Virus record (IMG/VR): IMGVR_UViG_3300033074_001783
Location: 32,001 to 96,000 of that record
Length of the DNA: 64,000 nt
Direction: 5' to 3' (one strand)
Source: a virus
Taxonomy: Duplodnaviria; Caudoviricetes
Positions 1 to 64,000 of the stretch are shown one piece after another (positions within the stretch are counted from its first letter, which is position 1; every line of letters begins with the position of its first letter). The position numbers were made by a program, and so were the translations under genes. A model generated the notes under the pieces. That model did no database searches and was not told where the DNA came from. It worked only from the letters and a program-made list of their open reading frames with translations.

Positions 1-2216
1 CTATAAGACGACACGGCGTTGTTGTCTATCCCTATTCCGCCGTAGTTTACACCTGTGGTTGCGCCGGGAGAAGTGTAACTTGCGTGAGCACAACCGTATC
101 CAGCAGAACTAGATTCAGTTGAAGTAGCACGGTCATTAAATCTTGCAGCAGACTTGTCAAATATGTTGTAACCATTCCATCCACCGAACAATGGCACAGT
201 GAATTTCGCGTAGTCAGAAAAACGGTTAAAATTTGCCATCTGAGATGTGTTGGTGTAACCGCCGTAAGCCGCAAGAGAAGCAAGTGTTAATCTATCACCC
301 CAAACACCATCTGTTATGGTGTAAGAAGAAGGATTTACAACTCCGTTACGAATATAAGCGGCTTCCTTCATGTGTTGTTCCGCTGAACCTGTGAGGTTCG
401 CAAAACTTGTTGTTGACAGAGCCACTCTGGCCAACGTAAATTTGTTGTCGTTAAAACTGTCGGCAAAAGAGCCTGTTACCAACACATCCAATTTTTCTAT
501 ACCGAGAAATTTTGTGTAGGCAGATACCAATGGGTTTGGTTCGTTTGCAACGTTTGGATTTCCGATGTTGGAAATCCTTTCGTACTTCACGCCCCAAAAC
601 AGTCTTGAATCTACTATTTCTCCTGCGCCGGGATGTCCCGTAAACGAAGGTGATGTATTAACCTCTCCTCTTGTAACTTTGAAACGATAAGGCAGAGGAG
701 GCACAATGGAACCTAATACCGCCTTGGCTCCTGTCAAAAATGATCCTGACACGCCGAGTCTAGCTGGTATTGCTGCAACGTTTGTGTCGGTCAAAGAGGT
801 GTTCGTGTTCAACACGTTCACTCCTCTGTTTCCGAATGGAAGACAGGGTGCAGGTACTTGTTTTCTTTCAACCGCATCTGTCATTTCAATACGGATAAAC
901 TTGGATTTATTTGGATACTTGCCTGTAGCAACAAGCCTGCGATCATCTTCGTTGTCCACATCAAAATTGTAGTAAACTTTTTTATCACCAATAATTTTAG
1001 CAATGTAATTGTCAGAATTTGGATCAATGGACAGGTTCGTAAACTGCTCAAGAACAATTGGGTCAAAATCCGTGTCGGAAAAATCTCTGACAATCAAAGA
1101 AAATGTTCCGTATTGGTTTTGTGGATCTGTGTTCAGTTTCAAAGAAGAAATACCAATTTTGTATTTTCCGTTTGCCGCTTCCCCATCATCTATCGCTTCT
1201 ACTCTAAAAAGATCATACTCCACTCCACCAAAGGGTTGAGAAATAAACATTGGTGTTTTTGGGGTAGTGAAACGTGTATCAAAACGACCATATGCATCTC
1301 TCATTGTGAGAGAACCAAGGCCGGAAGTGGCAGAAGTTAAACTTGTTCCAGACAAGATCAACACGGCATTCGCGTCTGGGATTGCACCTGACGCAACGGA
1401 GGCTATTTCGTTGTCAACCGCGAAATCAGCATAAAGCAAATGCTTTTCAACAGAAAAACGTTCTGGATCTGTGTTCAAAATTTTACCAACATAATCTGTG
1501 CTGTTGGGGTTCAGCGACGCGGTGTAGATCTTGACTCCAGCGAATCCATCTGTTGTGGCAAACGTGCTACCAGCCGAAGAAGACAAAACCAATTTGAATT
1601 TTCTGTAGGTTGCATTGGTTGATGTGTCGTCAATGGATGCACCATCGTCCACAAGCGGACCGAAAGTCTCGTTTGTGTCCAACACCATAAAGCGTGCATC
1701 TGATGTTGTAAACAAAACTGCTCTTACAAGGTTTGCAACACTGCCAGCCAATGAATAACTTGAGTTGTCGGTAAACATTGGATAGCAAAACGCTTCTGAT
1801 GCGCTAACAATGTGACGTGCTGCCAAAAACTGCACTGCGCCTGCGTGTCTGCCATCCGGCAAACCAACAACCGAACCAGTTACTTGCATACCAGCGTTGC
1901 GCACGGTGCCAGCAAGACGTGTTGTTTCCATGTGAGCGCTCGTGCGGTTGGCTCCTGCGCCAAGAACACGCAAAAATGTCACCGCACGGCCTCTGTCAAG
2001 AATTTGTTTGGCGGCGTAACCGACGGGATATTTTGGATCAAGATTTCCATTTGACTCAATGAAATCTTCTGTGGAACCAAATGTCATGGGAACAAATGCA
2101 CGACCTTTTTCTGAAGGTCCCACAAGTGCGTAAGGAATTCCTGTTGGCGTAACAACGCGACCTGAGAGATCTATCTCACGATCGTAGTACCCCGGTGATA
2201 TTGAATTTTGAGTCAT
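1..2216 (-). CDS. Tail sheath protein (T4 gp18-like), partial; runs off the left edge
   Basis: Missing from the ORF track, presumably because no stop lies in the window. Hand translation from ATG 2216 gives MTQNSISPGYYDREIDLSG...GPSEKGRAFVP...TFLRVLG, the typical sheath N-terminus. The same frame reads ...GIDNNAVSSY at the window edge. GAGGTG RBS upstream. Confidence 0.88.
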   Translation of the reverse strand, partial: MTQNSISPGYYDREIDLSGRVVTPTGIPYALVGPSEKGRAFVPMTFGSTEDFIESNGNLDPKYPVGYAAKQILDRGRAVTFLRVLGAGANRTSAHMETTRLAGTVRNAGMQVTGSVVGLPDGRHAGAVQFLAARHIVSASEAFCYPMFTDNSSYSLAGSVANLVRAVLFTTSDARFMVLDTNETFGPLVDDGASIDDTSTNATYRKFKLVLSSSAGSTFATTDGFAGVKIYTASLNPNSTDYVGKILNTDPERFSVEKHLLYADFAVDNEIASVASGAIPDANAVLILSGTSLTSATSGLGSLTMRDAYGRFDTRFTTPKTPMFISQPFGGVEYDLFRVEAIDDGEAANGKYKIGISSLKLNTDPQNQYGTFSLIVRDFSDTDFDPIVLEQFTNLSIDPNSDNYIAKIIGDKKVYYNFDVDNEDDRRLVATGKYPNKSKFIRIEMTDAVERKQVPAPCLPFGNRGVNVLNTNTSLTDTNVAAIPARLGVSGSFLTGAKAVLGSIVPPLPYRFKVTRGEVNTSPSFTGHPGAGEIVDSRLFWGVKYERISNIGNPNVANEPNPLVSAYTKFLGIEKLDVLVTGSFADSFNDNKFTLARVALSTTSFANLTGSAEQHMKEAAYIRNGVVNPSSYTITDGVWGDRLTLASLAAYGGYTNTSQMANFNRFSDYAKFTVPLFGGWNGYNIFDKSAARFNDRATSTESSSAGYGCAHASYTSPGATTGVNYGGIGIDNNAVSSY

Positions 2217-2279
2217 CGTTTGCACCTCTTATTTTATCTGTCAGTAATAGTTAGCCGCTTCGCTTTGCGAATACCTTGG

Positions 2280-3467
2280 CTATCTTGATTTGTTTAATGA
2301 AAGCAAAAACGAATCAAGCGTTTCAATATCAGGAGCCGTATAAATTGTCTCCCCCTGCCTTCTTGGGGTGTTGATCAACTGAATATATTTAATTTGTTTT
2401 TCACCTGTGATTGGATCTGTTATTTCTTTTGCGATACTTCGTTCACTCAAACTGGTGGGTCGTTGTTTTGTTTCTTCGTCCGGTTGTATCTCTGTCAGAT
2501 CAAATGATTTTTTGGTTTTATTCAGTGATTTTTCATTTTGTACATCTGCTCCTTCAAAAACATCAAAAGATATTTGTGGCGCAGAAATATAACTTTTAAC
2601 TGCATGTGCTGTACCGGGAGCGTCTGTTGCAATAATGTAAGCTTTGACTTTTAAAGTAAAAGTGTAACGAACAATTCTTTTGTCTTCTGTATAGTCTTCT
2701 TCGTTACCATCGTTGTTGAAAGTTTCGTCAACATCTGCGATAAACCAATATCCTTTTTCAGTTGTAACAACAAATCCGCGCCTTTGTGGCAAAAAGTTGG
2801 CAAACATTGTTTCAATCATGTAGTTCATGTGACGACGATGCAAAGTCCAAAAAACTATTTCATAATTTGCCGTATAGTATTGTGGAGAAGGAATGGTGAT
2901 TATCTCAAAAATGTTGTTTGCTATGTCTGGTTGTAACAACATGCCTTGTCTTGCAGCCAAAGAAGGTAAATCATTTTCTCTCCTTGAGTTATCGCCATCG
3001 CTTGTGTTGACAAGAGAAAACTTGTTAAGAAAATTTTGATATTTTTTGTCTTTGGAATTCAAACGTCTCTTAACCACAATGTTGCCAGTCATTTGGTTAA
3101 TCCCTCTTCCAGTTATATCTTCGTCCGTTTGCTCTATGCCTGTTCTACGAATTGCAATTGCAGGAAGAACCAAAGCACCGTTTGTGTCTTTTATTGGTCT
3201 CAAACGTTTTACAGAGGCAAATCTTTCCCCTCCAGCAAATACAACAAATGGTTTGTTTAACTGTAGAAAACTCTGTTTGCCTTTTATTTCTCTGGGTGTG
3301 TAGCCGATTTCTTTTTCAAACAGATTAAACACAGCTTCGTCAACATCAGTCAGATCACAAGAAGGAACGTGGTAATCACTTACCAAGCCTTCTGTGTTGC
3401 CATATCCCGTTGGCATGTGGGATTGAGTTGAGGTTGGATCTTGTTGGATGGTTTGTCGTGTAGTCAC
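2280..3467 (-). CDS. Tail terminator / sheath stabilizer (T4 gp15-like)
   Basis: 395 aa; LPAIAIRRTGIE and YEIVFWT...MNYMIE...F motifs; lies immediately upstream of the sheath gene; GTG start 6 nt after CTAGTTA. Confidence 0.65.
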   Translation of the reverse strand: MTTRQTIQQDPTSTQSHMPTGYGNTEGLVSDYHVPSCDLTDVDEAVFNLFEKEIGYTPREIKGKQSFLQLNKPFVVFAGGERFASVKRLRPIKDTNGALVLPAIAIRRTGIEQTDEDITGRGINQMTGNIVVKRRLNSKDKKYQNFLNKFSLVNTSDGDNSRRENDLPSLAARQGMLLQPDIANNIFEIITIPSPQYYTANYEIVFWTLHRRHMNYMIETMFANFLPQRRGFVVTTEKGYWFIADVDETFNNDGNEEDYTEDKRIVRYTFTLKVKAYIIATDAPGTAHAVKSYISAPQISFDVFEGADVQNEKSLNKTKKSFDLTEIQPDEETKQRPTSLSERSIAKEITDPITGEKQIKYIQLINTPRRQGETIYTAPDIETLDSFLLSLNKSR

Positions 3468-3476
3468 AACAAGTAA

Positions 3477-4265
3477 CTAGCCATTTACAAAATGGTCGTG
3501 GATCGCTTTCAACCAATCCGCAGATTGTGGATTTAGTTCAGCTTGAAGAAGATAACCAGATAGAACAGAAAGTAAAATACGAATTGCAGGATAAATGTTG
3601 GCAACCAAAACCATTTTATAAAACAAGCTTTCACACTTCGTTCGCGCGTTGTCCTTGTTGCCAAGATAATCTTGATCCCCAAGAAAAGTTTTGCTTGATT
3701 GGAATCCATGATCCCACAAAGTCTTGTAGATTGACAAAGAAACCACGTCAGTTGGAATCCATGAAACAGCTTTGTTGTTTACAGTTTTCAAAACAGAACA
3801 AGCTAAATTTATTGCATGTTCTAGTTGCACTGCTTTAAAATTGATTGCGATTGGTTTGAATAGTTCAAGTTTTTTATCTAGGTTTTGGGCGGCTCCAAGA
3901 GAAAAACTTGCAACAGTTGGAAACGTTAAAGACTCTTGCTGAAAAGCAACTGCTGTTTGTTTTCTGGCAAACTCTTGGTACTCGGTTAGAGCAGCTTTGG
4001 ACAAAGACACGAGATTGAAAGAGTCCAAATAGGATTGATCAAAAGATATTTTTTCTTTTGTTTTTGTTTCAACCGTTTGTTTTATTTCTTGAACCAACTC
4101 CAGTCTCACGCCAAGTCGGTCATAAAGATTGTTTACTTTGTTAGCAATCAATCTAGCATAGGTTGAAGATTGAAGTTCCGTGGGAGGTGCTTCCCCATAA
4201 TTCAAAACGCTGTAGATATCTTCTTGCAAAGTTTTGTGTACAAGTTTTTCAATGAGTTTTTGCAT
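3477..4265 (-). CDS. Hypothetical protein with LxE leader (candidate internal head protein)
   Basis: Likely start ATG 4265, just after the upstream stop; N-terminus MQKLIEKLVHKTLQE-D. Confidence 0.6.
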   Translation of the reverse strand: MQKLIEKLVHKTLQEDIYSVLNYGEAPPTELQSSTYARLIANKVNNLYDRLGVRLELVQEIKQTVETKTKEKISFDQSYLDSFNLVSLSKAALTEYQEFARKQTAVAFQQESLTFPTVASFSLGAAQNLDKKLELFKPIAINFKAVQLEHAINLACSVLKTVNNKAVSWIPTDVVSLSIYKTLWDHGFQSSKTFLGDQDYLGNKDNARTKCESLFYKMVLVANIYPAIRILLSVLSGYLLQAELNPQSADWLKAIHDHFVNG

Positions 4266-4266
4266 T

Positions 4267-4980
4267 TCAGCCACCACCAAATTTTTCTGGATAAAATTGT
4301 TTGAGGACATTTAGCGTTGTCCCATGATCCAACAACACCACTCGTCCGTCTGCCGTTTTACCCCAATGTTTGATCACCATTACATCCAAAGGAGCAAAAC
4401 TTTCGTCTCCCGAATGAATGGCTTTCATGAATTCTTGAAACGCATTCCATTGTTGGAATTTTTTCATTTCTGCGAAGACTTGCTTAAACCTTTGACTCTT
4501 GGCGACCACCTGTTGAAAAGAAAGTTGATTCTGTACAGTTTCTATTACCACACTTTTCAAAACACCAAACATAAACCCAGAAACGTGTGCGAATTGGCTT
4601 TCATCTGTGAATTGACCAACCAACTCTTCTGTGATCCAAGAGCCATCTTCTGCTGTTTCAAATACTTTTGTTACCAAATTGGGATAAAGAGAAGCATGTT
4701 TTTGTTCTGTTTTGTTTTGTGCTATACCGGCCTGCAAATTATTCACTTTGGCCAGTTTCAAAACTTTGGTACTTGACAAAAGAAACACAACCCTTGAAGT
4801 TCCATCTTGTTCGTTTGAAATCATTTTAAGTGACTTCTTGGCATAGTCGTATTTCTCTTGTTGAGTTGGCAATGATTTAAAAATGTTCCATTGAAACGTT
4901 TCGGATCTTATCTTCTCTTTTAAAACTGATTGAAATTCTTCTTGGATAATGGTTTCAATCAAAAACTCAATCATTGACAT
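4267..4980 (-). CDS. Protein kinase-like protein with LxE leader
   Basis: Motifs in kinase order: GTSRVVF (Gly loop), VLK (beta3 Lys), QNKTE (alphaC Glu), DVMVIKHWG (catalytic loop), VLLDHG (DFG equivalent). Confidence 0.7.
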   Translation of the reverse strand: MSMIEFLIETIIQEEFQSVLKEKIRSETFQWNIFKSLPTQQEKYDYAKKSLKMISNEQDGTSRVVFLLSSTKVLKLAKVNNLQAGIAQNKTEQKHASLYPNLVTKVFETAEDGSWITEELVGQFTDESQFAHVSGFMFGVLKSVVIETVQNQLSFQQVVAKSQRFKQVFAEMKKFQQWNAFQEFMKAIHSGDESFAPLDVMVIKHWGKTADGRVVLLDHGTTLNVLKQFYPEKFGGG

Positions 4981-4997
4981 GTGGTTAAATAGTTCTT

Positions 4998-5675
4998 TCA
5001 GTCGTCGTAACTGAATCTATTGCCTTTACCAGATTCATCAGGTACAAAATGAACCGGCTTTTCTCCCAAGGCTGGTGAAGCCATATCATCTCCAAGCCGC
5101 TCTCTCATTTGCCTTACATCGCCAGTTGGCATGTGTTTGGAATTTTCTGGGAGTCCTCTTTGCTGTTCAAAGTCAATTTCAACACCCGTCTCTTTAGTGC
5201 CATCGTCTTTTGTTGGATTGTAAACTTTGGCTGGATCAAACTCTCCAACGCGGGCAAGTTTACCAATTAGTTTGTAAGCGCTTTCGTACTCCTCTAGCCC
5301 AAAAATATTGTTCATGTTCAAATAAGACACGACTTCAAACACCGCGTCCCCATAGGTAAAGTAATCTCCTTCATTCAGATTCAAACCTTTATCCAATAAA
5401 TCACGAGCTTGGACCAATATTTCTACTTTTGCAGTTGCCTCTCTTCCAAAAATGTTTTGTTTTGTTTCCCAATTTGGCTGTCCTGCCATAACGCTCAAAG
5501 CCACAGGGTTTTCAAACATTTTGTTAACAGCTTCGCCGTACACAGGATCAACCTTGGTGTGTTTGACAGAAATGGCATAATAAAAAATCCTTTGACCTAT
5601 CACGTCTTTTACCAACTCCTTCACCGTGTCGTTGATAAACTGTATTTCCTTTGTGCCTACGAATAATCTTCCCAT
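4998..5675 (-). CDS. Neck / head-closure protein (T4 gp14-like)
   Basis: IGQRIFYY...DPVYGE...F...GD motifs; located between gp13-like and gp15-like genes. Confidence 0.65.
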   Translation of the reverse strand: MGRLFVGTKEIQFINDTVKELVKDVIGQRIFYYAISVKHTKVDPVYGEAVNKMFENPVALSVMAGQPNWETKQNIFGREATAKVEILVQARDLLDKGLNLNEGDYFTYGDAVFEVVSYLNMNNIFGLEEYESAYKLIGKLARVGEFDPAKVYNPTKDDGTKETGVEIDFEQQRGLPENSKHMPTGDVRQMRERLGDDMASPALGEKPVHFVPDESGKGNRFSYDD

Positions 5676-6382
5676 TACAACACCTGTAGGATGGCTTGTG
5701 TCATAGTTTCAACATTTCCATCATTTATTTCATTAGAGGCGCACCATATTACTCTTCTTAGTTTAATTGTCCCAACTGAGATGATCTCTTTCTCTGATTC
5801 AGCGTAGTGCCTTAGTTCTGGTATTTCAGCAATGCCAGCAGGATTCAAAATGAATTTACCTTGGTTGTCTCCTGTTGCAGCAACAAGTAGACAGGCAAAT
5901 TTGCCTTGGTCTACATCCAAAAAACCGCCAGAGTTAAGTGCTTTGGCAAGGTTGACAAGCTTTTCTTTGTCTCCCCACAAAGTCCAAGAGGCATGGGGTC
6001 TTCCTTTGGGGGTAAAAGTGCCAGATTGGGATTGTTCTACATGTTCAAGCGAGAACATACTTTGTCCAGTTATTGTTGACATAACATTTTCATCAACACC
6101 AAACAAAAATCTATACGCGTAAGCATTTGGTGATTTTAAGATGTCTTGGTATTCCCCGCGATTAGCCAAAGCAGCCAAGGATGGGGCATTCATGCCCAAA
6201 GCATCCATATCCCCTATGTGATGTTGTTTTACAACATTGTAAAGGTTTTTTTCAGGTGCGGTATCAACTTCTGGTTTCTTTGGATCTGGTTTTCCTCTTT
6301 CTTGACCAAACAGCACTTGCCCATATGGTCCTTCTTGAAGAACCCCCATAACCATGTTTTCAATCAGTAAATTCAACTTCAT
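5675..6382 (-). CDS. R-S-E clade ADP-ribosyltransferase-like protein with LxE leader
   Basis: AYR (Arg), ASWT (Ser motif) and ESEKEII (ExE) occur in canonical order; leader MKLNLLIENMVMGVLQE-G. Confidence 0.55.
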   Translation of the reverse strand: MKLNLLIENMVMGVLQEGPYGQVLFGQERGKPDPKKPEVDTAPEKNLYNVVKQHHIGDMDALGMNAPSLAALANRGEYQDILKSPNAYAYRFLFGVDENVMSTITGQSMFSLEHVEQSQSGTFTPKGRPHASWTLWGDKEKLVNLAKALNSGGFLDVDQGKFACLLVAATGDNQGKFILNPAGIAEIPELRHYAESEKEIISVGTIKLRRVIWCASNEINDGNVETMTQAILQVL

Positions 6383-6395
6383 TTCAAGTCTTTTC

Positions 6396-6421
6396 TTCTC
6401 TCCTATTGGTTAGGTTCCACT
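6396..6421. repeat. Dispersed repeat copy 1 (TTCTCTCCTATTGGTTAGGTTCCACT)
   Basis: 26 bp identical to 19988-20013; 21-bp core inverted at 37076-37096. Confidence 0.9.
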
Positions 6422-6431
6422 GACACTCATG

Positions 6432-7322
6432 TCAGTTGTGATCAAGCATTTTGGTCCAACCTTTATATGACCATCTTTGACCTTCAATAACTTGCTGCAA
6501 CTTCCAAGCATCCAAGGCTTGTTCTTCTGAAAATGCTCTCAGGTTGTAAATATTGCGATACAATATACCTGCGGGAGATAACAGGTTCGCTTTTAAAAAC
6601 ATCTTTGATTTTGAAGTTGTTTTGCCGGTGTAATCCAACACTTGTTGGACGCTTGGAATTCTGGCTTCCAGTTTTCGTCTGCGAGTTGTTGCGGTTTTAC
6701 GGTGTGCCAATGGATCAGTACCACCAGTGAGCGTCTGTTTGATTTTTGCTCGCTCTTCTTCGGACATGGAAGCCCAACGACGTTTCCTACATTCTGACAT
6801 TGCCTGTTGGTGTTCTGGTGTTGCCCAAAGAGCCAGGAATTTTTCGCTGGCACGTTTTCGTGCCTCTTCTGTGCCTTGGGCGTCTTTTTGTGCCATAGAA
6901 CGTTTGTTTTTTTGAATTGGATCTGCCCAACTATCTTTGGCAGCTTTGGAACATTTTTGTTGGGTTTCTTCTGGTGTTGAAGAACGATAACCTTCTCTGC
7001 TGATAGCTTCTTTGCGCAAGTTATAACACCGCTGTTGGTTGTCATAATGTTGATCCAAGTAAAGCTGTTCTCGTGCCAAACGTTCTTCTTTGGTTCCTTC
7101 TGTAACTTCCAATATCTCAAACACAAACGCATCTGTTCCACATTTGTTGAAATCATTCAACAAGAAACGATTGCTGTGTTTGTTCATTTCCAATGATTTT
7201 GAATGTTGTTTCCAGCGAGTTTTAAATTCTTTGCAAGATCCAACGTAAATCCTGCCGTTGGTTGTATTGGTGAGTTTGTAGACGCCTGATTTGAGAGAGC
7301 TTCCATCGTAATTGAATTGCAT
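6432..7322 (-). mobile_element. Free-standing GIY-YIG homing endonuclease (Seg-like)
   Basis: SGVYKLTNTTNGRIYVGS...RW..H...F.FEILE...REQ.YLD...YN; basic helical DNA-binding region and C-terminal YKGW; likely start ATG 7322. Confidence 0.88.
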
Positions 7323-7356
7323 GAAAAGAAGTATGTTATGAGAGGGGACGTTTGTC

Positions 7357-8628
7357 TTATCGCATTGATATGGCAATTTGAGGTGGCATTGGCACGTACG
7401 AAAGTTGCTTTACCATCTGTTCCGCTCGGCTGGCTTCTTGTTCTGCAAGTTTGTCATAAGTCAAACTTTCAAGTTTTTCTTTCAAACCTGTCATTAGTTT
7501 TTCTTTGTCTTCACGGGCTTGGCTTACGAGATCATCTCCGTTTAGTTGTATTTCTTTATCGCCAGCAGGAATACCTTTGAATTTACCTCTGATGTTGCCG
7601 AGTAATTCTTTGGATAGAGCCAAGGTATATTGCGCAATCCAATTCCTTGCCCAAGGATTTAATGATTTATAGTCAAGTGTTCCAAATGGTATGTTGGCAG
7701 GATTGGAAGCTCCATAAATTGAATCATCTGTAAAAGAAGATCCATGACCAGAAGCGGAACCCATTGTTCCACTTGCAACAAGAGTGTCTGCTAAAGATGG
7801 CAGAGCTTGTTGTTTGTAACCAACTCTTATCCAAAGTTTATCATTTACTCCTGAAATAATACTTGTTGGAATCGGAAAAACCCGAATGTTTCTACCTGAA
7901 ATTTTGTAGCTGTAATGAGACCTTCTAACTTTTTGGCTCATTTTCAGTTCGCCACCCCTTAAAATGTCTTCAAACACTGGCAACACCTGCAAATGAACCC
8001 CTGCGCCCGCCGCAGCAGAAGCACCCAAACCAACCAATTCTGAGTTTTGCATACCGGCCGTTACCTTACCAGAGAACAGGTAGTTGATGGGTGCAATCTG
8101 AAATACTTCGTAAATTTGCAGTTTCCCTTTTGAGCCCAAGGGTTGTAGATCATACAAAGCGTTACCGCTTCCATCTTTAAGGTCTGTGTAAAGGTTGTAA
8201 TCTTGTTGACCTTGCACCAAGGAAATAGAACCAGAATATGAGTCTTGCACCCCACCAAGACCAATGAATCCAGCATATGCTTCACTCATTCTGTCAAGGA
8301 ATTCAAGATTTTGACGAACGTACATGTTCGTCAAGTTCATGTTGGACGGGTTTAGAGGATTGGTAGTATCAATTGAACCAGTAGTAATTCCAAGCAAAGA
8401 AGCAAGATTGGATTTGGCTTGATATTCAATGATCTGCCCTTGAAACTCTCTTGTAGATGATTCAAAAAAGTTCCAGATGATCTTCTTGGTCAGTTCTACT
8501 CCAAGGATATCTTCTCCCAAAGAACGAAGAACGAATGTAACCATTCTGTCGGCATCAAACTGGAAGATTGGGTCACTGTCCCAAAAACCCCAAGATGTAG
8601 GTCTCAGCGTTTCATTAAAATTTGCCAT
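7357..8628 (-). CDS. Neck / head-tail adaptor protein (T4 gp13-like)
   Basis: LG..ILGVEL at the N-terminus and WIAQYTLALSKELLGNIRGKF...LNGDDL at the C-terminus; true start ATG 8628 (MANFNE), 5 nt after CTAGTTA. Confidence 0.8.
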   Translation of the reverse strand: MANFNETLRPTSWGFWDSDPIFQFDADRMVTFVLRSLGEDILGVELTKKIIWNFFESSTREFQGQIIEYQAKSNLASLLGITTGSIDTTNPLNPSNMNLTNMYVRQNLEFLDRMSEAYAGFIGLGGVQDSYSGSISLVQGQQDYNLYTDLKDGSGNALYDLQPLGSKGKLQIYEVFQIAPINYLFSGKVTAGMQNSELVGLGASAAAGAGVHLQVLPVFEDILRGGELKMSQKVRRSHYSYKISGRNIRVFPIPTSIISGVNDKLWIRVGYKQQALPSLADTLVASGTMGSASGHGSSFTDDSIYGASNPANIPFGTLDYKSLNPWARNWIAQYTLALSKELLGNIRGKFKGIPAGDKEIQLNGDDLVSQAREDKEKLMTGLKEKLESLTYDKLAEQEASRAEQMVKQLSYVPMPPQIAISMR

Positions 8629-8746
8629 GTCCGTAACTAGACCTCTGGCAGATAACCTTACGACACGTAGGAGAATGTGCAGATTGTTGAATTGTTTGAG
8701 AAGAAGAGATTGATTAAGAACTGCGCAAATGAATCTGAAGATTCTC

Positions 8747-9478
8747 TCAGAAAGAGCATAAATCCAACACTTTAACATCCACCCAACAGGTTTCTGGATG
8801 ATCAGCCGTGTCAACCTTGATGATGTCGTTTGGTTGAGAAGGATCAAGCACAACTTGAAACCTGTCACAAAGCACACCGACAACTCCTCCTGTTTGTTCA
8901 ATGAACGGCTCACCCTTGACAAACACAGGACGATACTGCCTTGTGTGTTCAAGAATTGTTCTTGTGTCATAGTTCACAGTGATCCTGTTTTCACTGAATC
9001 TCATGGTCCGTTTGTGAATGAGGTTACCCGCGTTGAAGATAACTTCCACCAACGTTTCATACCAATCTTGAACAGTTCCTTCAAATGAAAGTCCTGTTTT
9101 CTCAAAACCAGTTTCTACGTCAACAAACTTGCCGGGTGCTCTTGACCAGAAACGTGTGCCAAGGAAACCTTCGGGCTCTTGAACAGGAGTTGCTTCATCG
9201 GAGTAATCAAACCCTTTGATCTCACATGACTGCCAAGGTATGTTTTTGTATTCTTCATATCTAGCTTGTAGTTCTTTGTCCAAACGAATATCATCTTTGT
9301 TGTTGTTTGGTACATCAGGGCACGATTGCAAAGGTTGTTCTTTGCACTCAACTCGTTTGAAGTTCTCGTCATACGCAAACAGTCGGTCAGGTTCTTTGCT
9401 CCAAACTGGCGTTGGATAGAAACTGATGGTTTCGGATTTTCGCCAAGGCCCTTCAATTATTGTCATGCCACACAGCAT
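8747..9478 (-). CDS. Protein carrying a diverged copy of the C-terminal (A-domain) segment of the major capsid protein
   Basis: FWSRAPGKFV, QDWYETLVEVI, IHKRTMR, TILEHT..YR and DP..P align collinearly with the MCP at 11070-13013; start at 9478 or 9466. Confidence 0.8.
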   Translation of the reverse strand: MLCGMTIIEGPWRKSETISFYPTPVWSKEPDRLFAYDENFKRVECKEQPLQSCPDVPNNNKDDIRLDKELQARYEEYKNIPWQSCEIKGFDYSDEATPVQEPEGFLGTRFWSRAPGKFVDVETGFEKTGLSFEGTVQDWYETLVEVIFNAGNLIHKRTMRFSENRITVNYDTRTILEHTRQYRPVFVKGEPFIEQTGGVVGVLCDRFQVVLDPSQPNDIIKVDTADHPETCWVDVKVLDLCSF

Positions 9479-9484
9479 AGTACA

Positions 9485-10285
9485 TCACCCGTTGTATTGA
9501 CTGACATATTTTGGTGGCACTTTCCCATAAATGATGACCGTGTTCGGATCTATACCCTCTTCAACATCAAAGTGCATGTCTTCTATTCCAAGAGTGTGAG
9601 CCAAAGACATTTTCATGTCATATTCCACAACATCTGGTTCTTGACTGACCCTTGGCATGTAACCATCTGTTTTCATGGCATTGGTATCAATCACAACAAT
9701 TCCGCCACTTCCACCATAGTTGTAGCTTTGAGCCACACTTTCTTCTGTTGTTGCAAACACTGCTGCACCAACACCTGTATTTGTCATGCCTCTTGTGTCA
9801 TTTTTCGGAAGAATTCCGACAGACAATACGCCTTGTAGGTCATTTGTTCCGTGTAACAAATTCACAGGTCTTTCCCAAAACTCTTTATTAAATTGCTCGT
9901 CTGGATCACTCAAAGTATATTCAGACTCATGTCCATACGAAATAACTTTGTCCAACCATTTAGCCGCTCCAATTCGTTCATAACCATCTTCACCTGATGG
10001 AACATAAAGGAAATGATTGATTTTTCTATAGTCATCTCCTTCCCAACTGGAGTAGATTGTCTCCTCTGGAAAATCAATTCTTTTGAAGTGAATATTTGGA
10101 TTTTTTGAATGTTCTAGTTGGCTTAGTTTTACAAGAGCTTCATAGGATGGTATTTCATCATAGTTGGCTACAAACCAATCATTCATGATGCCTTTGTAGG
10201 CTTGTTCCATTGGAATAACCATCACATCTTCTGGCAACTCAACGGCTTCAAACAGAAGATTTGTCAATAACGAACGTTTGGTCAT
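9485..10285 (-). CDS. H-clade ADP-ribosyltransferase-fold protein with LxE leader
   Basis: LLHGT...GILP...VFATT...AQSY...IVVID...VPPKYV resembles ART/Tpt1-like NAD-binding folds; leader MTKRSLLTNLLFE-A. Confidence 0.6.
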   Translation of the reverse strand: MTKRSLLTNLLFEAVELPEDVMVIPMEQAYKGIMNDWFVANYDEIPSYEALVKLSQLEHSKNPNIHFKRIDFPEETIYSSWEGDDYRKINHFLYVPSGEDGYERIGAAKWLDKVISYGHESEYTLSDPDEQFNKEFWERPVNLLHGTNDLQGVLSVGILPKNDTRGMTNTGVGAAVFATTEESVAQSYNYGGSGGIVVIDTNAMKTDGYMPRVSQEPDVVEYDMKMSLAHTLGIEDMHFDVEEGIDPNTVIIYGKVPPKYVSQYNG

Positions 10286-10293
10286 GATGAATG

Positions 10294-10956
10294 TTAACTA
10301 GCAAGTTTCCACCCACCACAAGATGTTTTGGTTTTGCCAGATACCATGAGGTGCATTGCTTTATAGTTGAATCCTCTCTCCATGCACCATTTACGAAGAC
10401 TGGATGACAGGACAACCTTTTCACCTGTTAAGTTGTTAATGAGGTTATAGGTGGGAAACTTTGTGTTGTTCCACCGTTTGTTGGCGTCTTCTGCTGCTTG
10501 TTCGCGGAGAGCAGGATCTTGCCACGCTTGTTTGTTTGCTTGACCAATTGCTGCTTTGTGTTGCTCGTCATGTGGTTGGCAGCGTTTGTCGGTGAGAGGA
10601 TTGCAAGGTTCATTTTGTTTCTTGCCTTTACGTGTATCGCAAACGTCTGGTCGTAAATTGTAACAGCGTGTTTGTTTATCGTACCAAAGGTTCAGATAAA
10701 ACTGTTCTCGTAAGAGTCTCTGTTTTGAATCTTGCACAACCTCAAGAATTTCAATGATGAAATCTTCCGGTTTACATTTATTGAAATCGTTTTGCAGAAA
10801 TGTGTTTGCATGTCGTTGTTTCAACAGCGAATCAAGATGTTGAGGAAATCGTTTCTTAAAACGGTAGGTTGAACCAATGTAAAACCTACCGTTGGTTGTG
10901 TTGGTAAGTTTGTAGACGCCACCCTCGTTGCCAAACGAAGCATAAATGAATTTCAT
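10294..10956 (-). mobile_element. Free-standing GIY-YIG homing endonuclease
   Basis: GGVYKLTNTTNGRFYIGS...REQFYL...CYNL; paralog of 6432-7322; lies just downstream of the MCP terminator. Confidence 0.88.
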
Positions 10957-10962
10957 GTCTTC

Positions 10963-10991
10963 ATCTTACAGCGCCAAGACCCCAATGTGAA
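10963..10991 (-). promoter_or_regulatory. Sigma70-like promoter for the GIY-YIG gene
   Basis: TTCACA-N17-TAAGAT, ending 6 nt before the ATG. Confidence 0.45.
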
Positions 10992-11012
10992 GACCGAATG
11001 AGGCAGAAAATG

Positions 11013-11047
11013 AAGAAGGGAGAGGACTTTCGTCTCTCTCCCTTCTT
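11013..11047 (-). terminator. Intrinsic terminator downstream of the major capsid gene
   Basis: AAGAAGGGAGAG-AGAC-GAAA-GTC-CTCTCCCTTCTT stem-loop followed by a T-rich tract. Confidence 0.75.
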
Positions 11048-11069
11048 TTACTGACCTATGTCAAAGGCC

Positions 11070-13013
11070 CTATATGATGCCCATGTCAAGGATGGTGATT
11101 GTTGCGTAGAAGTCCGCACGAACCATCTTCTTGCCGTAGCGAGTCATCACACCCTTGCGAGGTGTAAAGTCCTCTTGGGCATAGATGACAGGGGTGAGGA
11201 TCAGAGGCACGTAAGGTGCGTAGATGTAACCTGTCTCAAGGAAGGTGTTACCCTTCAAACCGATGAGGATTTTGTTGGTTGGGAAGTAAGGATCCTTGTA
11301 AACCACATAGCGGTTGTTAAGAGTTCCTGTTGCTTCTGCACCGACTGTCATTCCTTCTTTTGTCTGACCATCAGCGTCAATCTTGTAATTGGCTCTGTAG
11401 GCTGTTGTGTGTTCAAGAATTGTACACACGTCAGGAGATGTGATCAGGAAGTTACCTGCTCCGCGCAATGTCTTCTTGTGGATGACGTTTGCAGCGTCGC
11501 TGATGGTCTCCAAAAGTGTCTGATACCACTGTTGAATGTCACCTGTGAATGCAGGGCCGGGTGAGAGTGTTCCCTGACGAGTTCCCTCTGTACCTGTCCA
11601 CTTGTTCACGAAACGACCGGGAGCTCTTGACCAGAAGTAGTTCGCAGCAGCCGCTTGGGTAAGCAAGTCGCTAAGAATCTCGCGGTCAATGTCCAAAGTA
11701 ACCATTTCGCTAAGGATGTTTGTCAGTTCTGCCTCAATGTCAATTGAGTAGAAGGCTGTCAAATCCTGTGCCATTTCAGGCGACCAGCGTGCTCTCAACT
11801 TGCGTGAAGTTGCTGTTACGGCCACTGATTCAATCTTGATGTCCACTTCAGGAATCTTGGGACTTGAGTCCAAAGCGAAGTCAGTTTCAAATGAAGGAAT
11901 CATCAGTGTGCTTCCGTCGTTGTTGACTGACAACGCATCTGAAATCACAGTTGAAGCTGTGAGAGCATGAGTTGTCGCATCACCAAGTGTAGGAGCGTTT
12001 CCTGTGTTGCTCAAGGCAACCAAGAACTGAACGTGTGATCCACCAAGAGCATCGGGTGTAAACAAACCTGTGATTGGGTTAAACGAACCACGCTTTGTCT
12101 TGGTACGGAGGTTCATCACCCCTGTGCCACCTTGATAGTTTGTACCCCAAGTTGTTGCACCACCGGGAGTTCCACCAAGACCAGTAATGGCGATTGCGTG
12201 GAGTGTCTCAAGGTCTGCACCAGCGATTTTGCTTGTGAGCTCTGAAGCTGACATGTGCACGAAGCAGAAGTCCAACACGTTGTTCGCAAGATCGTTTTCA
12301 ATTTGTGAATCAAAATCAGCGAAGCGTGCGTTATAGCCAACGAAATCTGCTGTGCTTTGCACTGTGGCGGTTGTTCCGGTTGTCCACACTGAACCTGATG
12401 ACCAGAAACCAACTGAGTCGGTTGGGGCAATCAAGTTAAGGGCTTGCTTGTGTACCTTTGTGAAGGTTGAACCACCAAGACCGTAGTGCCCACCTGTTGC
12501 CAATGAGCTTGAACGAATGTTCGCGCCTGTTGGAAGGTTGTACACTGACTGGCCACGAGTATATGTCTCATTGGCAGAACTTGTTGAAAGTGAAAGACCA
12601 GCGTCTCCACCAACGTTTGAACCATAAGTGTAGTCCAGATAGAAGAGCAGACCCGCAGGCAAGCTCATAGGCTGTACTGAAACCACTTCGTTCGCAATAA
12701 GGCCCGCGAAGACCTTACGCACGATTGGGAATGCGACGTTTGTGAAACCGGCAATTTGACCAGAAGAAGCCAGACCGGCTCCACCTGTTGAAATGCCGTT
12801 TGCCTCTTGAAGAACTTCACGAGCGCTTGGCCCGCGAAGAAGTTCTACCGCTTGGTTTTCAAGCAGTTTTGCCATCTTGTCTCGGTTGATTCCTGAAAGT
12901 CCTTGCAAAAGACCTGTTTCGGCCCACTTAGCCGTCATGCGGGCTGTGTCATGACCGAGCCCGCGTCGGCTCACGCCTTCCGCAAGTTGGTTTAGTGTGA
13001 ATTGTCTCGCCAT
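11070..13013 (-). CDS. Major capsid protein (T4 gp23-like)
   Basis: LLENQ, PIVRKVF...VSVQPMSLPAGLLFYLD, RKLRARWSPEMAQDL..., YAPYVPL, FTPRKGVMTRYG; AGGGAG RBS. Confidence 0.96.
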   Translation of the reverse strand: MARQFTLNQLAEGVSRRGLGHDTARMTAKWAETGLLQGLSGINRDKMAKLLENQAVELLRGPSAREVLQEANGISTGGAGLASSGQIAGFTNVAFPIVRKVFAGLIANEVVSVQPMSLPAGLLFYLDYTYGSNVGGDAGLSLSTSSANETYTRGQSVYNLPTGANIRSSSLATGGHYGLGGSTFTKVHKQALNLIAPTDSVGFWSSGSVWTTGTTATVQSTADFVGYNARFADFDSQIENDLANNVLDFCFVHMSASELTSKIAGADLETLHAIAITGLGGTPGGATTWGTNYQGGTGVMNLRTKTKRGSFNPITGLFTPDALGGSHVQFLVALSNTGNAPTLGDATTHALTASTVISDALSVNNDGSTLMIPSFETDFALDSSPKIPEVDIKIESVAVTATSRKLRARWSPEMAQDLTAFYSIDIEAELTNILSEMVTLDIDREILSDLLTQAAAANYFWSRAPGRFVNKWTGTEGTRQGTLSPGPAFTGDIQQWYQTLLETISDAANVIHKKTLRGAGNFLITSPDVCTILEHTTAYRANYKIDADGQTKEGMTVGAEATGTLNNRYVVYKDPYFPTNKILIGLKGNTFLETGYIYAPYVPLILTPVIYAQEDFTPRKGVMTRYGKKMVRADFYATITILDMGII

Positions 13014-13049
13014 TTTAGTTGTGCTCCCTATATTTCTTCTTGTTTCTAA

Positions 13050-15134
13050 CTAGACTTTGCTAGCGCTAATTCCTGCCAAACGCATCCAACGTTCTCTTGT
13101 TGGAGCGTATTCTTTATTTTCTGTTACGTTTGTGCTCTCATTCAAAGGAGCGCTTCCTGATTTCACTGTTGTAGAAGATGAACCAGAGGTTGTGACCTTC
13201 TTTGGTGAACGGTGCTCGTCAAGAACTTTCTTTACACGAGAATAAACTTCTTTCGCTTCCGCGAATGTTGAAGCCTCATCCATGTAACCAGTGATTTTCT
13301 TTTTCTGGTTTACAGACAAAGACTCAAGAGCAAGTAGTTTGTTCAAGTACAATGACTTGGCTGCAAGCAGTTTCATCTCTTGCAATTCTCTTTTTGTGTT
13401 GCGAAGTTGAACAGATTCCTTCACAACTGGTTTGCGTGATTCTGCAACAGGAGGTGAAATCTCTTCTTCCTCTTCATCATCGGCCAAAGGAGAACCATCG
13501 TCGTTGGTGATTTCATATTCCTCGTCACCATCTGGTTCACTGTGAGCTCCACCAAAATCATCGCCCTCTTCGTCAGAAGGTAAAGATGAAGCCATCGCGG
13601 GTTCAACAGGGTTGCTAACGCTTACGCCGCCGTTGCTGTCAACCTTGATGGTAACAGTAACACCACCATCACTACCTGCACCAAGCTCTTCTGCTTGCAT
13701 ACCGCACTCTTTGAGAGCTTTTGCGGCTTCTTTCAATGCCTTCAGTTTTGCAGCAAACTTTTTCTTTGCTTCCATTACAGCAACCGCGTTGGTGTTTACG
13801 GGTTTGCCGGGTGTCACTTTGTCCATGCCATCTGTCACTTTGTCGCCAAGGATTTCAGCGGCTTCGCCCATTGCTGGCTCTGACTCTTCGCTGTCCCCAA
13901 ACATTTCGCGAAGTTCTGCTTCAAGTTGCATGGCTTCTATGTCTTCTTCAAGATACCCAGAAGCGCCACCAACTTTAAGTGAATCTTCTTTGCCGGGATC
14001 TTTAATGTTTGATTCAGATGCTTTCATCGCGTGTTTGCCAGCGGCATTCTCGGTGTCAAGCTCTGCATCACCTTTTGGTTTCTCGGTACTATCACCGAAA
14101 CCAGCGCTACCTTTTGTTGGAGGTGCATTTTCAAAAAGACCTCTTGCAAATTTTCTCAAGTTTTCGCTACTCATTTTGTTCGTGTCCTTGTTCTTCGGAT
14201 ACGGATAACTATTGGTGTTTTCCGTAGATTCCTGAAGTTGTCTGTATAAACCTTCAAGACGATTTTCTTGAAGGCGTCCAAGTCGTTGAGGCACAAGTTT
14301 ATTTTCAACAAGTTTTTCCAATTTCCCCAACAAACCAAAGAGGTGTTGTTCCATTGCAAATTTTTGCATTTTTGTTGGTTTGGAGTTCAACAAAATATGA
14401 CTCTGTGTTCGTTTGACGGATTCCTTGAAATCTTCGTATGTAATTGCCTCTGTTTGTGTGTCTTCTTCCCCAAAAGGAGGCATGGAAGCATCTGTGTCTT
14501 CCCCTGTGGCCACAACGGGTGCAGGGGTTTCAGATGGGAATCCTCCAATTGGAGTTGTTGGTTCAGTTGGTTCTCCAACCCCCACGCCACCCGTCAAGAC
14601 AGGTTCTTGCCCTGTTGCACTCATTTGTGTCCAAAGGTCATCAAGAGAAACTACAATTTGTCCCGAAGCGTCTGGCAATGGAACGCTGCCAAGGCTTGCT
14701 GATGGAACACTGATTGGAGCTCCGGGGCCTTCAATGGAGGGGGCGCCAATGTTGGCAGGCATACCAGCCTCGGGCGCAACTGGACCGGGAGCAGGAGGCA
14801 CCGCTGGTGGTGGAGCGGGAGGCATTGCTTCTGGTGTGGGCACCGCGGAAGGGGTAGGAGCAGGCGCAGGAGGAGGAACAGCGGGTGGAGAACCCGGAGG
14901 TGCAGCAGCAGGAGGAGGAGCCGAGGCATCTCCTGTCACGTCCGCAAAAGGATCTTCTTCCTCCTGCAAATCATTCATCCCTTCTGTGAGATTGCTAAGG
15001 CTTTGGTTCAATTCTTTTTCAATCAAAGGTGTTATGGCTTCAATGATTGCATTTTTCGCTTGATGAAACGCTGCTTCCTTGTAGCGACCAACTTCTACAA
15101 GTGCTTCATCGTAAAGAGGACTGGAGTTATTCAT
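13050..15134 (-). CDS. Prohead core scaffolding protein (T4 gp22-like)
   Basis: Directly upstream of MCP; acidic, Pro-rich and coiled-coil; many LxE/VxE sites; C-terminal RWMRLAGI. Confidence 0.75.
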   Translation of the reverse strand: MNNSSPLYDEALVEVGRYKEAAFHQAKNAIIEAITPLIEKELNQSLSNLTEGMNDLQEEEDPFADVTGDASAPPPAAAPPGSPPAVPPPAPAPTPSAVPTPEAMPPAPPPAVPPAPGPVAPEAGMPANIGAPSIEGPGAPISVPSASLGSVPLPDASGQIVVSLDDLWTQMSATGQEPVLTGGVGVGEPTEPTTPIGGFPSETPAPVVATGEDTDASMPPFGEEDTQTEAITYEDFKESVKRTQSHILLNSKPTKMQKFAMEQHLFGLLGKLEKLVENKLVPQRLGRLQENRLEGLYRQLQESTENTNSYPYPKNKDTNKMSSENLRKFARGLFENAPPTKGSAGFGDSTEKPKGDAELDTENAAGKHAMKASESNIKDPGKEDSLKVGGASGYLEEDIEAMQLEAELREMFGDSEESEPAMGEAAEILGDKVTDGMDKVTPGKPVNTNAVAVMEAKKKFAAKLKALKEAAKALKECGMQAEELGAGSDGGVTVTIKVDSNGGVSVSNPVEPAMASSLPSDEEGDDFGGAHSEPDGDEEYEITNDDGSPLADDEEEEEISPPVAESRKPVVKESVQLRNTKRELQEMKLLAAKSLYLNKLLALESLSVNQKKKITGYMDEASTFAEAKEVYSRVKKVLDEHRSPKKVTTSGSSSTTVKSGSAPLNESTNVTENKEYAPTRERWMRLAGISASKV

Positions 15135-15146
15135 TTGTTACTTCCT

Positions 15147-15641
15147 TTAGATACGTGTCGCGCGACCCAATGTCAGAGAATCCCCAATCCTGCGAGGAAA
15201 TAATTGGCGAGCGGTTGTGTTGGGAGACGTGAGACCATTTCCGGCCCACGCGCCACCGGCACCTCGGTTTGCTTCAGTTGCAGCAACACCTGTTGCCGGA
15301 ATAGCGGAGGCGTCATCTCCGTGACCTTCTCCCGGTGAAACGATGTTTGGAGCATATGGTGAACCGGGAAGTCCACCTCCTCCCAATTCTACCGTTGAAA
15401 GGTCTGGGGCATCTTGGTAATAGCGGTTTACGCTGTTAAACGCATACCCGCCGTCATACAAAACACCATCTCTCAATTCCTCGGGAGCTTCAAAGGCGTG
15501 TCTCACCTGTTCGTCTGTTGAATAAGAGCCATCATAAACGGGAGAACTTGCGAAACTTGTTCTCAGAGACGCGCTGTCAGATCTGCCGTTTTCAAATGTT
15601 GTTGCTGGTACAGCAACGGTTAGTTGTCTGGTGGTTGGCAT
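15147..15641 (-). CDS. Hypothetical head-module protein
   Basis: 164-aa Gly/Pro-rich ORF in the head operon. Confidence 0.6.
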   Translation of the reverse strand: MPTTRQLTVAVPATTFENGRSDSASLRTSFASSPVYDGSYSTDEQVRHAFEAPEELRDGVLYDGGYAFNSVNRYYQDAPDLSTVELGGGGLPGSPYAPNIVSPGEGHGDDASAIPATGVAATEANRGAGGAWAGNGLTSPNTTARQLFPRRIGDSLTLGRATRI

Positions 15642-15672
15642 GTATTCTTACTTTCAAGAAGTAAGTATGCCT

Positions 15673-16008
15673 TCAACCGGGAAACACGGGCATGACACGA
15701 GGTTGAGTGTTGAAAGCCAAGGCTGCCCAACGATTGCCAATGGCGGGCTTCATTTGCTGTTGTTGAATGGGCATTTGCATTTGCTGCATCATGGACATTT
15801 GTGGGTCTGGTTCAGAATTCATCAACGTTTCTGCCAGAACGTTTTCCATCAGTTGATTGCCACCAGCCAACGATTGAATCCTATTTTGTGCCATAGGATT
15901 TATCATCATTTGTTGCTGTGGCATTTGTGAGTTTAAAGCACCTTCAGTGATTAACTCTTTCAAACATTCTTTAATGACACTTTTCAATTCAGAGCGAGTG
16001 ATTTTCAT
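15673..16008 (-). CDS. Small prohead core-like protein with LxE leader
   Basis: MKITRSELKSVIKECLKELITE-G followed by Q/M-rich low complexity; overlaps the protease stop. Confidence 0.6.
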   Translation of the reverse strand: MKITRSELKSVIKECLKELITEGALNSQMPQQQMMINPMAQNRIQSLAGGNQLMENVLAETLMNSEPDPQMSMMQQMQMPIQQQQMKPAIGNRWAALAFNTQPRVMPVFPG

Positions 16009-16625
16009 TTTAGTTTTGCACCACTTCCAAGTATTTCATTCAAAACACGATCTACTCTATCTGATTTTTTGAAGATTTGTTTCAAAATTGTTGGATCAAT
16101 TTGTTTTGCTTCTGACAAGCGCATGAATGCTCCGTGTGTTGAAGGTTCAGATACAAAATCCCAACAAATTATCTGCAAGTCATCTTGGACAACATCTGTT
16201 CCATTTTTCTTTTGGACAGAACCAAGAGCTCTTGATGAAATACCCGGAACACCACCTGTTTTCAAAATAGTTTGGATGATGCCACCCGATGTTGGAGCAG
16301 GCATCACCAACACTTTTCCATAAATGTCTGCCCCCTTGGCCCAAATGTCCAAAATACGGTGAGAAGCATTTTTTACGTTAACAATTGGAGTATCGCTGTG
16401 GTCAACCTCTCCAAAAGCTCTGTTTTCTCTGATGAGTTTTTTGTAGTTTTCTATTTCACGCATCAAAATTTCATAAGGATACACACGACCATTTTGGTTT
16501 TCTGCATCTGCTCTCTGAAGAATGCCTTTCACAATCATTGCACCATCTTCACGAGTTTCCATCGTGTCATGGTCATATTCAAATGCCCTGTACTCTTTCA
16601 ACAGATATACTGGTTTTTCGTTCAT
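16005..16625 (-). CDS. Prohead core protease (T4 gp21-like)
   Basis: NQNGRVYP, GEVDH, GISSRALGS, DFVSEPSTHGA. Confidence 0.93.
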   Translation of the reverse strand: MNEKPVYLLKEYRAFEYDHDTMETREDGAMIVKGILQRADAENQNGRVYPYEILMREIENYKKLIRENRAFGEVDHSDTPIVNVKNASHRILDIWAKGADIYGKVLVMPAPTSGGIIQTILKTGGVPGISSRALGSVQKKNGTDVVQDDLQIICWDFVSEPSTHGAFMRLSEAKQIDPTILKQIFKKSDRVDRVLNEILGSGAKLK

Positions 16626-17435
16626 TCAACTATCCCTCAATTCTTTCTCAAGTTTATCAAGAGATAAATAGAAATTCACATTCTCTGTTGTTGGCTCAGT
16701 TTTCTTTTCAAGCAACACTTTGACGTTTTTAAGTTTCTCTTTGACCGATTGATCAAACTCATCATCCTGCAATGCCGACTCTATTAAAGGAAGAATTCTT
16801 TTTCTTTCGTTCTGCAACTTTAAAGAAAGTGCTTCACTGTTTCCGTTTAATTTAATGATTTCTTTTTGATTCTCTGTAAGAGAAGAACCAAATTTGTTGT
16901 TTATTTTTTCGGCCAACACTTTCAGCAACAACGAGTTGACACCGGGAGTTTTCAAGTCCGATAGGTTTGGTGTCACAGGAGTTTTGTGGTTTGCCATGTG
17001 TTCTATGATTTTTGCTTCACAAAGCAAAGTGCTCTTTTTGAGAGTTCTGTTTTTTCTCCATTCAAAGAACAGCGTTTGTATTGCAACCACAACATCGTCT
17101 TTGGCTTCTACTGTAAAACTATCCTTGAATGATTTTCTCATTTCATCACAAAAATCATTTTTCTCTTTTACTAGGATTTTGTCATCTAGTTGACAAATCT
17201 CTGTTTTTACTCTTTCAAGTATCGGCAAAGGTGTTGAGGTGTTTGTTTTGTGCAGAATGTTAAAACACTGTAGCTCTTTACCCAACTGTGTTTGTGGGTT
17301 GAAATACTTCAATGCAATATTTTTAGTTTTTTTGTAATCGTTTTTTCTGCCATTAACGATATGCGAAGCCATTAACTTGGTAACAGCTTCGTAAATTAAA
17401 CCAACATTTTGCATGTTTTTGTGTTTGTAACTCAT
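16626..17435 (-). CDS. Hypothetical protein between portal and protease (prohead core candidate)
   Basis: 269-aa helical ORF; KH.K..N.GLIYE start; synteny. Confidence 0.6.
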   Translation of the reverse strand: MSYKHKNMQNVGLIYEAVTKLMASHIVNGRKNDYKKTKNIALKYFNPQTQLGKELQCFNILHKTNTSTPLPILERVKTEICQLDDKILVKEKNDFCDEMRKSFKDSFTVEAKDDVVVAIQTLFFEWRKNRTLKKSTLLCEAKIIEHMANHKTPVTPNLSDLKTPGVNSLLLKVLAEKINNKFGSSLTENQKEIIKLNGNSEALSLKLQNERKRILPLIESALQDDEFDQSVKEKLKNVKVLLEKKTEPTTENVNFYLSLDKLEKELRDS

Positions 17436-17440
17436 GACTG

Positions 17441-19417
17441 TTAAATAGTGCCTTGGTGCATTGCATCTTTCAACAAGTCCAAAAGCACCAACTCATCATC
17501 TGGTTCTTCATTTTCATGTAAGATTTCAATGTCCAACATCATTTTGTTGTTCTTTTGTGATTTTTCAAATCTCTGCAACTTTGAAATTAAATTACGACCA
17601 AGACTCTCTGGTATTCCAGACTTCTTAACTCTGCCATCGCGATAAGATTCACGCTTCAAAAATCCATCTTCTTCCAAGTTCATATCCAACATTTTTCTAA
17701 AATCAACGAGGTTGAATGTTGAACCATCACGTTTTTTATTTGTGTTTCGTGAAGGAGACATGTTGGGATTGATTGGAACCTTGGAACCAATTGATGAATT
17801 TGCAGATTTAATCTGTTCTGATTCCTCAGAAGGCAAAGGAGACGGCCTTGGAGCAATCTGCGGATTGTTTGTGGCGGGTGGCTGTTGATTGCTGCTGCTG
17901 TTTGGTGTTTTGTTTTTTGTGTTTGGTATTTGATAATTGGACGCATCAAACACGTCCACCAAAGAACTGGACGTATCTTCTCCATTTTCATTCTTTGGGG
18001 GCTCCAATGCCTCAAGTGTTTTCTTTCTTAAAGCATCTTTCTCGCGACCAAGACGTATCTTGTTGATTGTGTCCATTCTGAATCCAAGAATTTCTTTTTG
18101 AATCCACTCTTCATCAACCAACTCAGAATCTTTGGCTTTGGAAGCGTTTTCAAAACGAAGCGTCCAGATGTTAAGCTTTTGTTGCAACGCAATGGTGCTT
18201 GGATTGGAAAGCTTCAATTCAAAATCTTGAAGATCTTCTCCATCAAAGCCTTTTGCATACAAATGCAAAACTGCAAGTTGATTTAACTCTGCAATGATGA
18301 TCTTCTGAAGGTTAGTGATGGTTCTTGAAAAACGAATATCTTCTTGAGATAAAGTTGCTTTGGAAGACAAACCATCTTCATAACCAAGATACGCTCTCGG
18401 AACTTTTAGTGCCGCCGTGAGTTTCTTTTGAATATATTCAACATCTTCTATCGCACTTACGTGTTGACCACCAGCAAGCGAATCAATTTTGGTCGCGCTG
18501 TTTGGTCTTGTTGGAAGGAAGTAATCCTCAAGAACATCAATTGGGTTGTGTCTTTCATCGGATCTTCCTGTTAAACGATCTATTGAAGTGTTTGTTCTAA
18601 TCGCTTGCTTGGCCTGTTCCATGTAGTTTGGAACATCGTTTGGGTGAATACCAGAAACGTCAATATAAAAAACCCTTCTTTCAGGAGATCTTACAAGGCG
18701 ATAAACCAACATGGCGTCTTCCAACATGACCAGTTGACGCCAGATTTTCCTTGACGATTCAAGAAAAGATGTACCATACGGAATGAAAATGTCGTTGCTT
18801 ACGACTCTGAAATGCAGCACTTGCCAATTTTCAAGATATTTGCCCGCACCACCTGTTGTGAGTTTGAACCTGACAGCATAAGGATCTTCTGGATCATATC
18901 CCTCTTGTCTTTCAATGTCGGTTATCTTGATCGTCTCAACAAGTGAAACGCCCACATCGGGCATTACCTCTACGTGCAAAAACGTGTCTCCATACTTAAC
19001 CAAGTTACGAATCCATCTCCGCAACTCAAAGTCAACATTGCAAACATCATAAAACAACTCTTCAAGAGCACGTTGAATGTCTGTGTTGTCTGAAAACACA
19101 TGAAAACAACGACCGTTTTCATCTCCCGAACATGATTCATCTGCAAACAGATCTAGGGCAGTTGATATTGCCCCTTCATATTCCATCTCTGCGTATTCTC
19201 TGTATCTTACTTCTCGGTCAATTGCAGCATATGCACCAAGCATATTGAAAGGCGTGCCACCCTTACCTCCATAAAAACTTTGACCTGTTTGATGAATGCT
19301 TTGAGCATTCGTTAACTCTTGATTCAGGTTTTGGTTTTTAATTTTTCTTCTTAAAGCAGGACCAGAACGAAAAATTCTGTTTAATCGCTGATAAAAATTC
19401 TCATTTGCTGTGTTCAT
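17441..19417 (-). CDS. Portal protein (T4 gp20-like)
   Basis: LEDAMLVYRLVRSPERRVFYIDV, EDYFLP, KKLTAALKVPRAYL, EDIRFSR. Confidence 0.95.
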   Translation of the reverse strand: MNTANENFYQRLNRIFRSGPALRRKIKNQNLNQELTNAQSIHQTGQSFYGGKGGTPFNMLGAYAAIDREVRYREYAEMEYEGAISTALDLFADESCSGDENGRCFHVFSDNTDIQRALEELFYDVCNVDFELRRWIRNLVKYGDTFLHVEVMPDVGVSLVETIKITDIERQEGYDPEDPYAVRFKLTTGGAGKYLENWQVLHFRVVSNDIFIPYGTSFLESSRKIWRQLVMLEDAMLVYRLVRSPERRVFYIDVSGIHPNDVPNYMEQAKQAIRTNTSIDRLTGRSDERHNPIDVLEDYFLPTRPNSATKIDSLAGGQHVSAIEDVEYIQKKLTAALKVPRAYLGYEDGLSSKATLSQEDIRFSRTITNLQKIIIAELNQLAVLHLYAKGFDGEDLQDFELKLSNPSTIALQQKLNIWTLRFENASKAKDSELVDEEWIQKEILGFRMDTINKIRLGREKDALRKKTLEALEPPKNENGEDTSSSLVDVFDASNYQIPNTKNKTPNSSSNQQPPATNNPQIAPRPSPLPSEESEQIKSANSSIGSKVPINPNMSPSRNTNKKRDGSTFNLVDFRKMLDMNLEEDGFLKRESYRDGRVKKSGIPESLGRNLISKLQRFEKSQKNNKMMLDIEILHENEEPDDELVLLDLLKDAMHQGTI

Positions 19418-19439
19418 GCGGGTTTAACTAGCCCGCATG
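19415..19439 (-). promoter_or_regulatory. Hairpin enclosing the portal ATG, with the putative late-promoter motif in its loop
   Basis: CATGCGGG-CTAGTTAAA-CCCGCATG, a perfect 8-bp stem. Confidence 0.65.
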
Positions 19440-19443
19440 GGTT

Positions 19444-19980
19444 TTAGTTTTTGAGAAGGAGCTCCCAAATTTCTTTACCACAATGACGGACTTTAACAGG
19501 CAAGCCTGCAACAAAATCATCAAATAGTCCAGATGCAAGAAAAAATCTCATTTTTGTTCCTGATAAAAATTCAGAAGTAATTCTTGGAACAATATGCACC
19601 TGCACCAAACCTTTGCTAACCAGATTCGGTGCAAACAAAGCTATTTTAGAACAGGTGTATCTGTTGGCATCTATTTCATCTGTGAAAATGAAATGTGCGT
19701 TGTTTTTATCATCTTCTTCTTTCAAAGCAAGATAAATGTCCTTAACAGGGCTCGTTGTGGAAAACTGCAAAACAACCGATGGTGGCAGTGTGGGAATAAG
19801 ATATTTTTCCCACACTTGTTTCATTTTCTTGCCAGAAACAAAAAATTCTCCGGGTCTTTGACGATCTTGATCTGAAACAAACAATTTGGTGATTTCACAA
19901 ACGGAAGCGGAGCTCTCTATTAAACTCCAGTGACCTAAATGCACAGGTTTGAAAGCACCGCCTACGTAGCCAATAATCAT
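19444..19980 (-). CDS. HIGH-family (cytidylyltransferase-like) nucleotidyltransferase
   Basis: GGAFKPVHLGH (HxGH) and SGTKMR motifs. Confidence 0.8.
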   Translation of the reverse strand: MIIGYVGGAFKPVHLGHWSLIESSASVCEITKLFVSDQDRQRPGEFFVSGKKMKQVWEKYLIPTLPPSVVLQFSTTSPVKDIYLALKEEDDKNNAHFIFTDEIDANRYTCSKIALFAPNLVSKGLVQVHIVPRITSEFLSGTKMRFFLASGLFDDFVAGLPVKVRHCGKEIWELLLKN

Positions 19981-19987
19981 TCTTCTT

Positions 19988-20013
19988 TTCTCTCCTATTG
20001 GTTAGGTTCCACT
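19988..20013. repeat. Dispersed repeat copy 2, at the divergent strand switch
   Basis: Identical to 6396-6421. Confidence 0.9.
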
Positions 20014-20032
20014 AACCATATTTACTTCTACC

Positions 20033-20359
20033 ATGCTGTCAGAAAATTTGAAACAAAAGATCGTAGAAGTCGCCCGATACATCGGTAGCGACTGCACAGA
20101 TTGGGTTCAAATAAAAAACCAGATTTTGCACTGTATTGAAAACGAAGAAAGAGATTTGTTTTCAAGAAGACACCCAAGAACAAAAAAACACTTTGTTAAC
20201 GATCATGACCAAGCAGTGATTGAATTCTGGGAGAAAGTCACGGGAGTGCGTCCATTCATTCAAGATGGACGTTCTCATGACTCCAATTGGGTCTACAAAC
20301 CAAAAGGTTGGGCATTGTTTGAATACAACAGAAAGAGATCCAAAAATGAAAAAACTTGA
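20033..20359 (+). CDS. Hypothetical protein
   Basis: 108-aa ORF, first gene of the plus-strand island; ATATTTA 8 nt upstream. Confidence 0.6.
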   Translation: MLSENLKQKIVEVARYIGSDCTDWVQIKNQILHCIENEERDLFSRRHPRTKKHFVNDHDQAVIEFWEKVTGVRPFIQDGRSHDSNWVYKPKGWALFEYNRKRSKNEKT

Positions 20360-21344
20360 ACGACTCATTGAATCAATGGTTCAAGAGTCTTTGCTGTTAG
20401 AAGATGATGACGGAGGAGATGACAGTGGGGCATACCCGTCTGGGATTTATAACGACTATTACGATTCTATGGGTTACGGTGGAGGTGGCAGTGGGCATGG
20501 TTATGGTAATGCTTTGTACCAAACTTTTGTTCAACCCTTGACGGACATTTACCATACTGCAATGTATGGCTTGAAAATGTTGTCTGCATCGGCGCAACAG
20601 ATAGTTCGGCAAGTTTTGGTCAACGTACCAAAACTCTTGGTTCCATTTTACAACACAGAGGACTATCAATCTCTCTTGAGAAGAAGAAACGCCAAACTAC
20701 AAGCAATTGAGAACAAATACACGGAAGTTCTCAAACGAAACATAGAATATCTGCACGACCACGATTTGCAAGGTATGGCTTTTTTGTTGGACCCTTCTTT
20801 GTTTCTTGGAGCAAAACTCGTGCAGCAAACGCCTGCGGTAGCTCAAGGGTTGTTGGAACTTGTCGGGCTTGGAACAAATTTGTACACCAGTAAAGAAATG
20901 AACAGTTTATTCGGACCAAAACTATATCAACACGAGTCACTCATCCGAGAAGGGAATGAGCAGATTCTACAAATGGCATCCAACCCACAAGTGGCAAAGA
21001 AACTTTTGGAGTTGCCTGAAGTGAAAAGCGTGCAAAACGAAATACTAGGTTCTATCGTTGAACAGGTAAAAGAGTTTTTGGCAATTCCAACTTTTGAGGA
21101 ACTGTTGAAGCACACCAAAGGATCTTTGTCGCCTGTACAACAACAACTAAACGCTTCTTATCGTTCCAAACAAATAACACCAAATGATGTTCCAAACACC
21201 AAACAAGCACTTTTGGTAAAAATAAAAACAGATTATCAAAAACACTATATTGAGATGTTAAAAAAACTTAAAACTATGGCCCCCGGTGCTGCGACGGCAA
21301 TAACCAAAGCAATCTCTCAGATTTCTTCTCTCAAAATTGCGTAA
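20346..21344 (+). CDS. Hypothetical protein with LxE leader
   Basis: Likely start ATG 20346: MKKLERLIESMVQESLLLE-D, then a D/G/Y-rich linker and a helical body. Confidence 0.65.
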   Translation: MKKLERLIESMVQESLLLEDDDGGDDSGAYPSGIYNDYYDSMGYGGGGSGHGYGNALYQTFVQPLTDIYHTAMYGLKMLSASAQQIVRQVLVNVPKLLVPFYNTEDYQSLLRRRNAKLQAIENKYTEVLKRNIEYLHDHDLQGMAFLLDPSLFLGAKLVQQTPAVAQGLLELVGLGTNLYTSKEMNSLFGPKLYQHESLIREGNEQILQMASNPQVAKKLLELPEVKSVQNEILGSIVEQVKEFLAIPTFEELLKHTKGSLSPVQQQLNASYRSKQITPNDVPNTKQALLVKIKTDYQKHYIEMLKKLKTMAPGAATAITKAISQISSLKIA

Positions 21345-21401
21345 TCTATTTTCTTCGTTTATACACCGCGTCTCAAAACTGCCTTAATATCCCACAAGAA
21401 C

Positions 21402-21683
21402 ATGGGACGCCCAAAGAAAAACAAAGAAGAAGTTGCCAACGCGCAACCAATGTCAATCACAGAACTCCAGCCGATCGTTGAAGAGTTTATCAAAAGATAT
21501 CAATCGTTGAAAAACGAACAAGAACTTCTCAAAGAAGATGAGAAAGCGCTTGTTACAGAGTTTTCAGAAAAACTTGATACCAAAACATTGCAGTTGGCAA
21601 TGAAAACAATTGCGCTCAAAGCAAAGGTACAACACAAAGAAACTTACGATCTGTTGGTTGAGATCCTTGAAAGGACTGTTTGA
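21402..21683 (+). CDS. Small dsDNA-binding protein (T4 DsbA / GapR-like)
   Basis: EFIKRYQSLKNEQELLKED.K.L..E....LDTK.L..A pattern; 93 aa. Confidence 0.6.
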   Translation: MGRPKKNKEEVANAQPMSITELQPIVEEFIKRYQSLKNEQELLKEDEKALVTEFSEKLDTKTLQLAMKTIALKAKVQHKETYDLLVEILERTV

Positions 21684-21698
21684 AACAGGTTGTTTAAC

Positions 21699-22202
21699 AT
21701 GACACTTACACCAACTCCAATCCCACCACAATATAAATGGGATACAATTCCAGAAATTCTTTACGAGGAACCGAGCGTAGGCGGGAAAGGAAATCCTATC
21801 CCTTATATTGATGTTCCAAAAACAAAAGAAATGCCTCCTGTTTTGTTTGTGTTTGAATACAAACGAACGGGAGAATATGAGCCAGACAGCAAAGGAAAAC
21901 CAGCAGAAATTGTGGATCAAATTCCTCACCGATATGCTGATCTTGAATATTTGTTTCTTCGTCTTGATCCTTCTTTGCACGACATTGTAAGATGTTCATT
22001 GGGGATGAAACCAAAGAACCAAGCAGAGCAAGATGGTGCGGCAGTGATGGAAAGAGTTCTTGGAAAAGAGCAAGAACTACGCACCGCGGCCGAGGTTTCT
22101 CAACAAGAACGCATTGGCAAAATGCAAGAAGCGTATGAAGCTGTTAAATCTGCTTCAGAGAAACGTAAAACAAAAAAAGACAAAAGAAAGGCTCGCAAAT
22201 GA
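21699..22202 (+). CDS. Hypothetical protein
   Basis: ORF in a tightly packed plus-strand run. Confidence 0.6.
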   Translation: MTLTPTPIPPQYKWDTIPEILYEEPSVGGKGNPIPYIDVPKTKEMPPVLFVFEYKRTGEYEPDSKGKPAEIVDQIPHRYADLEYLFLRLDPSLHDIVRCSLGMKPKNQAEQDGAAVMERVLGKEQELRTAAEVSQQERIGKMQEAYEAVKSASEKRKTKKDKRKARK

Positions 22203-22597
22203 GACTTCACCCAAACGTTATTGTTAAACTGTTGACCATTTGTCACAATCAAGGTGGTTACACAGAAGAAACACGACTGATTAAATCGTTTTCTGATGTG
22301 AGATTGTCTGTTTATGCAAGACAAGAGTCCGCACCAGTGCTGGTAGAAACAGAACTGTTTCTGTTGGAAAGAACACAACGAGGGAAACCAGTAGATGACA
22401 TTGTTCCCATGAAACTCAACAATGGTGCAGTAAAAAAACTGCTGGAATTATACAGATCATACAGTGGGCATACGCATGAATCCAAGTTGAAGAATGCATT
22501 CTTCAATCTTGATTTTACTCCATACACCACAAGCACCGGAGAATCCATTCTGATTCTAACAGAGGAGTACATGAAAGCACTCCAGAATACACAGTGA
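22199..22597 (+). CDS. Hypothetical protein
   Basis: ATGA overlap with the upstream gene. Confidence 0.6.
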   Translation: MRLHPNVIVKLLTICHNQGGYTEETRLIKSFSDVRLSVYARQESAPVLVETELFLLERTQRGKPVDDIVPMKLNNGAVKKLLELYRSYSGHTHESKLKNAFFNLDFTPYTTSTGESILILTEEYMKALQNTQ

Positions 22598-22601
22598 AAC
22601 C

Positions 22602-23033
22602 ATGAAAATAGGACAAGTTGTATATATTATTTCCAAAAAGAATCAAACGATTGTTCCTGCGATAATTCATGAAGAGAATGTTTGCAAACGAATTGACGGT
22701 GAACAAATCACATACAAAGTTTTGATTGGTGAACCAAATAAAGCAAAACTAATTGATTTGTCAAAAATAGACACAGACGTTTTCAGCAGTGTGGATGAGG
22801 TTAGAGATCATCTTTTGACCAATTTCACAAAGATTTTGGATGAGGCTTGCAGTAACGCGACAACAATGTCACAAAAATGGTATGGACATTTGTTGGGTCA
22901 GAATCAAACCCAACAATCTAATGGTTCACCGGGAGAAGAGTTGTTTGATGAAATTGCATCTCAAATGTCACCCAACAACAGCAACGAAGTAATGGTTCAA
23001 TTGCCCGACGGCAGAATGGTTCCAGCGGTATAA
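22602..23033 (+). CDS. Hypothetical protein
   Basis: 143-aa ORF directly upstream of the chaperonin. Confidence 0.6.
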   Translation: MKIGQVVYIISKKNQTIVPAIIHEENVCKRIDGEQITYKVLIGEPNKAKLIDLSKIDTDVFSSVDEVRDHLLTNFTKILDEACSNATTMSQKWYGHLLGQNQTQQSNGSPGEELFDEIASQMSPNNSNEVMVQLPDGRMVPAV

Positions 23034-23035
23034 AC

Positions 23036-24760
23036 ATGACTAAATTATCTTCCATTGTCGCCAGTGCAAAATCAAATAAAGATGTGGTTTTTGGTTCTGA
23101 GGCTCATGACGCCATGTTGAGGGGTGCAACCACATTGGCTTTGGCTGTTAAATCAACAATGGGACCTTCTGGTCACAATGTTATTATTGACAGAGAAATG
23201 AGTGGTCCTCTTATCACCAAAGATGGTGTTACGGTGGCCAAATCAATCAACCTTAAAGAAAAACTTCCTTCTATTGGGGCAGAACTTCTCAAAGAAGTTG
23301 CCGCAAAAACCAACGAACAAGCAGGAGATGGGACAACAACGGCAACCGTTTTGGCACACGCCATTTTTCAAGAAGGCGTGAAAATGATTGCTTCCGGCAG
23401 AAGTTCCATTGGTTTGAAACGAGGAATTGATTTTGGGGCAGCGAACATTATTGAGCATTTAAAAAAGAACGCGATTCAAATCAGAAACGACAATGATATT
23501 GTAAGTGTTGGCACTATTTCAGCAAATGGCGACCGTCAAATTGGAGAGTTGCTTTCCTCGGCCATCTCAAAAGTAAGCCAAGATGGCATCATCACAATTG
23601 AAGCCGCAAAAAGCTTTGCTACAACACTGGAGGTGGTTGAAGGAATGCAGTTTGATTCAGGGTACGTTTCTCCTTATTTTATCACCAATCAAGAAAAAAA
23701 TACTTTTGAAGCAACAGATCCATTTATTCTCATAACAAATAGAAAAATCTCTGCACTTCAAGAAATTGTTGGTTTACTGGAACAGGTTGCCAATTCAGGA
23801 AAATCTTTGTTGATCATTGGAGACGAGATTGAAGCAGAAGCCTTGCACACTTTAATTGTCAACAAAATGAGAGGTATTTTGAACGCCTGCGCGGTACGAG
23901 CTCCTTCGTATGGCGATAACCGACAAGACATTTTACAAGACATCGCATTGGTCACAGGTGGTCAGGTGTTTGATGCTTCAAATCCTCAAGCATTAAAAAA
24001 CGCAGATCTTTCTCAGCTTGGAACTTGTAAACGAGTGATCATCACCAGAAACGCAACCACCATTGTTGGCAATTCAAGTGAGACCATTAAAAAATCTGTT
24101 GATGAAAGAATTTCACAACTACGCTCTGCGTTAGCAACAGATTTCACAATGGACGATTTGAGACGACACAACTACAAACGCCGTCTTGCGAAATTGGCAG
24201 GAGGCGTCGCTGTTGTAAGGGTTGGTGGCTCTACCGAAACGGAAATTCTTGAAAAGAAAGATCGTGTGGAAGATGCGCTGAACGCAACCATTGCCGCTGT
24301 GCAAGAAGGAATAATCCCCGGTGGTGGAACTGCTTTGTTTTACGCGGCCACAGATCTTGCAGCCGATGCCAAAAAGATAGCTCCAGCTTCATTTGGAGAT
24401 GATGAATTTGCTGGCATACAGGTCGTTGTCAATGCTTGCAAAGCGCCTCTTGCAACAATCGTTGAAAACACTGGTAAAAATTTCGGTGTTGTAATGCACG
24501 AGTTGGTAGATCCAAGAAACATGATCTGTACCCACTCCCAAGGATTCGGTGACACAACACCGGATAAGTTTGAGAGAAACTACAATTTTGGGTACGATGC
24601 AAGCAAGCATCGTTATGGGGATCTTGTTGAGTGGGGAATTATTGACCCTGTGAAAGTTCCTAGATTTGCCCTTGAACACGCAGCAAGTGTTGTTGGATTG
24701 ATGTTAACATGCAATGCTGTTGTGTTGAACGAAGACAAGGAAGAAGTTCATGGCGAATAA
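23036..24760 (+). CDS. groEL: Phage-encoded GroEL-like chaperonin
   Basis: [59 protein letters not shown]. Confidence 0.96.
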
Positions 24761-24989
24761 AGTTGTAAGAATGACGCCCGAGGCGGCAGAAGACTTGTTT
24801 GCTTATTTCAAACTTACGCCCGAATCATTCGCTGCCAAATTGTCTGAATTGTGTGGCGAACAAGTAACACCGCGAATGATGACTTGGACCGGAGAATGCC
24901 GGTTATATGAAGGAGAAGAGGAAGTGGATTATTTAATAGATCACCTCGGAAACATTACTTTAAAGGAGAAAAACAATGGCGCAAGGTGA
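24750..24989 (+). CDS. Hypothetical protein
   Basis: 79-aa ORF overlapping the groEL end. Confidence 0.5.
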   Translation: MANKVVRMTPEAAEDLFAYFKLTPESFAAKLSELCGEQVTPRMMTWTGECRLYEGEEEVDYLIDHLGNITLKEKNNGAR

Positions 24990-25332
24990 TAGAGTCAGAG
25001 CTCAGTTGGGCAGATTGTTTCATGGAGAATCACCCATTCCAATTTACAACGTTGCGGTTGATTCCCAAAATCGTTACGTGGTTGACAACTCGGGTTGTGT
25101 TAATCCGCAGTTTTGTGGAGGTGTCAAACCGGGTAGTTGTGGCATTATTGATGGACATCCCTGCAAAACCCCCAAGAGCAGCCTTAAAGGGTATGAGAAG
25201 ACACACGCAATGGGAGCAGATTATGTAAATCTGTATCCAGTCTATTGGGAAAACTACAGACAAATTGCTTGGATATCTTCAGATCACTTTGAAGTAATAG
25301 GCAGCAATCCAGATCTTGATCGGCAAGGCTAA
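24976..25332 (+). CDS. Hypothetical protein
   Basis: 118 aa; AAGGAG RBS. Confidence 0.6.
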   Translation: MAQGDRVRAQLGRLFHGESPIPIYNVAVDSQNRYVVDNSGCVNPQFCGGVKPGSCGIIDGHPCKTPKSSLKGYEKTHAMGADYVNLYPVYWENYRQIAWISSDHFEVIGSNPDLDRQG

Positions 25333-25342
25333 TTAAAACATC

Positions 25343-25804
25343 ATGACTACACAGTGGCCAGAGCCAGGACCCAATCTTGTTGGGGAATATCAAATATCAG
25401 GTTTGCCTTATGCGACTTCTTCTGTTGTAACTTCAACAACAGTTCCGTTGCAAATAGCATTTCCTTTTGTTACAAGGTTTTTAACAGTTACCAACACTGG
25501 AACAAACTATCTCGGTGTAGGCTGGACTGCAAATGGTATAAAAGGTGGAGACAGATTTACTTTAGCGCCAAGCGGTTCTTACACAGGAGATTGGCGCGTT
25601 AAAGATTTGTATCTGTTGGGAATTGGCGGAAGTTGCAATTTTCAAGTGCAAGCGGGACTCACAATGGTGAGGAGAAAAATGTTCCCCACTTTAACAGGTT
25701 CCGCTGCGGCAGGAGTTTTGTCGGCCAGTGCCAACTCCAGTGATTTTGGATATGGTAGCCCCAATCCTTTGACCGGACTGCCATCTGTTTGTGGTTTGGG
25801 TTGA
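25343..25804 (+). CDS. Hypothetical beta-rich protein, possibly virion-associated
   Basis: 153 aa, rich in Thr/Ser/Gly; CTAATTA 7 nt upstream. Confidence 0.55.
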   Translation: MTTQWPEPGPNLVGEYQISGLPYATSSVVTSTTVPLQIAFPFVTRFLTVTNTGTNYLGVGWTANGIKGGDRFTLAPSGSYTGDWRVKDLYLLGIGGSCNFQVQAGLTMVRRKMFPTLTGSAAAGVLSASANSSDFGYGSPNPLTGLPSVCGLG

Positions 25805-26248
25805 TTACCTGTTGTAAGTGTTGGCAATTGCGCCAACGATCTCTTGCACGCGTCCGCGTGTGACAAGTCCCATGCCAAGATTTTTGCAATGCTCTTTCAC
25901 GGCTTTGCTGTGAAACTGTCCAATGTTTGCATGAATGATTGCAGAAATGCTTTCTGCAAGAGAAATCACCATGTCAAGATATTCATCAAGACTTGCCCTT
26001 GGATTGTTCGTCATTTCCTCAAGCCCGTTGAAAGCTCTTGGAATCATGGGGTTGATGTGCATGACATTTTCTCCAACTGTCGGCTCTGTTGGTGATTTCA
26101 GTTCTCTGGCAAGTGTCTCTGTCGCCTCTTTGAGAATTGGGTGTAGAATTGCCACCTTTCTGGCAAGTGGTTCCACTTCTTGTTTTGACATTTTGGCAAG
26201 TTGAAAAGTGATAGCGGCAAATGTAGGAGGCAGATTCTCGGCGCCCAT
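25805..26248 (-). CDS. Hypothetical protein
   Basis: Likely start ATG 26248 (MGAENLP); converges on the plus-strand island. Confidence 0.55.
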   Translation of the reverse strand: MGAENLPPTFAAITFQLAKMSKQEVEPLARKVAILHPILKEATETLARELKSPTEPTVGENVMHINPMIPRAFNGLEEMTNNPRASLDEYLDMVISLAESISAIIHANIGQFHSKAVKEHCKNLGMGLVTRGRVQEIVGAIANTYNR

Positions 26249-26300
26249 GTGATTCTCTTTCTTATCAGAAGTTTGAAACAAGCAAAGCTATTCTAACTGA

Positions 26301-27146
26301 TCAAGAGACTGGTTTGAAGTGTTTGCCCCAAGTCTCGTGTTTCATGTTTGAATATAGCACATTTGGATCACAATCAGACAATCCTGACATTTGACCATCA
26401 TTCAGTTCAACCACGTACCAAACTCCATTTTGTGCAAGGGCAACATCTACAACCACAAAATTAACGTTTTCTTTAATCCGTTCCAAAGTCTTTTCAACCA
26501 GTTGGGTAGCTTCTGTTGGAATGGAAACTGGTAATTTACCTTTCAATTCTTCTGTCCAAGCGGCCCAATAGTAACCAGAGGCCATGATTTTACCGTACAA
26601 ACAAAAAAACCTGTATTCCAATGTGATTGGTTGTTCGTTGAAACTTGTTGCAAATTGAACAAGAGGCACATACTTTCTTGCATAAAGAGTTTGCTCTTCA
26701 CCAATCCAAGTATCCAACAAACGATTTGACACTTGGATTGCCTCTTGTTTGTTGTTCGCAAACATGTGTGTATTCCATCTGTCTTTTTTGCTGTTTGTAG
26801 CCCCTTTTACCACAACTGGTCCACAGTTGTCTGGCAGATACGGAATATTAAACCAAGTTGGAAATGTTAAGTCTTCAATGTCTGCGTACCAATTTTGCAG
26901 GTCAGCCACATATTGATGTTGTCTGTAGGAGTTGACAAGAGTTCCGCCAACATGTTTGATATCTGCTTCAAGTTGTCGGTACATCGGAAGAACAGAATAT
27001 CTTCCGATCACCAAATCGCCTCCTGTTATTTTCATACGAGAATTAACAATTACGAAATGTTGACCACAGATCTTTTCTTCCGCTGCGTATTCGCCAGAAG
27101 GGTCAGACGGTGAAACAAATAAAACGACAGGTTGTTTTTGATTCAT
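26301..27146 (-). CDS. ATP-grasp domain protein (R2K-like)
   Basis: VVVKG...SKK, EYRFF..YGKI, FVVVDVA...WYVVELNDGQMSG. Confidence 0.75.
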   Translation of the reverse strand: MNQKQPVVLFVSPSDPSGEYAAEEKICGQHFVIVNSRMKITGGDLVIGRYSVLPMYRQLEADIKHVGGTLVNSYRQHQYVADLQNWYADIEDLTFPTWFNIPYLPDNCGPVVVKGATNSKKDRWNTHMFANNKQEAIQVSNRLLDTWIGEEQTLYARKYVPLVQFATSFNEQPITLEYRFFCLYGKIMASGYYWAAWTEELKGKLPVSIPTEATQLVEKTLERIKENVNFVVVDVALAQNGVWYVVELNDGQMSGLSDCDPNVLYSNMKHETWGKHFKPVS

Positions 27147-27151
27147 AGAAC

Positions 27152-27173
27152 GATATTACCACGCGGCAATATC
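27152..27173 (-). promoter_or_regulatory. Hairpin overlapping an extended -10 promoter of the ATP-grasp gene
   Basis: GATATTGCC-GCGT-GGTAATATC; TGGTAATAT ends 6 nt before the ATG. Confidence 0.45.
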
Positions 27174-27182
27174 ATGTTATCA

Positions 27183-30155
27183 TTATTGGTACATCCAAGC
27201 AAAAGAATTGCGCAGGTATTGATCCGCAGCCACTTGGTCGCGTCTTACACCCGGTTTTAATTTAACTCCGTTGTAAGATTCTGTTCTTGGCGCCATAAAT
27301 TGATTGGAAACAGTTGGTTGAGGTGTAAATGGATCAGGCGTTGTTTGAGGCTCTTGACCAAATCCAGCCAAAGAGGTGTTGATAGATCTCTTGGAAGTTG
27401 AGAAAGAAGCCAAAAAAGCCTTGTGCCAGTCGCTTATTGTTCCCTCTGTTGCAACGCTGCTTTGGAAAGAACCTTGCGGTGGAGCAACGTAACAACCGAT
27501 TGCGAGAGCCATGATTAGATCGTCCGATCTGCCCTTGGCAGCCTGTCCTCGTTTTCCTGTCCAGTTAAAACTGCTCATTTGTTCTGCGAATCTTGCGGAG
27601 TAGATTTTCAGTTTTTTATTTCGCAATATCTCTTCTAAGTTGGAAAGAATCTGTTCTCTGCTTCCGGGTTGTGTTCCGGGTTTTGTTGTAAACCCCGGAA
27701 GTTTTTCTGCCAACTCTTCTGGAGTTAACAGCATCATTTCTTCTGGTGTGAGATCTGGCCAATACAAATTTGGATATTTTAGATCTCTTAATTTGATCGC
27801 AGTCGCGAGGCCGATGCTGTTTTTCTCTTGAACAATCAAAGCTGTGTTGTGTCTGTAGCCCAATTCCACAAGGTACTCGCCATATCTATCGGGCGGTATT
27901 TTGCCAAGATACTCTGATGTTTGCTCCCAAGTGTTCATGTCAATGATCTCGGCGCCGCTGAAGTCTTCTGCGTCCCCTCTTGCAATGTCGGCACAAATGA
28001 TATACTTGTGATCTGGTACTGGAACCTTCCATATGTGCAAATCTGTCAGGGCTTTCTGATGAGGACCACCATACATGACGGGAGGTTGTGTGCCTTGAGA
28101 TACAGCGTCTATTGTTGTTTGATTGAAAAAAGTATTTCCAGAGGCTTCAAACGAGCAGTTGTGAACAATCAATCCTTGGACAACATAACTGTGGTCTTCT
28201 TCCACTTCAATGTTATAAACCACGCCATTCACAACACTGTGCGCAACTTGCTTGGTTTGAAACATGCCGACAACATAGTCATCAAAATTTCTTGTACGAC
28301 TGGTTGGTTTCTCAAGAACTTCCTTGCCAACACGCATTACTTCTTGGATGGTTTTGGTCTGTAATGATTCTAAACCATCCAATTCAATATACGAGTTGCC
28401 AGATGGATGATACCATACTCTTGGATAAAGACCGTACATGCCAAGCAAAATTCTAACCTGTTGCAGCAGTTTAGAAGAGGCACTAACCAATTTTAGTTTG
28501 TTGCCTTGGTTGTTGTGTTTAACGGCAGTTGGGTGATCGCCATCTCCGTCATAATGGCCAATAAGATAGCCGCGTACAAACTCTTCTGAACATGCAAGTA
28601 CATGATTTAAACGTAAACGTTTTTCATGTGCTTTGCCATCTGTTACGAAATGTCTGTAACATGCTATGATGAATTTATTGCACGTACTCAACGTAAAACA
28701 TTCCGAGTGTTGACGGATGTGTCTGGTATAAGTAACCCCCAATTCATCCAAATAATATTCAACAAACTTACCCAAAGTGTCAAGTTCGTTTACGTGAAAA
28801 GCTAGTTGCAACGTTTCTGTCACAGCACCTTTTGGAGAAGTGTTTTTGATGATACACCCTTCAGCTACAGCTAACCCGATAAATCTACCAAGATTTTCAT
28901 CAATTTTAACAAATCTCGGAATGGCTGGTGTGCGCTGTCGCCAATAGCTAACTTTTTCTGGACCTATTGTTGCACATGCCACCGGAAGAGACGCCAAGTC
29001 AAGTGTGTGTTGTATGTTGCCAATAAGTTGTTTGTTGTTAATTGGATGTAAACATCCATAAACACGATTATTTGCATTTTTATCAAATGGGATTAACTCA
29101 TCCAATGTGTTCCAACTTGGTTGGACACATTGGATTTTAATTTGATCCCATGCGTTGCCGCCTGTTGACCTGACATTTGTTTTGATAGACAAAACTGGGT
29201 GGTTACCAGTGATGTAAAATATGTCCTGTCTGTTGCAAGGTGTGGAAACTTGATACAGGTTTTCTCTTTGTTCCAAGTGCCTTGCTTGCGTTTGTTTGAC
29301 TCGTTTGAATGTGCCGGTGTGGGTTAAAACCTCGTCGCCAACACAAATGTCTTTGGCATAAGAGTAACCGTGTGGTGTGAGTATTTTGGTATCACCTCCA
29401 ACACAATTAAGTTCCTGCGCCATTTGTCTGTCATCCATGTTTTTTGACTCGGCATCAAACCACGCTTGATCGTGGAATGGATGAACGTGCCAAGGAAGCT
29501 TCATGGTGACGAAGTTGTTTCTTTTTGCCTCCGCATCAATCCACAGTTTGTAGAATTGACCCGTCTTACCTCTTGGGGTGGAGAAAACAACAATGGACCC
29601 ACCTTCTGTGGTGGTAGAAAGAATAGATTTCCAACCCTCCTCCAGTTTGGCATTGATTGCAGCTTCGTCAACAACCACGAAGGATGCTGCTTGACCACGG
29701 GCCGTGTCTTCTGTGGTGGGAAAAGCTTCTATTTTAGAACCGTTGGTTAGCTCAAGAACAGTGGCACTCTCACTTTTTGGAGCCGTGAGTTCAAGAACTT
29801 CTAACATCCAAGCTGGCAAGCCTCTCCAAGCTACTTTTATTTTTGCCAACATGTTTTTGCTACCTCTGAAGTTGTCAGCGATGAGCAAAATGTTTTTATC
29901 TTTGTGAAACAACGCTAACCACAGGCAATAGGCGGACGTAACAGTTGTCAACCCCAACTGTCTGCTTTTTAGAATGATGTTATATCTGTTTGTCAAGAAG
30001 TTGTTGATAACATCTTCTTGGAATGGGTATAGTTCAAACTGAATTCTACCTTTGGTTGGGTGTTGGATTTCAAGGTAGGTTCTGATGAAATACAATGGGT
30101 CTTGGCCACATTTTAATATCTCATCTATCTGAGCGGATCTTTTCTTCTGAGACAT
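27183..30155 (-). CDS. Terminase large subunit (T4 gp17-like) containing an intein
   Basis: LYPFQ, KSRQLGLTT (Walker A), VVVDEAA (Walker B), STPRG, ADIARG..EDFS, DDLIMALAI; likely start ATG 30155. Confidence 0.95.
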   Translation of the reverse strand: MSQKKRSAQIDEILKCGQDPLYFIRTYLEIQHPTKGRIQFELYPFQEDVINNFLTNRYNIILKSRQLGLTTVTSAYCLWLALFHKDKNILLIADNFRGSKNMLAKIKVAWRGLPAWMLEVLELTAPKSESATVLELTNGSKIEAFPTTEDTARGQAASFVVVDEAAINAKLEEGWKSILSTTTEGGSIVVFSTPRGKTGQFYKLWIDAEAKRNNFVTMKLPWHVHPFHDQAWFDAESKNMDDRQMAQELNCVGGDTKILTPHGYSYAKDICVGDEVLTHTGTFKRVKQTQARHLEQRENLYQVSTPCNRQDIFYITGNHPVLSIKTNVRSTGGNAWDQIKIQCVQPSWNTLDELIPFDKNANNRVYGCLHPINNKQLIGNIQHTLDLASLPVACATIGPEKVSYWRQRTPAIPRFVKIDENLGRFIGLAVAEGCIIKNTSPKGAVTETLQLAFHVNELDTLGKFVEYYLDELGVTYTRHIRQHSECFTLSTCNKFIIACYRHFVTDGKAHEKRLRLNHVLACSEEFVRGYLIGHYDGDGDHPTAVKHNNQGNKLKLVSASSKLLQQVRILLGMYGLYPRVWYHPSGNSYIELDGLESLQTKTIQEVMRVGKEVLEKPTSRTRNFDDYVVGMFQTKQVAHSVVNGVVYNIEVEEDHSYVVQGLIVHNCSFEASGNTFFNQTTIDAVSQGTQPPVMYGGPHQKALTDLHIWKVPVPDHKYIICADIARGDAEDFSGAEIIDMNTWEQTSEYLGKIPPDRYGEYLVELGYRHNTALIVQEKNSIGLATAIKLRDLKYPNLYWPDLTPEEMMLLTPEELAEKLPGFTTKPGTQPGSREQILSNLEEILRNKKLKIYSARFAEQMSSFNWTGKRGQAAKGRSDDLIMALAIGCYVAPPQGSFQSSVATEGTISDWHKAFLASFSTSKRSINTSLAGFGQEPQTTPDPFTPQPTVSNQFMAPRTESYNGVKLKPGVRRDQVAADQYLRNSFAWMYQ
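28158..29405 (-). mobile_element. Intein with LAGLIDADG homing endonuclease (416 aa) in terminase
   Basis: N-terminal junction ELN|CVGGDTKI; block B ITGNHPV; FIGLAVAEG and LIGHYDGDG; C-terminal VYNIEVEEDHSYVVQGLIVHN|CSF. Confidence 0.93.
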
Positions 30156-30156
30156 A

Positions 30157-30618
30157 CTAATCAATTTCCAATCTTAAATTGAGTTTATAGTATGCCTTTT
30201 TTATATGAGCATGAATCGTTGTTTGGGTATATTCCAACTCTTCATGAATTGATTCATTGTTAACGGATAACGAAACGGTCTTTTTGGACTCCTCGTTAAC
30301 ACGTTTTGCACGTTCCGCTTTGTACTCTTCTGAGATTTTTTTGATTTCGTCTTTTATGAAACCCAGAGCTTCTTCTCTGTGAGATTTCATCAGAGGATGC
30401 ATGGGATGTTTTTGATTCACCGTGCAAATTGTTACAAATGTGGCGGAAACATGTTTGTCATCCAAGAGCTTAAAACTCAAATAATGATGACGAGCCAAAC
30501 TTGATTGTTTGCCGAATGTGCGCTGAATTACAGTCGCAAGCAAATCAAATGTAGCTTTATCTGCAACTGGTTTTTGTGGAATGTGTATTTCTGGCACGGA
30601 ATTTACCTTCGTGCTCAT
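30157..30618 (-). CDS. Hypothetical protein
   Basis: ORF directly upstream of terminase; likely start ATG 30618. Confidence 0.55.
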   Translation of the reverse strand: MSTKVNSVPEIHIPQKPVADKATFDLLATVIQRTFGKQSSLARHHYLSFKLLDDKHVSATFVTICTVNQKHPMHPLMKSHREEALGFIKDEIKKISEEYKAERAKRVNEESKKTVSLSVNNESIHEELEYTQTTIHAHIKKAYYKLNLRLEID

Positions 30619-30627
30619 AAATAGCAA

Positions 30628-30960
30628 TCAAACAAGTGAAATGTTTGTTTTGTACTGTTTCTCTCTAGAGGCAATATACTCGTTCCATTTGTCGGCCATG
30701 TCAGTCTTTGGGTTTAAAGTACCATTTCTTATTCTGGCCCCATGTGGCTTGATCCAGAAAAGATCACAAAGATAGCAGACATGCTCTTGACGATACGACA
30801 AAGCATCGTCGGCGGTTCTTAGTGGCAGTTCACAAAATGGACAGAACAGAGGAACAATTACGTCGCTGTCAACAGGTTTTACAACGACCAAGTTTTCTTC
30901 AAATTTGGCAACCCTTTGTTTGTCAAGAGGCAACCATTCGTCAGAATGTTGTGTCTGCAT
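30628..30960 (-). CDS. Small zinc-finger-like protein
   Basis: CPFC...CYLC; likely start ATG 30960. Confidence 0.55.
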   Translation of the reverse strand: MQTQHSDEWLPLDKQRVAKFEENLVVVKPVDSDVIVPLFCPFCELPLRTADDALSYRQEHVCYLCDLFWIKPHGARIRNGTLNPKTDMADKWNEYIASREKQYKTNISLV

Positions 30961-31237
30961 GTGCTCTTTGTGCCAAGGAATCAAACGTTGATTCAAGATG
31001 ATCCAACAGTTGATCATTTGTCGGATCAAGATTAGCCGCGCTCCACGCCTCCATGAGTTGTGAATACTCGTTAGGGAAAAGTTTATTAGATATCGTCTGA
31101 AACGAAAGACCTGCTTTCGTTTGGTTTTCGTGCGTTGGATCTTGAACGGCAGCGAAGATGTTATCCGCCATTTTGTAAATCCTGCTGTAAAGGTCGTAGT
31201 CGGCGGGAATGATTTTTGTTGTCATTTGGTTGTGCAT
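30941..31237 (-). CDS. Hypothetical protein
   Basis: 98-aa ORF; AAGGA RBS. Confidence 0.55.
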   Translation of the reverse strand: MHNQMTTKIIPADYDLYSRIYKMADNIFAAVQDPTHENQTKAGLSFQTISNKLFPNEYSQLMEAWSAANLDPTNDQLLDHLESTFDSLAQRAHADTTF

Positions 31238-31245
31238 TTTTTTCC

Positions 31246-34200
31246 TTATACTTCTACTTTTGATTCTAGCCCTGTGTTGATTACTTCTATCATTTTATCT
31301 GCCACTTCTTTAACTTGCGGAATGTGTGAAATAACCAATATCAACTTAAAATGGTTTTTCAACATGACAAGCAATTGTAAACATTTTTGAATGCTGTCTT
31401 CGTCCAAGGCTCCAAAGCCTTCATCTACTATTAACATATCTGGTCTTGGAAGTGAAGACAAATTGTTGAGCGCTACTCTTAGAGCCAAAGAAGCGATCAT
31501 TTTTTCCATTCCAGAACCAAGTTCAATAATTCTTTTTGAGTGGCCATCCTCTATGTAAACGTCCAAAGTGTTGGAGGAAACTTCAGTTTCTAACACGAGT
31601 TTGAAGTCTACCACATTGTTCAGGATGTTTGAAAGTTCATTGTTTAACATCGGCAACTGTGTTTTCAAAACCATTGCAGGAATGCCATTTTTACTAAACG
31701 CCTCTTGCACGCTTCCAAGAATGGTTAATTTTGACAACACCTCTTGGTATTCTTTTCGTTCTGTAGTTAGCTGAGTTATTTTTGCACCAAGTTGACCTAT
31801 CTCCATTAACAAATCATTTTTACTTGATTCTGCCACTGCAAGCAATTTTTTGGCTTGCGCAAGCTCACGGTTTTTGGCGACCAACTCAGAAGTGTCAGGA
31901 GCATTCGCAACGGCAATGGCCAGTTCATCTCTAGCAGAGGTTTTTGTTGCAATCTTTTCTTTTGTTGCAGAAATTTCAGACAAACCCAATTTTATTTGTG
32001 TTTTGCATTGCTGCAATTTGCTTTCAAGATTCGTTATAGAAGCCGCAAGGGTGGCATGAGTTTGTAGTTGTGCGTCTATGCCCATTTTTGTCAATTCAAC
32101 AATCTGCAAATTCTCCTGATCGCGTTTGCTTGTTAAATCGCCAACCAACACCAACTGCTGTTGGATTTTGGTTTTGTCCTCGTGTCCATCTTTAATGAAA
32201 CGACAATGAGGAAACATGTCGCCGCAAGGGACCGTTTCAAGTTTCTTTACTGCTTTATCTTGTTCTTTCAAGACATGTGATTCTGTTTGAAGAGACAAGT
32301 TTACTTTATTGAGGTTTTCCTTGTGGTTGTTCAGTTTGTTTTTGAGTTTTTCTATCTCTTTGATGTTGATTTTTTCAAATGCTGTTTTGCTTTCTTCAAG
32401 CTGCAAAGCAAGTTTTGCGCCCAACATTACAGCATCTTCATGTAATTTGTGAGCTTTTTTCAAATCAACATTCGTCAACGTCTGCAATTCTTGCTCAAGT
32501 TTGACAAGTTTTGCTTTTAGTTCATCCGTATTCACCTGTTGCGCATTTGATATTAACCAAACTCTCAGTTTGTCAACCTCGTTACGAAACTCCCTGATGG
32601 TATCTTCCAGTTCTACCAAATCTACTTTTTTATTTTCCAACAACACTTCGGTCGTTGTAATTGCCTGATCCCATTCAACTGTGCTGTATTTGGAAGTTCT
32701 GGCATTGATGGCCTTGTAATCGTCATCTGCGTATTTGTTAAGAATTCCAAAAATATCAAGGTCAAGGAACCTGTTTAGAATCGCTTTTCTTTGTGTGGCA
32801 CCTTGGTCTATGAATCTTGAAATGTCGCCTTGGCTTGAATACGCAGTTAACTGGAAATCCGCTGGAGTTCCAATTATTTTGCGTATTACTTTGTCGGTGT
32901 CATTTCTTGTGATGTCGTTTTCACTTCCCAAAGGAACAAGTTTACCATTTTCATCCACACGATTAAATGTCAGAGTGGTTGTGGTTGCCATGACATCCTC
33001 TTGCCCTTTTTTAACTTCTTTTAAAGCAAGAGCACGGTCAACAACGTAATTCGTACCATTTGCAGAAAACCTTACTTTACATTTGGCAGAGCGTTTAGAT
33101 CTGTTGATGTAATGACCAACGGCTCTTCCAATTTCCCGTTCTGTTGTGTTGAACAGACCGTACATCAAAGCGCTAACAACAGAACTTTTGCCGGTTTTAT
33201 TCGGCCCAAACACGCCGACAATTCCAGAAAGTTTGTTGAAGTTGACACGATTGTTTTCTCCATATCTGAACAGGTTTGAGAACTCCAATTCCTTAACCGC
33301 CCAAATGACATCTCTAGCGCTTTCTTCGTTGTTTTGTTCTTTGAACTTTTGCACATATTTGGCAATAAGTTCTTCTCCTTCTTTCAACTGCGCCTCTGTA
33401 AACTCCAATTTTGCCAAATGAGAGGCAACATATTCTTTATACAGCGATACAAGAGAATTTACATCGTTTCTCAGACTTGTTTTACAAATCGTGACGTTGC
33501 CAGTTTGTATGGACTGCAAGTTGTTTCTTGTCACGTCTTCTTTGAAAGACAGTTCTTCGCATTGACGGTTTTCTCTGATCTCTTGATAAAGTTGTCTTTT
33601 TTCTACTTGGGAAATCAAAGTATTGGCGAGAACTCTAACGCGAGTGCCCGGAACAAAACTGCTGTTTCCCCTAAGAGACTCAACGGTTGCAAGCGTTGCT
33701 CTAACAGAACCCATCCAAGGGATTGATATAAATGGAGTTTTGTTTTGTAGAGGACAAAATTCTACATCCCAATCGTCTTTGGCTCTGATATCCCAAACAT
33801 AAAATCCTTTGGTTTCATCTTCGCCATAATTTTGTTGAATCAACGAACCGGGATAACCAATCCAAGGTTTCGCAACCCCATCTTTATCTGGTCTTGTGGA
33901 AAGAAACTGCTGTTTGTGGATATCGCCCAAAAAAGCAAAATCATACTCCCTAAAGAAATCCAACTGTTCTTCACCGTGAGTCATTCTCCAGTCTGAATCA
34001 GTTGCACAACCTGCAACAGAACCGTGATACAGGGCGATTCTTATCTTGTTTTCTTCTTTTGGAACACGCCTGACGTTTTGCCAACCATCTTTGTCAAAGC
34101 AAGAAAACACACAAAGATGAACTTTGTTTCCAAGAAGAACGCTCGGATGTTTGGTTTCGTAATCGTAGTCATACTGTTCCTCCGTCATCCACTCAGACAA

Positions 34201-34548
34201 ACTTGTTACTTGGCTTTTTTTAAGAAGAATGATTCTTGGATCATTCATTGCTTGAATGATCGGAGAGATGAAATCTTCTCTTGAATCATTCGCAAGATTG
34301 CCGTCATGATTACCAAGGAGAACATACAATGGAGCAATGTTTGAAAGTTTCTTAAAAGACCAAGAAACTTTTGTGATTGCTTCTGGTGTGATGTTTTGTG
34401 TTTTTGTGTGCCAAGTATCACCTGTGTTGATGATGATATCTGGTTTAATGTTTTTCAACTGCTCACACAGTTGTTCGTGAGCGTCAACATATTCTGCATG
34501 GCGCGTGAGACCGCGCCAATGTATGTCGCTGATGTGTGCTATTTTCAT
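31246..34548 (-). CDS. Fused Mre11/SbcD nuclease and Rad50/SbcC ATPase (T4 gp47+gp46-like)
   Basis: Phosphoesterase motifs HISDIH, GD, GNHD, GDIH; Walker A GPNKTGKS; coiled coil; signature SGMEK; Walker B IVDEGFGALD; ISH. Confidence 0.92.
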   Translation of the reverse strand: MKIAHISDIHWRGLTRHAEYVDAHEQLCEQLKNIKPDIIINTGDTWHTKTQNITPEAITKVSWSFKKLSNIAPLYVLLGNHDGNLANDSREDFISPIIQAMNDPRIILLKKSQVTSLSEWMTEEQYDYDYETKHPSVLLGNKVHLCVFSCFDKDGWQNVRRVPKEENKIRIALYHGSVAGCATDSDWRMTHGEEQLDFFREYDFAFLGDIHKQQFLSTRPDKDGVAKPWIGYPGSLIQQNYGEDETKGFYVWDIRAKDDWDVEFCPLQNKTPFISIPWMGSVRATLATVESLRGNSSFVPGTRVRVLANTLISQVEKRQLYQEIRENRQCEELSFKEDVTRNNLQSIQTGNVTICKTSLRNDVNSLVSLYKEYVASHLAKLEFTEAQLKEGEELIAKYVQKFKEQNNEESARDVIWAVKELEFSNLFRYGENNRVNFNKLSGIVGVFGPNKTGKSSVVSALMYGLFNTTEREIGRAVGHYINRSKRSAKCKVRFSANGTNYVVDRALALKEVKKGQEDVMATTTTLTFNRVDENGKLVPLGSENDITRNDTDKVIRKIIGTPADFQLTAYSSQGDISRFIDQGATQRKAILNRFLDLDIFGILNKYADDDYKAINARTSKYSTVEWDQAITTTEVLLENKKVDLVELEDTIREFRNEVDKLRVWLISNAQQVNTDELKAKLVKLEQELQTLTNVDLKKAHKLHEDAVMLGAKLALQLEESKTAFEKINIKEIEKLKNKLNNHKENLNKVNLSLQTESHVLKEQDKAVKKLETVPCGDMFPHCRFIKDGHEDKTKIQQQLVLVGDLTSKRDQENLQIVELTKMGIDAQLQTHATLAASITNLESKLQQCKTQIKLGLSEISATKEKIATKTSARDELAIAVANAPDTSELVAKNRELAQAKKLLAVAESSKNDLLMEIGQLGAKITQLTTERKEYQEVLSKLTILGSVQEAFSKNGIPAMVLKTQLPMLNNELSNILNNVVDFKLVLETEVSSNTLDVYIEDGHSKRIIELGSGMEKMIASLALRVALNNLSSLPRPDMLIVDEGFGALDEDSIQKCLQLLVMLKNHFKLILVISHIPQVKEVADKMIEVINTGLESKVEV

Positions 34549-34802
34549 GTACCTTTTACATCCATTCTGACCAACCTTCTTGATTCAGTATTGTCCATAA
34601 TCCCCAACATTTCTGCATGGGCAATTATCCATCCAATCCACCTAGCAGCTTTTTCGTTATCGGTGAACGATTGCATCTCTTTTATCATCCACAACAAATA
34701 ACCGGGTTTGTTGGTCATGTTTTCTGTCTCGGTTGCATTGGGATTTGTTTGTAATATTCCAGATGAGACAGCATTACACACATTGGGATAATATTTTAAC
34801 AT
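34545..34802 (-). CDS. Small hypothetical protein
   Basis: Fills the gap between primase and SbcCD; start may be 34718. Confidence 0.45.
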   Translation of the reverse strand: MLKYYPNVCNAVSSGILQTNPNATETENMTNKPGYLLWMIKEMQSFTDNEKAARWIGWIIAHAEMLGIMDNTESRRLVRMDVKGT

Positions 34803-35806
34803 TGATTTAACCTGTACAAGAAAAGGTCTTTTGTTGTTATTGGTTTGGCTGTTTCACACAACTGTTTCACTTGGGCTTTAGTTAACTGGCCAAGATCGTT
34901 GTACTCGTTGGGAATGTCCAAATGCCTTATTTCAATGTCATATGACAACAACAGTTTGGTGATGTTATAAGTTTTTTCCTTGGCGTCATTATCCAAACCG
35001 AGTAAAACAGGGGTGTTGTTTTCAATGATACGTTGAAACAATAAATAGTCTTTTGTGAGATCACTGCCAAGCAAAGGAACAGTGTTGGGACCGCACTTTA
35101 CAAGGTCAAAGGGACCTTCTACGAGAAGCACCTCTTTTGTCCAGTCTATGTTTATTTCATTAAACACAACCGTTTCTCTTGGAAACTTGGGACCGTAATA
35201 TTTTGGTTTGATTTTCTTTTTGATGGCTCTTGATGTAAAGAAATTCAAAATCCCATCTGTACCATACGAAGGAATTATCACTCTGTCGGTATATTCAGCG
35301 TCTTGAGTTGCAACACCAAATCTGTAATACCACAGATCTTCTATTTCAAGCCCTCTGTTGAAAAGGTAATCCCTTGCTTCTTGCATCTGAACAGATTTGT
35401 TTTTAGTGCCAACAAGAGGTACAAATCCTTTTGGCAAAGATACAGAGATGTTCTCGTGCAGATTTTCTTCTTTTTCAAGAAGATCATTGAATGTGGCAGA
35501 AAATGGTTTGCTGTGTCCTTCCTCTTCTTGAGAAGGCAGCATATCCGCAAACTCTGTCATAAATTCATGAAGATTATCTGGGTGATACTTTTTTATCAAG
35601 CCAAGAACACTGCGACTCTTGTAAAGACAAACCCAACAGTGTGCCCAAAAACAATCTGTCCTAATCACCAATTTTTTCTTGGTTTGCTCACCGGATGTTT
35701 CATGGCACACAGGACACAAAAAAGCTGCATTCAAACCGTTGTTTGACAGTTTGCTGTGTCCAAAGATCTTTTCTAGATGAGAGATTACTTCTCCGCGAGT
35801 ATGCAC
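34796..35806 (-). CDS. DNA primase (DnaG-type, T4 gp61-like)
   Basis: CPVC...HCWVC zinc finger; YL..RG; RVIIP; TOPRIM motifs VEGPFD and LDND. Confidence 0.9.
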   Translation of the reverse strand: MHTRGEVISHLEKIFGHSKLSNNGLNAAFLCPVCHETSGEQTKKKLVIRTDCFWAHCWVCLYKSRSVLGLIKKYHPDNLHEFMTEFADMLPSQEEEGHSKPFSATFNDLLEKEENLHENISVSLPKGFVPLVGTKNKSVQMQEARDYLFNRGLEIEDLWYYRFGVATQDAEYTDRVIIPSYGTDGILNFFTSRAIKKKIKPKYYGPKFPRETVVFNEINIDWTKEVLLVEGPFDLVKCGPNTVPLLGSDLTKDYLLFQRIIENNTPVLLGLDNDAKEKTYNITKLLLSYDIEIRHLDIPNEYNDLGQLTKAQVKQLCETAKPITTKDLFLYRLNQC

Positions 35807-35837
35807 AGGGTGCAGCTTGGACTGTTGGAATTGATGA

Positions 35838-36107
35838 TTATAACTGTTTCACGCCACCATGTTTTTGACTTATGTGGTAACGTGTGGAGTGAGAGTTTGT
35901 TAAGGAGGTGTATTGACTTACCTTTTTGCTTTTTATTTCCAAAACTAAGGTATTCTTTTTGTTTGGTTTAATCTCAGGCCAGATGTCAACAAAACCATCA
36001 TATTTTTGTGTGATCAACAAATCATAAAGCAGTTCTTGCGTTGCTTTGTCGGCTTGCATCTTGATGGTATAACTCAAACGTTCTTGTTCTGTAATGGGTC
36101 TCAACAT
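35838..36107 (-). CDS. Hypothetical protein
   Basis: Likely start ATG 36107 with AGGTG RBS. Confidence 0.45.
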   Translation of the reverse strand: MLRPITEQERLSYTIKMQADKATQELLYDLLITQKYDGFVDIWPEIKPNKKNTLVLEIKSKKVSQYTSLTNSHSTRYHISQKHGGVKQL

Positions 36108-36130
36108 GGATGCATCACCTGTCCTATTCC

Positions 36131-36718
36131 TTAATTGTGTGAAGGAAATAACAATTGACCGGCTTTTACAATAACAAACGAGTCGTTCATGTCTTTGTTG
36201 ATGGCGTTGTATACGGTCTGTCCTTTGACTATATGTGTGATCCAAGGAAACTCAGGATGCATGGCGAGAGTCTGTTGGAAAACCTGATCTTTTTGATTCT
36301 TTCCTTTGACCTTGTAGCCAAGCTTTGATCTGGCCGAGATAACGTTTACGTCTTGAATCTCGCAACCGAAAATCTTTCTTGACAAGTAACAAACAATCCC
36401 ATTGAACTTGGCAAGTGTGAGTACCGTGTCGGCGCTGCTTTGAGCAGAGAACCTCTTAGCATTTTCTTCCACAAAGATCCTTCTAACGCCACCTGTAGGA
36501 ATTTGCAGATTTCGTAAAAGCCTCTCCATCTCATCTGCCTTATCCCAGAGAGTTGGGAATTTTGGACCTAACTGGAAAGCTTTAAGACAGGCCAGTTGTC
36601 CAGTAGAGGTGAGGAGAGCAAGGCCAGTGCAACTTGTTGAGATGTCAAGTCCAAGGTCGTAGGGACCTTCTGCAAGGAATTCAATTCGTTCAACTTCTTG
36701 ATTGTGTGATTTGCCCAT
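36131..36718 (-). CDS. RuvC-like Holliday junction resolvase
   Basis: LGLDISTSCTG, IFVEE, LAKFNGIV, K.QV, DMNDSFVI. Confidence 0.8.
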   Translation of the reverse strand: MGKSHNQEVERIEFLAEGPYDLGLDISTSCTGLALLTSTGQLACLKAFQLGPKFPTLWDKADEMERLLRNLQIPTGGVRRIFVEENAKRFSAQSSADTVLTLAKFNGIVCYLSRKIFGCEIQDVNVISARSKLGYKVKGKNQKDQVFQQTLAMHPEFPWITHIVKGQTVYNAINKDMNDSFVIVKAGQLLFPSHN

Positions 36719-37071
36719 ATTTCAAATATAACTCCATTTTGTTCGCACCATACCCTAGCAGCGTTGCTTTTTTTAATCACCAAGGCGTTGGCTATTTTGT
36801 CTCCTCGTTTTACCTCAATCAGTTTACGGGTTCCATCTTTGTAGACAACTAGGAAATCAGGGTAATATCTACGAACTCTACCAGTTTTCAAATTGGAAAT
36901 ATAGGGAATAACAATGGATTCGTATGAATAGGAAACTACATTTTGATCTTGATCAAAATAGGTTGCAGCAACGAGCTCCCATCCAGACCTGTAATGCATA
37001 GGTCCGTTGGAAAGTTTCTCACTTGTGTGGATTCCTGTTTTGTATCTACTTTTTCTCTTCTTCTTTTTCAT
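36568..37071 (-). CDS. TnsA-N-like PD-(D/E)xK endonuclease (T4 gp4-like head completion nuclease)
   Basis: YRSGWE, YESIVIPY, YYPDF, LIEVK, K..AA..WC. Confidence 0.8.
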   Translation of the reverse strand: MKKKKRKSRYKTGIHTSEKLSNGPMHYRSGWELVAATYFDQDQNVVSYSYESIVIPYISNLKTGRVRRYYPDFLVVYKDGTRKLIEVKRGDKIANALVIKKSNAARVWCEQNGVIFEIWANHTIKKLNELNSLQKVPTTLDLTSQQVALALLSSPLLDNWPVLKLSS

Positions 37072-37075
37072 GTAA

Positions 37076-37096
37076 TGGAACCTAACCAATAGGAGA
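37076..37096. repeat. Dispersed repeat copy 3 (inverted 21-bp core)
   Basis: TGGAACCTAACCAATAGGAGA is the reverse complement of 6399-6419 and 19991-20011. Confidence 0.9.
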
Positions 37097-37783
37097 TCAT
37101 TGTTTCAAGGAACTGTAAAATTGGAATGCCATTCTTATCATCACTGAATCAAACATGCGATAAATTTCAGTATTTGTTTTTTGTAGTGTTTTCATGGTTT
37201 CTTCGTTTTTTTGAACAAGGGAAGAGAAGTTCACTGGTTGTTTGATGGCAAATGCATAGTTCAAATTTTCATCGTTTCCAAGGTTTGATTCATCGGAAAA
37301 AGAACCTTCAGATGGCATCTTTTTGATGTAGAATTCGTTTGCCCGATTAGTGAGATAATAAGCCCAAACTCTTCGTGCAAACTGAGACACATGTTTGCGA
37401 TCAGAGGATAAAAATTCTGGTGATATGGAACTCATTGCAATATCGTACATTGGAGGTCCATATCCTTTCAGGGCCGCGGCATAGCCAACATTCCAAGCAC
37501 CAAACTCAGCCAAGTTTTCGTTTTTGATTTCCATGTAACCAACAATCACTTGTGGAGCAGCTTGCCTTAGAGATTCTTTTTCTTTTGCTTTTGGGTTGTT
37601 TGTAACAAATTTCAACAGTGTTTCTGGTTTATAGAAAATGAAATCTCGGTTTGTGCCATCATCATCTACAAAAAGAGCAATTCCTTGTGATGCCAATGAA
37701 TCAACAGAAACAGCAGCTTCATCCAGCAACTCTTCCGACAAAACCGATTCTGTCAATGATTTTAAAAGCAAGGATGATTTCAT
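37097..37783 (-). CDS. GNAT-like paralog 7 of tandem array, with LxE leader
   Basis: EELLDEAA leader; W.V..AAALKGYGPPMYDIAMS; LSSDR..VS..ARRVW. Confidence 0.65.
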   Translation of the reverse strand: MKSSLLLKSLTESVLSEELLDEAAVSVDSLASQGIALFVDDDGTNRDFIFYKPETLLKFVTNNPKAKEKESLRQAAPQVIVGYMEIKNENLAEFGAWNVGYAAALKGYGPPMYDIAMSSISPEFLSSDRKHVSQFARRVWAYYLTNRANEFYIKKMPSEGSFSDESNLGNDENLNYAFAIKQPVNFSSLVQKNEETMKTLQKTNTEIYRMFDSVMIRMAFQFYSSLKQ

Positions 37784-38430
37784 GAAAAATAACGTCCTTC
37801 AAAATATTTCATTGCCAGTTCAACCAATTCTTCTTCTGCTAGTTTTGGTTCAGACAACTTCCTCATTGTTTGTTTGTTGTTTACAACAAGTTTACCAAAA
37901 TCTATTTTGTTTTTGATTGCGAACATGTAGTTCAAAGCTTTGTCATTTGGTTGCACGTCGTGCCAGCAAGCACCTTTTGGTGAAACTTGTTTGATCATGT
38001 AATCGTTTGCTCTTACGGTTAGCATGTAGTTCCAAACTTTTCTAGCTTGTTTACTTACGTTTTCTCTGTCTGCCGTTAGCAATTGTGGGCTTATGATACT
38101 CATTGCAATGTCGTACATCAAAGGACCATAGCCTTGCCTTGCTGCAATGGAGGAAACCACCCAACCACCACAAAGTTTTTCGTAAGAAGAAGTTATTGCC
38201 ATATAACCAACGACAACATATTCCGGTTCTATTGATTCTTGTTCATTCATCAAAGAAATAAATTCATTTGGCTCATACAAAACTATGAATTTGGTAGCTC
38301 CTCCGTCTTTTATCAACAAAGCATAACCTTCGTTGAGAGCATCACCAACTGATCTGGCTGCTTCATCCAGTATCTCTTCTTTGATTGTTTCTTCGGTTAA
38401 GAATTCAACAATTTGCTGTACACTCATCAT
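37780..38430 (-). CDS. GNAT-like paralog 6
   Basis: EEILDEAA; AARQGYGPLMYDIAMS; LTADRENVSKQARKVW. Confidence 0.65.
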   Translation of the reverse strand: MMSVQQIVEFLTEETIKEEILDEAARSVGDALNEGYALLIKDGGATKFIVLYEPNEFISLMNEQESIEPEYVVVGYMAITSSYEKLCGGWVVSSIAARQGYGPLMYDIAMSIISPQLLTADRENVSKQARKVWNYMLTVRANDYMIKQVSPKGACWHDVQPNDKALNYMFAIKNKIDFGKLVVNNKQTMRKLSEPKLAEEELVELAMKYFEGRYFS

Positions 38431-39080
38431 CCACCAATTTTCAATCCAAAGAATATGAAACCTGCATCTTGAATAAGCTCTGCAATGTTTTCTTCGTTCA
38501 ATCCATCGTCATTCACCATGTTTTGTATACATCTTTGGTGGTTCGCAATCAAAGGTTTGTAGTTGACCGGATCTTTGATTGCGAACGAGTATCTCATTGC
38601 AGCGTCACCGTTTTCATTTCCATGTTTGCAGTTTTGCCCGACGGGTTGAATGTTGTAATCATTTGCTCTTACAGTCAGCATGTAAGCCCAAACTCTTCGT
38701 GCAGACTCAGAGGTGTCTCTTCTGTCGGCCATTAAACTTTCCGGGGATATACGACTCATTGCCATGTCATACAACACAGGACCATAGCCACGTTCTGCAC
38801 CTGCCATTTTCGTAACCCAAGCATTGCAGTCGTCGTCTTTGGCCATGCTGAAATAGCCAACAATCGCGGCTTCAGCAACAGCCTCATACCCTTCGCTATA
38901 TTTCTCTCTCAACACGTCTGGTCTGTACAGGATGAATTTGCAGATTCCTCTACCGTAATCTTCCACTAGGAGTGCGATGTCCTCAAAATCCAAATCTGCA
39001 ATTTGTTTTGCAGCTTCGTCCAACAACTCTTCTGAAAGAACGTTCTCAGCAAGAGATCGTATTATCTTGTTTTTTTTCAT
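38427..39080 (-). CDS. GNAT-like paralog 5
   Basis: EELLDEAA; AERGYGPVLYDMAMS; LMADRRDTSESARRVW. Confidence 0.65.
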   Translation of the reverse strand: MKKNKIIRSLAENVLSEELLDEAAKQIADLDFEDIALLVEDYGRGICKFILYRPDVLREKYSEGYEAVAEAAIVGYFSMAKDDDCNAWVTKMAGAERGYGPVLYDMAMSRISPESLMADRRDTSESARRVWAYMLTVRANDYNIQPVGQNCKHGNENGDAAMRYSFAIKDPVNYKPLIANHQRCIQNMVNDDGLNEENIAELIQDAGFIFFGLKIGG

Positions 39081-39730
39081 TTTTCTCTTGTCCTGTACTT
39101 CTCGTTGAAGAATTCTGTTTCACTTGAGGTAATAATTTGCTGTAAGTCTTCAATCGGATACGAATATGTCTTCATTAAGTATTCAATTGTTTTGTTGTGA
39201 TTTTCAACAAGAGATTTGTAGTCAATCGGATTTTTGATTGCAAAGGCATGATTCAAAGCAGGTTCATTTTGATGGAGTGGAGCAGGAGATGGTTTCACCT
39301 CATACTCGTTCGCTCTTAAAGTTAGGTTGTGATTCCAGATTTTCTTTGCAGCCTTGGAAACAGATGACAAATCAGAACGCAAAAAATCAGGTTTGATGTA
39401 TGACATTAAAATATCATACATCAAAGGACCGTAACCTTGAACTGCCGCAGAACCAGTCACAATCCATGTGTGTTTGTAATTGTTGCTTTTTTTGGCTGCA
39501 ATCGTACCAATGGTCATCAAGAGTTTGTTGCTTCTTGAAGCAAACCCGTCTATAATCATGTTTTCAAGAATGTTGGGATCATACAAGGCAAATGTTGTCT
39601 CGTTGTTTTGTGAAATATACAAAGCAAGATGACTGGCATCTCCGATGGATTTGGCAACTTCGTCCAACAGTTCTTCCGACATTGCCTCTGAAATGATTTT
39701 GTCAACTATTTGGTTTAAATTTGATTTCAA
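39077..39730 (-). CDS. GNAT-like paralog 4
   Basis: EELLDEVA; AAVQGYGPLMYDILMS; LRSDLSSVSKAAKKIW; probable TTG start near 39730 (uncertain). Confidence 0.62.
   Translation of the reverse strand: MKSNLNQIVDKIISEAMSEELLDEVAKSIGDASHLALYISQNNETTFALYDPNILENMIIDGFASRSNKLLMTIGTIAAKKSNNYKHTWIVTGSAAVQGYGPLMYDILMSYIKPDFLRSDLSSVSKAAKKIWNHNLTLRANEYEVKPSPAPLHQNEPALNHAFAIKNPIDYKSLVENHNKTIEYLMKTYSYPIEDLQQIITSSETEFFNEKYRTREK
39217..39267. repeat. 51-bp exact direct repeat shared with 39839-39889
   Basis: tgtagtcaatcggatttttgattgcaaaggcatgattcaaagcaggttcat occurs in paralogs 4 and 3 (encodes EPALNHAFAIKNPIDY). Confidence 0.9.
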
Positions 39731-40343
39731 AATATTTATTGCCCCCTCTCTCAATTGCGTGCAAAACTGTTGGTGTTTTCACATTGTATATTCTGTCTAA
39801 CATCGCTACAGTTTTTACATGGTTTGTTAACAGCTTGCTGTAGTCAATCGGATTTTTGATTGCAAAGGCATGATTCAAAGCAGGTTCATCCCTGTTGTCA
39901 GAAATTTGTTTAATGATAAAATCGTTTGGTCTTACGGTCAACATGTAGTTCCAAACTTTTCTAGCAGAACTTGAAACACTGCTTCTATCTGAAGTAAGAT
40001 AACCCGGCGAAACAGCCGACATGGTGATGTCGTAAAGTAAAGGTCCAAATCCTTTTTCCGCTGCTGAACCACCTATTACCCAAGCGTCCAGAGTGTTTTT
40101 AAACTCCGCATACATTGTCGCAACAATTATGTTGCTCAATCCTTTATCTGAGTAGTCATTGTTTTCAACGAGGTCTTCCAACTCTTTGGGGCTGTACAGA
40201 TCAATATAAATTTCCGTGTTGTTTTTCTTGACACAAAGTGCCAAACCTTCTTGAATAGCGGAACCAATGTCTACGGCTGCTTCATCAAGAAATTCTTCAT
40301 CTAGTGTTTGTTCCGTAAGTGTACGAATTATGTTATTTGTCAT
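39702..40343 (-). CDS. GNAT-like paralog 3
   Basis: EEFLDEAA; AAEKGFGPLLYDITMS; LTSDRSSVSSSARKVW. Confidence 0.65.
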   Translation of the reverse strand: MTNNIIRTLTEQTLDEEFLDEAAVDIGSAIQEGLALCVKKNNTEIYIDLYSPKELEDLVENNDYSDKGLSNIIVATMYAEFKNTLDAWVIGGSAAEKGFGPLLYDITMSAVSPGYLTSDRSSVSSSARKVWNYMLTVRPNDFIIKQISDNRDEPALNHAFAIKNPIDYSKLLTNHVKTVAMLDRIYNVKTPTVLHAIERGGNKYFEIKFKPNS

Positions 40344-40957
40344 GTTTCACCTGACATTACGGTAAAAAAATGATCTCCCGAATTAAGCAGCGTTCTTGTG
40401 GCATTTGTGTTTTTCATTTTTTTCATCAATGATTCATGTCTTGCCACAAGAGAAGAAAAATCAATCGGATTTTTGATTGAAAATACACGTTTTAATTCTT
40501 CTTCTTGGTAACCAGCTAAACATTTGTTACCTTGTAGTTTTTTGGTGTTGAAATCGTGTGCCCTAACAGTCAACATGTAAGCCCAAACTCTTCTAGCTTG
40601 TAGTGATACAGAGTTCCTATCGGCTCCAAGATAATCAGGTGCGATAGCACTCATCGCAATATCATACATCAAAGGACCGTAACCTTTTAATGCTGCGGAA
40701 TATTGAACAAACCAAACATCACAGTTTTGATTATAAGTGATATTTATAAATCCTACAATTGAATCTGTTAAAAGTTGGGTGCCAGATTTGAAAGACCAAG
40801 CAAATACCTCTGGTCTATAAAGAACAAACTGTTTCCCCAGACCATCTTTATGATACAGCAAAGCCAATTTTTCTTGGTCTGATTGCTGAATGGTTTTTGC
40901 TGCTTCGTCAAGAATTTCTTCCGACAACACATTTTCTATGAGTTGATTTAATTTCAT
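40340..40957 (-). CDS. GNAT-like paralog 2
   Basis: EEILDEAA; AALKGYGPLMYDIAMS; LGADRNSVSLQARRVW. Confidence 0.65.
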   Translation of the reverse strand: MKLNQLIENVLSEEILDEAAKTIQQSDQEKLALLYHKDGLGKQFVLYRPEVFAWSFKSGTQLLTDSIVGFINITYNQNCDVWFVQYSAALKGYGPLMYDIAMSAIAPDYLGADRNSVSLQARRVWAYMLTVRAHDFNTKKLQGNKCLAGYQEEELKRVFSIKNPIDFSSLVARHESLMKKMKNTNATRTLLNSGDHFFTVMSGET

Positions 40958-41595
40958 GACCACCTTCTGTTGAACTCTTCTTCCGCAGCACCTTCCAAGG
41001 TCATCGCGTATTGGTCCTCAATGTACATATCCTCCGCTTTTTTAAGCCAATCAAGATGAGTGTAAAGAAGAGGTTTGTAATCAATCGGATTTTTGATTGA
41101 GAAGGCATAGTTGAGAAAATCTGGTTTTCCCAAACCGTTTTTGTCGTAAAAACTACAACCGGCGGGTTTGATGTTGTAATCATTAGAACGCACGGTAAAC
41201 ATGTAGTTCCAAATTTTCCTAGCAGATGCAGATACACGTCTTCTGTCCGAGATAAGAAATTCTGGAGCGATGTAAGACATGGCCAAATCATACATCAAAG
41301 GGCCATATCCTTTTTGTGCAACCGTTGTTGTGATTTCCCATGCACCACACTCGCTTACATCCGTTTCAAAAAATATACTTCCAACAACAAGTTCTGTGCT
41401 GCTTACGCTCTCACGTTGTTGAATTCTTGGAATTATCAATTTTGGTTCGTAAAGGATCATTCTGATGGATTCATTCTGATCATCAACATACAAAGCCAAA
41501 CCGTTGTTTATTGCGTCTTGTGCCGAAGACGCAGCTTCGTCCAACAACTCTTCTTGTAGAGTTCGTTCAACAAGCAGATCTAAAAGTGGTTGCAT
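40954..41595 (-). CDS. GNAT-like paralog 1 (first in operon)
   Basis: EELLDEAA; VAQKGYGPLMYDLAMS; LISDRRRVSASARKIW; GTATTTA 5 nt upstream. Confidence 0.65.
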   Translation of the reverse strand: MQPLLDLLVERTLQEELLDEAASSAQDAINNGLALYVDDQNESIRMILYEPKLIIPRIQQRESVSSTELVVGSIFFETDVSECGAWEITTTVAQKGYGPLMYDLAMSYIAPEFLISDRRRVSASARKIWNYMFTVRSNDYNIKPAGCSFYDKNGLGKPDFLNYAFSIKNPIDYKPLLYTHLDWLKKAEDMYIEDQYAMTLEGAAEEEFNRRWS

Positions 41596-41610
41596 GTTCT
41601 TAAATACCGT

Positions 41611-43971
41611 TCAGAAATCAAGACGCGTTTTAAACATGATTCTGTCGGTTGTTCTCAACACAATAGGCTGTGCCAAAGAAGTACGCATGATGACATTCAA
41701 GTTGTCATCATGAATGTTGATTCCGGTTATGTAAGAAAAACGTTTGTCTACATCTGTGTCCAACACAGATGCGCTAACTGGCATGTAACTTGGGTTTGAA
41801 GAAGAGACGTGCTCATAGGGGTTTGCCAACAAACTAAAATGCAACACATGAATGTTTCTGTCCCCTTGGAAATCAATGGAAAATTCTTCTTTGCCAAAGA
41901 AATATGTTTGTGGGTGTTTCAGAACAACAATTCCTTCATTGTAGAAGATGTTTCCAACAGATGCCCAAGTTGCGTGTGAACCAGTGGAATCTGCCCTGTA
42001 CAAATTACCTTCTCCGTCATCTCTGATGGTCATTCTTACTTTACCGCCAGAGCCGGATAGATTTGAATCTGTCAAAACAAAAGAGCGAGGTTTGATTCTG
42101 TCTCCATAATAAAGGTTGCTTATGTCAAAGAAAACGGTTTGATTGGATGAATCATCTCTTGTTCTTTGAAGTATGGTATATGTCTCTCCGACTGGAAGTG
42201 TCAAGGCACTTGGCCCCGCCCCTTGCAAGTTTGACACTATTGAACCTGTTAATGTATCTTCAGCCATTCCTTTGGACAAGCTTCCGGTTGGAATGACATG
42301 CCGCAAAGATACATTCCCAATATCTTGGTTGCCAAGATCATTTACAAACTGACTTTTATTTAAAGGCCCCAAGAAGCCGCTGAAGTTTGGATAGAAAGTT
42401 CCGTTGTCGCATGGCAGCACAGTTAAACTGCGCTTTCTTACAGAAGAGGTTGCATAGAGAATTTCATTGGCCGTTTGTGGAATGTCGGAAGTTGTACTAA
42501 TAACAGAACCAGACAACTCCCAAAGTCTTGGGTAAGCGCCATTCACGAATTCTCTTGTGTAGTTTTCAAGGTTCGTGTAATGACCTCCAACCGAGAAAGC
42601 CATCCCAACAGCAAATGGCATATCTGTGGTGCCATCATAAGTGTAGAAAGGTGTTTCCAACACACCTCCTGAACCGTTGTAATAGGTTCTGGTGGGTGAT
42701 TCTTTTGTGAAAAAAGGTGGCAGATAAAACAACAGCCCATTTTGGTTTTTTGGACCAGATACCCTTAAATCTGCTATTTCGTCTAATGTTAAATATTTGC
42801 TGTAGATTTTCAAATCATGGATTTCGGCATTTAACGGATGAGCAAACCTATAACCCAAAGGAGCAAATCCAGAATCAACAATTAGTTCTTGCAATCCTTC
42901 TCTGGTGCTTGTATCTGTGCTAAAAAAATAAGCCATGCTAGCACTACCAGCATTCAATCCTTCATAGTAGTTGCCAACGCACAAAACACATGGATCGTCT
43001 TTCGTGGGGGAAAATGTGCGTGGTATTATGGAAGCAGAAGGAATCGCAAAACTGCCAACCTCTTCATCATCAACTACAAAAGAACCAGAACCCAAGTTGT
43101 ATTCAAGCGAGCCCCAACGAATTGTTACATGATGCCAGTTATTCTTTATCAGACAATTGTCATTGGAGGCGAAAGCAAACTGTGGAAGACCACCAATAGA
43201 GAGAGAAGAGGGGCTAGAATCTGCACTGTTTGATAGTTGTAATAAAAGTCTGAATTTATCAGGTTTGCCAGAGCCGTCTTTTGATGAGCCGGTCACAAGA
43301 GAAACTGCATAACAAGAGGAGAGATGCAATATGGTTCCCGCGTGAAAATGGGAAACATCTTCATCTGAACTGTATTTCGGATTGATCCAAAAATCAAACG
43401 AAAAAGCACCAGACGGTATGTAGGGACCAGATATTGTACCATCCACTGAAGATGTGATTGGATTGGCATACAAAAGAGAACTGCCGGTTGGTACAAAAGA
43501 ACTGGTAAAAAAATTCAAAGAGTGATAATTGGTAAAGCCATAATGGGCATTTGGGTAACTTGTTCTGTAGTAGGGATACAAAGAGTTTAAAATAGAAGAT
43601 TTACGCAATGCGTCTTGGTCCAAAGAAACCCCCGGCGTAAATCTTATGACATCCACCTGTTGTTGCAACCTTGCAGAAATCTGCTGATTGTTTAGTGCAG
43701 ACAAGTAGTCGGTAATGTGCATCTGGTTGCTGCCACTGATGTCTGATGCATTTTTAGCGGAGCGCAACAGTTGGTTGAGATCAAGATCATGGAAAAAAGA
43801 ACTTGAATATATGGCCAAAGGGACGACTTCTTTTTCTCTTGGAGATCTCCTTGGAAATACATTTAGTTTTCCTGTGGAATTGCCAAAAGAACTAGAAACG
43901 TAATGTCTGGTGGGGTGTGTTTGCAGAGAAAATGTTTCTACATCTTCTGGCAGAATGCGTTTTATTGCCAT
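41611..43971 (-). CDS. Baseplate/tail structural protein with LamG-like domain
   Basis: FSFDFWINP, WHHVTIRW, IHDLKIY; C-terminal SSNP..ITGINIHDD...LAQPI...KTRLDF. Confidence 0.6.
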   Translation of the reverse strand: MAIKRILPEDVETFSLQTHPTRHYVSSSFGNSTGKLNVFPRRSPREKEVVPLAIYSSSFFHDLDLNQLLRSAKNASDISGSNQMHITDYLSALNNQQISARLQQQVDVIRFTPGVSLDQDALRKSSILNSLYPYYRTSYPNAHYGFTNYHSLNFFTSSFVPTGSSLLYANPITSSVDGTISGPYIPSGAFSFDFWINPKYSSDEDVSHFHAGTILHLSSCYAVSLVTGSSKDGSGKPDKFRLLLQLSNSADSSPSSLSIGGLPQFAFASNDNCLIKNNWHHVTIRWGSLEYNLGSGSFVVDDEEVGSFAIPSASIIPRTFSPTKDDPCVLCVGNYYEGLNAGSASMAYFFSTDTSTREGLQELIVDSGFAPLGYRFAHPLNAEIHDLKIYSKYLTLDEIADLRVSGPKNQNGLLFYLPPFFTKESPTRTYYNGSGGVLETPFYTYDGTTDMPFAVGMAFSVGGHYTNLENYTREFVNGAYPRLWELSGSVISTTSDIPQTANEILYATSSVRKRSLTVLPCDNGTFYPNFSGFLGPLNKSQFVNDLGNQDIGNVSLRHVIPTGSLSKGMAEDTLTGSIVSNLQGAGPSALTLPVGETYTILQRTRDDSSNQTVFFDISNLYYGDRIKPRSFVLTDSNLSGSGGKVRMTIRDDGEGNLYRADSTGSHATWASVGNIFYNEGIVVLKHPQTYFFGKEEFSIDFQGDRNIHVLHFSLLANPYEHVSSSNPSYMPVSASVLDTDVDKRFSYITGINIHDDNLNVIMRTSLAQPIVLRTTDRIMFKTRLDF

Positions 43972-44019
43972 ACTTGCAGATTAAGTAGTTTCTGACAAAT
44001 AAGGCAGAAGTTTAGGGAA

Positions 44020-45159
44020 TCAGAAATCTTGTCTGACTTTAATTGTGAAGCTACGCTGAGAGTCTTTCAAAGCAGGTCTTGATAGCTTGGCAACCCACAG
44101 AGTGTTCCCTTGGGCATCACATCCAGCAATTGAAGTGACAAAAGTAAAAGCTCTTTGCGAGTCTTCTTGACCGGGGTCTATGACAACAATTCTGTTGTTG
44201 TCATCCGTGTAGGTTGGATTAGACGAGTAGTTGTATTCGTCTGGCAAAAACCTACAAAAATAAATGGTACTGTTCAAAACGGTTTCACTTTGAAGCCCTA
44301 TTGCTGTTGAGGTGCTGTTTGAAAAATGGACAGAACACACATGATCAAGGATGTCATCAACTGAAGCTGAAACAAAAAACTGGTTTATTGTGCCGTTAAA
44401 TGTTTGTGTTCCTGAAGCGTTGACAGCTTGAATAGAACCAGAAAACGATTGAGAAACGGCAAAAATTCTTTGGCTATCAAGAACTGCCAATCCGCGATCA
44501 AGATAGAAAAGACCGACTGGATAAGAAGTGTTGGCGCTGTCAACAATTGTGCTGACTTGTCCGCCAAATGAAAATTCTTTGTTCGCAGAGGATCCGACAT
44601 CTGTGTAGATTTTTGATCCTTGTGGTGGACCATTGATGTGAGCGGCTGATTGATAAAAATGTATTCCTAACGTTTCTCGTTTGATACGGTCTCTACCCAA
44701 CAGACGCTTGACACCAAGAAACAATGGTTCACGAATGTAGTTTGTTGTACTTCCGCTCACCAAAGTAAATTCTCTATTGGCATTACCCAACAACTGTTGA
44801 GCCATTTGCCTGTAAAGATCCATTTTTTCTCTCATCATCACCGACTGAGATGGGAAATAGGATTTTCCGGTTGTGCTGTCAAGGTAAGTTCTTGAGCCAG
44901 AAACCAAACTGCTGTTTGGTGAAATTCCGAAAGATATGTCCATAATGGCATTGGCAGTTTGTAAAGTGAAATCTTGGTCAAAAACTGTGTGCCACAAAGA
45001 GGATGTAATCCCCGGTCCCAATCCACCTGATACGAAATGCTGATACTTTTTTCTTGTTGTGCTGCCAGAAATATCATTTTGCAAAAAGTCTATTGCCTGA
45101 TCAAGAACATCTCTGTCCGTTTTGATTTCATCTGGTGCGAATTCGTGGAATATTCCCAT
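44020..45159 (-). CDS. Baseplate/tail structural protein
   Basis: C-terminal YNYSSNPTY...VTSI...VAKLSRP..K...IKVRQDF, homologous to the C-terminus of 41611-43971. Confidence 0.6.
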   Translation of the reverse strand: MGIFHEFAPDEIKTDRDVLDQAIDFLQNDISGSTTRKKYQHFVSGGLGPGITSSLWHTVFDQDFTLQTANAIMDISFGISPNSSLVSGSRTYLDSTTGKSYFPSQSVMMREKMDLYRQMAQQLLGNANREFTLVSGSTTNYIREPLFLGVKRLLGRDRIKRETLGIHFYQSAAHINGPPQGSKIYTDVGSSANKEFSFGGQVSTIVDSANTSYPVGLFYLDRGLAVLDSQRIFAVSQSFSGSIQAVNASGTQTFNGTINQFFVSASVDDILDHVCSVHFSNSTSTAIGLQSETVLNSTIYFCRFLPDEYNYSSNPTYTDDNNRIVVIDPGQEDSQRAFTFVTSIAGCDAQGNTLWVAKLSRPALKDSQRSFTIKVRQDF

Positions 45160-45173
45160 TTTCTTTTCTTTTC

Positions 45174-45887
45174 TTAGTTTGTTTTTGTTATTTGAACTTC
45201 AAACTCAAGTACAGACCCCGATTGCAAACCTGAGACGCGAACAAATGTACTAATCAGACTTTTGTTATTTCTTGCCCCGTATACTTGAAACTGTGATTCT
45301 GATATGGCTTTAGTTGCAATGGTGAACGTGAGTCTTGAACCTCCCACAGAAGTTTCGCCGGGATCTCTTGGCAGAGTGTATGTGGCCCTTTGATTGCCGT
45401 CTATGTTGTCAGGAGCCAGACCTTGTATCTGCAAAAATTGATTACTTAACTCAACAACAAAACCTTGATCTCTAAGTTCTACATCTATGGATGTTTCATT
45501 CAAAATATCTTGATAGACAGAGATGGTTCTACGTTTTACTGTTGTGTTACCAATTGATACTATTTTAGTTGACGAATCAACTCCTTCACCATTCATAGAA
45601 ATAACTGGAAGTCTTACCAAATTTGGGTTTGACACAGAAACCAAATGATATTTTTGAGCAAACTGTTGATTTGTAATTGCTTCAAAAACAGGGGTATTTC
45701 TTTCTATTTTGGCTTTTCCAAGCGTTCTGCCAAATTTCTGTATAAGGGTGTAATCCACTTCATCGTCAGCGGGCACCCATTTCACAACAGAAAAGCTTCC
45801 GTCATTTCTTGCAATGTACTGTCTTCCAAGATCTGTCAACACAGCATCCACGAGAACAGAATTTGTATCATTTTGTAAATAACCCAT
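45174..45887 (-). CDS. Baseplate structural protein
   Basis: MGYL...DAVLTDLGRQ.IA...DDEVDY motif. Confidence 0.55.
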   Translation of the reverse strand: MGYLQNDTNSVLVDAVLTDLGRQYIARNDGSFSVVKWVPADDEVDYTLIQKFGRTLGKAKIERNTPVFEAITNQQFAQKYHLVSVSNPNLVRLPVISMNGEGVDSSTKIVSIGNTTVKRRTISVYQDILNETSIDVELRDQGFVVELSNQFLQIQGLAPDNIDGNQRATYTLPRDPGETSVGGSRLTFTIATKAISESQFQVYGARNNKSLISTFVRVSGLQSGSVLEFEVQITKTN

Positions 45888-45898
45888 GTTTTTCTTTC

Positions 45899-47611
45899 TT
45901 AATTCCTAGTTTGAACGTTGATTCTTACAATTTCTTGTTTTTGCAAATCAATGTTCAAAAGCTGTAACACATACGTATCTTCTACTCCTGTTTTGAGAAG
46001 TCCCAAGTCGCGTCCTTCCTTGTCGGTTAACGACAAAAATTCAGGATTAAAATAAACAGACATTTTAGTGTAACCTTCTGTTTTAAAGGTGTCAACAAAC
46101 GTGTCTTCGTTAAGAAACGCGTTGGGATAACTTTTTGGTGCTCCAGCTACAGATATCAGTTTTTGTGAAATGGTGTTTTTTGTTTTGTTGTATGCGATTT
46201 GAAGCTGCATGGAATAATTTGAAGAAATTCCATGTGCATCTATACAGCAGAGGGTATAAATGTAACTGGTATCTCTGGTGAATTCTTTGTCAAAAAAATA
46301 GCAAACTGGCGCCGCCACTTTCTGAACCAAGAATGGTTCCGGTGTTTCGTGATAAGGTGTTTTTATTTCGCTGTCATCAAAATCGTACATTGCTATCAGT
46401 TGATATGGCTCATAGATGTTTCTTCTTCTAAACACTTGAAATTGTTTTACATCTCTTTGTGAGTTTGGCGGAAGAGACCAAGTTAAACGGCTGCATTCTT
46501 TTTGGTGATCCCACACAATTTTAAAGTCAGATGGTGGTGGTGGGGCGACGTATTCAAAACATTCTACCACAACGGCAGGACTAGGAGTAGATGAAACCAA
46601 AAACCCAAGAATCAATTGCTGCTTCTCTTCTGTGTCTTGTGCGATTGTTTCAACATATGATACTGCTTTGATTTTGTAGGTATATTTTGCTCCGTATTTA
46701 ACCTGCTGATCTGCGACATAAGAAATGTTTGGGTTTTCAACATATATCGGAGGTAACGGGACAAGAGTTCCATCTACAATTTCCCATTTTTCAACAATGT
46801 AACCGACAGGCTGAATAATTGGATCATATGTTTGTGAATTGATTGCTTTAACGGTAATGTAATCTCTCACGATGGTTTCATAATCTTCTACTGAAAAAAC
46901 AGAAGAATCATGCGTTGTTTGTGACTGTTTTGAAACGATGAGTGCTTTGTCAAGCATGGAAGATGCTTCATCAGAAAACGGGGAAGAAGGATCTTGCTGT
47001 ACCTCGTTTAACATTTGATACAAAAATTTACTGTTTATTTTTGTATTAAGGCCAACTTGTTTCAATTCTGTTAAAAGAGAAACACCATTTGGATTGTCTG
47101 CAAACGAGACACCCAACGCATTTGGGTTGTTTAAACCATTGGCCAAGAACTCTGTTGTAACACCTTTGTGTGTGGAAGAGTTTACATTTCTGGCGTGCCC
47201 CAAAATAGAATCGTTATTTTGGTGGAGCCCGATGTTTGAGATTGCTTTTTGCACAAAAAAAGCAATCCTGCCATCTATCCCACTGTCTTGAAAAAAGATA
47301 TGAGAAAAAGCATCGGTAGAGAACTCTCGTTCGTCTATAATTTTTCCAGCATTAGCTTCAATGGAAATTTTATTGATCAAATCTGTTCTTTTGTTGTTGA
47401 CAATTGGTTTCCAAGTAAGCGCGATGTATCTTGGAGTTCTTCTGTTGTAATCAACAAAATTATTTGGAATCGTTTCTGAAACGGATATGTCTCCTTTGGT
47501 GTTGATTCTTTCGTCTTTGACAAAAAAATTATAACAGAATAAGGCATCTATTTTTTTCACATCTGGCAAATCAACAATAACAATTTTTTTGGATGGCAAA
47601 GAGGTTTCCAT
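45899..47611 (-). CDS. Virion structural protein with Fn3/Ig-like segments
   Basis: YTYKIKAV, PPPPSDF, LTW, FQVFRR, YIYTLC. Confidence 0.5.
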   Translation of the reverse strand: METSLPSKKIVIVDLPDVKKIDALFCYNFFVKDERINTKGDISVSETIPNNFVDYNRRTPRYIALTWKPIVNNKRTDLINKISIEANAGKIIDEREFSTDAFSHIFFQDSGIDGRIAFFVQKAISNIGLHQNNDSILGHARNVNSSTHKGVTTEFLANGLNNPNALGVSFADNPNGVSLLTELKQVGLNTKINSKFLYQMLNEVQQDPSSPFSDEASSMLDKALIVSKQSQTTHDSSVFSVEDYETIVRDYITVKAINSQTYDPIIQPVGYIVEKWEIVDGTLVPLPPIYVENPNISYVADQQVKYGAKYTYKIKAVSYVETIAQDTEEKQQLILGFLVSSTPSPAVVVECFEYVAPPPPSDFKIVWDHQKECSRLTWSLPPNSQRDVKQFQVFRRRNIYEPYQLIAMYDFDDSEIKTPYHETPEPFLVQKVAAPVCYFFDKEFTRDTSYIYTLCCIDAHGISSNYSMQLQIAYNKTKNTISQKLISVAGAPKSYPNAFLNEDTFVDTFKTEGYTKMSVYFNPEFLSLTDKEGRDLGLLKTGVEDTYVLQLLNIDLQKQEIVRINVQTRN

Positions 47612-50600
47612 TAGTTCACCGTTTCTACAGAGACAAATAGGTCATCAAAAACAAACGAGTCCTCATTGTCTCTTGAGATGTATTCTTGGTCTCCCACTCG
47701 TTTAATTCTCTTTTGTGTTCTTGAGTTTTCGTAACTTGTTGTACCTGCAAAAGTTTGTTTTGTTGTTTCAACATCTATTGGGAAATCGTCTACGTCAACA
47801 GGTATAATGAAAACTCTATCAAATAGTTTTTTACCAAGAATATTTTTGTTTAATGTTTTGTCAGAAAACAATCCACTTGACAAAGATATCAAATTCAATT
47901 CGTCAACGAGTTCTTTCGGTATAATGCCCGTGGTTGGAATGGGTGTGTTTTTCACAACAGCAAAATAGTTTTTCACCAAACGGTCAACCGCTGGATTTAT
48001 ATCTGTTTTTACCTGATCGTTTAGAACAAATGTTTCTTCTGCTGTTGGCAAACTTGCAGCCAACAGCAAATAAGAAGATAGCAAACCCGATTCAAAATGA
48101 TTTTTGAATAGCGATTCTTTTTCTGGTCTGCTTAAAGAATCGTATTTCTGATTTGTAAGCAAACTGTTTCTTGAAATTGTTCTGGCAGTTCCATCAGAAA
48201 AATCAAACAAGGAAACAGCATCCAACACCCTTGAATAAGAAGTGTTTAAAGTGATGTCAAAACCTGTTGGTTGATTGTAAAACAAAGACATATCAAACAG
48301 GAATTTTTGTGGTTTGAACACAACGTCATCAAATTCCATCATTTTTTTGTTTACAACAATTTTGAAGGTGTCCAAATCATTTTTTGAAAATGTTTGGTTG
48401 TTGATTTTGTTGCGTTTTGCACGATTGGTGAGATTGTCAATAAAACCAGTTGGAATGCCAACAACCAACAACTTGACTCTCTGGTTTTTGTATGGATTCT
48501 CTTTGGTCAAAGACAAAATCAAATTGCGCTCATTGGTTGAGACTAGTTTGGTGCCACTAAAACCTGTTTTTGGGGTTTTGGTAAAAATATAGTTTGCCAA
48601 TTTCAACTGGCCCAATGGAACTTGAGTTGGTGCTCTCTCTTGTGCTTTTTCTAATGAGAAATAAACGCTTGCCCTACGAGATGCTTGTGTGATTCGTGTG
48701 CTTAAAACTGACAATATATGCATAACATTTTGCACATATATTTCTTCCTTTTCAAGTTTTTCAAAAATGTTGTTTAAGACAACCTCAAGAACGCTGCTGG
48801 CAGTTGTTTTTGTAGTTTGTTGATTCAACTGTTTGGCACCAACTGGCAACGGAGTTGAACTGGTGCTTCCGGTTGGTGGTTTGTGCAAAGAAAATTGATT
48901 GAAAATCATCTTTGTGTTGTGGTTGGCAACCACATTGACTTCTACATTGAATGATAAAATTTGATTGTTTTTTACAAAATCTACAAAAACATATCTTTTT
49001 GATATTGCTCCAAAGAGTTCATACAACATCGCGACCAAGTAAGATGAACTCAAATAATTGAATTTTGTCCTACCGCTGTTGTCTTCCAGTAGATAAGAAA
49101 ATTCGTCTCCATTCAACATCGCTTCTTGATCAACATCATTGCAAAAATTGATAAATTCTTTGAAAATTGAATTTCTAACAGAACCAACAGATAGCATTAG
49201 TATTCTTGAAATGGCCCCTCTTTCCACAAGAATGGTGGTTTTGTCTGGATCGGAATTTGATTGTGGTACGATTCCAAACGACGCAACAGACACTCTGGCA
49301 TCTGGGTTCATTATAGCAAAAACGCGGGCTTCTATTTCTTCAGAACAGGAATTTATTTTTCTTTGCAGAGAAGATAGGTTTGGCAGAAGAGTTTTGTCGT
49401 TTTGTTCATTTAATGCTCTTGTGAATATTGGTTTTGTGTCATTTGATGCTGCTCCTAATAAAAGTAAAAATTTCAACAGCAGCATTCTGAGTTGCTTGTC
49501 TGTAGAACTCAACCTAAACAAAGCAAATCCAACAGCATCTTCAATTTGAACTGTACGCTTATTGGAAAGATTTTCCAGCAAAGTTGCCCAAGCTGTCAAA
49601 GCGTTTTTTAGAATGCTTGCAGGACTGTTTGAATAATTCTCAAATTCAAACAATTCTCTTAAAACAAGATTAACATCACCAATTGATGTTGCAAATTTGT
49701 TTGCATAGTCAATGAACGGCTGAACGTTGAAATCCCCGTTATTTGTCAGATTTACAATGGAATCAACATAATAACGAACGCCGGGAATAAACGTAGACTG
49801 GTTGTCGTCTATGAATTTACTCTCAAACGGTAACACGAAATTATTTTCATTCAATTTGGAATAAAATAGACTTGACAGAGATCTTGTCCCAAGTGGAGCA
49901 TCAAAAATTGTGTCCCCCGGCAAACCAATCATGTTGTCAAAAGGATTTCCATCTCTTGTGGCTAAAAAAGTGTCTGTTAGTTTTCTTTTTACAACTGGTT
50001 TCGCCAAACCTTTTGAGACTCGCAACTCTTTGGATAAAGAATGAACCAAAAGTTTCAAACGATCATCTGGATTTTGTGGCAGCGCAGCGACGAAAGAAGA
50101 AAATTCTTTTTGTTCAAGAATGTTTCTTGGGGTGTTTGTTGACCGAAAACTTTCAATTGTAAAATTACGCGTAATGGTTTTGTCAAGTGTTGTTGGATTC
50201 TTGTCTTCTGATCTATCTTGGTCTGTTGTGTCAAACAGACCAAGAGAGTAACTTTCCAACGATTGTCTGAAATCAAACAGCATTTGTTGTAAGATTTTTG
50301 TTTCGGAGAACGTGTAAAACAAAGAAGGTTGGTACTGCATACCTCTTTCAAAAAATGACCGAGGTGTCATGAACCGAGAAGTGTCAAACATGGTGTCTGG
50401 AATCGTTTTCACATCAAACGATTTGGCAATCTCAGTGAGTTCTACAAAATCTGCGGTTTGACCAACCAGCGAAGATTCAATAACGCCCAATCTTCTTGTG
50501 TAGTCAATCTGAACATTCTGCAATTCTTGGGCAAGGGTAGAGGAACCCGTTATAGCCGAGTACATCCCTGCAAGTGTATCGGCGCGCAGTAGTCTTGATT

Positions 50601-50979
50601 GATATTCCACGTCTAGCAATTTGCCAAATTTGGTTAGTTCATAACCCGTTCTATCCAACGGTTTCTCATAATCAGACAACATGATTATTTCTGGCCTATA
50701 AGAAGAAACCCCGTTTCTAGGGACGGGAGTATATCTGTTGTTTACAACGAAATTTTCTGACAGGGTAAGCGTGTCTGAATGATACGTTTTTGGAGTAGGG
50801 GAAGTGAATGGGATGTACGACAACACCATTGGTCCATTACTTCTTGACATTGTTGGCACAGAAGAATCAACACTTCCAACGCCTGACGCAGTTGGAGGAA
50901 TGGCCCTCGTTGACAATCCTCCAACGTTAACTGTTTTGTTGTTCCTTGTTGTAGGACCAAAATTGATTACACCACCCAT
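47611..50979 (-). CDS. Large hypothetical virion protein
   Basis: 1122-aa ORF, translationally coupled within the tail/baseplate block. Confidence 0.55.
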   Translation of the reverse strand: MGGVINFGPTTRNNKTVNVGGLSTRAIPPTASGVGSVDSSVPTMSRSNGPMVLSYIPFTSPTPKTYHSDTLTLSENFVVNNRYTPVPRNGVSSYRPEIIMLSDYEKPLDRTGYELTKFGKLLDVEYQSRLLRADTLAGMYSAITGSSTLAQELQNVQIDYTRRLGVIESSLVGQTADFVELTEIAKSFDVKTIPDTMFDTSRFMTPRSFFERGMQYQPSLFYTFSETKILQQMLFDFRQSLESYSLGLFDTTDQDRSEDKNPTTLDKTITRNFTIESFRSTNTPRNILEQKEFSSFVAALPQNPDDRLKLLVHSLSKELRVSKGLAKPVVKRKLTDTFLATRDGNPFDNMIGLPGDTIFDAPLGTRSLSSLFYSKLNENNFVLPFESKFIDDNQSTFIPGVRYYVDSIVNLTNNGDFNVQPFIDYANKFATSIGDVNLVLRELFEFENYSNSPASILKNALTAWATLLENLSNKRTVQIEDAVGFALFRLSSTDKQLRMLLLKFLLLLGAASNDTKPIFTRALNEQNDKTLLPNLSSLQRKINSCSEEIEARVFAIMNPDARVSVASFGIVPQSNSDPDKTTILVERGAISRILMLSVGSVRNSIFKEFINFCNDVDQEAMLNGDEFSYLLEDNSGRTKFNYLSSSYLVAMLYELFGAISKRYVFVDFVKNNQILSFNVEVNVVANHNTKMIFNQFSLHKPPTGSTSSTPLPVGAKQLNQQTTKTTASSVLEVVLNNIFEKLEKEEIYVQNVMHILSVLSTRITQASRRASVYFSLEKAQERAPTQVPLGQLKLANYIFTKTPKTGFSGTKLVSTNERNLILSLTKENPYKNQRVKLLVVGIPTGFIDNLTNRAKRNKINNQTFSKNDLDTFKIVVNKKMMEFDDVVFKPQKFLFDMSLFYNQPTGFDITLNTSYSRVLDAVSLFDFSDGTARTISRNSLLTNQKYDSLSRPEKESLFKNHFESGLLSSYLLLAASLPTAEETFVLNDQVKTDINPAVDRLVKNYFAVVKNTPIPTTGIIPKELVDELNLISLSSGLFSDKTLNKNILGKKLFDRVFIIPVDVDDFPIDVETTKQTFAGTTSYENSRTQKRIKRVGDQEYISRDNEDSFVFDDLFVSVETVN

Positions 50980-53297
50980 TAGATTTGTACCCTGTTAGTT
51001 GTTGTTTCTTTGCCGCGAGAAAAATCATAAAACACAGGGGTTATTTGATACAACAAAGACCCGCGCTCCCCTGAGTCCAGCACATCTACAAACTGGAACA
51101 AGCCAGAATCAGAAATGTTATGGCATTTCCCAACTATTGATTTGTTACCAAGATAGATCATTGAAATAAGATAATGATCTATCTTGTTTGTATTGCCGTG
51201 TGTACGCCATTGAATTTTTACCAGTTTTTTATTTAACAACGAAGCAGATGCTTTCAAGACATTTGGCAAACTCTCTTTAAAAGACGCATCTACAGAAATG
51301 ATTTTTCCGACAGTGCCAAAAGTGTATTCGTTTTGAGCGTGGTTTGCTTTTATTGAAGCTGCATTCCCAATGTTCCCATACAGAGAAACTATTGGATGTT
51401 TCCATTTCGCAGGGGAAAACGAATAAGACAAATTTGGGTTTATTGTGTTTGTTACCGTTTGAACATAGTTGCTCAAGGAGGTGGTAATTGGTGTGAAAAA
51501 CGTAGTGATGGTATAACGATATTCGCAACCAAGCATCAACGGTTTTACGTTTCTAAGTTCTCTCAACTCGGCATCTGAAAACAAATCGTTTGTTAGAAGA
51601 CCAAATTCTTCTTGTTCGCCTGTTGTGAGATTTGTCCTTGTTACTCTGTGGGCTACTAAATTTTGCAAATTTTCCTTAGATACGTCTCCTCCAAAAAGGT
51701 TGGCCAAACCAAGCCTGTCAATTTCGTTTTTGATTCTGGTTTCATTGGTTTCTTTGAACGAAAACGAAACTTTAAAACGAACATCCATTACGTCATCTGA
51801 CGATATCACTTGGAAATTGTCGTAAGAAACCTCAACAAGACTGCTTGTCTCGGGCGAATGTTGATAAACAATTGTAGCCGCTTCATGCGTCAAGTTGTTT
51901 TTTGACAATAGTTCACAAGAGTAAAAATACGTTTTGTTTTTTGTGACACTTGTATCTGTAAATGTTATGGAATTTGTTTGCAGGCCACCAAGGCGTCTGG
52001 GTGTTTCAACCAAAGTTTTCTTTTGTCCCGGCGTTTTTCTATAAATTGCAACCGAAAGAAACCCCGCTGGTATTTCAGTTATTTCCAATTTAACACTTGT
52101 GGAATCGCCGGTTGCCACAAGAGCAACTCTTGGTTTAAGAGAGTGTTTGTTTGCTCTGCAAACAACACCAGAAAACTCAGAAGCAAGTACGCCATTTTCG
52201 CCATATGGAATCACGCGATAAATGGCGGGGTTATAATTTGATGTTGTGTCGGTAAATTTTTGTTCGCCATTGCGTGTGACAAGTGGAAAATCGGCCACAA
52301 ACGAATAGGTGGCATCTTTCTGAAATTGATTGACATTCAATAATCTTTTCAATATTTTCACACCCACAGCATTTGGATCAACTTGTTTGATAAACAAAGT
52401 GTTCTTCATTTCTTTGTTGCAAACAAGTGTTTTTACCACAGGCGCCAAAACTGGTGTTTTCAAAACAGCAACATTTTTTGCGTGCTCAATGGTTCCTGTT
52501 ATGGTTTCAATGACAACCCCATTGTTGTTGTACAAATTTATAACAACAAACACTTCTGGTGTTTTCACAGCGGTAATATCCAGCAGGATTGTTTCATTCA
52601 TTGTATAGTAATTGGAAGTTGCCGTTGTTTGAATTGGCACTATATCTTCTTGATTTAAAGCAGTTGTTGCAGAAGAGATAAAAGCATTTTGTGAAACTGT
52701 TGTTGGCTGATAAACGCCTGCCATCAAACTTCCAACAGTTGCATTTGTTCTGTTTCTTGTTCCAAGAACAGAAGGATCTTGGTGTTTTTCGTGAATCAAA
52801 TCAAAAGACAACTCTTGTGCCGACAAAACACTTGATACTTCAGACGGTTTTGCAACACTGTAAACTGGAACAGAAAGACCTTGTGCGCTTAGATCTTTCA
52901 GCCGAGCCAAGGAGATAGTACGTGTTGTTTTTGCTTCGGCTACGCCACGATAAAGTGCAGATACTTTATCGTTTGGGATGACAGAAGTTATGTCAGAAAT
53001 CTTTTCGGCAATCTGCGGATTCTCTTGGGAGGCAGCTAGGCTTTTTGAAATGGCACTTCTTTGTTGGATTTCTTGAATCGTTGCAGAAGTTGGATTCACA
53101 GAAGTTTTCACAGAAGTTTTTGTTGGTTTGGAATAAACAACTATCTTGGCTGTTGTGGCTTTGTTTTGCAATGCCCTTGAAACGTCTACCAAATATTTGA
53201 TTTCGTAAACATATTTGTTGTTCATGATTTTTTGTAGGAACGAAAAATCATCTGGCAACACAATTATTTCTTTTTCTTTTTTAAGAGTTATTTTCAT
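50979..53297 (-). CDS. Virion structural protein with Fn3/Ig-like repeats
   Basis: Repeated F.D.....Y.Y patterns (FTDT..IYRV, FTDTSV..YFYS, EYRY, FVD..LYQI). Confidence 0.5.
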   Translation of the reverse strand: MKITLKKEKEIIVLPDDFSFLQKIMNNKYVYEIKYLVDVSRALQNKATTAKIVVYSKPTKTSVKTSVNPTSATIQEIQQRSAISKSLAASQENPQIAEKISDITSVIPNDKVSALYRGVAEAKTTRTISLARLKDLSAQGLSVPVYSVAKPSEVSSVLSAQELSFDLIHEKHQDPSVLGTRNRTNATVGSLMAGVYQPTTVSQNAFISSATTALNQEDIVPIQTTATSNYYTMNETILLDITAVKTPEVFVVINLYNNNGVVIETITGTIEHAKNVAVLKTPVLAPVVKTLVCNKEMKNTLFIKQVDPNAVGVKILKRLLNVNQFQKDATYSFVADFPLVTRNGEQKFTDTTSNYNPAIYRVIPYGENGVLASEFSGVVCRANKHSLKPRVALVATGDSTSVKLEITEIPAGFLSVAIYRKTPGQKKTLVETPRRLGGLQTNSITFTDTSVTKNKTYFYSCELLSKNNLTHEAATIVYQHSPETSSLVEVSYDNFQVISSDDVMDVRFKVSFSFKETNETRIKNEIDRLGLANLFGGDVSKENLQNLVAHRVTRTNLTTGEQEEFGLLTNDLFSDAELRELRNVKPLMLGCEYRYTITTFFTPITTSLSNYVQTVTNTINPNLSYSFSPAKWKHPIVSLYGNIGNAASIKANHAQNEYTFGTVGKIISVDASFKESLPNVLKASASLLNKKLVKIQWRTHGNTNKIDHYLISMIYLGNKSIVGKCHNISDSGLFQFVDVLDSGERGSLLYQITPVFYDFSRGKETTTNRVQI

Positions 53298-54295
53298 GAC
53301 CACACCAAAGTAAACAGGTTCACAAAAGTATCAGAATTGTTACTGTCTCTGAATAGTTTGCCAACAAAGAATACGTGTTTGGTAGCAGCCGTCATGCCTC
53401 TGTCTTCTGCCCTTTGCTTGTCCTCTTCTGTGAAAGCATTGTTGTTTACCGAAAATGTACCAAAATCTATCACGTCCAATTTTGTCATCTGAGACCCTGC
53501 ACACTCAAAAATTTGTCCAACAATTCTGTTGGTTTTAGATGTTTCTGTAAACAAAACATCTTGTTTGAAACCTTGCCGGTGCAACGATTCAAGCTCAGGA
53601 GTCAAATCAGAAAATTCAAAAATTGGACGTTGGTTTATTTGGACAAAAGACCCCAACGAAGTTGTTTCCGTTGTACCTTGTCTTGGTTTGTTTACTGGTG
53701 GTAAAAATTGATAATTTGGAATATGCGACAATCTTTTGTCGGCAAACAAACTTTCAACCATGTCAACATTTGCCGATTTGGCTTCTGTACTCGGAATGGG
53801 CCGTTCATCCGTTATGGTGTAGGTGATTTGTTTTGGGGAGAGATCAAATGTTCTTTCTTCTTCAAGAAAAGGTGCAAGCAAATATAAGTTTTTGAAATTG
53901 TCAACAGATGAACTTAGAACCGTGTTGGTGGCGTTAAAAAATTCTGTTGAATCTGTTATTTGAGTTTTTGTTCCACCGAATGAACCAGAAAAAAATTGCC
54001 CGTTCAACACGCAAACAGAACTACCATTGAGAAATTTCAATTCACGTACCAGCAGTTTCCCACTGTCATCTATTTCTTGAACAATTCTGTCTTGTGGTAA
54101 ATTGCTGGCCTCCAAAATTGGCCTCGCGGCGAAATCTTTGGAACCGCTTGCGAACGTATCTGTTATATCATAAAAAGCTGCTGAATCTGTGAATGAATAA
54201 AAAACAGATTTCAATTTACCACTGGCTAGTTGGTTTTTACCTTCTTGTGTCAAGATGGTGTCAAAGATTCGTGTCTTCGGATCTAGAAAACTCAT
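53294..54295 (-). CDS. Baseplate structural protein
   Basis: N-terminus MSFLD...DTILTQEGKNQLA resembles that of 45174-45887; likely start ATG 54295. Confidence 0.5.
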   Translation of the reverse strand: MSFLDPKTRIFDTILTQEGKNQLASGKLKSVFYSFTDSAAFYDITDTFASGSKDFAARPILEASNLPQDRIVQEIDDSGKLLVRELKFLNGSSVCVLNGQFFSGSFGGTKTQITDSTEFFNATNTVLSSSVDNFKNLYLLAPFLEEERTFDLSPKQITYTITDERPIPSTEAKSANVDMVESLFADKRLSHIPNYQFLPPVNKPRQGTTETTSLGSFVQINQRPIFEFSDLTPELESLHRQGFKQDVLFTETSKTNRIVGQIFECAGSQMTKLDVIDFGTFSVNNNAFTEEDKQRAEDRGMTAATKHVFFVGKLFRDSNNSDTFVNLFTLVWS

Positions 54296-54306
54296 GCAGA
54301 TATGTA

Positions 54307-55431
54307 TCAAACATCTACAAAGGGTTGGCCAGATCTCATCTCGTTATCAAATTGTCCAAGATCGTTTGGGTTCAGAGAAGATGGATTGCTTGCCGTAAGC
54401 CACGCCTGCGTGCCAGAAACGAATTGTACCGAAATTGGTATATCAAAAGCGTTGGTTGTTTGGTTGAGTGTTTTGGTATAAATCCTCGGCTCCAACATAT
54501 CTCTCAGTTGACCAAATTTGCCTATTCTGTAGATCGCTTTTGGTGAAGTTGGTATACCGTTATAAATTCCATATTTCCATCCTTGAATTACGGCACCGTA
54601 CGAGTATTTGTACTCTGTCAATGAACCCGTTATGTCGGCCACACAAAAACTTGCGCCAAATCCAAAAAACCCTTTTAACAAATCATTTCTATCTGTTCCC
54701 GCAAGAGATGCGGTGGTTGTTGTTGTTGGGTGTGCAAGACTTTGTGCAACAGTTGGATAAAATTTTGGATTATAGTATCCGCTTATTTTAAACAAAGAAT
54801 CATTGGAGCCATCCGAGTAACACAAAATGTATTTTGTAGAAGAAGTGATTTCTGTGGCAGGCGAAAAATACAAAGTATCAGAAGGCATGTTGTCCTCATA
54901 GGTTGAAACACCTACAAGGTTTTCTGTGTTGATTATTCTTGGTATTCCGCTGTATCTTTGCATAAAAGGATACTGACACGGCCAGACATTATCGGCAATT
55001 GGATGCCCGTCGGATCCAGTTAATTGACCGTTTGTTGTCAAGATAATTTTCAAAAGAGGCGCTTCTAATCCACTAGAAGCAGACGGAAACAATGCTGGAA
55101 TAGAATACTTCCAAGATTTGTCATCCCATTTTGCCGCTACGAGTTTACCAGAATTCAATAAATAAATTCCAAGAAAAGAAGGCATAATTGAATCATAAAT
55201 GATTTTTGATTGGTTAATGAATCCTATTCCTCTCAAAGAGGAAGACCTGTAACCCGGATTTAGCAGCTTCACATAGTATTGTGACAACCCGACTTCTCCA
55301 AGATGTTCCGTGCTGCCCGATATTGCACTTCCAACCAGCCCTCTTGAACCATTCGGCAACATGGAACCAGAAATGAGTTTGTCTGTGTAAGAAAGGTAAT
55401 AACTTTCTTTTGGTTCTACTTCAAATTCCAT
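54307..55431 (-). CDS. Hypothetical virion protein
   Basis: 374 aa, Ser/Gly-rich, in the baseplate block. Confidence 0.5.
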   Translation of the reverse strand: MEFEVEPKESYYLSYTDKLISGSMLPNGSRGLVGSAISGSTEHLGEVGLSQYYVKLLNPGYRSSSLRGIGFINQSKIIYDSIMPSFLGIYLLNSGKLVAAKWDDKSWKYSIPALFPSASSGLEAPLLKIILTTNGQLTGSDGHPIADNVWPCQYPFMQRYSGIPRIINTENLVGVSTYEDNMPSDTLYFSPATEITSSTKYILCYSDGSNDSLFKISGYYNPKFYPTVAQSLAHPTTTTTASLAGTDRNDLLKGFFGFGASFCVADITGSLTEYKYSYGAVIQGWKYGIYNGIPTSPKAIYRIGKFGQLRDMLEPRIYTKTLNQTTNAFDIPISVQFVSGTQAWLTASNPSSLNPNDLGQFDNEMRSGQPFVDV

Positions 55432-57082
55432 AATTTTCCACCGTTACAACATCTGTTGGGCAAGACTGTTCAAATGATTCATGAAACTCTTTGTTGTCTC
55501 TCAACAAAGAACCGTAAAAAATAATTTTGTGAACCCCGTTCATGCTTGCGGTCAAAGCAGGACCAGCACCCGGATACATTGGAAGATCTGAAGAATTTTC
55601 ATTGAAAGTGAGATATGAATACGGCAATTGCCAACCAAAAATGAGTTTGTCTGTTGGCAACAACAAATAAGGATTTACTTTGCTGTAGCTTTTATTTATT
55701 TGCCTTGTAATTGGGCTTGTCCAGAAACTGCTAAATCGTGCGTTTCCAACCACAGTTGGAGATGTGTCAGGATTCAAAAAACTACGACCATTGTCACCAA
55801 TAAGATTTCTACCAGAAACATTGAAACTTTCAGCATATTCGGCAGTTTTTTGATTGACATCAGATGTGACATTGATAATGCAGTTATATCCTTGGTCATA
55901 TTTGATAGCACTTTTCACAGCGCCAGAAACCACAAATTGTTTTGAAAATTCAGACCTTAACGGAGCCGAACCAAACAACGAGTTATAAGTCGCTTCTCTT
56001 CTTAACCCTTCATCATAAACTGGCTCCCCTGAATTAGCATTTTTACTAATCTGCATCCAAGTCACCAAATCTCTTGTGCTGTGTAAGTTGTGACTAGACG
56101 ACACCAGCGGTATCAGGGAAACACTTGCTGAGTTGTACGTCAAAGAAATGTCCAAATTGTTTATTTGGGCGCCACGTTGGTTGAGGATAAAAAAAGTTGA
56201 AATGCAAGCGTAGGACCCAATGTAAGTGTGGTTGTTGAGGGCACCACTGAAATATAGTACAACTTTTTCCAGTAGAAATGGCTCAGAAATATATCTGTTC
56301 ATTGGTATCAGACAAGAAGAGGTTGCTTCATATTTTTCCGAGGATGGAAATCCAAAATTGCTTATTGGGTTGCAAACAAGATAAGACGCACTAACGATTG
56401 TTGAAGAAACGGTTCCTTCGTCAAGAACCGCACCAAAACCAATGGCTTTCTCGGATAAAAAGTGCAACAACCCTGCTTCATTTCTTTCTGAAATGTATGT
56501 GGAAAACTCTTTTCCACTGCCAACTCCCTCATATCTTCTTGTGTCTTTATTCCAGTAAGACATTAAATAATTTGAAGATCCGCTTGTGTAATTTTGTATT
56601 CCAAATGCGCTATCGTTTACAGGAGTGATGTCAATTTCAAATTTGGTTTTGCTCCAGAGAGGAGTTTCAAACCCTTCTCCCACCAAAGAAACTTCGCTGC
56701 CGGTAAGATAAAATTGCTCTCTGGTTGAAATGGCATCAGAGGCAGGGTTGCAATGATCATCAAACGGCTCAAAAGAAGAACTGCTTGGTGTAACTGGAAT
56801 GAGAAATTTGTCTGCTATTCCTCTTTGCACAACTCCTGTTGTTGAAATCCCTGTTGTTAGTTCTGAAGTGAGATATTGAGATCCTACCGGCAAACAAGAT
56901 GGTATGTTGATTGAAGTGGTTAGTTGTAAGTCCAAAACAGAAGAATCGTTGAAAACCAACACCTGTTCTCCCATTTTGTTAACTCTTTTAACAACCTCCA
57001 CGGGTCTCCATTGATTAGCCAATTGTGTTTGCAATCTTGGTGGCAAATATTTAGCTCTACTGCCTTTTTCTGTCCTTGGCAC
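55421..57082 (-). CDS. Hypothetical virion protein
   Basis: 553 aa, Ser-rich, in the baseplate block. Confidence 0.5.
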   Translation of the reverse strand: MPRTEKGSRAKYLPPRLQTQLANQWRPVEVVKRVNKMGEQVLVFNDSSVLDLQLTTSINIPSCLPVGSQYLTSELTTGISTTGVVQRGIADKFLIPVTPSSSSFEPFDDHCNPASDAISTREQFYLTGSEVSLVGEGFETPLWSKTKFEIDITPVNDSAFGIQNYTSGSSNYLMSYWNKDTRRYEGVGSGKEFSTYISERNEAGLLHFLSEKAIGFGAVLDEGTVSSTIVSASYLVCNPISNFGFPSSEKYEATSSCLIPMNRYISEPFLLEKVVLYFSGALNNHTYIGSYACISTFFILNQRGAQINNLDISLTYNSASVSLIPLVSSSHNLHSTRDLVTWMQISKNANSGEPVYDEGLRREATYNSLFGSAPLRSEFSKQFVVSGAVKSAIKYDQGYNCIINVTSDVNQKTAEYAESFNVSGRNLIGDNGRSFLNPDTSPTVVGNARFSSFWTSPITRQINKSYSKVNPYLLLPTDKLIFGWQLPYSYLTFNENSSDLPMYPGAGPALTASMNGVHKIIFYGSLLRDNKEFHESFEQSCPTDVVTVENYGI

Positions 57083-57085
57083 TGG

Positions 57086-57880
57086 TCAACTTCCTCTCAA
57101 CAATCCAACAAAAGCAAAACTATCTGTGCGATATCTTGCGGCATTAGGCCCGTAACAACTATTGCCACGCGAAGAAAAAGGAGGAGTTAAACCAAATGAC
57201 ATGTTGCTTCCTGACATCGCAGCATAAGCATCAACAAATGGTTGACTTAAATTTGTGAAAAAATTTATGTAGTTGGCTTCTTGGGTCGTATCTTCAAAAG
57301 CAGACTGATAGGTTGGATCGTTGGAAGCAAACCCAGACACCAAGACGGCACCCTCATAAGAATCCCCAAATTTTTCTTCTCCTTCGTCAAGAAAAGGCAT
57401 TACACTTTCTCCTGTGATAAATTGCTCATTTTCTGAATCCCAAGAGGCGTGCACGCCTCTTGTTTGTTTGACACCTTCAGCAGACGGCAACTTAAAAACA
57501 ATTGGCAATGGTTCTATGGCAGCTTCTTGTTGCCGCTGCGGGCCACCGTTTAACCATATTGGAAAACGATAGTCAGACCCAAAGGTCAAATAAGATACAA
57601 TGTCAAATTTTGGCAAATCTTCTTGAGCTACCGAACCAAAGAAATCAGTGAAAGGTGTAACATCACCTATGGTATTGAAATTCTGTTCATGGGAAATGAC
57701 TCCAAAAGAATCAACTTGGCCACCCCACACTTTTGGTTGAGAGGAACCATAAAGTTGAGACATGTTTTTCAAATCTATTCCTTGGCGAAGGTTGCCGAAG
57801 GCTGACGTATCGGTGTTAGGATCTGTGGTTAAAACTTGTTTTGTTGGAGGCAGGATGGTATCATCAAAAACGAAACTCAT
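57086..57880 (-). CDS. Hypothetical virion protein
   Basis: 264 aa; AAGGA RBS. Confidence 0.5.
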   Translation of the reverse strand: MSFVFDDTILPPTKQVLTTDPNTDTSAFGNLRQGIDLKNMSQLYGSSQPKVWGGQVDSFGVISHEQNFNTIGDVTPFTDFFGSVAQEDLPKFDIVSYLTFGSDYRFPIWLNGGPQRQQEAAIEPLPIVFKLPSAEGVKQTRGVHASWDSENEQFITGESVMPFLDEGEEKFGDSYEGAVLVSGFASNDPTYQSAFEDTTQEANYINFFTNLSQPFVDAYAAMSGSNMSFGLTPPFSSRGNSCYGPNAARYRTDSFAFVGLLRGS

Positions 57881-57895
57881 GGGAAAATGGTCCTT

Positions 57896-60800
57896 TTAGA
57901 ACTTTGAGATGTTTCCCGCGAATTGCTGAAGTGTTATCGTATCTTTCAATCCGTGACGAGTATCTTCTCCCAAATACATATCAGAGAAACGATATTCTAT
58001 TTTTGGTCGTTCCAGCATGTGCGACTCAACAACATAATTTGTGCCAAGAAATTTCGTTTTTCTTGGCAGTAGATTGGCAATCGTTTTGCCAAGATTCATG
58101 TCAAACCATTTGTAAAACTCAAAAAATATTTTGATTTGTATTTTGTCCACAAGACGGTTGAAGTAAACATTTCTAAGTTGCTCAAGGTCTTTGTAGTCGG
58201 ATGCGAACATTTGCTCTGTTCCTCCCAACACATTGTTCAACTCATCCAAACTAGCAAACATGGTAATGATGTCTTGATTGAGCAGGTCTACAACGGACAT
58301 GTCAATAGAAAACCTTGCGTTGTCCTGTGGCTCTTCTGATTTTTCTATGTCATACGTTGGAGCCATAGAAACATAATCGTTTTCTTCGTTTGATATGTTC
58401 TCAAAATTTTGGAAACTGCGAACCCTAACTTTGTTTGTTGTGGCTCCATCATCAAAATGGCTGGATAAATAACTGTAGTAAATTGTCTCAGGTGAAATGA
58501 TATTCGCGCTAGGTGCAAAACCAACCCCCGACAGGTGCATGTTGTTTTGGGAATAGTCAAACAACTGCAACTCACCAGAAATGTTTGAAGAGGTGACAGC
58601 TTGATCACAAGGCACATCCAGCCTCAAACGTTCATATGAACCAGAAGCGCTCGTGACGAAATTAAAATAAGTTTTTGGGTTAAGAACGCCCAACGATTTT
58701 GGATTTCTTACATGTTCTTTCCACTCTTTGTCTGAAATGCCTTTGGACCAAAATCTTATTTGTGATATTTTACTATCAGTATAAGTGCTGTTTGCACCAG
58801 ATATTGAATTAAGACAACAATCTGATGCTGCAAATGACTGAGAGCCATAAACCAAATAAGAACCAGAAGGATTATAACTGCCGTTTAAAGAAGAAAACAG
58901 ATTGAGGCCATAACCACCAAAACCATTGTCATCAAAAAACACAGAAGAACTATACGCTTCCTCTATATCTCCGTAACTCTGTCGTGCTGCTCTTAAAAAA
59001 TACGAAGAAGAAACATGCCCCAATTCATCTCCTCTGTTTCTTCCAAATGAAATTGACCAATTCTGTCCGTCCATTGGGTTAAACCCGGTTAATGACATTG
59101 ACAACGTTGGTGCGGAGCCAGTGGCATTAGGTCTAGCATAAAGGGTAACACCTGTGCCTGACAATGCCAACAAATTTGCAAGCAGATATGTTTGACTTCC
59201 GGTTGTTTGTAGTCTTGCTATGCTTTGTGTTGGGTAAGAAGGTCTGAAAAATTTATAAGTTCCCTCAACTGTCCACGACCCAGAAGTCCACAACCCATCA
59301 CTTGCTGTTCCTTGAACGGTTGGATATCCCGGCTCTATTCTGCTTGAAGACAAGAAAGGAGAGTAAGCTAAAGCGCTGCCAGAAAGATTCAACGTTCCGA
59401 CCGCTTCGCTTCGTTTTTCTCTTGCTCCGATGAGAGATCTTTTGGTTGCACCTCCGTACTCTCTTATACGGAAATTGTTGTCTGGGTCTATTCCTATAGA
59501 ACGAATAAAAGATTTAACTCCATGTATGGTTCCTTTGGAGTTAAGAACGTCTTGTATGTTTATCAAAATTCTTCGCCAAATGCTGTTTTGGATTTCAAAA
59601 AGACTTCTGTCTCCGTTCTCAAGATTTTCTGCATTGATAAACTGTTGAACAGAAGAATTTGAAAACAAACTTGGTAGTTTTATGCCAAATTTATCAGCAA
59701 GGGTTTGTAAAAACTCGTCTGGAACTGTATCGTTTGTGTCGTAGTCAACCGCGAGTATATTTCCGAACGAATCCAAAAACAGTTTCAACTCATCATAAAA
59801 ACTTGCGCATGTGTACAGAAGCATTAGCAGCACTTGTGTTTTGCCCAACGAAGCATCTCTCACGCCCGTTGTGCCGTAGTTCAAAAGATCTACAACATCT
59901 CCATCCACGGTTGACAAAGCATCTTGGTACTGTCCCTCCAACAACATGTGCGGCGGAATTAAATTAACAATCCAATTTGGGTTGTTGTTGTCATGTGTTT
60001 TAGCCAAAGATATTAAAGAACCTGTTAGTTCAGCTATGCTTGGTACAGCGCTGAAAAGTATTGGGTTATTTTTCAATTGTTCTTTGGTGACAGGAGAAAC
60101 GCCTGCATAACTTGAGGTTGCAAATTCTCTAACGCCCAACACGGTTGAAGAATAAGAATTCAAAGTACCGTGCAAACCATTACCTGAATGATCCAAAACT
60201 ATTTGACTTGCACTTCCAGAAGGTTCGTTAAACTTATAATAAAGTTTAAGATCATCGTTAGCATATACGCTCCTGTTTTGATAGGTGTTTCGTTCTTCTG
60301 GTGTTCTGATAGAATGCCAGATTCTCAATTCATCAATGGCACCGGACAGTGTGTTGATTGGTGTGAATCCACCCATCTCCGAGCCAGAACCAATCGTTAT
60401 TGGCGCTGCATCAAACAGCAGATTGCCAATCTCAAATGCACTTGAGCTCGCCACAAGTTGTTGATTGTTAAATCCATAGATTTTTGAGATACCGGGAGTA
60501 CGATCCCACACAAAAGCAAGATGATTAAATACGCCCTTTGTAATTGGTACAGCAGAAGAACTAAGCACAGAAGAGCCAGACACGATAACCATCTGCACAT
60601 CTGCCGTGCTAGTGGAACTAGTTCCACTAAGGAATATTCCAAAACCTTGGTTATTGGATCCAAAAGAGGAAGAAACTTTCTGTAAAATAACCTGATTGGA
60701 ATTTGTAATGGTTGGCAAAAATAAATGAAACTCTGTTGTCATTGACAACGAACCGGGATTTATGATACTTCTTCCTGTGGCCGAACGAACCAGAGTGGGG

Positions 60801-61267
60801 TATTCACCACCAACTATATCTTTTGTGGTAACGAAAGTTCCACCACCAGACTCATAACCGCTTTTAGTTCCAGACAAACACAGATAACCAACATTTTTTG
60901 GGAAAAGATCATAAACATATTTTTCATATCCAGTTAAAGAATCAAAAAATACTTCATTTTCTTCTTTGGTTCCATCAAAAGGAAATACATCAAATATTTT
61001 TCTTACCGCAGCGTTGACTTTTACTTGTGCAGAATGAAAAAAAACATGGTTTGCAAAATCACTCCAATCAACTTTTAGTTGTTGAGTAGACTTGAGGCCG
61101 TGACCCTGTAGATCGTATCTGTAAGAAGAACTGTTGCCCAACGCCGACGCAGACATTTCAGAAAGTGTAAACGTCTGAACATTTCCACCTGTTTGACGAA
61201 TAGATCTTACAACCGATGGAACAAACAAAGTTGGTTTGTTGATAAGCAGGTTTCTTGGGGCTGGCAT
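57896..61267 (-). CDS. Baseplate wedge-like protein with LamG-like domains (gp7 / P2 gpI-like core)
   Basis: FNHLAFVW, GAIDELRIW, LYYKFNE (LamG-like); LA..FGI.L...IWRRIL.N..SKGT..GVKS..R..GI; HMLERPK. Confidence 0.65.
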   Translation of the reverse strand: MPAPRNLLINKPTLFVPSVVRSIRQTGGNVQTFTLSEMSASALGNSSSYRYDLQGHGLKSTQQLKVDWSDFANHVFFHSAQVKVNAAVRKIFDVFPFDGTKEENEVFFDSLTGYEKYVYDLFPKNVGYLCLSGTKSGYESGGGTFVTTKDIVGGEYPTLVRSATGRSIINPGSLSMTTEFHLFLPTITNSNQVILQKVSSSFGSNNQGFGIFLSGTSSTSTADVQMVIVSGSSVLSSSAVPITKGVFNHLAFVWDRTPGISKIYGFNNQQLVASSSAFEIGNLLFDAAPITIGSGSEMGGFTPINTLSGAIDELRIWHSIRTPEERNTYQNRSVYANDDLKLYYKFNEPSGSASQIVLDHSGNGLHGTLNSYSSTVLGVREFATSSYAGVSPVTKEQLKNNPILFSAVPSIAELTGSLISLAKTHDNNNPNWIVNLIPPHMLLEGQYQDALSTVDGDVVDLLNYGTTGVRDASLGKTQVLLMLLYTCASFYDELKLFLDSFGNILAVDYDTNDTVPDEFLQTLADKFGIKLPSLFSNSSVQQFINAENLENGDRSLFEIQNSIWRRILINIQDVLNSKGTIHGVKSFIRSIGIDPDNNFRIREYGGATKRSLIGAREKRSEAVGTLNLSGSALAYSPFLSSSRIEPGYPTVQGTASDGLWTSGSWTVEGTYKFFRPSYPTQSIARLQTTGSQTYLLANLLALSGTGVTLYARPNATGSAPTLSMSLTGFNPMDGQNWSISFGRNRGDELGHVSSSYFLRAARQSYGDIEEAYSSSVFFDDNGFGGYGLNLFSSLNGSYNPSGSYLVYGSQSFAASDCCLNSISGANSTYTDSKISQIRFWSKGISDKEWKEHVRNPKSLGVLNPKTYFNFVTSASGSYERLRLDVPCDQAVTSSNISGELQLFDYSQNNMHLSGVGFAPSANIISPETIYYSYLSSHFDDGATTNKVRVRSFQNFENISNEENDYVSMAPTYDIEKSEEPQDNARFSIDMSVVDLLNQDIITMFASLDELNNVLGGTEQMFASDYKDLEQLRNVYFNRLVDKIQIKIFFEFYKWFDMNLGKTIANLLPRKTKFLGTNYVVESHMLERPKIEYRFSDMYLGEDTRHGLKDTITLQQFAGNISKF

Positions 61268-62811
61268 TATTCTATCACCTTAAAAGAAAACCCTTGATTT
61301 AATATCAAATAATCACGATTATTTTCACGGATTAAAAATTCCAACTCATACATTTGATTTATCTCTAGATCTTCCATGTGCATGTCAAAGTACATACCTT
61401 CGCCATCGCTTGAAAGTTTTGTTCCGTTGTAAACGGTATCAAACGGAATTGCTATTTGTTGACTATACGGCACTTTCAACCTCCAGTGCATGTTGGCATA
61501 CACTTCTGAGGCTAATTCTACTGGTATCATGTTGTGTCGTAAATCTGTGTTAAAATCTTGAACAAAAACACGAAATCTGACTATCTCGTTTTTAGAATAT
61601 TGGTATTTCAAATTTATGATATTCATCATAAAATTTCGTTCCGCAACATTGCTTGCCGTTCCAATCATTTTTTTGATTGTCAGATAACTTGCAGAAGTAA
61701 ACGTAACCGTGCGATCAAGTGATTGCCACAAAGGCAAAAAACTGGCCTTTTCATCATTCGCAAGAAACGATTTAAGGTAATCTGAATTTGAATCAAGACT
61801 GAATGTGGCGTAGTAAATGCCTTCCTGTTCTCTGGAGCCAGTGAAGGAACTTGAAAAATAAACAAAAGAAGATGAGTAATAGGTCACATTCGCTTTGTGC
61901 GTATCGCTATAACTCGTTGTCAACACGTTTATGCTTTTAGAACCAACCAGTGTTAGCATCAAAGGAGAAGAGCCTGACATCGGAAAACTTCCAGAATAGA
62001 AATCTTCGTTTGTTCCGAATGGACGATTGAAAATATAAATTTTGTTCTGTCTGTTGAAATAGGCATTTAAAGATGTGTCTGTCGTGCTGTCATCAAAATG
62101 CAAATCTATTCTCGGATGAGTTAAATGATCTCTGGTGTGTCTTGTTGAAAAACGTTTTACAAAATAAGTTGTTTCATTTTCTTCCTCAGATGGCGTGTAA
62201 GAAAGCCTGAAACCGTAATCTGGAATTACTCCAGCAACCACTCCAGATACCAGAGTTGTCACATCCATACAGAGGTTTTCGTCTCCTCTTGCAAAGCTCT
62301 GTGTAACCCACAGTGGAACACTACCAATAGAAGGAGAGAGAGTACCAGAAACATAGTAATCCAAATCACTTGTTCCAAGCGTGCCGGATGCCATAACCCC
62401 ACCAGACGCCCAAAGATTGCCCACCGAAGAAGACAACCAATTGGTTGCATCAATATCCCTGTAGCCAATTACATCTATTCCTCTCCCTTCTTGGAAACTT
62501 CTTGCAAGAGGCGCAAGAGAGAGGGTATAGTTTGATGGAACAGGGTGACCCGAATAAATGTCAGACAAACGTAAAAAACATTTAAAATTTGGTTGTGTTA
62601 AATTAGAAGAAGAAATAGAAGACAAGTCAAATTTTAATAAACCCCTGCTTATCTCAACGGGCGCTACCGTGCCGGATAGAAACGTTTCATCAAACAGTTT
62701 ATATAAATCCAATGTACCAGCTTGCCCTGTGTTGGAATCATACACACGACTGCCTTGTACTATTTTTGATGTGACATAAGCGTCTTGAATGCACGGTAGA
62801 ATTCTTCTCAT
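61267..62811 (-). CDS. Virion structural protein
   Basis: DAYV, SRGLLKFDL, F.EGRG, GFRL, F.TRH...P pattern of beta-sandwich baseplate proteins. Confidence 0.5.
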   Translation of the reverse strand: MRRILPCIQDAYVTSKIVQGSRVYDSNTGQAGTLDLYKLFDETFLSGTVAPVEISRGLLKFDLSSISSSNLTQPNFKCFLRLSDIYSGHPVPSNYTLSLAPLARSFQEGRGIDVIGYRDIDATNWLSSSVGNLWASGGVMASGTLGTSDLDYYVSGTLSPSIGSVPLWVTQSFARGDENLCMDVTTLVSGVVAGVIPDYGFRLSYTPSEEENETTYFVKRFSTRHTRDHLTHPRIDLHFDDSTTDTSLNAYFNRQNKIYIFNRPFGTNEDFYSGSFPMSGSSPLMLTLVGSKSINVLTTSYSDTHKANVTYYSSSFVYFSSSFTGSREQEGIYYATFSLDSNSDYLKSFLANDEKASFLPLWQSLDRTVTFTSASYLTIKKMIGTASNVAERNFMMNIINLKYQYSKNEIVRFRVFVQDFNTDLRHNMIPVELASEVYANMHWRLKVPYSQQIAIPFDTVYNGTKLSSDGEGMYFDMHMEDLEINQMYELEFLIRENNRDYLILNQGFSFKVIE

Positions 62812-62819
62812 GATACCCT

Positions 62820-63314
62820 TTATTTTTCTGCCACGAGACCCAAAGCTCTGTATGCGGCGCCGAGGTTGTCTCTTACTTTTGCAGCCATACTTTGTGCTTT
62901 TGGCGCATTGGTAGCCTCTCTAGCAATAAGATCATATATGTTTACCAAACCTTCAATAATTTGACCGTGACCAATTCTTTGGTCAAAGAATTTTGGTTCA
63001 TTGATTTTTGCGGCACCTTTGATGATCATTTGATTACCAACTTTCAACCCCAAGATCAAATGATCATTCCGTGTTGTTGGAGTTGGTTTTGGCTCAGATG
63101 GTTTTGCTGTCTCTTTCCAAGAAGGAGAGCCAATCCTTGTTGCAGGCGTAGGCGCAGGTTGTGTGGGAGCAGGACTTGGTGTTTGTCCCAATTTTGATCC
63201 GTCTGTTGGTTGGTTTTTACGACCAGTTATCTTGTCCCAAAAACCAGCTTCTTCCAACTCTTGTTCTTCTTCTGTAACGAGTTGTTCTAAAAGTAGAAAT
63301 TCTTGTATTTGCAT
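62820..63314 (-). CDS. Hypothetical protein with LxE leader
   Basis: MQIQEFLLLEQLVTEEEQELEE-AGFWD, followed by a Pro/Thr linker; ATACTTA 5 nt upstream. Confidence 0.6.
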   Translation of the reverse strand: MQIQEFLLLEQLVTEEEQELEEAGFWDKITGRKNQPTDGSKLGQTPSPAPTQPAPTPATRIGSPSWKETAKPSEPKPTPTTRNDHLILGLKVGNQMIIKGAAKINEPKFFDQRIGHGQIIEGLVNIYDLIAREATNAPKAQSMAAKVRDNLGAAYRALGLVAEK

Positions 63315-63335
63315 GAACGTAAGTATGAAGAAACT

Positions 63336-64000
63336 TCACACCACGGTTCCTATGAGGTCATGTTCTTTGTATTTGATTTCAAACATAGATCCCGGTGGTC
63401 CTATCAAGAGTCCTTTGTAGGTGTTGGAAGAAACATCAAATTGAACATCACTATAGGTACGAGTACCAGCAGTGCCGGTTATGTTACGAAACTGCAAATT
63501 CTGTACGCTAACAACACCTTGGTTGTTGAAAATAATGTTTCTCACATGCTCAAGGCTAAGTGCTTGATCAATTTCAAATTTTTTAATGTTGAAATAATCA
63601 GCCAGTTTTACCAAAACTCCTTGCAATATCTGTTGTTTGTTGTTTGAATCTGGGTCTGCAACAATGGTAAATTCCAATTGCAAATTCACAACAGCAACAT
63701 CCAGAATATCGTAAGCATCGCTGATCAATCTAAATTCATTGAGATATTTTGCAATGTTCTTTTTAAGTAAATCTGGTGCTATGGCCAGTTCTCCGTTTTG
63801 ATTGCGAGAAATTACATAAATCCTTGTAGCAAGAGGATTGTTTGGGTTCTCTCTGGTTGCCACTCTGAATGCACGACCAAAATTAGATGGCATCCTGTAT
63901 ATTCTTGAAATTAAATCTGGATTAGAAACTATTCTTCCTTGGGCGTTTTTTGCGCTACCAATCAACATTTTCAGATCGTCCAAAGTTGGAGGATCATCTC
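63336..64000 (-). CDS. Baseplate wedge protein (T4 gp6 / baseplate J-like), C-terminal part; starts beyond the right edge
   Basis: Frame open to the edge: DDPPTLDDLK...AQGRIVS..D...IY.MP..FG; NIAKYL..FR.ISD; GVVSV; FEIKY...D. Confidence 0.8.
   Translation of the reverse strand, partial: DDPPTLDDLKMLIGSAKNAQGRIVSNPDLISRIYRMPSNFGRAFRVATRENPNNPLATRIYVISRNQNGELAIAPDLLKKNIAKYLNEFRLISDAYDILDVAVVNLQLEFTIVADPDSNNKQQILQGVLVKLADYFNIKKFEIDQALSLEHVRNIIFNNQGVVSVQNLQFRNITGTAGTRTYSDVQFDVSSNTYKGLLIGPPGSMFEIKYKEHDLIGTVV

Follow-up and report, generated by a model that had tools for sequence, protein, structure and literature searches.

Bacteriophage T4 loads IPI, IPII, IPIII and Alt into its head by means of capsid-targeting sequences (CTSs), short N-terminal propeptides that end in Leu/Ile-x-Glu and are cleaved by the gp21 protease, and ten N-terminal residues are enough for head targeting (PMC9026906, PMC3012670). 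The CTS has been proposed to be a general route by which T4-like phages load varied proteins (PMC9026906, PMC3012670). In phiKZ, 201phi2-1 and SPN3US, a gp21-related protease cuts inner-body and ejection proteins at Ser/Ala-x-Glu; these phages have many head-internal proteins, including paralogous families, whose propeptides contain redundant x-Glu sites and are lost as the head matures (PMC9026906, PMC5694885, PMC10052503). Head loading of modifying enzymes by myoviruses has also been inferred from head-gene neighbourhood by Iyer, Burroughs, Aravind and co-workers, who predicted the packaging of phage ADP-ribosyltransferases (ARTs) encoded beside head genes, as well as of MuF fusions and polyvalent proteins (PMC9503650).

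A related arrangement is found on a 119-kb contig that covers part of the genome of a large T4-type phage from fresh water (CheckV completeness 32%), so that genome-wide counts are incomplete; the window analysed here is a stretch of 64,000 nucleotides of that contig. About 17 proteins in 11 unrelated families (14 proteins in the window) start with an N-terminal amphipathic helix of 13-30 residues that ends in hydrophobic-x-Glu. Among the bearers, seven are paralogs with an acetyltransferase fold, one has a kinase fold and one resembles ADP-ribosyltransferases. The mature parts show no similarity across families in Pfam or PHROGs, and none of the cargo proteins scored above threshold in a direct Pfam search. 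Beyond the limits of the window, four further ORFs begin with leader-like sequences (genome positions 24629, 25124, 27319 and 110290). It appears fairly probable that the leaders are T4-type capsid-targeting propeptides with new cargo.

The parallels with T4 are several: both phages encode a gp21-family protease, both carry short Leu/Ile-x-Glu-ended propeptides on unrelated proteins, the capsid propeptide ends in the same motif, and an ADP-ribosyltransferase, here a predicted one, is among the cargo (PMC9026906, PMC3012670). The leaders resemble the N-termini of T4 Alt, gp68 and gp22 (NC_000866), and a PSSM built from this phage ranked gp68 4th, Alt 5th and alt.-1 within the top 7 among 98 T4 ORFs. 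Since the same PSSM did not pick out IPI-III, gp22 or gp24 (IPII and IPIII came about 28th-34th), the resemblance to the CTS of T4 itself is partial. The leaders are longer than those of T4 (13-30 as against 7-19 residues) and degenerate in sequence where the latter are near-identical, and they are spread over about 11 families as against four proteins in T4. Proteins with a predicted GNAT or kinase-like fold are part of the cargo, and its putative ART would belong to the Tpt1/PARP clade, while T4 Alt is of the Alt/VIP2 R-S-E clade. Most of the mature cargo is acidic or neutral (pI 4.4-9.9), unlike the T4 internal proteins, which have been described as basic (PMC9026906). Compared with the phiKZ-type phages, the P3 residue is hydrophobic here, as in T4, rather than small, the capsid protein is of the gp23 type, and the paralogs have a predicted enzyme fold. 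Finally, loading would depend on short cleavable leaders, each encoded as part of a small gene of its own, and not on fusion to MuF, portal or polyvalent chains.

The contig carries a T4-type head module, encoded on the minus strand, whose products include an S77 protease of the gp21 family, a capsid protein of the gp23 type and a portal. The prohead maturation protease (16005..16625; Peptidase_S77, Pfam PF03420, E 3.3e-24) shares 30% identity with T4 gp21 along 158 aa (E 4e-20), and its His and Ser-Ser-Arg motifs align with those of T4, which confirms the premise of the preliminary description that a protease of this family is present. The major capsid protein (11070..13013), identified by tblastn matches to gp23-type capsid proteins and by BLASTP against T4 gp23 (E 1e-24), has a predicted N-terminal propeptide of about 71 residues; its VLQE↓A site (residues 68-71) falls within about 6 residues of the T4 gp23 cleavage site E65↓A in an alignment of the N-termini. 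Between the protease and capsid genes lies a 694-aa scaffold-like protein (13050..15134), the gp22 equivalent by position, which had no match in a family search and to which a 700-aa ORF corresponds in synteny in the relative L001. It holds 16 [LI]-x-E sites, at twice the genome's density; the presence of such sites in both the capsid N-terminus and the scaffold, as first described, thus holds. The portal gene (17441..19417; phrog_213, E 1.2e-61) is immediately preceded, on its 5' side, by CTAGTTAA. The putative late motif TAnTTA lies at most 20 nt 5' of a same-strand start in 15 of its 72 occurrences, and seven of these 15 sites precede leader genes, in agreement with the earlier claim; the others include those of the portal and tail-tube genes. 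Genes for a chaperonin and an ATP-grasp enzyme also lie near the head genes. The leader is absent from four proteins whose identities Pfam upholds, namely GroEL, the terminase, the ATP-grasp protein and the SbcCD fusion; a further protein, which the preliminary description had listed as a leaderless primase, gave no Pfam match.

Seven paralogous minus-strand genes, each with a leader, form an array that runs from its head at 40954..41595, with TATTTA 6 nt upstream, through 40340..40963, 39702..40343, 39077..39754, 38427..39080 and 37780..38430 to 37097..37783. The start codon of the fourth is uncertain, the TTG at 39754 giving a 53-nt overlap with the upstream gene. The paralogs are 33-41% identical to one another, and the first six were assigned by alignment to the family and the seventh by structural matches to its AF2 model (pLDDT 87.7). 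In that model, the pLDDT is about 50 over leader residues 1-22 and rises above 90 in the domain, which begins at residue 25. Nearly all the Foldseek matches listed for it are GNATs (E 0.03-0.25), and in a VIA-align comparison with 48,161 chains the best 50 were essentially all of the GNAT superfamily (Z 5.2-7.4, 100-124 residues aligned). The structural similarity reaches a Z of 7.5, whereas the program advises caution below 8. Strand 96-104 and helix 109-119 of the model flank an invariant Gly-Tyr-Gly-Pro; in the GNAT pyrophosphate-loop motif, Gln/Arg-x-x-Gly-x-Gly/Ala between beta4 and alpha3, the leading Gln/Arg is replaced by Ala in the paralogs. The model thus supports a GNAT fold for the family, as the preliminary description had proposed, at moderate Z-scores.

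The kinase label given earlier to the gene at 4267..4980 (minus strand, 22-residue leader) is upheld at the level of the fold. Foldseek searches with its AF2 model (pLDDT 84.7) yielded 13 PDB matches at E<=1e-3 with probabilities of 0.99-1.0, all of the protein-kinase-like (PKL) fold, among them MTR kinase, APH(2''), PRPK/Bud32, Rio1, OSR1 and PknB. The beta3 Lys, alphaC Glu, catalytic-loop Asp and Asp-x-Gly motifs (K75, E92, D199, D218 and G220) are invariant in 15 sequences of the family, and the Gly loop is degenerate in the copy of the window and canonical in relatives. Sub-threshold profile matches were mostly to kinases such as AceK and PAK4-7, one designed-repeat artefact aside; the catalytic loop aligns to that of AceK with an E of 0.047, below significance. 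Translationally coupled to this gene is that of a 262-aa protein with no assigned fold and its own 15-residue leader (3477..4265, minus strand). The start at 4265 is supported by an ATG that follows a GGTGGTGG run and lies one base 3' of the TGA with which the kinase-like gene ends.

This gene pair provides a natural experiment on the modularity of the leader. In the relative L001, the kinase-like protein and the downstream domain are fused in frame in an ORF of 518 aa, and the two parts meet at I-x-E↓D. In the window the genes are split, and about 60 extra nucleotides supply a stop, an ATG and, in front of that I-x-E↓D site, a new leader.

The protein encoded at 9485..10285 (minus strand, 13-residue leader) had been called an ART of the H clade, and profiles of its homologs make a place in the Tpt1/KptA-PARP clade probable. 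Pfam gave no match to the protein itself, which has 534 homologs; among 50 homologs compared with Pfam, 15 matched PTS_2-RNA (best 1.7e-5), seven PARP (2.3e-6) and one Tox-ART-HYD1. The family profile matched Tpt1 structures in the PDB with E 0.002-0.01, the aligned part being confined to the His-Gly-Thr strand. Of the His, Tyr and Glu triad, H145 (in His-Gly-Thr) and E216 do not vary across 50 sequences, and Y188 varies hardly at all. A similar short hydrophobic-x-E start was seen in six of 16 homologs inspected and is absent from Arg-rich homologs of high-GC type, and the domain is also found in giant multidomain proteins, some as long as 5313 aa, where it is terminal. The second ART call, an R-S-E enzyme at 5675..6382 (minus strand), received no support. 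This 235-aa protein of no assigned function gave a probability of 0.2% in hhalign against T4 Alt, no match at E<=10 in a PDB profile search, no match in Pfam or PHROG searches, and no ART neighbour for its Atlas model, which is of poor quality. Its Arg, Ser-x-Thr and Glu-x-Glu are conserved in a single homolog, which at 50% identity is not diagnostic. Its 17-residue leader scored 8.0 in the PSSM test described below, above all controls.

Of the other bearers, those at 15673..16008 and 62820..63314 look structural and not enzymatic. The 111-aa Gln/Met-rich protein at 15673..16008 (minus strand, 22-residue leader, PSSM score 13.2, above all controls) has an L001 homolog that retains the leader and an I-x-E↓G boundary, and is likely a prohead-core component, gp67/gp68-like by position. 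The 164-aa protein at 62820..63314 (minus strand, 22-residue leader, score 8.3, above all controls), with TACTTA 6 nt 5' of its gene, combines a very acidic leader with a linker rich in Pro and Thr and a C-terminal domain that is basic (mature pI 9.9). The protein at genome position 25124 is linker-rich, and enzyme-like fold evidence for it is absent. The 332-aa helical protein at 20346..21344, encoded on the plus strand outside the minus-strand structural block with a 19-residue leader, had no match in family searches.

Such proteins raise the question of whether the leader might target the prohead and be cut there, with most bearers nevertheless being assembly or internal-body parts (core helpers or DNA-organising filler) that are degraded, expelled or inert. 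T4 gp67 and gp68 and the paralogous inner-body families of phiKZ would be the models, the expansion of processed head-protein paralogs in phiKZ and SPN3US providing a precedent (PMC9026906, PMC5694885). The low complexity of 15673-16008, encoded between protease and scaffold, the linker-rich make-up and missing enzyme-like fold evidence of 62820-63314 and genome 25124, and the GNAT match of the predicted fold at Z<=7.5 all fit this explanation. Against it stand the kinase-like catalytic residues, invariant family-wide, the His, Glu and near-invariant Tyr of the ART-like family, and the invariant Gly-x-Gly loop at the predicted GNAT cofactor position. Such conservation is unexpected in filler proteins, and we regard this explanation as rather unlikely. 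What remains of the enzyme arsenal initially proposed is three of its four named classes, with fold or profile support, the R-S-E ART being unsupported and some bearers looking structural.

The leader itself behaves as a module. In AF2 models of two families, the GNAT-like and the kinase-like, a confident domain is accompanied by a detached leader helix of low confidence, and the two separate where the cut is predicted (pLDDT <50 at residues 20-25 of the kinase-like protein), so that in these models the leader is a separable module outside the fold. In homologs from other phages the x-Glu boundary is kept and the leader sequence drifts; no leader positions are better conserved among distant homologs than Glu and the small residue that follows, which would be expected of a cut site. 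Thus, Glu and the Ala at +2 are invariant in 26 GNAT-like sequences, most of whose IMG/VR homologs keep the leader, the hydrophobic-x-Glu end is retained in most members of the kinase-like family, and in P0029, a homolog of the 5675 protein, the leader has diverged, with L-x-E↓G and the mature N-terminus conserved. Leaders often hold two or three nested x-Glu sites. This conservation, together with the same motif at the end of the capsid propeptide, argues against a non-head role in which x-Glu would be incidental and the helix would serve for oligomerisation, as a membrane helix, or as a tag recognised by another phage factor, be it the chaperonin, a modifying enzyme or the R2K ATP-grasp ligase. 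The GroEL-type chaperonin and ATP-grasp genes near the head genes, and a report that the N-terminus of T4 gp23 targets GroEL (PMC3012670), are consistent with such a role; the leaders are mostly net acidic and too little hydrophobic for membrane insertion, no radical-SAM gene turned up on the contig, itself a fragment, and on the whole this explanation seems improbable.

All the ORFs and N-termini listed in the preliminary description are present at the coordinates given there, and the common leader that it proposed was evaluated with a leave-one-family-out PSSM, with 135 other N-termini and 529 internal segments as controls. Six of the 11 families (4267, 5675, 15673, 37097-41595, 62820 and genome 25124-25882) scored above every control, and the 3477 family fell in the top 2%. 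Four leaders were weak: those at 9485, genome 24629 and genome 110290 were inseparable from background (10-20%), as in part was that at 20346, whose score of 6.1 was exceeded by an internal window of the same protein. Within the first 25 residues, [LI]-x-E occurs 80 times genome-wide against 38.8 expected (a twofold excess, P=4e-9), and a heptad-like pattern (two pairs of hydrophobic residues with any two residues between them, then any residue and Glu) 12 times against 2.0 (P=1e-6). Leaders occur in none of the 51 ORFs of the early-like block (first 24.5 kb), as compared with 15 of the 61 ORFs of the minus-strand structural block (P=5e-5; P=0.003 when counted by family). An artefact of by-eye selection from frequent Met-Lys and helix starts and the common L-x-E, which alone is expected within 25 residues in about one-fifth of proteins, would accommodate the four leaders that fail the leave-one-out test, but it is already disfavoured and highly implausible, as composition explains neither the six families above all controls, nor the split between blocks, the conservation in homologs or the fused and split gene pair.

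According to the favoured reading, that of T4-type propeptides with new cargo, the leader proteins would be made late in infection alongside the head proteins, and their amphipathic N-terminal helix would serve to dock them in the prohead's scaffolding core. The gp21-family protease would then cut after the hydrophobic-x-Glu at the leader end, as it would in the capsid propeptide and the scaffold, and the mature proteins would be retained in the head until they enter the host with the DNA. The cargo would comprise seven diverged GNAT-fold paralogs, a protein-kinase-like-fold protein and its separately encoded partner domain, a Tpt1/PARP-clade ADP-ribosyltransferase-like protein, and several proteins without an assigned fold, some of them probably core or structural components. 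Counted against this reading are the mostly non-basic character of the cargo, the location of several leader genes in tail or baseplate surroundings or on the opposite strand (62820; genome 24629/25124; 20346), and the context of P0042, a kinase-like homolog that sits among small early-like ORFs.

AcrVA5 and the toxin GNATs AtaT, TacT and KacT are among the matches of the paralog model (Z 5.8-6.4); they tie with dozens of other GNATs at 8-17% identity, so that no specific kinship is indicated, yet they show that small GNATs can act in phage-host conflict. With a T4-like leader on about 17 proteins, enzyme folds among them, the phage probably delivers an enzyme kit alongside its DNA, whose members, if catalytically active, may act on host or defence targets.

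A lone L-x-E motif is too common in proteins to be informative, and three tests were therefore applied to the shared leader, the 13-30-residue amphipathic helix ending in hydrophobic-x-Glu that begins 17 proteins of 11 families. The N-termini quoted for it in the preliminary description are all present in the window sequence. Within the first 25 residues of 152 ORFs, [LI]-x-E was observed 80 times against 38.8 expected, and a heptad-like hydrophobic pattern with a terminal Glu 12 times against 2.0, the expected counts being taken from internal positions. A position-specific scoring matrix (PSSM) anchored on the proposed cut was then scored leave-one-family-out, with 135 other N-termini and 529 internal 45-residue segments as controls. 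Six of the 11 families ranked above every control N-terminus and internal segment, one of the remainder fell in the top 2% and one was intermediate; by this measure the ART-like protein 9485 and the products of genome 24629 and genome 110290, both outside the window, were no different from background. The PSSM took the place of an HMM built from the paralog leaders only, with which the other leaders ranked high but with non-significant E-values. Leader-bearing ORFs also make up 15 of the 61 ORFs in the minus-strand structural block and none of the 51 in the first 24.5 kb of the contig, a block in which small genes occupy the plus strand (P=5e-5; P=0.003 when counted by family). Together, the pattern counts, the PSSM and the regional split indicate that the shared leader is real for about seven families (13 proteins), and it is uncertain for four. 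The claim that otherwise unrelated ORFs have a leader in common thus stands for the core of the set.

AlphaFold models computed from family alignments present the leader as a low-confidence helix detached from the domain, both for the GNAT-like paralogs (domain pLDDT 87.7) and for the kinase-like protein (84.7), with the pLDDT minimum falling on the proposed cut (residues 17-20 and 20-25, respectively). Across 26 sequences taken from other contigs, the GNAT-like family has an invariant Glu and an invariant Ala two residues on, the remainder of the leader being variable, and most of the 25 homologs on IMG/VR viral contigs retain the leader. In most members of the kinase-like family, the leader ends in hydrophobic-x-Glu. 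The sole homolog of 5675-6382 has a diverged leader, the same L-x-E/G boundary (the slash marking the proposed cut) and a strongly conserved mature N-terminus. In the ART-like family, a short hydrophobic-x-Glu start akin to that of 9485 was found in six of the 16 homologs inspected, and Arg-rich homologs are without such a leader.

The kinase-like gene and its neighbor offer a direct comparison between genomes. In the syntenic relative L001 (41.8 kb), a single 518-aa ORF (L001:11627-13183) comprises the kinase-like domain and a homolog of 3477-4310, with I-x-E/D at the joint, and in window 3477-4980 the two domains are encoded by separate genes. The approximately 60 extra nt in the window consist of the stop of the kinase-like gene, an ATG one base on, which is the start placed at 4265 in the preliminary description, and a new consensus-type leader that runs into the same x-Glu/Asp site as the L001 joint. 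The pair can be read as the outcome of a gene fission (or fusion) in which a leader cassette was moved; this natural experiment is the most telling case for the leader as a separable, probably cleavable module.

A T4-type head module is encoded on the minus strand of the window. It comprises, in order, the portal (17441-19417; phrog_213, E 1e-61), a 269-aa ORF, a Peptidase_S77 prohead protease (16005-16625; E 3e-24), two small ORFs, a scaffold-like protein of 694 aa and a gp23-type capsid protein (11070-13013). The protease shares 30% identity with T4 gp21, and the His and Ser-Ser-Arg motifs of the two align. Among other genes, Pfam bore out the proposed GroEL-type chaperonin, R2K ATP-grasp and SbcCD fusion, as well as a large terminase with an intein; the terminase gene (27183-30164, minus strand) has a T4-type N-terminal domain and is interrupted by the intein, which carries a LAGLIDADG domain. 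The minus-strand ORF 7360-8637 encodes a gp13-type neck protein with 74% identity to a 419-aa L001 ORF bearing PF26809, and the 537-aa ORF at 7357-8970 is an N-terminal overextension of it. The product of 8747-9478 (minus strand) and its 314-aa L001 counterpart show similarity to a portion of the major capsid protein (tblastn: 8759-9166, 11289-11783); since L001 retains it, a short gp24-like vertex paralog is a possible identity, in preference to a stray duplicate. Two GIY-YIG-type homing-endonuclease-like ORFs (6432-7376 and 10294-10956, minus strand), recognized by similarity to an L001 GIY-YIG ORF, flank the head genes, a position reminiscent of segD beside gene 23 in T4.

The window spans bases 32001-96000 of a single viral contig of 118,963 bp. 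CheckV rates this contig as 32% complete, and a far larger phage genome is therefore its probable source; no radical-SAM gene was found in this 32%-complete contig. Other contigs with GNAT-like homologs measure 70-140 kb and are rated 19-44% complete, implying genomes of approximately 300-370 kb. The lineage is probably that of a jumbo T4-superfamily phage. Metagenomes from wastewater, freshwater and rivers contain DNA near-identical to the window, and two small sequencing runs of 2025 contain all of it; the phage isolate collection yielded neither a DNA match to the head module nor a tblastn match to the kinase-like or GNAT-like proteins.

Comparable N-termini are found in T4 itself: IPII/IPIII, IPI, Alt, gp67, gp68, gp22, gp24 and gp21 start with short helices ending in Leu/Ile-x-Glu, with Ala, Ser, Asp or Thr as the next residue (NC_000866), and gp23 has a site of this type at residue 65. 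The VLQE-A site that had been noted in the capsid protein of the present phage lies at residue 71, a few residues from that of gp23 in the pairwise alignment. When the PSSM from this phage was applied to 98 T4 ORFs, gp68 ranked 4th, Alt 5th and alt.-1 7th, and the IPs were not singled out, so the likeness to the T4 capsid-targeting sequence (CTS) appears to lie in its type and not in the sequence itself. The first rank went to the uncharacterised alt.-3 (L003:27743-28033), which adjoins alt and whose helix ends in V-x-E/G.

No cargo protein reaches the Pfam threshold, and Pfam and PHROGs together gave a single match for all leader proteins, that of 4267-4980 to phrog_4301, of unknown function. 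The seven tandem paralogs at 37097-41595 share 33-41% mutual identity. Nearly all matches listed by Foldseek for their model are GNATs (E 0.03-0.25), VIA-align on these candidates gave Z up to 7.5, and in an independent search of 48,161 chains its top 50 were essentially all of the GNAT superfamily (Z 5.2-7.4 over 100-124 residues). The paralogs have an invariant Gly-Tyr-Gly-Pro at a strand-helix junction of the model, the place where GNATs bind the CoA pyrophosphate. Since these Z values lie below the caution line of 8, the GNAT fold that had been proposed for all seven is called with moderate confidence. In three IMG/VR contigs, the GNAT-like domain is also found centrally within ORFs of 1009-1229 aa, the N-termini of which resemble nucleotidyltransferases and the product of window 19444-19980. 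The GNAT-like family and an S77 protease share a contig in four of ten viral contigs, most of the others being fragments 19-44% complete; one contig rated complete (314 kb), a single case, has no S77 match and a homolog without the leader.

The product of 4267-4980 has a predicted protein-kinase-like fold, in agreement with the initial assignment: its model retrieved 13 PDB matches (E<=1e-3, probability approximately 1), all kinases or kinase-like phosphotransferases, and a Lys, a Glu, an Asp and an Asp-x-Gly are invariant in the family with the expected spacing. On a Logan contig of 243.7 kb, a homolog of the kinase-like protein whose N-terminus resembles a leader is set amid many small ORFs and not among structural genes, and thus the family does not always occur in a late-looking context.

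The two proposed ADP-ribosyltransferases fared differently. The H-clade ART-like label of 9485-10285 is supported by its family of at least 534 proteins, the C-terminal ~140 residues of which also end giant multidomain proteins. Among 50 members, Pfam matched PTS_2-RNA in 15, PARP in seven and Tox-ART-HYD1 in one; the family profile matches Tpt1 structures (E 0.002), a His-Gly-Thr and one Glu are invariant, and one Tyr is near-invariant. The ESM Atlas gave no more than weak PARP and Tpt1 leads for this protein and nothing for 5675-6382. For the latter, which had been labeled an R-S-E ART, neither hhalign with T4 Alt nor a profile search of the PDB yielded a match, leaving that label unsupported.

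The preliminary description had also placed a putative late motif, TAnTTA, before several of these genes. Of its 72 occurrences, 15 fall no more than 20 nt ahead of a start on the same strand. From the share of such positions, roughly one was expected; the motif includes stop codons, however, which biases it toward intergenic DNA. Seven of the 15 precede leader genes and the rest precede the portal, tail tube and other structural genes, a placement that fits co-expression of the leader genes with virion genes. The count of CTANTTAA is at chance (six against 6.08 in shuffles), but its placement is far from random: all six exact sites (4985-4992, 10294-10301, 17441-17448, 19424-19431, 25329-25336 and 43981-43988) precede a start codon on their own strand by 4-12 nt, and in three cases the site overlaps the stop of the preceding gene. 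CTANTTAA may serve as a late promoter, in which case the 5' leaders would be very short.

These observations are best explained, and probably correctly, by capsid targeting and processing of the T4 type, applied to a cargo that is larger and enzymatically richer than T4's own. The main rival keeps the targeting and the cut but assigns the proteins to assembly or inner-body roles rather than to injection as enzymes. No fold could be assigned to 3477-4265, 15673-16008, 20346-21344, 62820-63314 and three or four leader proteins outside the window, and some of these look like core or structural components; for the set, the rival seems unlikely. That the leader tags proteins for a different phage factor is less probable again. 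Chance is a highly improbable source of the leader set in view of the PSSM and regional tests.

Under capsid targeting and processing, a bolder reading can be offered, though it is rather unlikely to hold. One degenerate cleavable leader would package acyl-, phosphoryl- and ADP-ribosyl-transfer enzymes, which would modify proteins of the host or its defences only seconds after injection, ahead of any phage gene expression. The seven GNAT-fold paralogs might form a panel diversified by an arms race, with one host target each, as the packaged counterpart of acetyltransferase anti-defence proteins such as AcrVA5, and cargo might be recruited by gaining a leader cassette of ~60 nt, as the split kinase/partner pair suggests.

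The capsid-targeting concept is already known for T4. Ten N-terminal residues are enough to target a protein to the T4 head, processing depends on residues 8 and 10, and the CTS has been proposed as a possible general route by which varied proteins are loaded in T4-like phages (PMC9026906; PMC3012670). Head packaging of ARTs encoded beside head genes is in print as a prediction (PMC9503650), as are processed paralogous head-internal families of phiKZ-like phages (PMC9026906). What is new here is the putative GNAT-fold array and kinase-like cargo behind predicted head-targeting leaders, the presence among leader-bearing candidates of a Tpt1/PARP-clade ART rather than the Alt-type ART of T4, and a fused/split pair showing a leader supplied to a newly separated gene. 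To our knowledge, T4, with four cargo proteins, has for decades been the sole worked example of a capsid-targeting tag, and we know of no virion in which packaged acetyltransferase-fold or kinase-fold proteins have been shown. T4-style protein-delivery platforms are already in use for vaccine and vector work, and the present leaders, if they act as proposed, would provide alternatives for them. They would also supply a simple sequence rule to predict injected proteins in uncultured phages and a set of candidate immediate-early modifiers of host or defence proteins, and the fused/split pair would be natural evidence of how new cargo is recruited. Distant freshwater and wastewater phages of the T4 superfamily would then apply the logic of T4 to a far larger and enzymatically richer cargo.

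Follow-up and report, generated by a model that had tools for sequence, protein, structure and literature searches.

HK97-fold capsid proteins are normally all-or-nothing building blocks. In the stretch of viral DNA analyzed here (64,000 nucleotides, referred to as the window), an ORF of 243 codons plus a stop at 8747..9478 on the minus strand was described in an initial annotation as a stand-alone partial duplicate of the major capsid protein (MCP). This raises the question of what one part of a capsid protein does beside the intact gene. We call the ORF the mini-gp23 gene (mini-gene), and its product and homologues minis.

The window belongs to a 118,963-bp IMG/VR virus record with a CheckV completeness of 32%; the virus is thus expected to be a jumbo phage with a genome near 350 kb. 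On the minus strand, the region from ~19.4 kb to 7.3 kb holds a T4-type head and neck module. It includes genes for the portal (17441-19417, Portal_T4), the prohead protease (16005-16625, Peptidase_S77), a large proline/acidic-rich protein (13050-15134), which is assigned to the scaffold by position only, and a gp23-type MCP of 647 aa (11070-13013; Pfam Gp23 E 4.7e-76; PHROG 138), the parent fold of the mini. Just past the MCP stop, a terminator-like hairpin with a T-rich run is present on the same strand (11018..11040). A GIY-YIG endonuclease gene (10294-10956, Pfam GIY-YIG), ORF266 (9485-10285) and the mini-gene follow, the last starting 6 nt past the ORF266 stop. The downstream neighbor of the mini-gene is a gp13-type neck gene (7357-8628; PF26809 on the ortholog in the relative L001, and a weak PHROG head-tail adaptor match), which marks a conserved gp23 ... 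mini ... gp13 interval. A second GIY-YIG endonuclease gene lies at 6432-7376 (Pfam GIY-YIG). Neither ORF266 nor ORF235 (5675-6382) matches Pfam or PHROG. The nearest cultured MCPs, those of Microcystis phage Mel-JY01 and Flavobacterium phage immuto, are just 34-43% identical to the window MCP, and no close cultured representative of this MCP clade was found in the phage collection searched.

No enrichment of the T4 late promoter TATAAATA was detected. The heptamer CTAGTTA occurs five times in the window, in every case on the coding (minus) strand and 5-35 nt ahead of a gene start: 3474-3480 (ORF395), 8634-8640 (gp13), 10295-10301 (ORF266), 13047-13053 (MCP) and 19425-19431 (portal). The count is not significant (expected 3.1), and it is the placement that suggests a late-gene control motif. 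The mini-gene has no CTAGTTA of its own ahead of it.

In the BLASTP analysis, mini residues 110-222 aligned with residues 460-584 of the phage's own MCP (11262..11636, minus strand) with 51 of 125 positions identical (41%, E 4e-23). This confirms the claim of a collinear copy of the MCP segment at about 11260-11640 in the C-terminal half of the ORF, and every motif pair cited in support of it was found. The frame is open through all 243 codons, as had been stated. The A-domain core occupies aa 105-243 (8750..9166, minus strand), as delimited by the AlphaFold model and VIA superposition, and contains the WSRAPGKFV strand, the WYETLVE helix, the TILEHT helix, the GVLCDRFQV hairpin and a terminal VKVLDL strand. 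In the multiple alignment, the final strand of the mini (VDVKVLDL) is the counterpart of the last strand of the MCP (ITILDM) at its extreme C-terminus, and between the A-domain and this strand the mini skips only the P-domain hairpin of ~50 residues (YLETGY ... RKGVMTRYGKK). The N-terminal extension (aa 1-104; 9167..9478, minus strand) has a low-confidence model with one predicted helix (63-78). The N-terminal 105 aa are acidic (21 D+E against 13 K+R, pI 4.5) and showed no significant similarity to the MCP, in agreement with the earlier description. With Pfam Gp23 (PF07068), the window mini scored 18.4 bits, under the cut-off of 24.4, over profile positions 213-305 of 376, and the cut-off was passed by its relatives P0006 (32.7 bits) and P0085 (41.5 bits). 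Thus, by sequence the mini is a homologue of gp23-type MCPs, yet it does not have the complete HK97-type fold.

An AlphaFold2 model of the window mini was made from an alignment of 40 sequences. The pLDDT was above 90 at residues ~100-240 and below 50 across most of residues 1-60. In VIA superpositions, the model aligned with T4 gp23 residues 313-521 at Z 11.9 (rmsd 2.3 A, 113 residues), with gp24 (1YUE) at Z 9.3 and with HK97 gp5 residues 233-383 at Z 7.9. Foldseek against the PDB gave nothing at E <= 0.001, and its top-ranked entries were HK97-fold capsids, matched weakly. The ESM Atlas returned nothing usable for the mini (pLDDT 0.27 for ESM's own model). The label of an isolated A-domain-like segment was therefore correct, because the confidently modeled core superposes on the A-domain of T4 gp23. 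Missing from the mini are the N-arm, E-loop, insertion domain, spine-helix region and P-domain hairpin. The annotation had stated that the rest of the capsid fold is missing; this is right for the N-arm, E-loop, insertion domain and P-domain hairpin, but it overlooked that the C-terminal strand is retained. By the model, the mini is a capsid A-domain including the returning C-terminal strand, with the P-domain hairpin excised. Since the capsomer-joining N-arm, E-loop, insertion domain and P-domain are missing, the mini cannot form a shell. The annotation had reached the same view, and it agrees with the model and superpositions, which cover the A-domain alone.

Homologues were collected by a word-indexed search that started from the ORF and was continued with a profile of five members. 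The search returned many MCP fragments, which share 55-66% identity with the window MCP and extend in the alignment to its last residue. It also returned distinct short proteins that align to MCP ~450-590 alone, at 30-50% identity, and end in a V-x-V-L-D-hydrophobic strand (P0001, P0002, P0004-P0013, P0030, P0049, P0056, P0085, P0094 and P0105). There are at least 20 mini homologues. In the careful tree they form five well-supported subfamilies: (a) the window mini and L001; (b) L003 and P0013, with an internal insert; (c) L002, L008, L009, P0008, P0030 and P0056, with a C-terminal insert and no N-terminal extension; (d) P0004, P0007, P0009-P0012 and P0094, with a conserved N-terminal region of ~100 aa; and (e) P0085, a protein of 432 aa with a tandem pair of A-domains, one degenerate at ~10-160 (YWSARLG ... 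VIKVLDF) and one well conserved at 287-432. In a different MCP subclade, a minimal mini of ~120 aa lies 2 kb downstream of gp23 (L060:10605-10994) and retains YWSRVPGKFVNK, WYEGLV and a terminal VEILDL.

The N-terminal region of subfamily (d) was found in only seven of 1.84 billion 50%-identity clusters, all of them (d)-type minis. The model of one member (P0007) had a pLDDT of 84.5, and an exhaustive structural search with it led to T4 gp23 at Z 10.6; its long N-terminal helix and extra strands add few residues to the structural alignments. A degenerate spine helix was considered for these ~100 aa but has no support from sequence, as hhalign against MCPs aligned the A-domain core only. In minis of subfamily (c) (e.g., P0105 at L009:10001-10747), the core is followed by a segment resembling MCP 362-399 (a strand of the P-K-I-P-E-V-D-I type), seen as a second BLAST HSP at 39% identity. 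Since MCP 362-399 lies upstream of the A-domain, the order in these proteins appears to be permuted.

The minis branch from the unresolved base of a clade of MCPs of 620-680 aa, on stems that exceed the MCP branches several-fold in length; their rate of evolution is several times that of the MCPs. A quick tree grouped all minis (SH-aLRT 83). In the careful tree, in which the base is unresolved, one mini clade appeared in 6% of bootstraps, and an AU test did not reject grouping of the window mini with its own MCP subclade. The number of mini origins may therefore be anywhere from one to four. Descent from gp24 was considered and rejected, since the minis have no significant match to Straboviridae gp23/gp24 and branch within their own MCP clade; this includes the BLAST comparison of the mini with gp23 and gp24 of Ac42. 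Separately, tandem full-length MCP genes were observed at L046:4451-8543 (625 and 654 aa) and L042:3-3518. Their A-domain cores are almost identical, and they are possibly a gp23/gp24-like pair kept alike by gene conversion, or a very recent duplication.

Across the minis and MCP fragments, W111, S112, R113, P115, G116, G124, G134, W139, Y140, T142 and G201 are invariant, and F118, V119, K121, V136, E141, L143, E145, D149, N152, I175, P184, N205, V235 and D239 are nearly so. The WYET helix core is present in all 19 minis that could be scored for it, and MCPs accept Q or S at the E. Conservation of the WSRxPG strand and of the WYET helix is no less strict in the minis than in the MCPs, and outside these motifs the mini sequences evolve fast. 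At residues ~491-505, in the helix that is conserved best, the window MCP reads WYQTLLE, against the clade consensus WYETLVE found in 52 of 74 MCP-labelled rows. The window mini carries the consensus WYETLVE, and the MCPs of L002, L008 and L009 read WYETLME. In the encapsulin literature, the major subunit contacts within the capsomer are ascribed to the two main A-domain helices (PMC8346489). We infer that it may be a protein-contact surface, and not the fold alone, that the minis conserve.

The closest relative, L001 (84% identical), is a 5-kb assembly contig with the same gene order and carries a mini-gene as well. Between the two mini-genes, dN/dS was 0.17 at a dS of 0.23, and the two indels, of 22 codons (in the N-terminal extension) and 3 codons, are both in frame. 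For the same pair of genomes, dN/dS was 0.04 for gp13, 0.22 for the second endonuclease and 0.07 for ORF235. The initial annotation had named neutral decay, or absence in close relatives, as the finding that would speak against a function. The retained gene, the dN/dS and the in-frame indels favor a function instead. The mini-gene is intact and under selection.

The GIY-YIG endonuclease gene and ORF266 form a homing cassette (9479..11010, minus strand), which is 100% identical at the nucleotide level to L001:1-1532. This identical tract spans at least 1.53 kb (11010 to 9479); a mismatch first occurs at 9458, within the mini-gene, and beyond it the identity is 86-98%. The genes flanking the cassette differ between the two phages at a dS of 0.23-0.35. 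Such a tract is the mark of recent homing or co-conversion, which would have ended at the first codons of the mini-gene. Judged by sequence comparison, the cassette has recently parted gp23 from the mini-gene in the window, and the deduced ancestral order is gp23, terminator hairpin, mini-gene. This order is seen in L002, L008 and L009 (the last from a 315-kb contig), where the portal ... protease ... scaffold genes and gp23 are followed by a GC-rich hairpin with a T-run, the mini-gene ~45 nt later and then gp13. Once the homing cassette is discounted, the window matches this gp23-terminator-mini-gp13 order. In L063, which has the closest relative of the window MCP, a GIY-YIG gene comes right after gp23.

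A second context was found for subfamily (d). In L004 (a 102-kb contig), L006 (also on a 345-kb contig) and L007, the mini-gene lies inside nucleotide-sugar clusters with genes for epimerases/dehydratases, a DegT aminotransferase, an acetyltransferase and nucleotidyltransferases; the short P0004 contig shows no more than an RmlD-like gene upstream. A UDP-glucose/GDP-mannose dehydrogenase gene is located downstream of the mini-gene, immediately in L004 and L007 and after a 68-aa ORF in L006. The gene immediately upstream is Glyco_trans_1_2-like in L007 (26.6 bits, cut-off 25) and matches this family below the threshold in L006 (17.6 bits). In all three loci an NAD-salvage pair (NAMPT and NMNAT/Nudix) is downstream of the mini-gene. 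Genes for a dual-specificity phosphatase, Pth2, a tRNA-binding protein and an HD-domain protein were also observed beside these sugar clusters. In the 119-kb record of the window phage, neither a second mini nor a UDPG dehydrogenase was found. Close to the end of that record, outside the window, there is an NAD-dependent epimerase gene (G000:C1:112139-112828; E 1.9e-59), which may mark the border of a sugar cluster in this phage as well.

The distribution of the mini is sporadic. For this MCP clade, 52 IMG/VR loci extend at least 2.5 kb beyond the MCP; only one of them (L060) has a mini downstream, and there is none next to gp23 in L063. Tblastn of the mini against 50,697 deposited phage records found no mini-gene and gave a single match, inside the MCP of LR756508; megablast of the region gave no match, and the literature searched held no description of phage A-domain-only MCP paralogues. 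The minis are thus a rare, previously undescribed phage family. As the gene is so sporadic, the capsid does not need it, and the vertex or other essential structural role that had been considered is unlikely.

On these grounds, our preferred reading, which we hold tentatively and at somewhat less than an even chance, is that the mini is a low-copy accessory protein that docks on gp23 or on itself through capsomer-type A-domain contacts and presents a variable appendage. The gene would have been copied from a gp23-type MCP of a jumbo-phage lineage, giving a functional stand-alone HK97 A-domain. Because the WSRxPG and WYET motifs are kept so strictly, it may act through A-domain capsomer contacts, and it would then dock onto gp23 subunits, capsomers or other mini copies. 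The ancestral site behind the gp23 terminator leads us to expect late, low-level production, as would fit a low-copy, capsid-associated adaptor. The variable appendage, here the acidic and probably disordered N-terminal tail of 105 aa, would be the part presented or delivered. The sugar-cluster position of subfamily (d), twice directly behind a glycosyltransferase-like gene, hints that these members might couple the capsid to the glycosylation machinery. Binding partner, timing, copy number and glycan link are all putative. Against this reading, the conserved motifs could serve folding alone, the gene is dispensable for the capsid, no glycosylation gene adjoins the window mini, and the fast evolution of the minis suits an arms-race role, as decoy or poison, at least as well. 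Moreover, the sugar clusters of jumbo phages have been interpreted as serving modification of the host surface, not the capsid (PMC7824862), so the link between minis and glycosylation is guilt by association only.

The enzyme neighbors in subfamily (d) can also be explained without the capsid. As has been suggested for Family 4 encapsulins, the A-domain may assemble with itself, into rings or larger bodies, and bind and stabilize a neighboring enzyme, which in this subfamily would be a glycosyltransferase or UDP-sugar dehydrogenase. The architecture is as in PF0899/2PK8, a Family 4 encapsulin; Family 4 genes lie behind enzymes, and one such protein forms a complex with GAPDH (PMC8346489). The (d) minis come directly after a glycosyltransferase-like or methyltransferase gene and ahead of UDPG dehydrogenase. 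However, the minis of the window and of subfamily (c) lie among head and neck genes without a conserved enzyme partner, and ORF266, next to the window mini, is a recent insertion. The minis do not belong to PF08967 by sequence, and self-assembly of Family 4 is itself a hypothesis. We consider this explanation unlikely.

The same loci bear on a role as a decoy, in which the free A-domain soaks up a capsid-sensing immunity sensor of the host without triggering it. Pairs of the NAMPT and NMNAT/Nudix type are known counter-defence modules, and subfamily (d) adjoins such a pair. The sporadic distribution, the long branches and the site in a variable region are typical of counter-defence genes, and the minis retain the clade-consensus motifs. 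The dose is the difficulty: a mini made from behind a terminator would be present at a lower dose than the MCP trigger expressed with it, a stoichiometry unfavorable for a decoy. The Gol trigger peptide sensed by Lit lies within the N-terminal part of T4 gp23. The ORF does not contain this region, so Lit-type sensing, which the annotation had offered as an example, does not fit. A decoy has, in our estimate, a low probability.

The helix motif also allows a dominant-negative effect, although we find it decidedly doubtful. The mini would occupy the A-domain interface of gp23 like a cap and delay assembly of the phage's own capsid or poison that of co-infecting relatives. The motif at this interface is strictly conserved, and the combination of WYETLVE in the mini, WYQTLLE in its own MCP and WYETLME in the MCPs of L002, L008 and L009 is the pattern to be expected of a self-resistant poison. 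However, the divergence of the MCP helix is common to the whole subclade, including L063, which has no mini. Such a protein would also risk self-poisoning, and no experimental precedent was found in the literature searched.

Packaging into the head appears highly unlikely. Here the A-domain or a short N-terminal IxE leader would direct the mini into the scaffolding core, and the protein would be packaged and might even be injected. LxE-type leaders stand at the start of many of the phage's proteins, and VVE or FIE occurs near the N-terminus in subfamily (d). The annotation had reported no LxE leader for the mini; an I-I-E is in fact present at residues 7-9, and the statement holds to the extent that this motif is a weak match to the leaders of the phage's likely head-packaged proteins. 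The mini does not have the longer leader pattern of the phage's GNAT-like array and ART-like ORFs and is a poor fit to the leader consensus, and the minis of subfamilies (b) and (c) have no leader at all. Finally, a relic of endonuclease-driven recombination that is open by chance, as the flanking GIY-YIG homing endonucleases and the fresh co-conversion tract stopping at the first codons of the mini-gene could suggest, is hardly credible given the dN/dS of 0.17, the in-frame indels, the clean domain boundaries, the confidently predicted fold and the homologues at 30-45% identity that share motifs in two conserved contexts.

A wider proposal, which we regard as rather unlikely, is that the minis are free A-domain "capsid mimics" of one jumbo T4-like clade that act on the capsomer interface or on capsid-recognizing partners, and that they also show, in virus genomes, the truncation step behind the cellular A-domain encapsulins. 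Candidate targets would be head-decorating glycosyltransferases, host sensors and the capsid proteins of rival phages. If the association with glycosyltransferases is functional, the sugar clusters of jumbo phages would be linked to the capsid. The phage minis are a tractable model of what a free A-domain can do, including capsomer binding, ring formation, enzyme recruitment and capsid mimicry.

The minis can be compared with three known systems. Hoc and Soc of T4-like phages are dispensable, sporadic, encoded near head genes and made late. The mini resembles these accessory head proteins in its sporadic occurrence and its location near head genes; unlike the mini, the Ig-like Hoc and the small Soc have unrelated folds and are not derived from an MCP. 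T4 gp24 (PF07068; PDB 1YUE) is, like the mini, a gp23 paralogue, and its gene is located just downstream of gene 23. In T4, the GIY-YIG endonuclease gene segD lies between genes 23 and 24, and in L063, too, such a gene separates the two. However, gp24 has the whole fold and forms the pentameric vertices, whereas the mini retains about a fifth of the MCP, with the A-domain only.

To our knowledge, A-domain-only proteins have been described only as the Family 4 encapsulins of thermophiles, a group enigmatic in both function and origin. The ORF had been treated as a lone oddity with T4 gp24 as its nearest analogue; this view has to be revised, because the family has at least 20 members and, among described proteins, the Family 4 A-domain encapsulins come closest (PMC8346489). 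These proteins (PF08967/DUF1884) are of ~100 aa and correspond to the HK97 A-domain alone. They are confined to Thermococcales-type archaea and two Bacteroidetes genera, and their genes come right after enzyme genes; for one member a stable complex with the partner enzyme, GAPDH, is described, and the function of Family 4 is still speculative (PMC8346489). The type structure is that of PF0899 (PDB 2PK8), an archaeal protein of 94 residues (Andreas & Giessen 2021, PMC8346489), and the P0007 model aligned with it at Z 8.1 (rmsd 2.7 A, 85 of 94 residues). Six mini-family members gave no match to PF08967 by hmmscan at E up to 10, and a PDB profile search returned neither 2PK8 nor any capsid chain.

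As in Family 4, the mini is a stand-alone HK97 A-domain that has lost all shell-linking elements; the L060 mini is similar in size, and the (d)-type mini-gene stands directly behind a glycosyltransferase-like gene in L006 and L007. In contrast, the ancestral layout in the window is gp23-terminator-mini and not enzyme-mini, and most minis bear extras (the N-terminal ~100 aa, internal or C-terminal inserts, or a tandem second A-domain). Furthermore, the minis are phage-encoded beside a full-length MCP, whereas Family 4 genes belong to thermophilic archaea or Rhodothermus-type bacteria, and the minis have an independent origin from gp23-type MCPs. The same truncation is now seen in phage genomes next to the intact parent gene, selected, diversified and in two conserved contexts, and it offers a plausible viral route to A-domain encapsulins. 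The minis are an independent, virus-borne instance of the Family 4-type truncation, and the likeness is one of architecture, not of sequence.

Follow-up and report, generated by a model that had tools for sequence, protein, structure and literature searches.

Seven GNAT-like paralogs with leaders carrying gp21-type cleavage sites as candidate capsid cargo of a tailed phage

The window, that is the whole 64,000-nucleotide stretch analysed here from the record of a large, uncultured T4-like phage, contains at 37097-41595 seven paralogous genes, which all lie on the minus strand in head-to-tail order and encode proteins of 201-228 aa (207-228 aa as longest ORFs). All copies align over their full length with the first one at 34-39% identity and are matched by the family profile with E-values of 1e-88 to 5e-98, and therefore their relatedness is far beyond chance. 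The tandem array that an earlier note had proposed for this DNA is borne out, including the mostly present ATGA overlaps, which are found at five of the six junctions. A profile search of the 119-kb record found no additional copies beyond these seven. Each gene is supported by its ORF, the alignment and the profile. Paralog 1 (40954..41595, minus strand, 213 aa; profile E 1.6e-91) starts with a leader of residues 1-20 (41536-41595), which has [LI]xE sites at residues 10, 15, and 20 and ends LLDE↓AA, the arrow marking the predicted cut; its predicted mature part has ~22 kDa and a pI of 4.8. Paralog 2 (40340..40963, minus strand, 207 aa from GTG) probably has its true start at the ATG at 40957 (205 aa), forming an ATGA with the upstream stop; its leader ends ILDE↓AA and the mature pI is 9.2. 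Paralog 3 (39702..40343, minus strand, 213 aa; leader residues 1-21, end FLDE↓AA) shares an exact tract of 51 nt with paralog 4 (39839-39889 = 39217-39267). Paralog 4 (39077..39754, minus strand) has 225 aa from the TTG at 39754 and a leader ending LLDE↓VA. Its probable true start is the TTG at 39730, giving a protein of 217 aa that would begin MKSNLNQIV, since upstream of the ATG chosen by gene callers (39682) there are residues that match the other leaders in the alignment. Paralogs 5 (38427..39080, 217 aa; leader residues 1-22, end LLDE↓AA; mature pI 4.8), 6 (37780..38430, 216 aa; leader residues 1-23, end ILDE↓AA), and 7 (37097..37783, 228 aa; leader residues 1-22, end LLDE↓AA), all on the minus strand, complete the array. 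The array had been placed between baseplate and nuclease genes. The nuclease side holds, with a TnsA-like PF08722 gene and a RuvC-like gene downstream, but the upstream genes gave no PHROG match, so that a baseplate block could not be confirmed, and Laminin_G_3 in the adjoining 786-aa protein is the sole domain there.

The most informative feature of the array, which is absent from the earlier sequence-only reading, is the conserved leader with its gp21-type sites. In all seven copies it is amphipathic, about 20 residues long, and contains three [L/I]-x-E sites, the last one in the leader end L-D-E↓A-A (LLDE↓VA in paralog 4). The three [LI]xE sites follow one another at intervals of 5 residues in a stretch of 20-23 residues, whereas the ~190 mature residues contain only 0-5 of them. 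Family-wide, the leader has [LIF]18 in 87%, E20 in 107 of 113 (95%), and A22 in 105 of 113 members. As a caution, the [LI]xE motif is short, and acidic amphipathic helices are common. The prohead protease gp21 of phage T4 cuts after L/I-X-E, and its propeptides carry redundant sites (PMC9026906); small N-terminal peptides are trimmed by gp21 from T4 IPI-III and Alt (PMC9958956). The leaders of all seven copies fit this L/I-x-E motif, with L/I/F-L-D-E↓A/V-A preceded by two upstream [LI]xE sites, and some relatives begin MKLLREYIRE, visibly like the T4 capsid-targeting sequence (CTS) MKTYQEFIAE. As a control, which turned out weak, the leader HMM ranked IpII second and gp22 third among 234 T4 N-termini, with IpIII at rank 27, Alt at 29, and IpI at 43.

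Moreover, the leader is a transferable module, which is found on unrelated proteins in two genomes. In the genome studied here the leader HMM scores above 10 bits in five of 138 non-family N-termini and in none of 475 internal windows (p 5e-4). One of these five is a small protein beside the protease gene, and three are unrelated ORFs on the minus strand within 3477..6382 (3477-4310, 4267-4980, and 5675-6382), which have a leader-like extreme N-terminus (10.4-13.1 bits), match no Pfam family, and are candidates for additional cargo. In a 273-kb relative (G003) the leader pattern is present in 21 of 306 N-termini compared to 13 of 2,296 internal windows (p 3.5e-12). Of these N-termini, no fewer than seven belong to non-family proteins. 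A 15-kb block of that genome contains 10 family members among at least seven non-family proteins, all beginning MK.LRQYIR..L.E. An S77 protease is encoded in 13 of 18 family-bearing records of at least 100 kb, and where S77 is missing from a complete or near-complete record (three cases), the family members have no leader.

With a leader that carries gp21-type sites, the proteins look less like cytoplasmic enzymes and become probable cargo of the capsid. The array proteins could instead be unpackaged GNAT-like enzymes, made late and modifying phage or host proteins or small molecules in the cytoplasm, with the N-terminal helix as part of the fold or as an oligomerisation element. That many phage GNATs work in the cytoplasm, for example AcrVA5 and Rac of phiKMV (as cited in PMC7824862), that the array adjoins nuclease and replication genes, and that the T4 control of the leader HMM is weak are all in line with this explanation. 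However, it accounts poorly for a modular leader on unrelated proteins in two genomes, for three phased gp21-type sites within it, and for its absence from members in genomes without the S77 protease. Furthermore, the leader lies in the lowest-confidence part of both AlphaFold models and is modelled separately from the domain that follows, which has a pLDDT above 90. We therefore regard a purely cytoplasmic role as improbable.

The same record encodes a head module in T4 gene order (portal, protease, core proteins, major capsid protein), about 21 kb apart from the array and with the following genes on the minus strand. A gp20-type portal protein lies at 17441..19417 (PF07230, Portal_T4, E 4e-66) and a gp21-type prohead protease of the Peptidase_S77 family at 16005..16625 (PF03420, 85.4 bits, E 2.1e-25), which is predicted to be the enzyme that processes the leaders of the array. 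The gp23-type major capsid protein (11070..13013; PF07068, E 2e-64) has a candidate maturation site of its own, VLQE↓ANGISTGG (E70↓A71). Its N-terminus aligns to T4 gp23 with an E-value of 1e-7, placing VLQE↓A within a few residues of FLTE↓AEIGG of T4. Between the protease and capsid genes, a scaffold-like protein of 694 aa (13050..15134) contains 12 [LIVFM]xE[AGS] sites and has no Pfam match; from its position and the number of sites it is a candidate prohead core protein analogous to gp22. The small protein adjoining the protease gene (15673..16008, 111 aa) carries the leader MKITRSELKSVIKECLKELITE↓G (leader HMM 13.4 bits) and is a candidate for the prohead core or for cargo; its counterpart in the 273-kb relative also adjoins the protease gene (126392-126838). 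The likeness of this leader to those of the array, together with the fact that T4 gp22, gp67, and gp68 are gp21 substrates (PMC9958956), would also suit core or scaffold components, which are degraded and expelled during maturation and are neither cargo nor effectors. Against this, the cleavage motifs of the array proteins are concentrated in the leader and the remainder is a compact, confidently folded domain of 21-23 kDa, seven diverged copies with hypervariable surfaces are unexpected for a scaffold, and the gp22 position is already held by the 694-aa protein rich in cleavage sites. A scaffold role is hence very improbable.

The predicted fold of the array proteins is GNAT-like. The comparison of AlphaFold models with GNATs by Foldseek, which had been named as the check for the claim of GNAT-like acetyltransferases, gave this outcome for both models, which are of paralog 1 (pLDDT 81 and 92): the top 50 structural matches of each are GNAT-superfamily chains only, and the Foldseek probabilities are 0.92-0.99. 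The GNAT fold has the order beta1-alpha1-alpha2-beta2-beta3-beta4-alpha3-beta5-alpha4-beta6-beta7, and in the better model (pLDDT 91.9, pTM 0.87), for which the Foldseek probability is 0.99, residues 34-167 follow this order. The claim thus stands for the fold, but not for membership by sequence. None of the seven copies matches a Pfam GNAT model at E<=1, none of 94 family members matches Acetyltransf_1, _7, _10, or others at E<=0.1, in hhalign comparisons with three canonical phage GNATs the probability stays below 1%, and the family profile found nothing relevant among PDB sequences. In canonical GNATs, motif A (Q/R-x-x-G-x-G/A) forms the pyrophosphate-binding loop between beta4 and alpha3. 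Exactly there the model has A93-x-x-G96-x-G98-P99, with both glycines kept and Ala instead of Gln/Arg at the first position, and across the family G98 is found in 113, A93 in 108, and G96 in 105 of 113 members. Accordingly, the supposition that the loop before GYG is shorter than canonical is not needed, as A93-x-x-G96-x-G98 is in register with the motif. In a non-significant hhalign alignment with a canonical phage GNAT, KGYGP falls on RGRGYG. For paralog 6 the ESM Atlas neighbours are viral clusters, and in some of these PF00583 is carried by 15-48% of the members; one relative is a multi-GNAT protein of 1,367 aa, in which three copies of the family domain are fused to two canonical Pfam GNAT domains. 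The family is large and has no name, and neither Pfam nor PHROGs includes it. It comprises 1,977 clusters at 50% identity and was found solely on uncultured viral contigs; tblastn and five profile scans of whole records found no cultured relatives with the family.

Along the array proteins, conserved and variable parts form a mosaic, in which a conserved beta4-alpha3-beta5-alpha4 core is combined with variable N-terminal, loop, and C-terminal parts. Mean pairwise identity is 0.58 in the core (residues 86-140) and 0.54 in the beta7 region (161-180), compared to 0.25 in the N region (23-85), 0.24 in the loop (141-160), and 0.13 in the C-terminal helices. The alignment of the copies yields the motif W..V...A..G(Y/F)GP.(M/L)YD..MS...P..L..D...S..A..(V/I)W followed by NY.FAIKNPID, in agreement with the core described earlier. 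Likewise, the strong variation noted for the N-terminal beta-region and the C-terminal helix is found again, but it does not extend to the extreme N-terminus, where the leader is conserved (0.53) with an invariant EE.LDE.A. The mature pI among the copies ranges from 4.8 to 9.2, unlike T4 IPII and IPIII, which are basic. In a set of 94 diverse members, G98 and D117 never vary, and conservation reaches 90% or more at G96, P99, Y102, A125, W129, and R136; judged from the alignment, this argues for a retained ligand site.

This pattern also bears on whether the proteins are enzymes at all. As packaged and injected pseudo-enzymes they might bind host proteins with the variable surfaces of a GNAT-like scaffold and block them stoichiometrically, or simply fill and organise the head interior like the inner-body paralogs of phiKZ and SPN3US. 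The lack of GNAT membership at the sequence level (Pfam, hhalign) and the Ala at the Gln/Arg position of motif A would be compatible with this, and there are precedents: T4 Ip1-3, which block GmrSD variants, are non-enzymatic, mutually non-homologous, and target-specific inhibitors (PMC12373910), and giant-phage heads contain variable-copy paralog families of unknown function (PMC5694885). However, the G-x-G-P loop, D117, R118, Y102, S122, A125, W129, and R136 are 85-100% conserved in members that are otherwise only ~30% identical, as in a kept ligand or catalytic site, and the variable parts match the acceptor side of GNATs and not the cofactor side. We therefore consider pseudo-enzymes rather unlikely.

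The explanation that we favour, with about even confidence, is that the array encodes capsid-targeted, protease-trimmed, and injected cargo, whose core is GNAT-like and probably uses acyl-CoA and whose surfaces towards the target are hypervariable. Points against it are the wide range of the mature pI, the distance of about 21 kb between the array and the head module, the weak T4 control, the shortness of the cleavage motif, the Ala in motif A, and the lack of GNAT matches in Pfam and hhalign. The leader would act like the T4 capsid-targeting sequence and bring each protein into the prohead core, where the gp21-type protease of the phage would cut it off at the redundant [L/I]-x-E sites, of which L-D-E↓A-A is the last one. 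What is left, a domain of 21-23 kDa, would be retained in the head with the DNA and be ejected into the host at infection, ahead of any phage gene expression. This mature domain would be a very divergent GNAT (acyl-CoA N-acyltransferase) fold, whose conserved beta4-alpha3-beta5-alpha4 core and beta7, with A-x-x-G-x-G-P, D117-R118, and S..A...W, most likely bind acyl-CoA. The parts that differ from copy to copy (N-terminal subdomain, beta6-beta7 loop, and C-terminal helices) are those that line the acceptor site in GNATs, and hence the host target is probably another one for each copy, or one that changes fast; that defence proteins are among these targets is conjecture. A role as structural head proteins had been named as refuting an effector function, but this is a false opposition, as a protein can be head-internal and an effector at once like T4 Alt and Ip1-3. 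A broader and more tentative proposal, which we regard as possible but doubtful, is that the leader is a 'load into head, then clip' signal, with which uncultured T4-like and giant phages build arsenals of injected enzymes. The GNAT-like superfamily (~2,000 clusters) might then be among the main payloads, and in the first seconds after the DNA enters, each copy would acylate another host protein, be it one of defence or of housekeeping.

Proteins that are injected with the phage DNA act before phage gene expression and are therefore a first line of counter-defence. To our knowledge, only few are known, mainly T4 Ip1-3, Alt, and the head proteins of phiKZ and SPN3US. The array offers a large unnamed enzyme-fold family missing from Pfam and PHROGs, a packaging signature legible in raw genome sequence, and a conservation pattern that sets a fixed putative cofactor site apart from hypervariable target-facing surfaces. 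If the favoured explanation is true, the T4 internal-protein model would be extended to acyl-transfer effectors, the copies would be a natural variant set for mapping the targeted host proteins, and there would be a practical rule for spotting injected proteins in uncultured giant phages. If the broader proposal is true, the leader alone could serve to list the injected proteome of uncultured phages straight from metagenomes.

Several known systems share parts of this arrangement. Rac of phiKMV-like phages, the anti-CRISPR AcrVA5, and the GNAT domains of polyvalent proteins delivered by virions are likewise GNAT-fold phage proteins used against host proteins, as proposed for the array. Deployment of GNATs from capsids has been predicted for some solo GNATs of mycobacteriophages as well as for polyvalent proteins (PMC5512222). 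However, these are recognised by Pfam GNAT models (RimI-like) and have no CTS-type leader, and dozens of other GNATs score at least as well as AcrVA5, so that a specific kinship with the array family is not indicated. The head-internal paralogs of the giant phages phiKZ and SPN3US are clustered, vary in copy number (2-20), and have shared N-terminal propeptides, which a protease related to gp21 cleaves after Glu (PMC5694885). The array resembles the phiKZ inner-body proteins and SPN3US families A and B in its clustered paralogs with shared leaders, whereas PF12699 (phiKZ_IP) matches none of the seven copies at E<=1, the protease is T4-type S77 with the motif L/I-x-E instead of S80 with S/A-x-E, and we found no literature report of a GNAT-like fold for those families. 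With the T4 Ip system the array has in common a short amphipathic N-terminal leader ending [L/I]-x-E↓A, a gp21-type protease, gp20 portal, and gp23 capsid protein in one genome, a leader common to otherwise unrelated proteins, several diverged copies per genome, and, presumed for the array, delivery with the DNA against host defences. In contrast, the leader of the array has ~20 residues with three phased sites and is only loosely similar to the T4 CTS, which has 10 residues and one site, and the mature proteins are non-homologous to the Ips (no PHROG match), being predicted GNAT-fold domains of 21-23 kDa with a putative cofactor site instead of small non-enzymatic inhibitors. T4 Alt is an ADP-ribosyltransferase in the T4 head, which is gp21-trimmed (PMC9958956), injected, and modifies host proteins before phage transcription (PMC5512222). 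The array proteins are proposed to be, like Alt, enzyme-fold effectors that are packaged in a T4-type head, undergo trimming by the prohead protease, and are injected, but as seven small GNAT-like paralogs with putative acyl-CoA use instead of one 76-kDa protein that uses NAD.

The seven-paralog tandem array at 37097-41595 is confirmed: it consists of seven minus-strand ORFs, each 207-228 aa long and all pointing the same way, from copy 1 (40954-41595) to copy 7 (37097-37783). The family profile matches each copy with E-values of 1e-88 to 5e-98 and finds no further copies in the 119-kb record. As the earlier note had described, most junctions (five out of six) are ATGA overlaps, and the core motifs quoted there are found in the paralogs. 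The probable start codons are ATG 40957 for copy 2 and TTG 39730 for copy 4. When aligned end to end, the paralogs are 34-39% identical to copy 1. Conservation across them is a mosaic: mean pairwise identity along the seven copies is 0.53 in the leader, the N-terminal amphipathic segment of about 20 residues, 0.25 in residues 23-85, 0.58 in 86-140, 0.24 in 141-160, 0.54 in 161-180, and 0.13 in the C-terminal helices. The proposed pattern of a conserved core with variable N- and C-terminal parts therefore holds for the core, residues 23-85 and the C-terminal helices, but not for the extreme N-terminus, as the leader itself is conserved. The mature domains have 21-23 kDa and a pI of 4.8-9.2. The adjacent copies 4 and 3 share an identical 51-nt tract (39217-39267 and 39839-39889) encoding ...EPALNHAFAIKNPIDY, and since both genes are only about 60-70% identical in DNA outside this tract, this suggests recent gene conversion inside the array. 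The tree of 62 family members is star-like and does not show in which order, or how long ago, the copies arose. Scanning for the T4 late promoter TATAAATA gave one match with one expected, and the counts of sigma-70 and terminator scans did not exceed shuffle expectation.

The array belongs to a 118,963-bp IMG/VR record (CheckV completeness 32%), of which the window covers bases 32001-96000, and for which we infer a full genome of about 370 kb. The record carries a head module with T4-type genes in T4 order, comprising a portal (PF07230), a prohead protease (16005-16625; Peptidase_S77, 85 bits), several small proteins that look core-like, a scaffold-like protein of 694 aa (13050-15134), a gp23-type capsid protein and a T4-type large terminase. 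The terminase, of 993 aa (27183-30164), is split by an intein, whose Hint/Intein_splicing and LAGLIDADG_3 domains lie at residues 254-669. The capsid protein is 43% identical to that of Flavobacterium phage immuto and 33% to that of Microcystis phage Mel-JY01, and judged by this protein the nearest cultured phages are distant. The closest of them points to a host that is probably of Bacteroidota type. Either side of the capsid gene region, the ORFs 6432-7376 and 10294-10956 have the common start G(V/G)YKLTNTTNGR(I/F)Y(V/I)GS, which, reading the translations by eye, looks typical of GIY-YIG homing endonucleases, and the translation of a 574-aa plus-strand ORF (23036-24760) reads like a GroEL-type chaperonin. 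The array had been placed between a baseplate block and nuclease genes. The nuclease side stands, since a TnsA-like endonuclease, a RuvC-like resolvase, a primase and a fused SbcCD gene lie downstream, but the upstream block has no PHROG match and one Laminin_G_3 domain as its sole profile match, which does not bear out a baseplate. The fused SbcCD gene (31246-34548) encodes one polypeptide of 1,100 aa with an Mre11/SbcD-like phosphoesterase and an SbcC/Rad50-like ATPase. The SbcD and SbcC functions are usually encoded by two genes, which are gp47 and gp46 in T4.

The best reading of the paralogs is that they are capsid cargo, as the features of the leader suggest. Searching exhaustively with the family profile yielded 1,977 cluster representatives at E<=1e-3 and 738 at E<=1e-10. 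At the N-terminus the motif [LIF]18-x-E20-x-A22, which closes an amphipathic helix, is among the best-conserved positions (E20 in 107 and A22 in 105 of 113 full-length members) and matches the G-x-G-P loop in strength of conservation. The leader lies in the lowest-confidence part of both structural models, and the domain directly following has a pLDDT >90. Each of the seven leaders contains three [L/I]-x-E sites with a spacing of five residues, e.g., at residues 10, 15, and 20, and the approximately 190 mature residues contain only 0-5 such sites. T4 gp21 cleaves after L/I-X-E, and redundant sites occur in the propeptides of giant-phage head proteins (PMC9026906). Small N-terminal peptides of IPI-III and Alt are trimmed off by gp21 (PMC9958956), and MKTYQEFIAE is the capsid-targeting sequence (CTS) of T4 (PMC8442874). 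The capsid protein encoded here has VLQE|ANGISTGG at residues 67-71, and its N-terminus aligns with T4 gp23 (E 1e-7) such that VLQE|A lies within a few residues of T4 FLTE|AEIGG. The latter is the site at which gp23 is cut, after residue 65. According to the reading as cargo, the leader would dock each paralog into the prohead core, the S77 protease would clip it at the LDE site, and the 21-23 kDa GNAT-like domain would stay in the head and enter the host together with the DNA. In the host, its conserved core would bind an acyl-CoA and its variable surfaces would pick the target.

As positive control, the leader HMM was run on 234 T4 N-termini and ranked IpII second and the scaffold protein gp22 third. 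However, IpIII, Alt, and IpI ranked only 27th to 43rd, and therefore the likeness of the leader to the CTS is only suggestive. In the same ranking T4 gp61.1 (AF158101, gene 61.1, 18966-19130), a hypothetical protein of 54 aa, came fourth; it starts with MKTFKEFIKE, which is close to the CTS. A complex prediction that paired the leader (residues 1-40) with the 694-aa protein of the head module, performed without controls, scored 0.00 and bears neither way on binding. A scaffold role is among the rejected readings, and a degraded scaffold is kept as an unlikely rival.

The leader is not restricted to the family. Using an HMM built from the family leaders only, extreme N-termini were scored against internal windows, and in this genome scores above 10 bits were reached by 5 of the 138 non-family N-termini and by none of the 475 internal windows (p 5e-4). 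Among the five are the 111-aa protein (15673-16008) beside the protease gene, with MKITRSELKSVIKECLKELITE|G, and the ORFs 3477-4310, 4267-4980, and 5675-6382. N-termini matching the leader also occur at 62820-63314, as well as at 25124-25882 and 27319-28026 of record G000 (locus L077). These unrelated ORFs, none of which has a Pfam family, are candidates for additional capsid cargo or core proteins. In G003, a 273-kb IMG/VR relative that is 82% complete and has an S77 protease, the leader pattern occurs in 21 of 306 N-termini versus 13 of 2,296 internal windows (p 3.5e-12). Its 15-kb "leader island" (248446-263662, locus L029) has ten family members interleaved with at least seven non-family ORFs, all starting with MK.LRQYIR..L(L/T)E, and the small protein adjoining the protease carries a leader, too. 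Members elsewhere start with MKLLREYIRELLKE, MKITVRQLRRVISEE or MKLLFENWRRYLTEAA. An S77 protease is present in 13 of the 18 family-bearing records of >=100 kb, and in the three complete or near-complete records without S77 the family members have no leader. The leader is a transferable module, which argues against the alternative that the paralogs are cytoplasmic enzymes that are not packaged.

The earlier note had tentatively called the paralogs GNAT-like, and this is supported by the predicted fold but not by sequence comparison. In the predicted model the order of secondary structures in residues 34-167 is that of GNATs, and A93-x-x-G96-x-G98-P99, at the junction of beta4 and alpha3, keeps the register of motif A (Q/R-x-x-G-x-G/A), with Ala in place of Q/R at the first position. 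S122-x-x-A125-x-x-x-W129 on alpha4 is reminiscent of GNAT motif B. However, Pfam and PHROGs gave no match for the seven copies, the Pfam GNAT models matched none of 94 members at E<=0.1, the 94-row family profile gave only chance matches against PDB sequences, and hhalign against three canonical phage GNATs gave non-significant probabilities <1%. A word-index protein search with the same profile returned only seven matches, all unnamed. Indirect bridges to GNATs are provided by the Atlas neighbor clusters, in which PF00583 occurs in 15-48% of members, and by P0041 (locus L038, 8009-12121, on a 118-kb viral contig), the only informative one among the fused or long relatives in Pfam. This protein of about 1,367 aa carries three family domains, two canonical Pfam GNAT domains and, at its C-terminus, an HNH motif, and is a multi-acyltransferase of the polyvalent type. 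A specific kinship with AcrVA5 and a membership of phiKZ_IP (PF12699) were both rejected. We conclude that the fold is GNAT-like as modeled, that no current sequence definition of GNATs covers the family, and that its role as acyltransferase is putative.

The same cargo could also be non-catalytic and act as binding inhibitors, as T4 Ip1-3 (PMC12373910), or as head filler, as the paralog families of SPN3US and phiKZ (PMC5694885). Against this, G-x-G-P, Y102, D117, R118, W129, and R136 are near-invariant across members that are only about 30% identical, which favors a retained putative ligand site. A mixture of non-catalytic cargo, unpackaged enzymes and degraded scaffold is a further rival.

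The search for a cultured phage that carries the family was negative: GenBank phages gave no match by blastn of the array or tblastn of three subfamily members, and the family profile found nothing in the nearest cultured or published records (Mel-JY01, immuto, LR756508, LR756511, and P-SSM2). In the literature searched, we found no description of the family or of the leader strings, nor any GNAT-fold protein with a CTS-type leader. Taken singly, all the elements have precedents, namely internal proteins directed by a CTS, packaged enzymes (Alt, for example) and GNAT effectors of phages, and capsid deployment of GNATs has been predicted for polyvalent proteins and some mycobacteriophage genes (PMC5512222).
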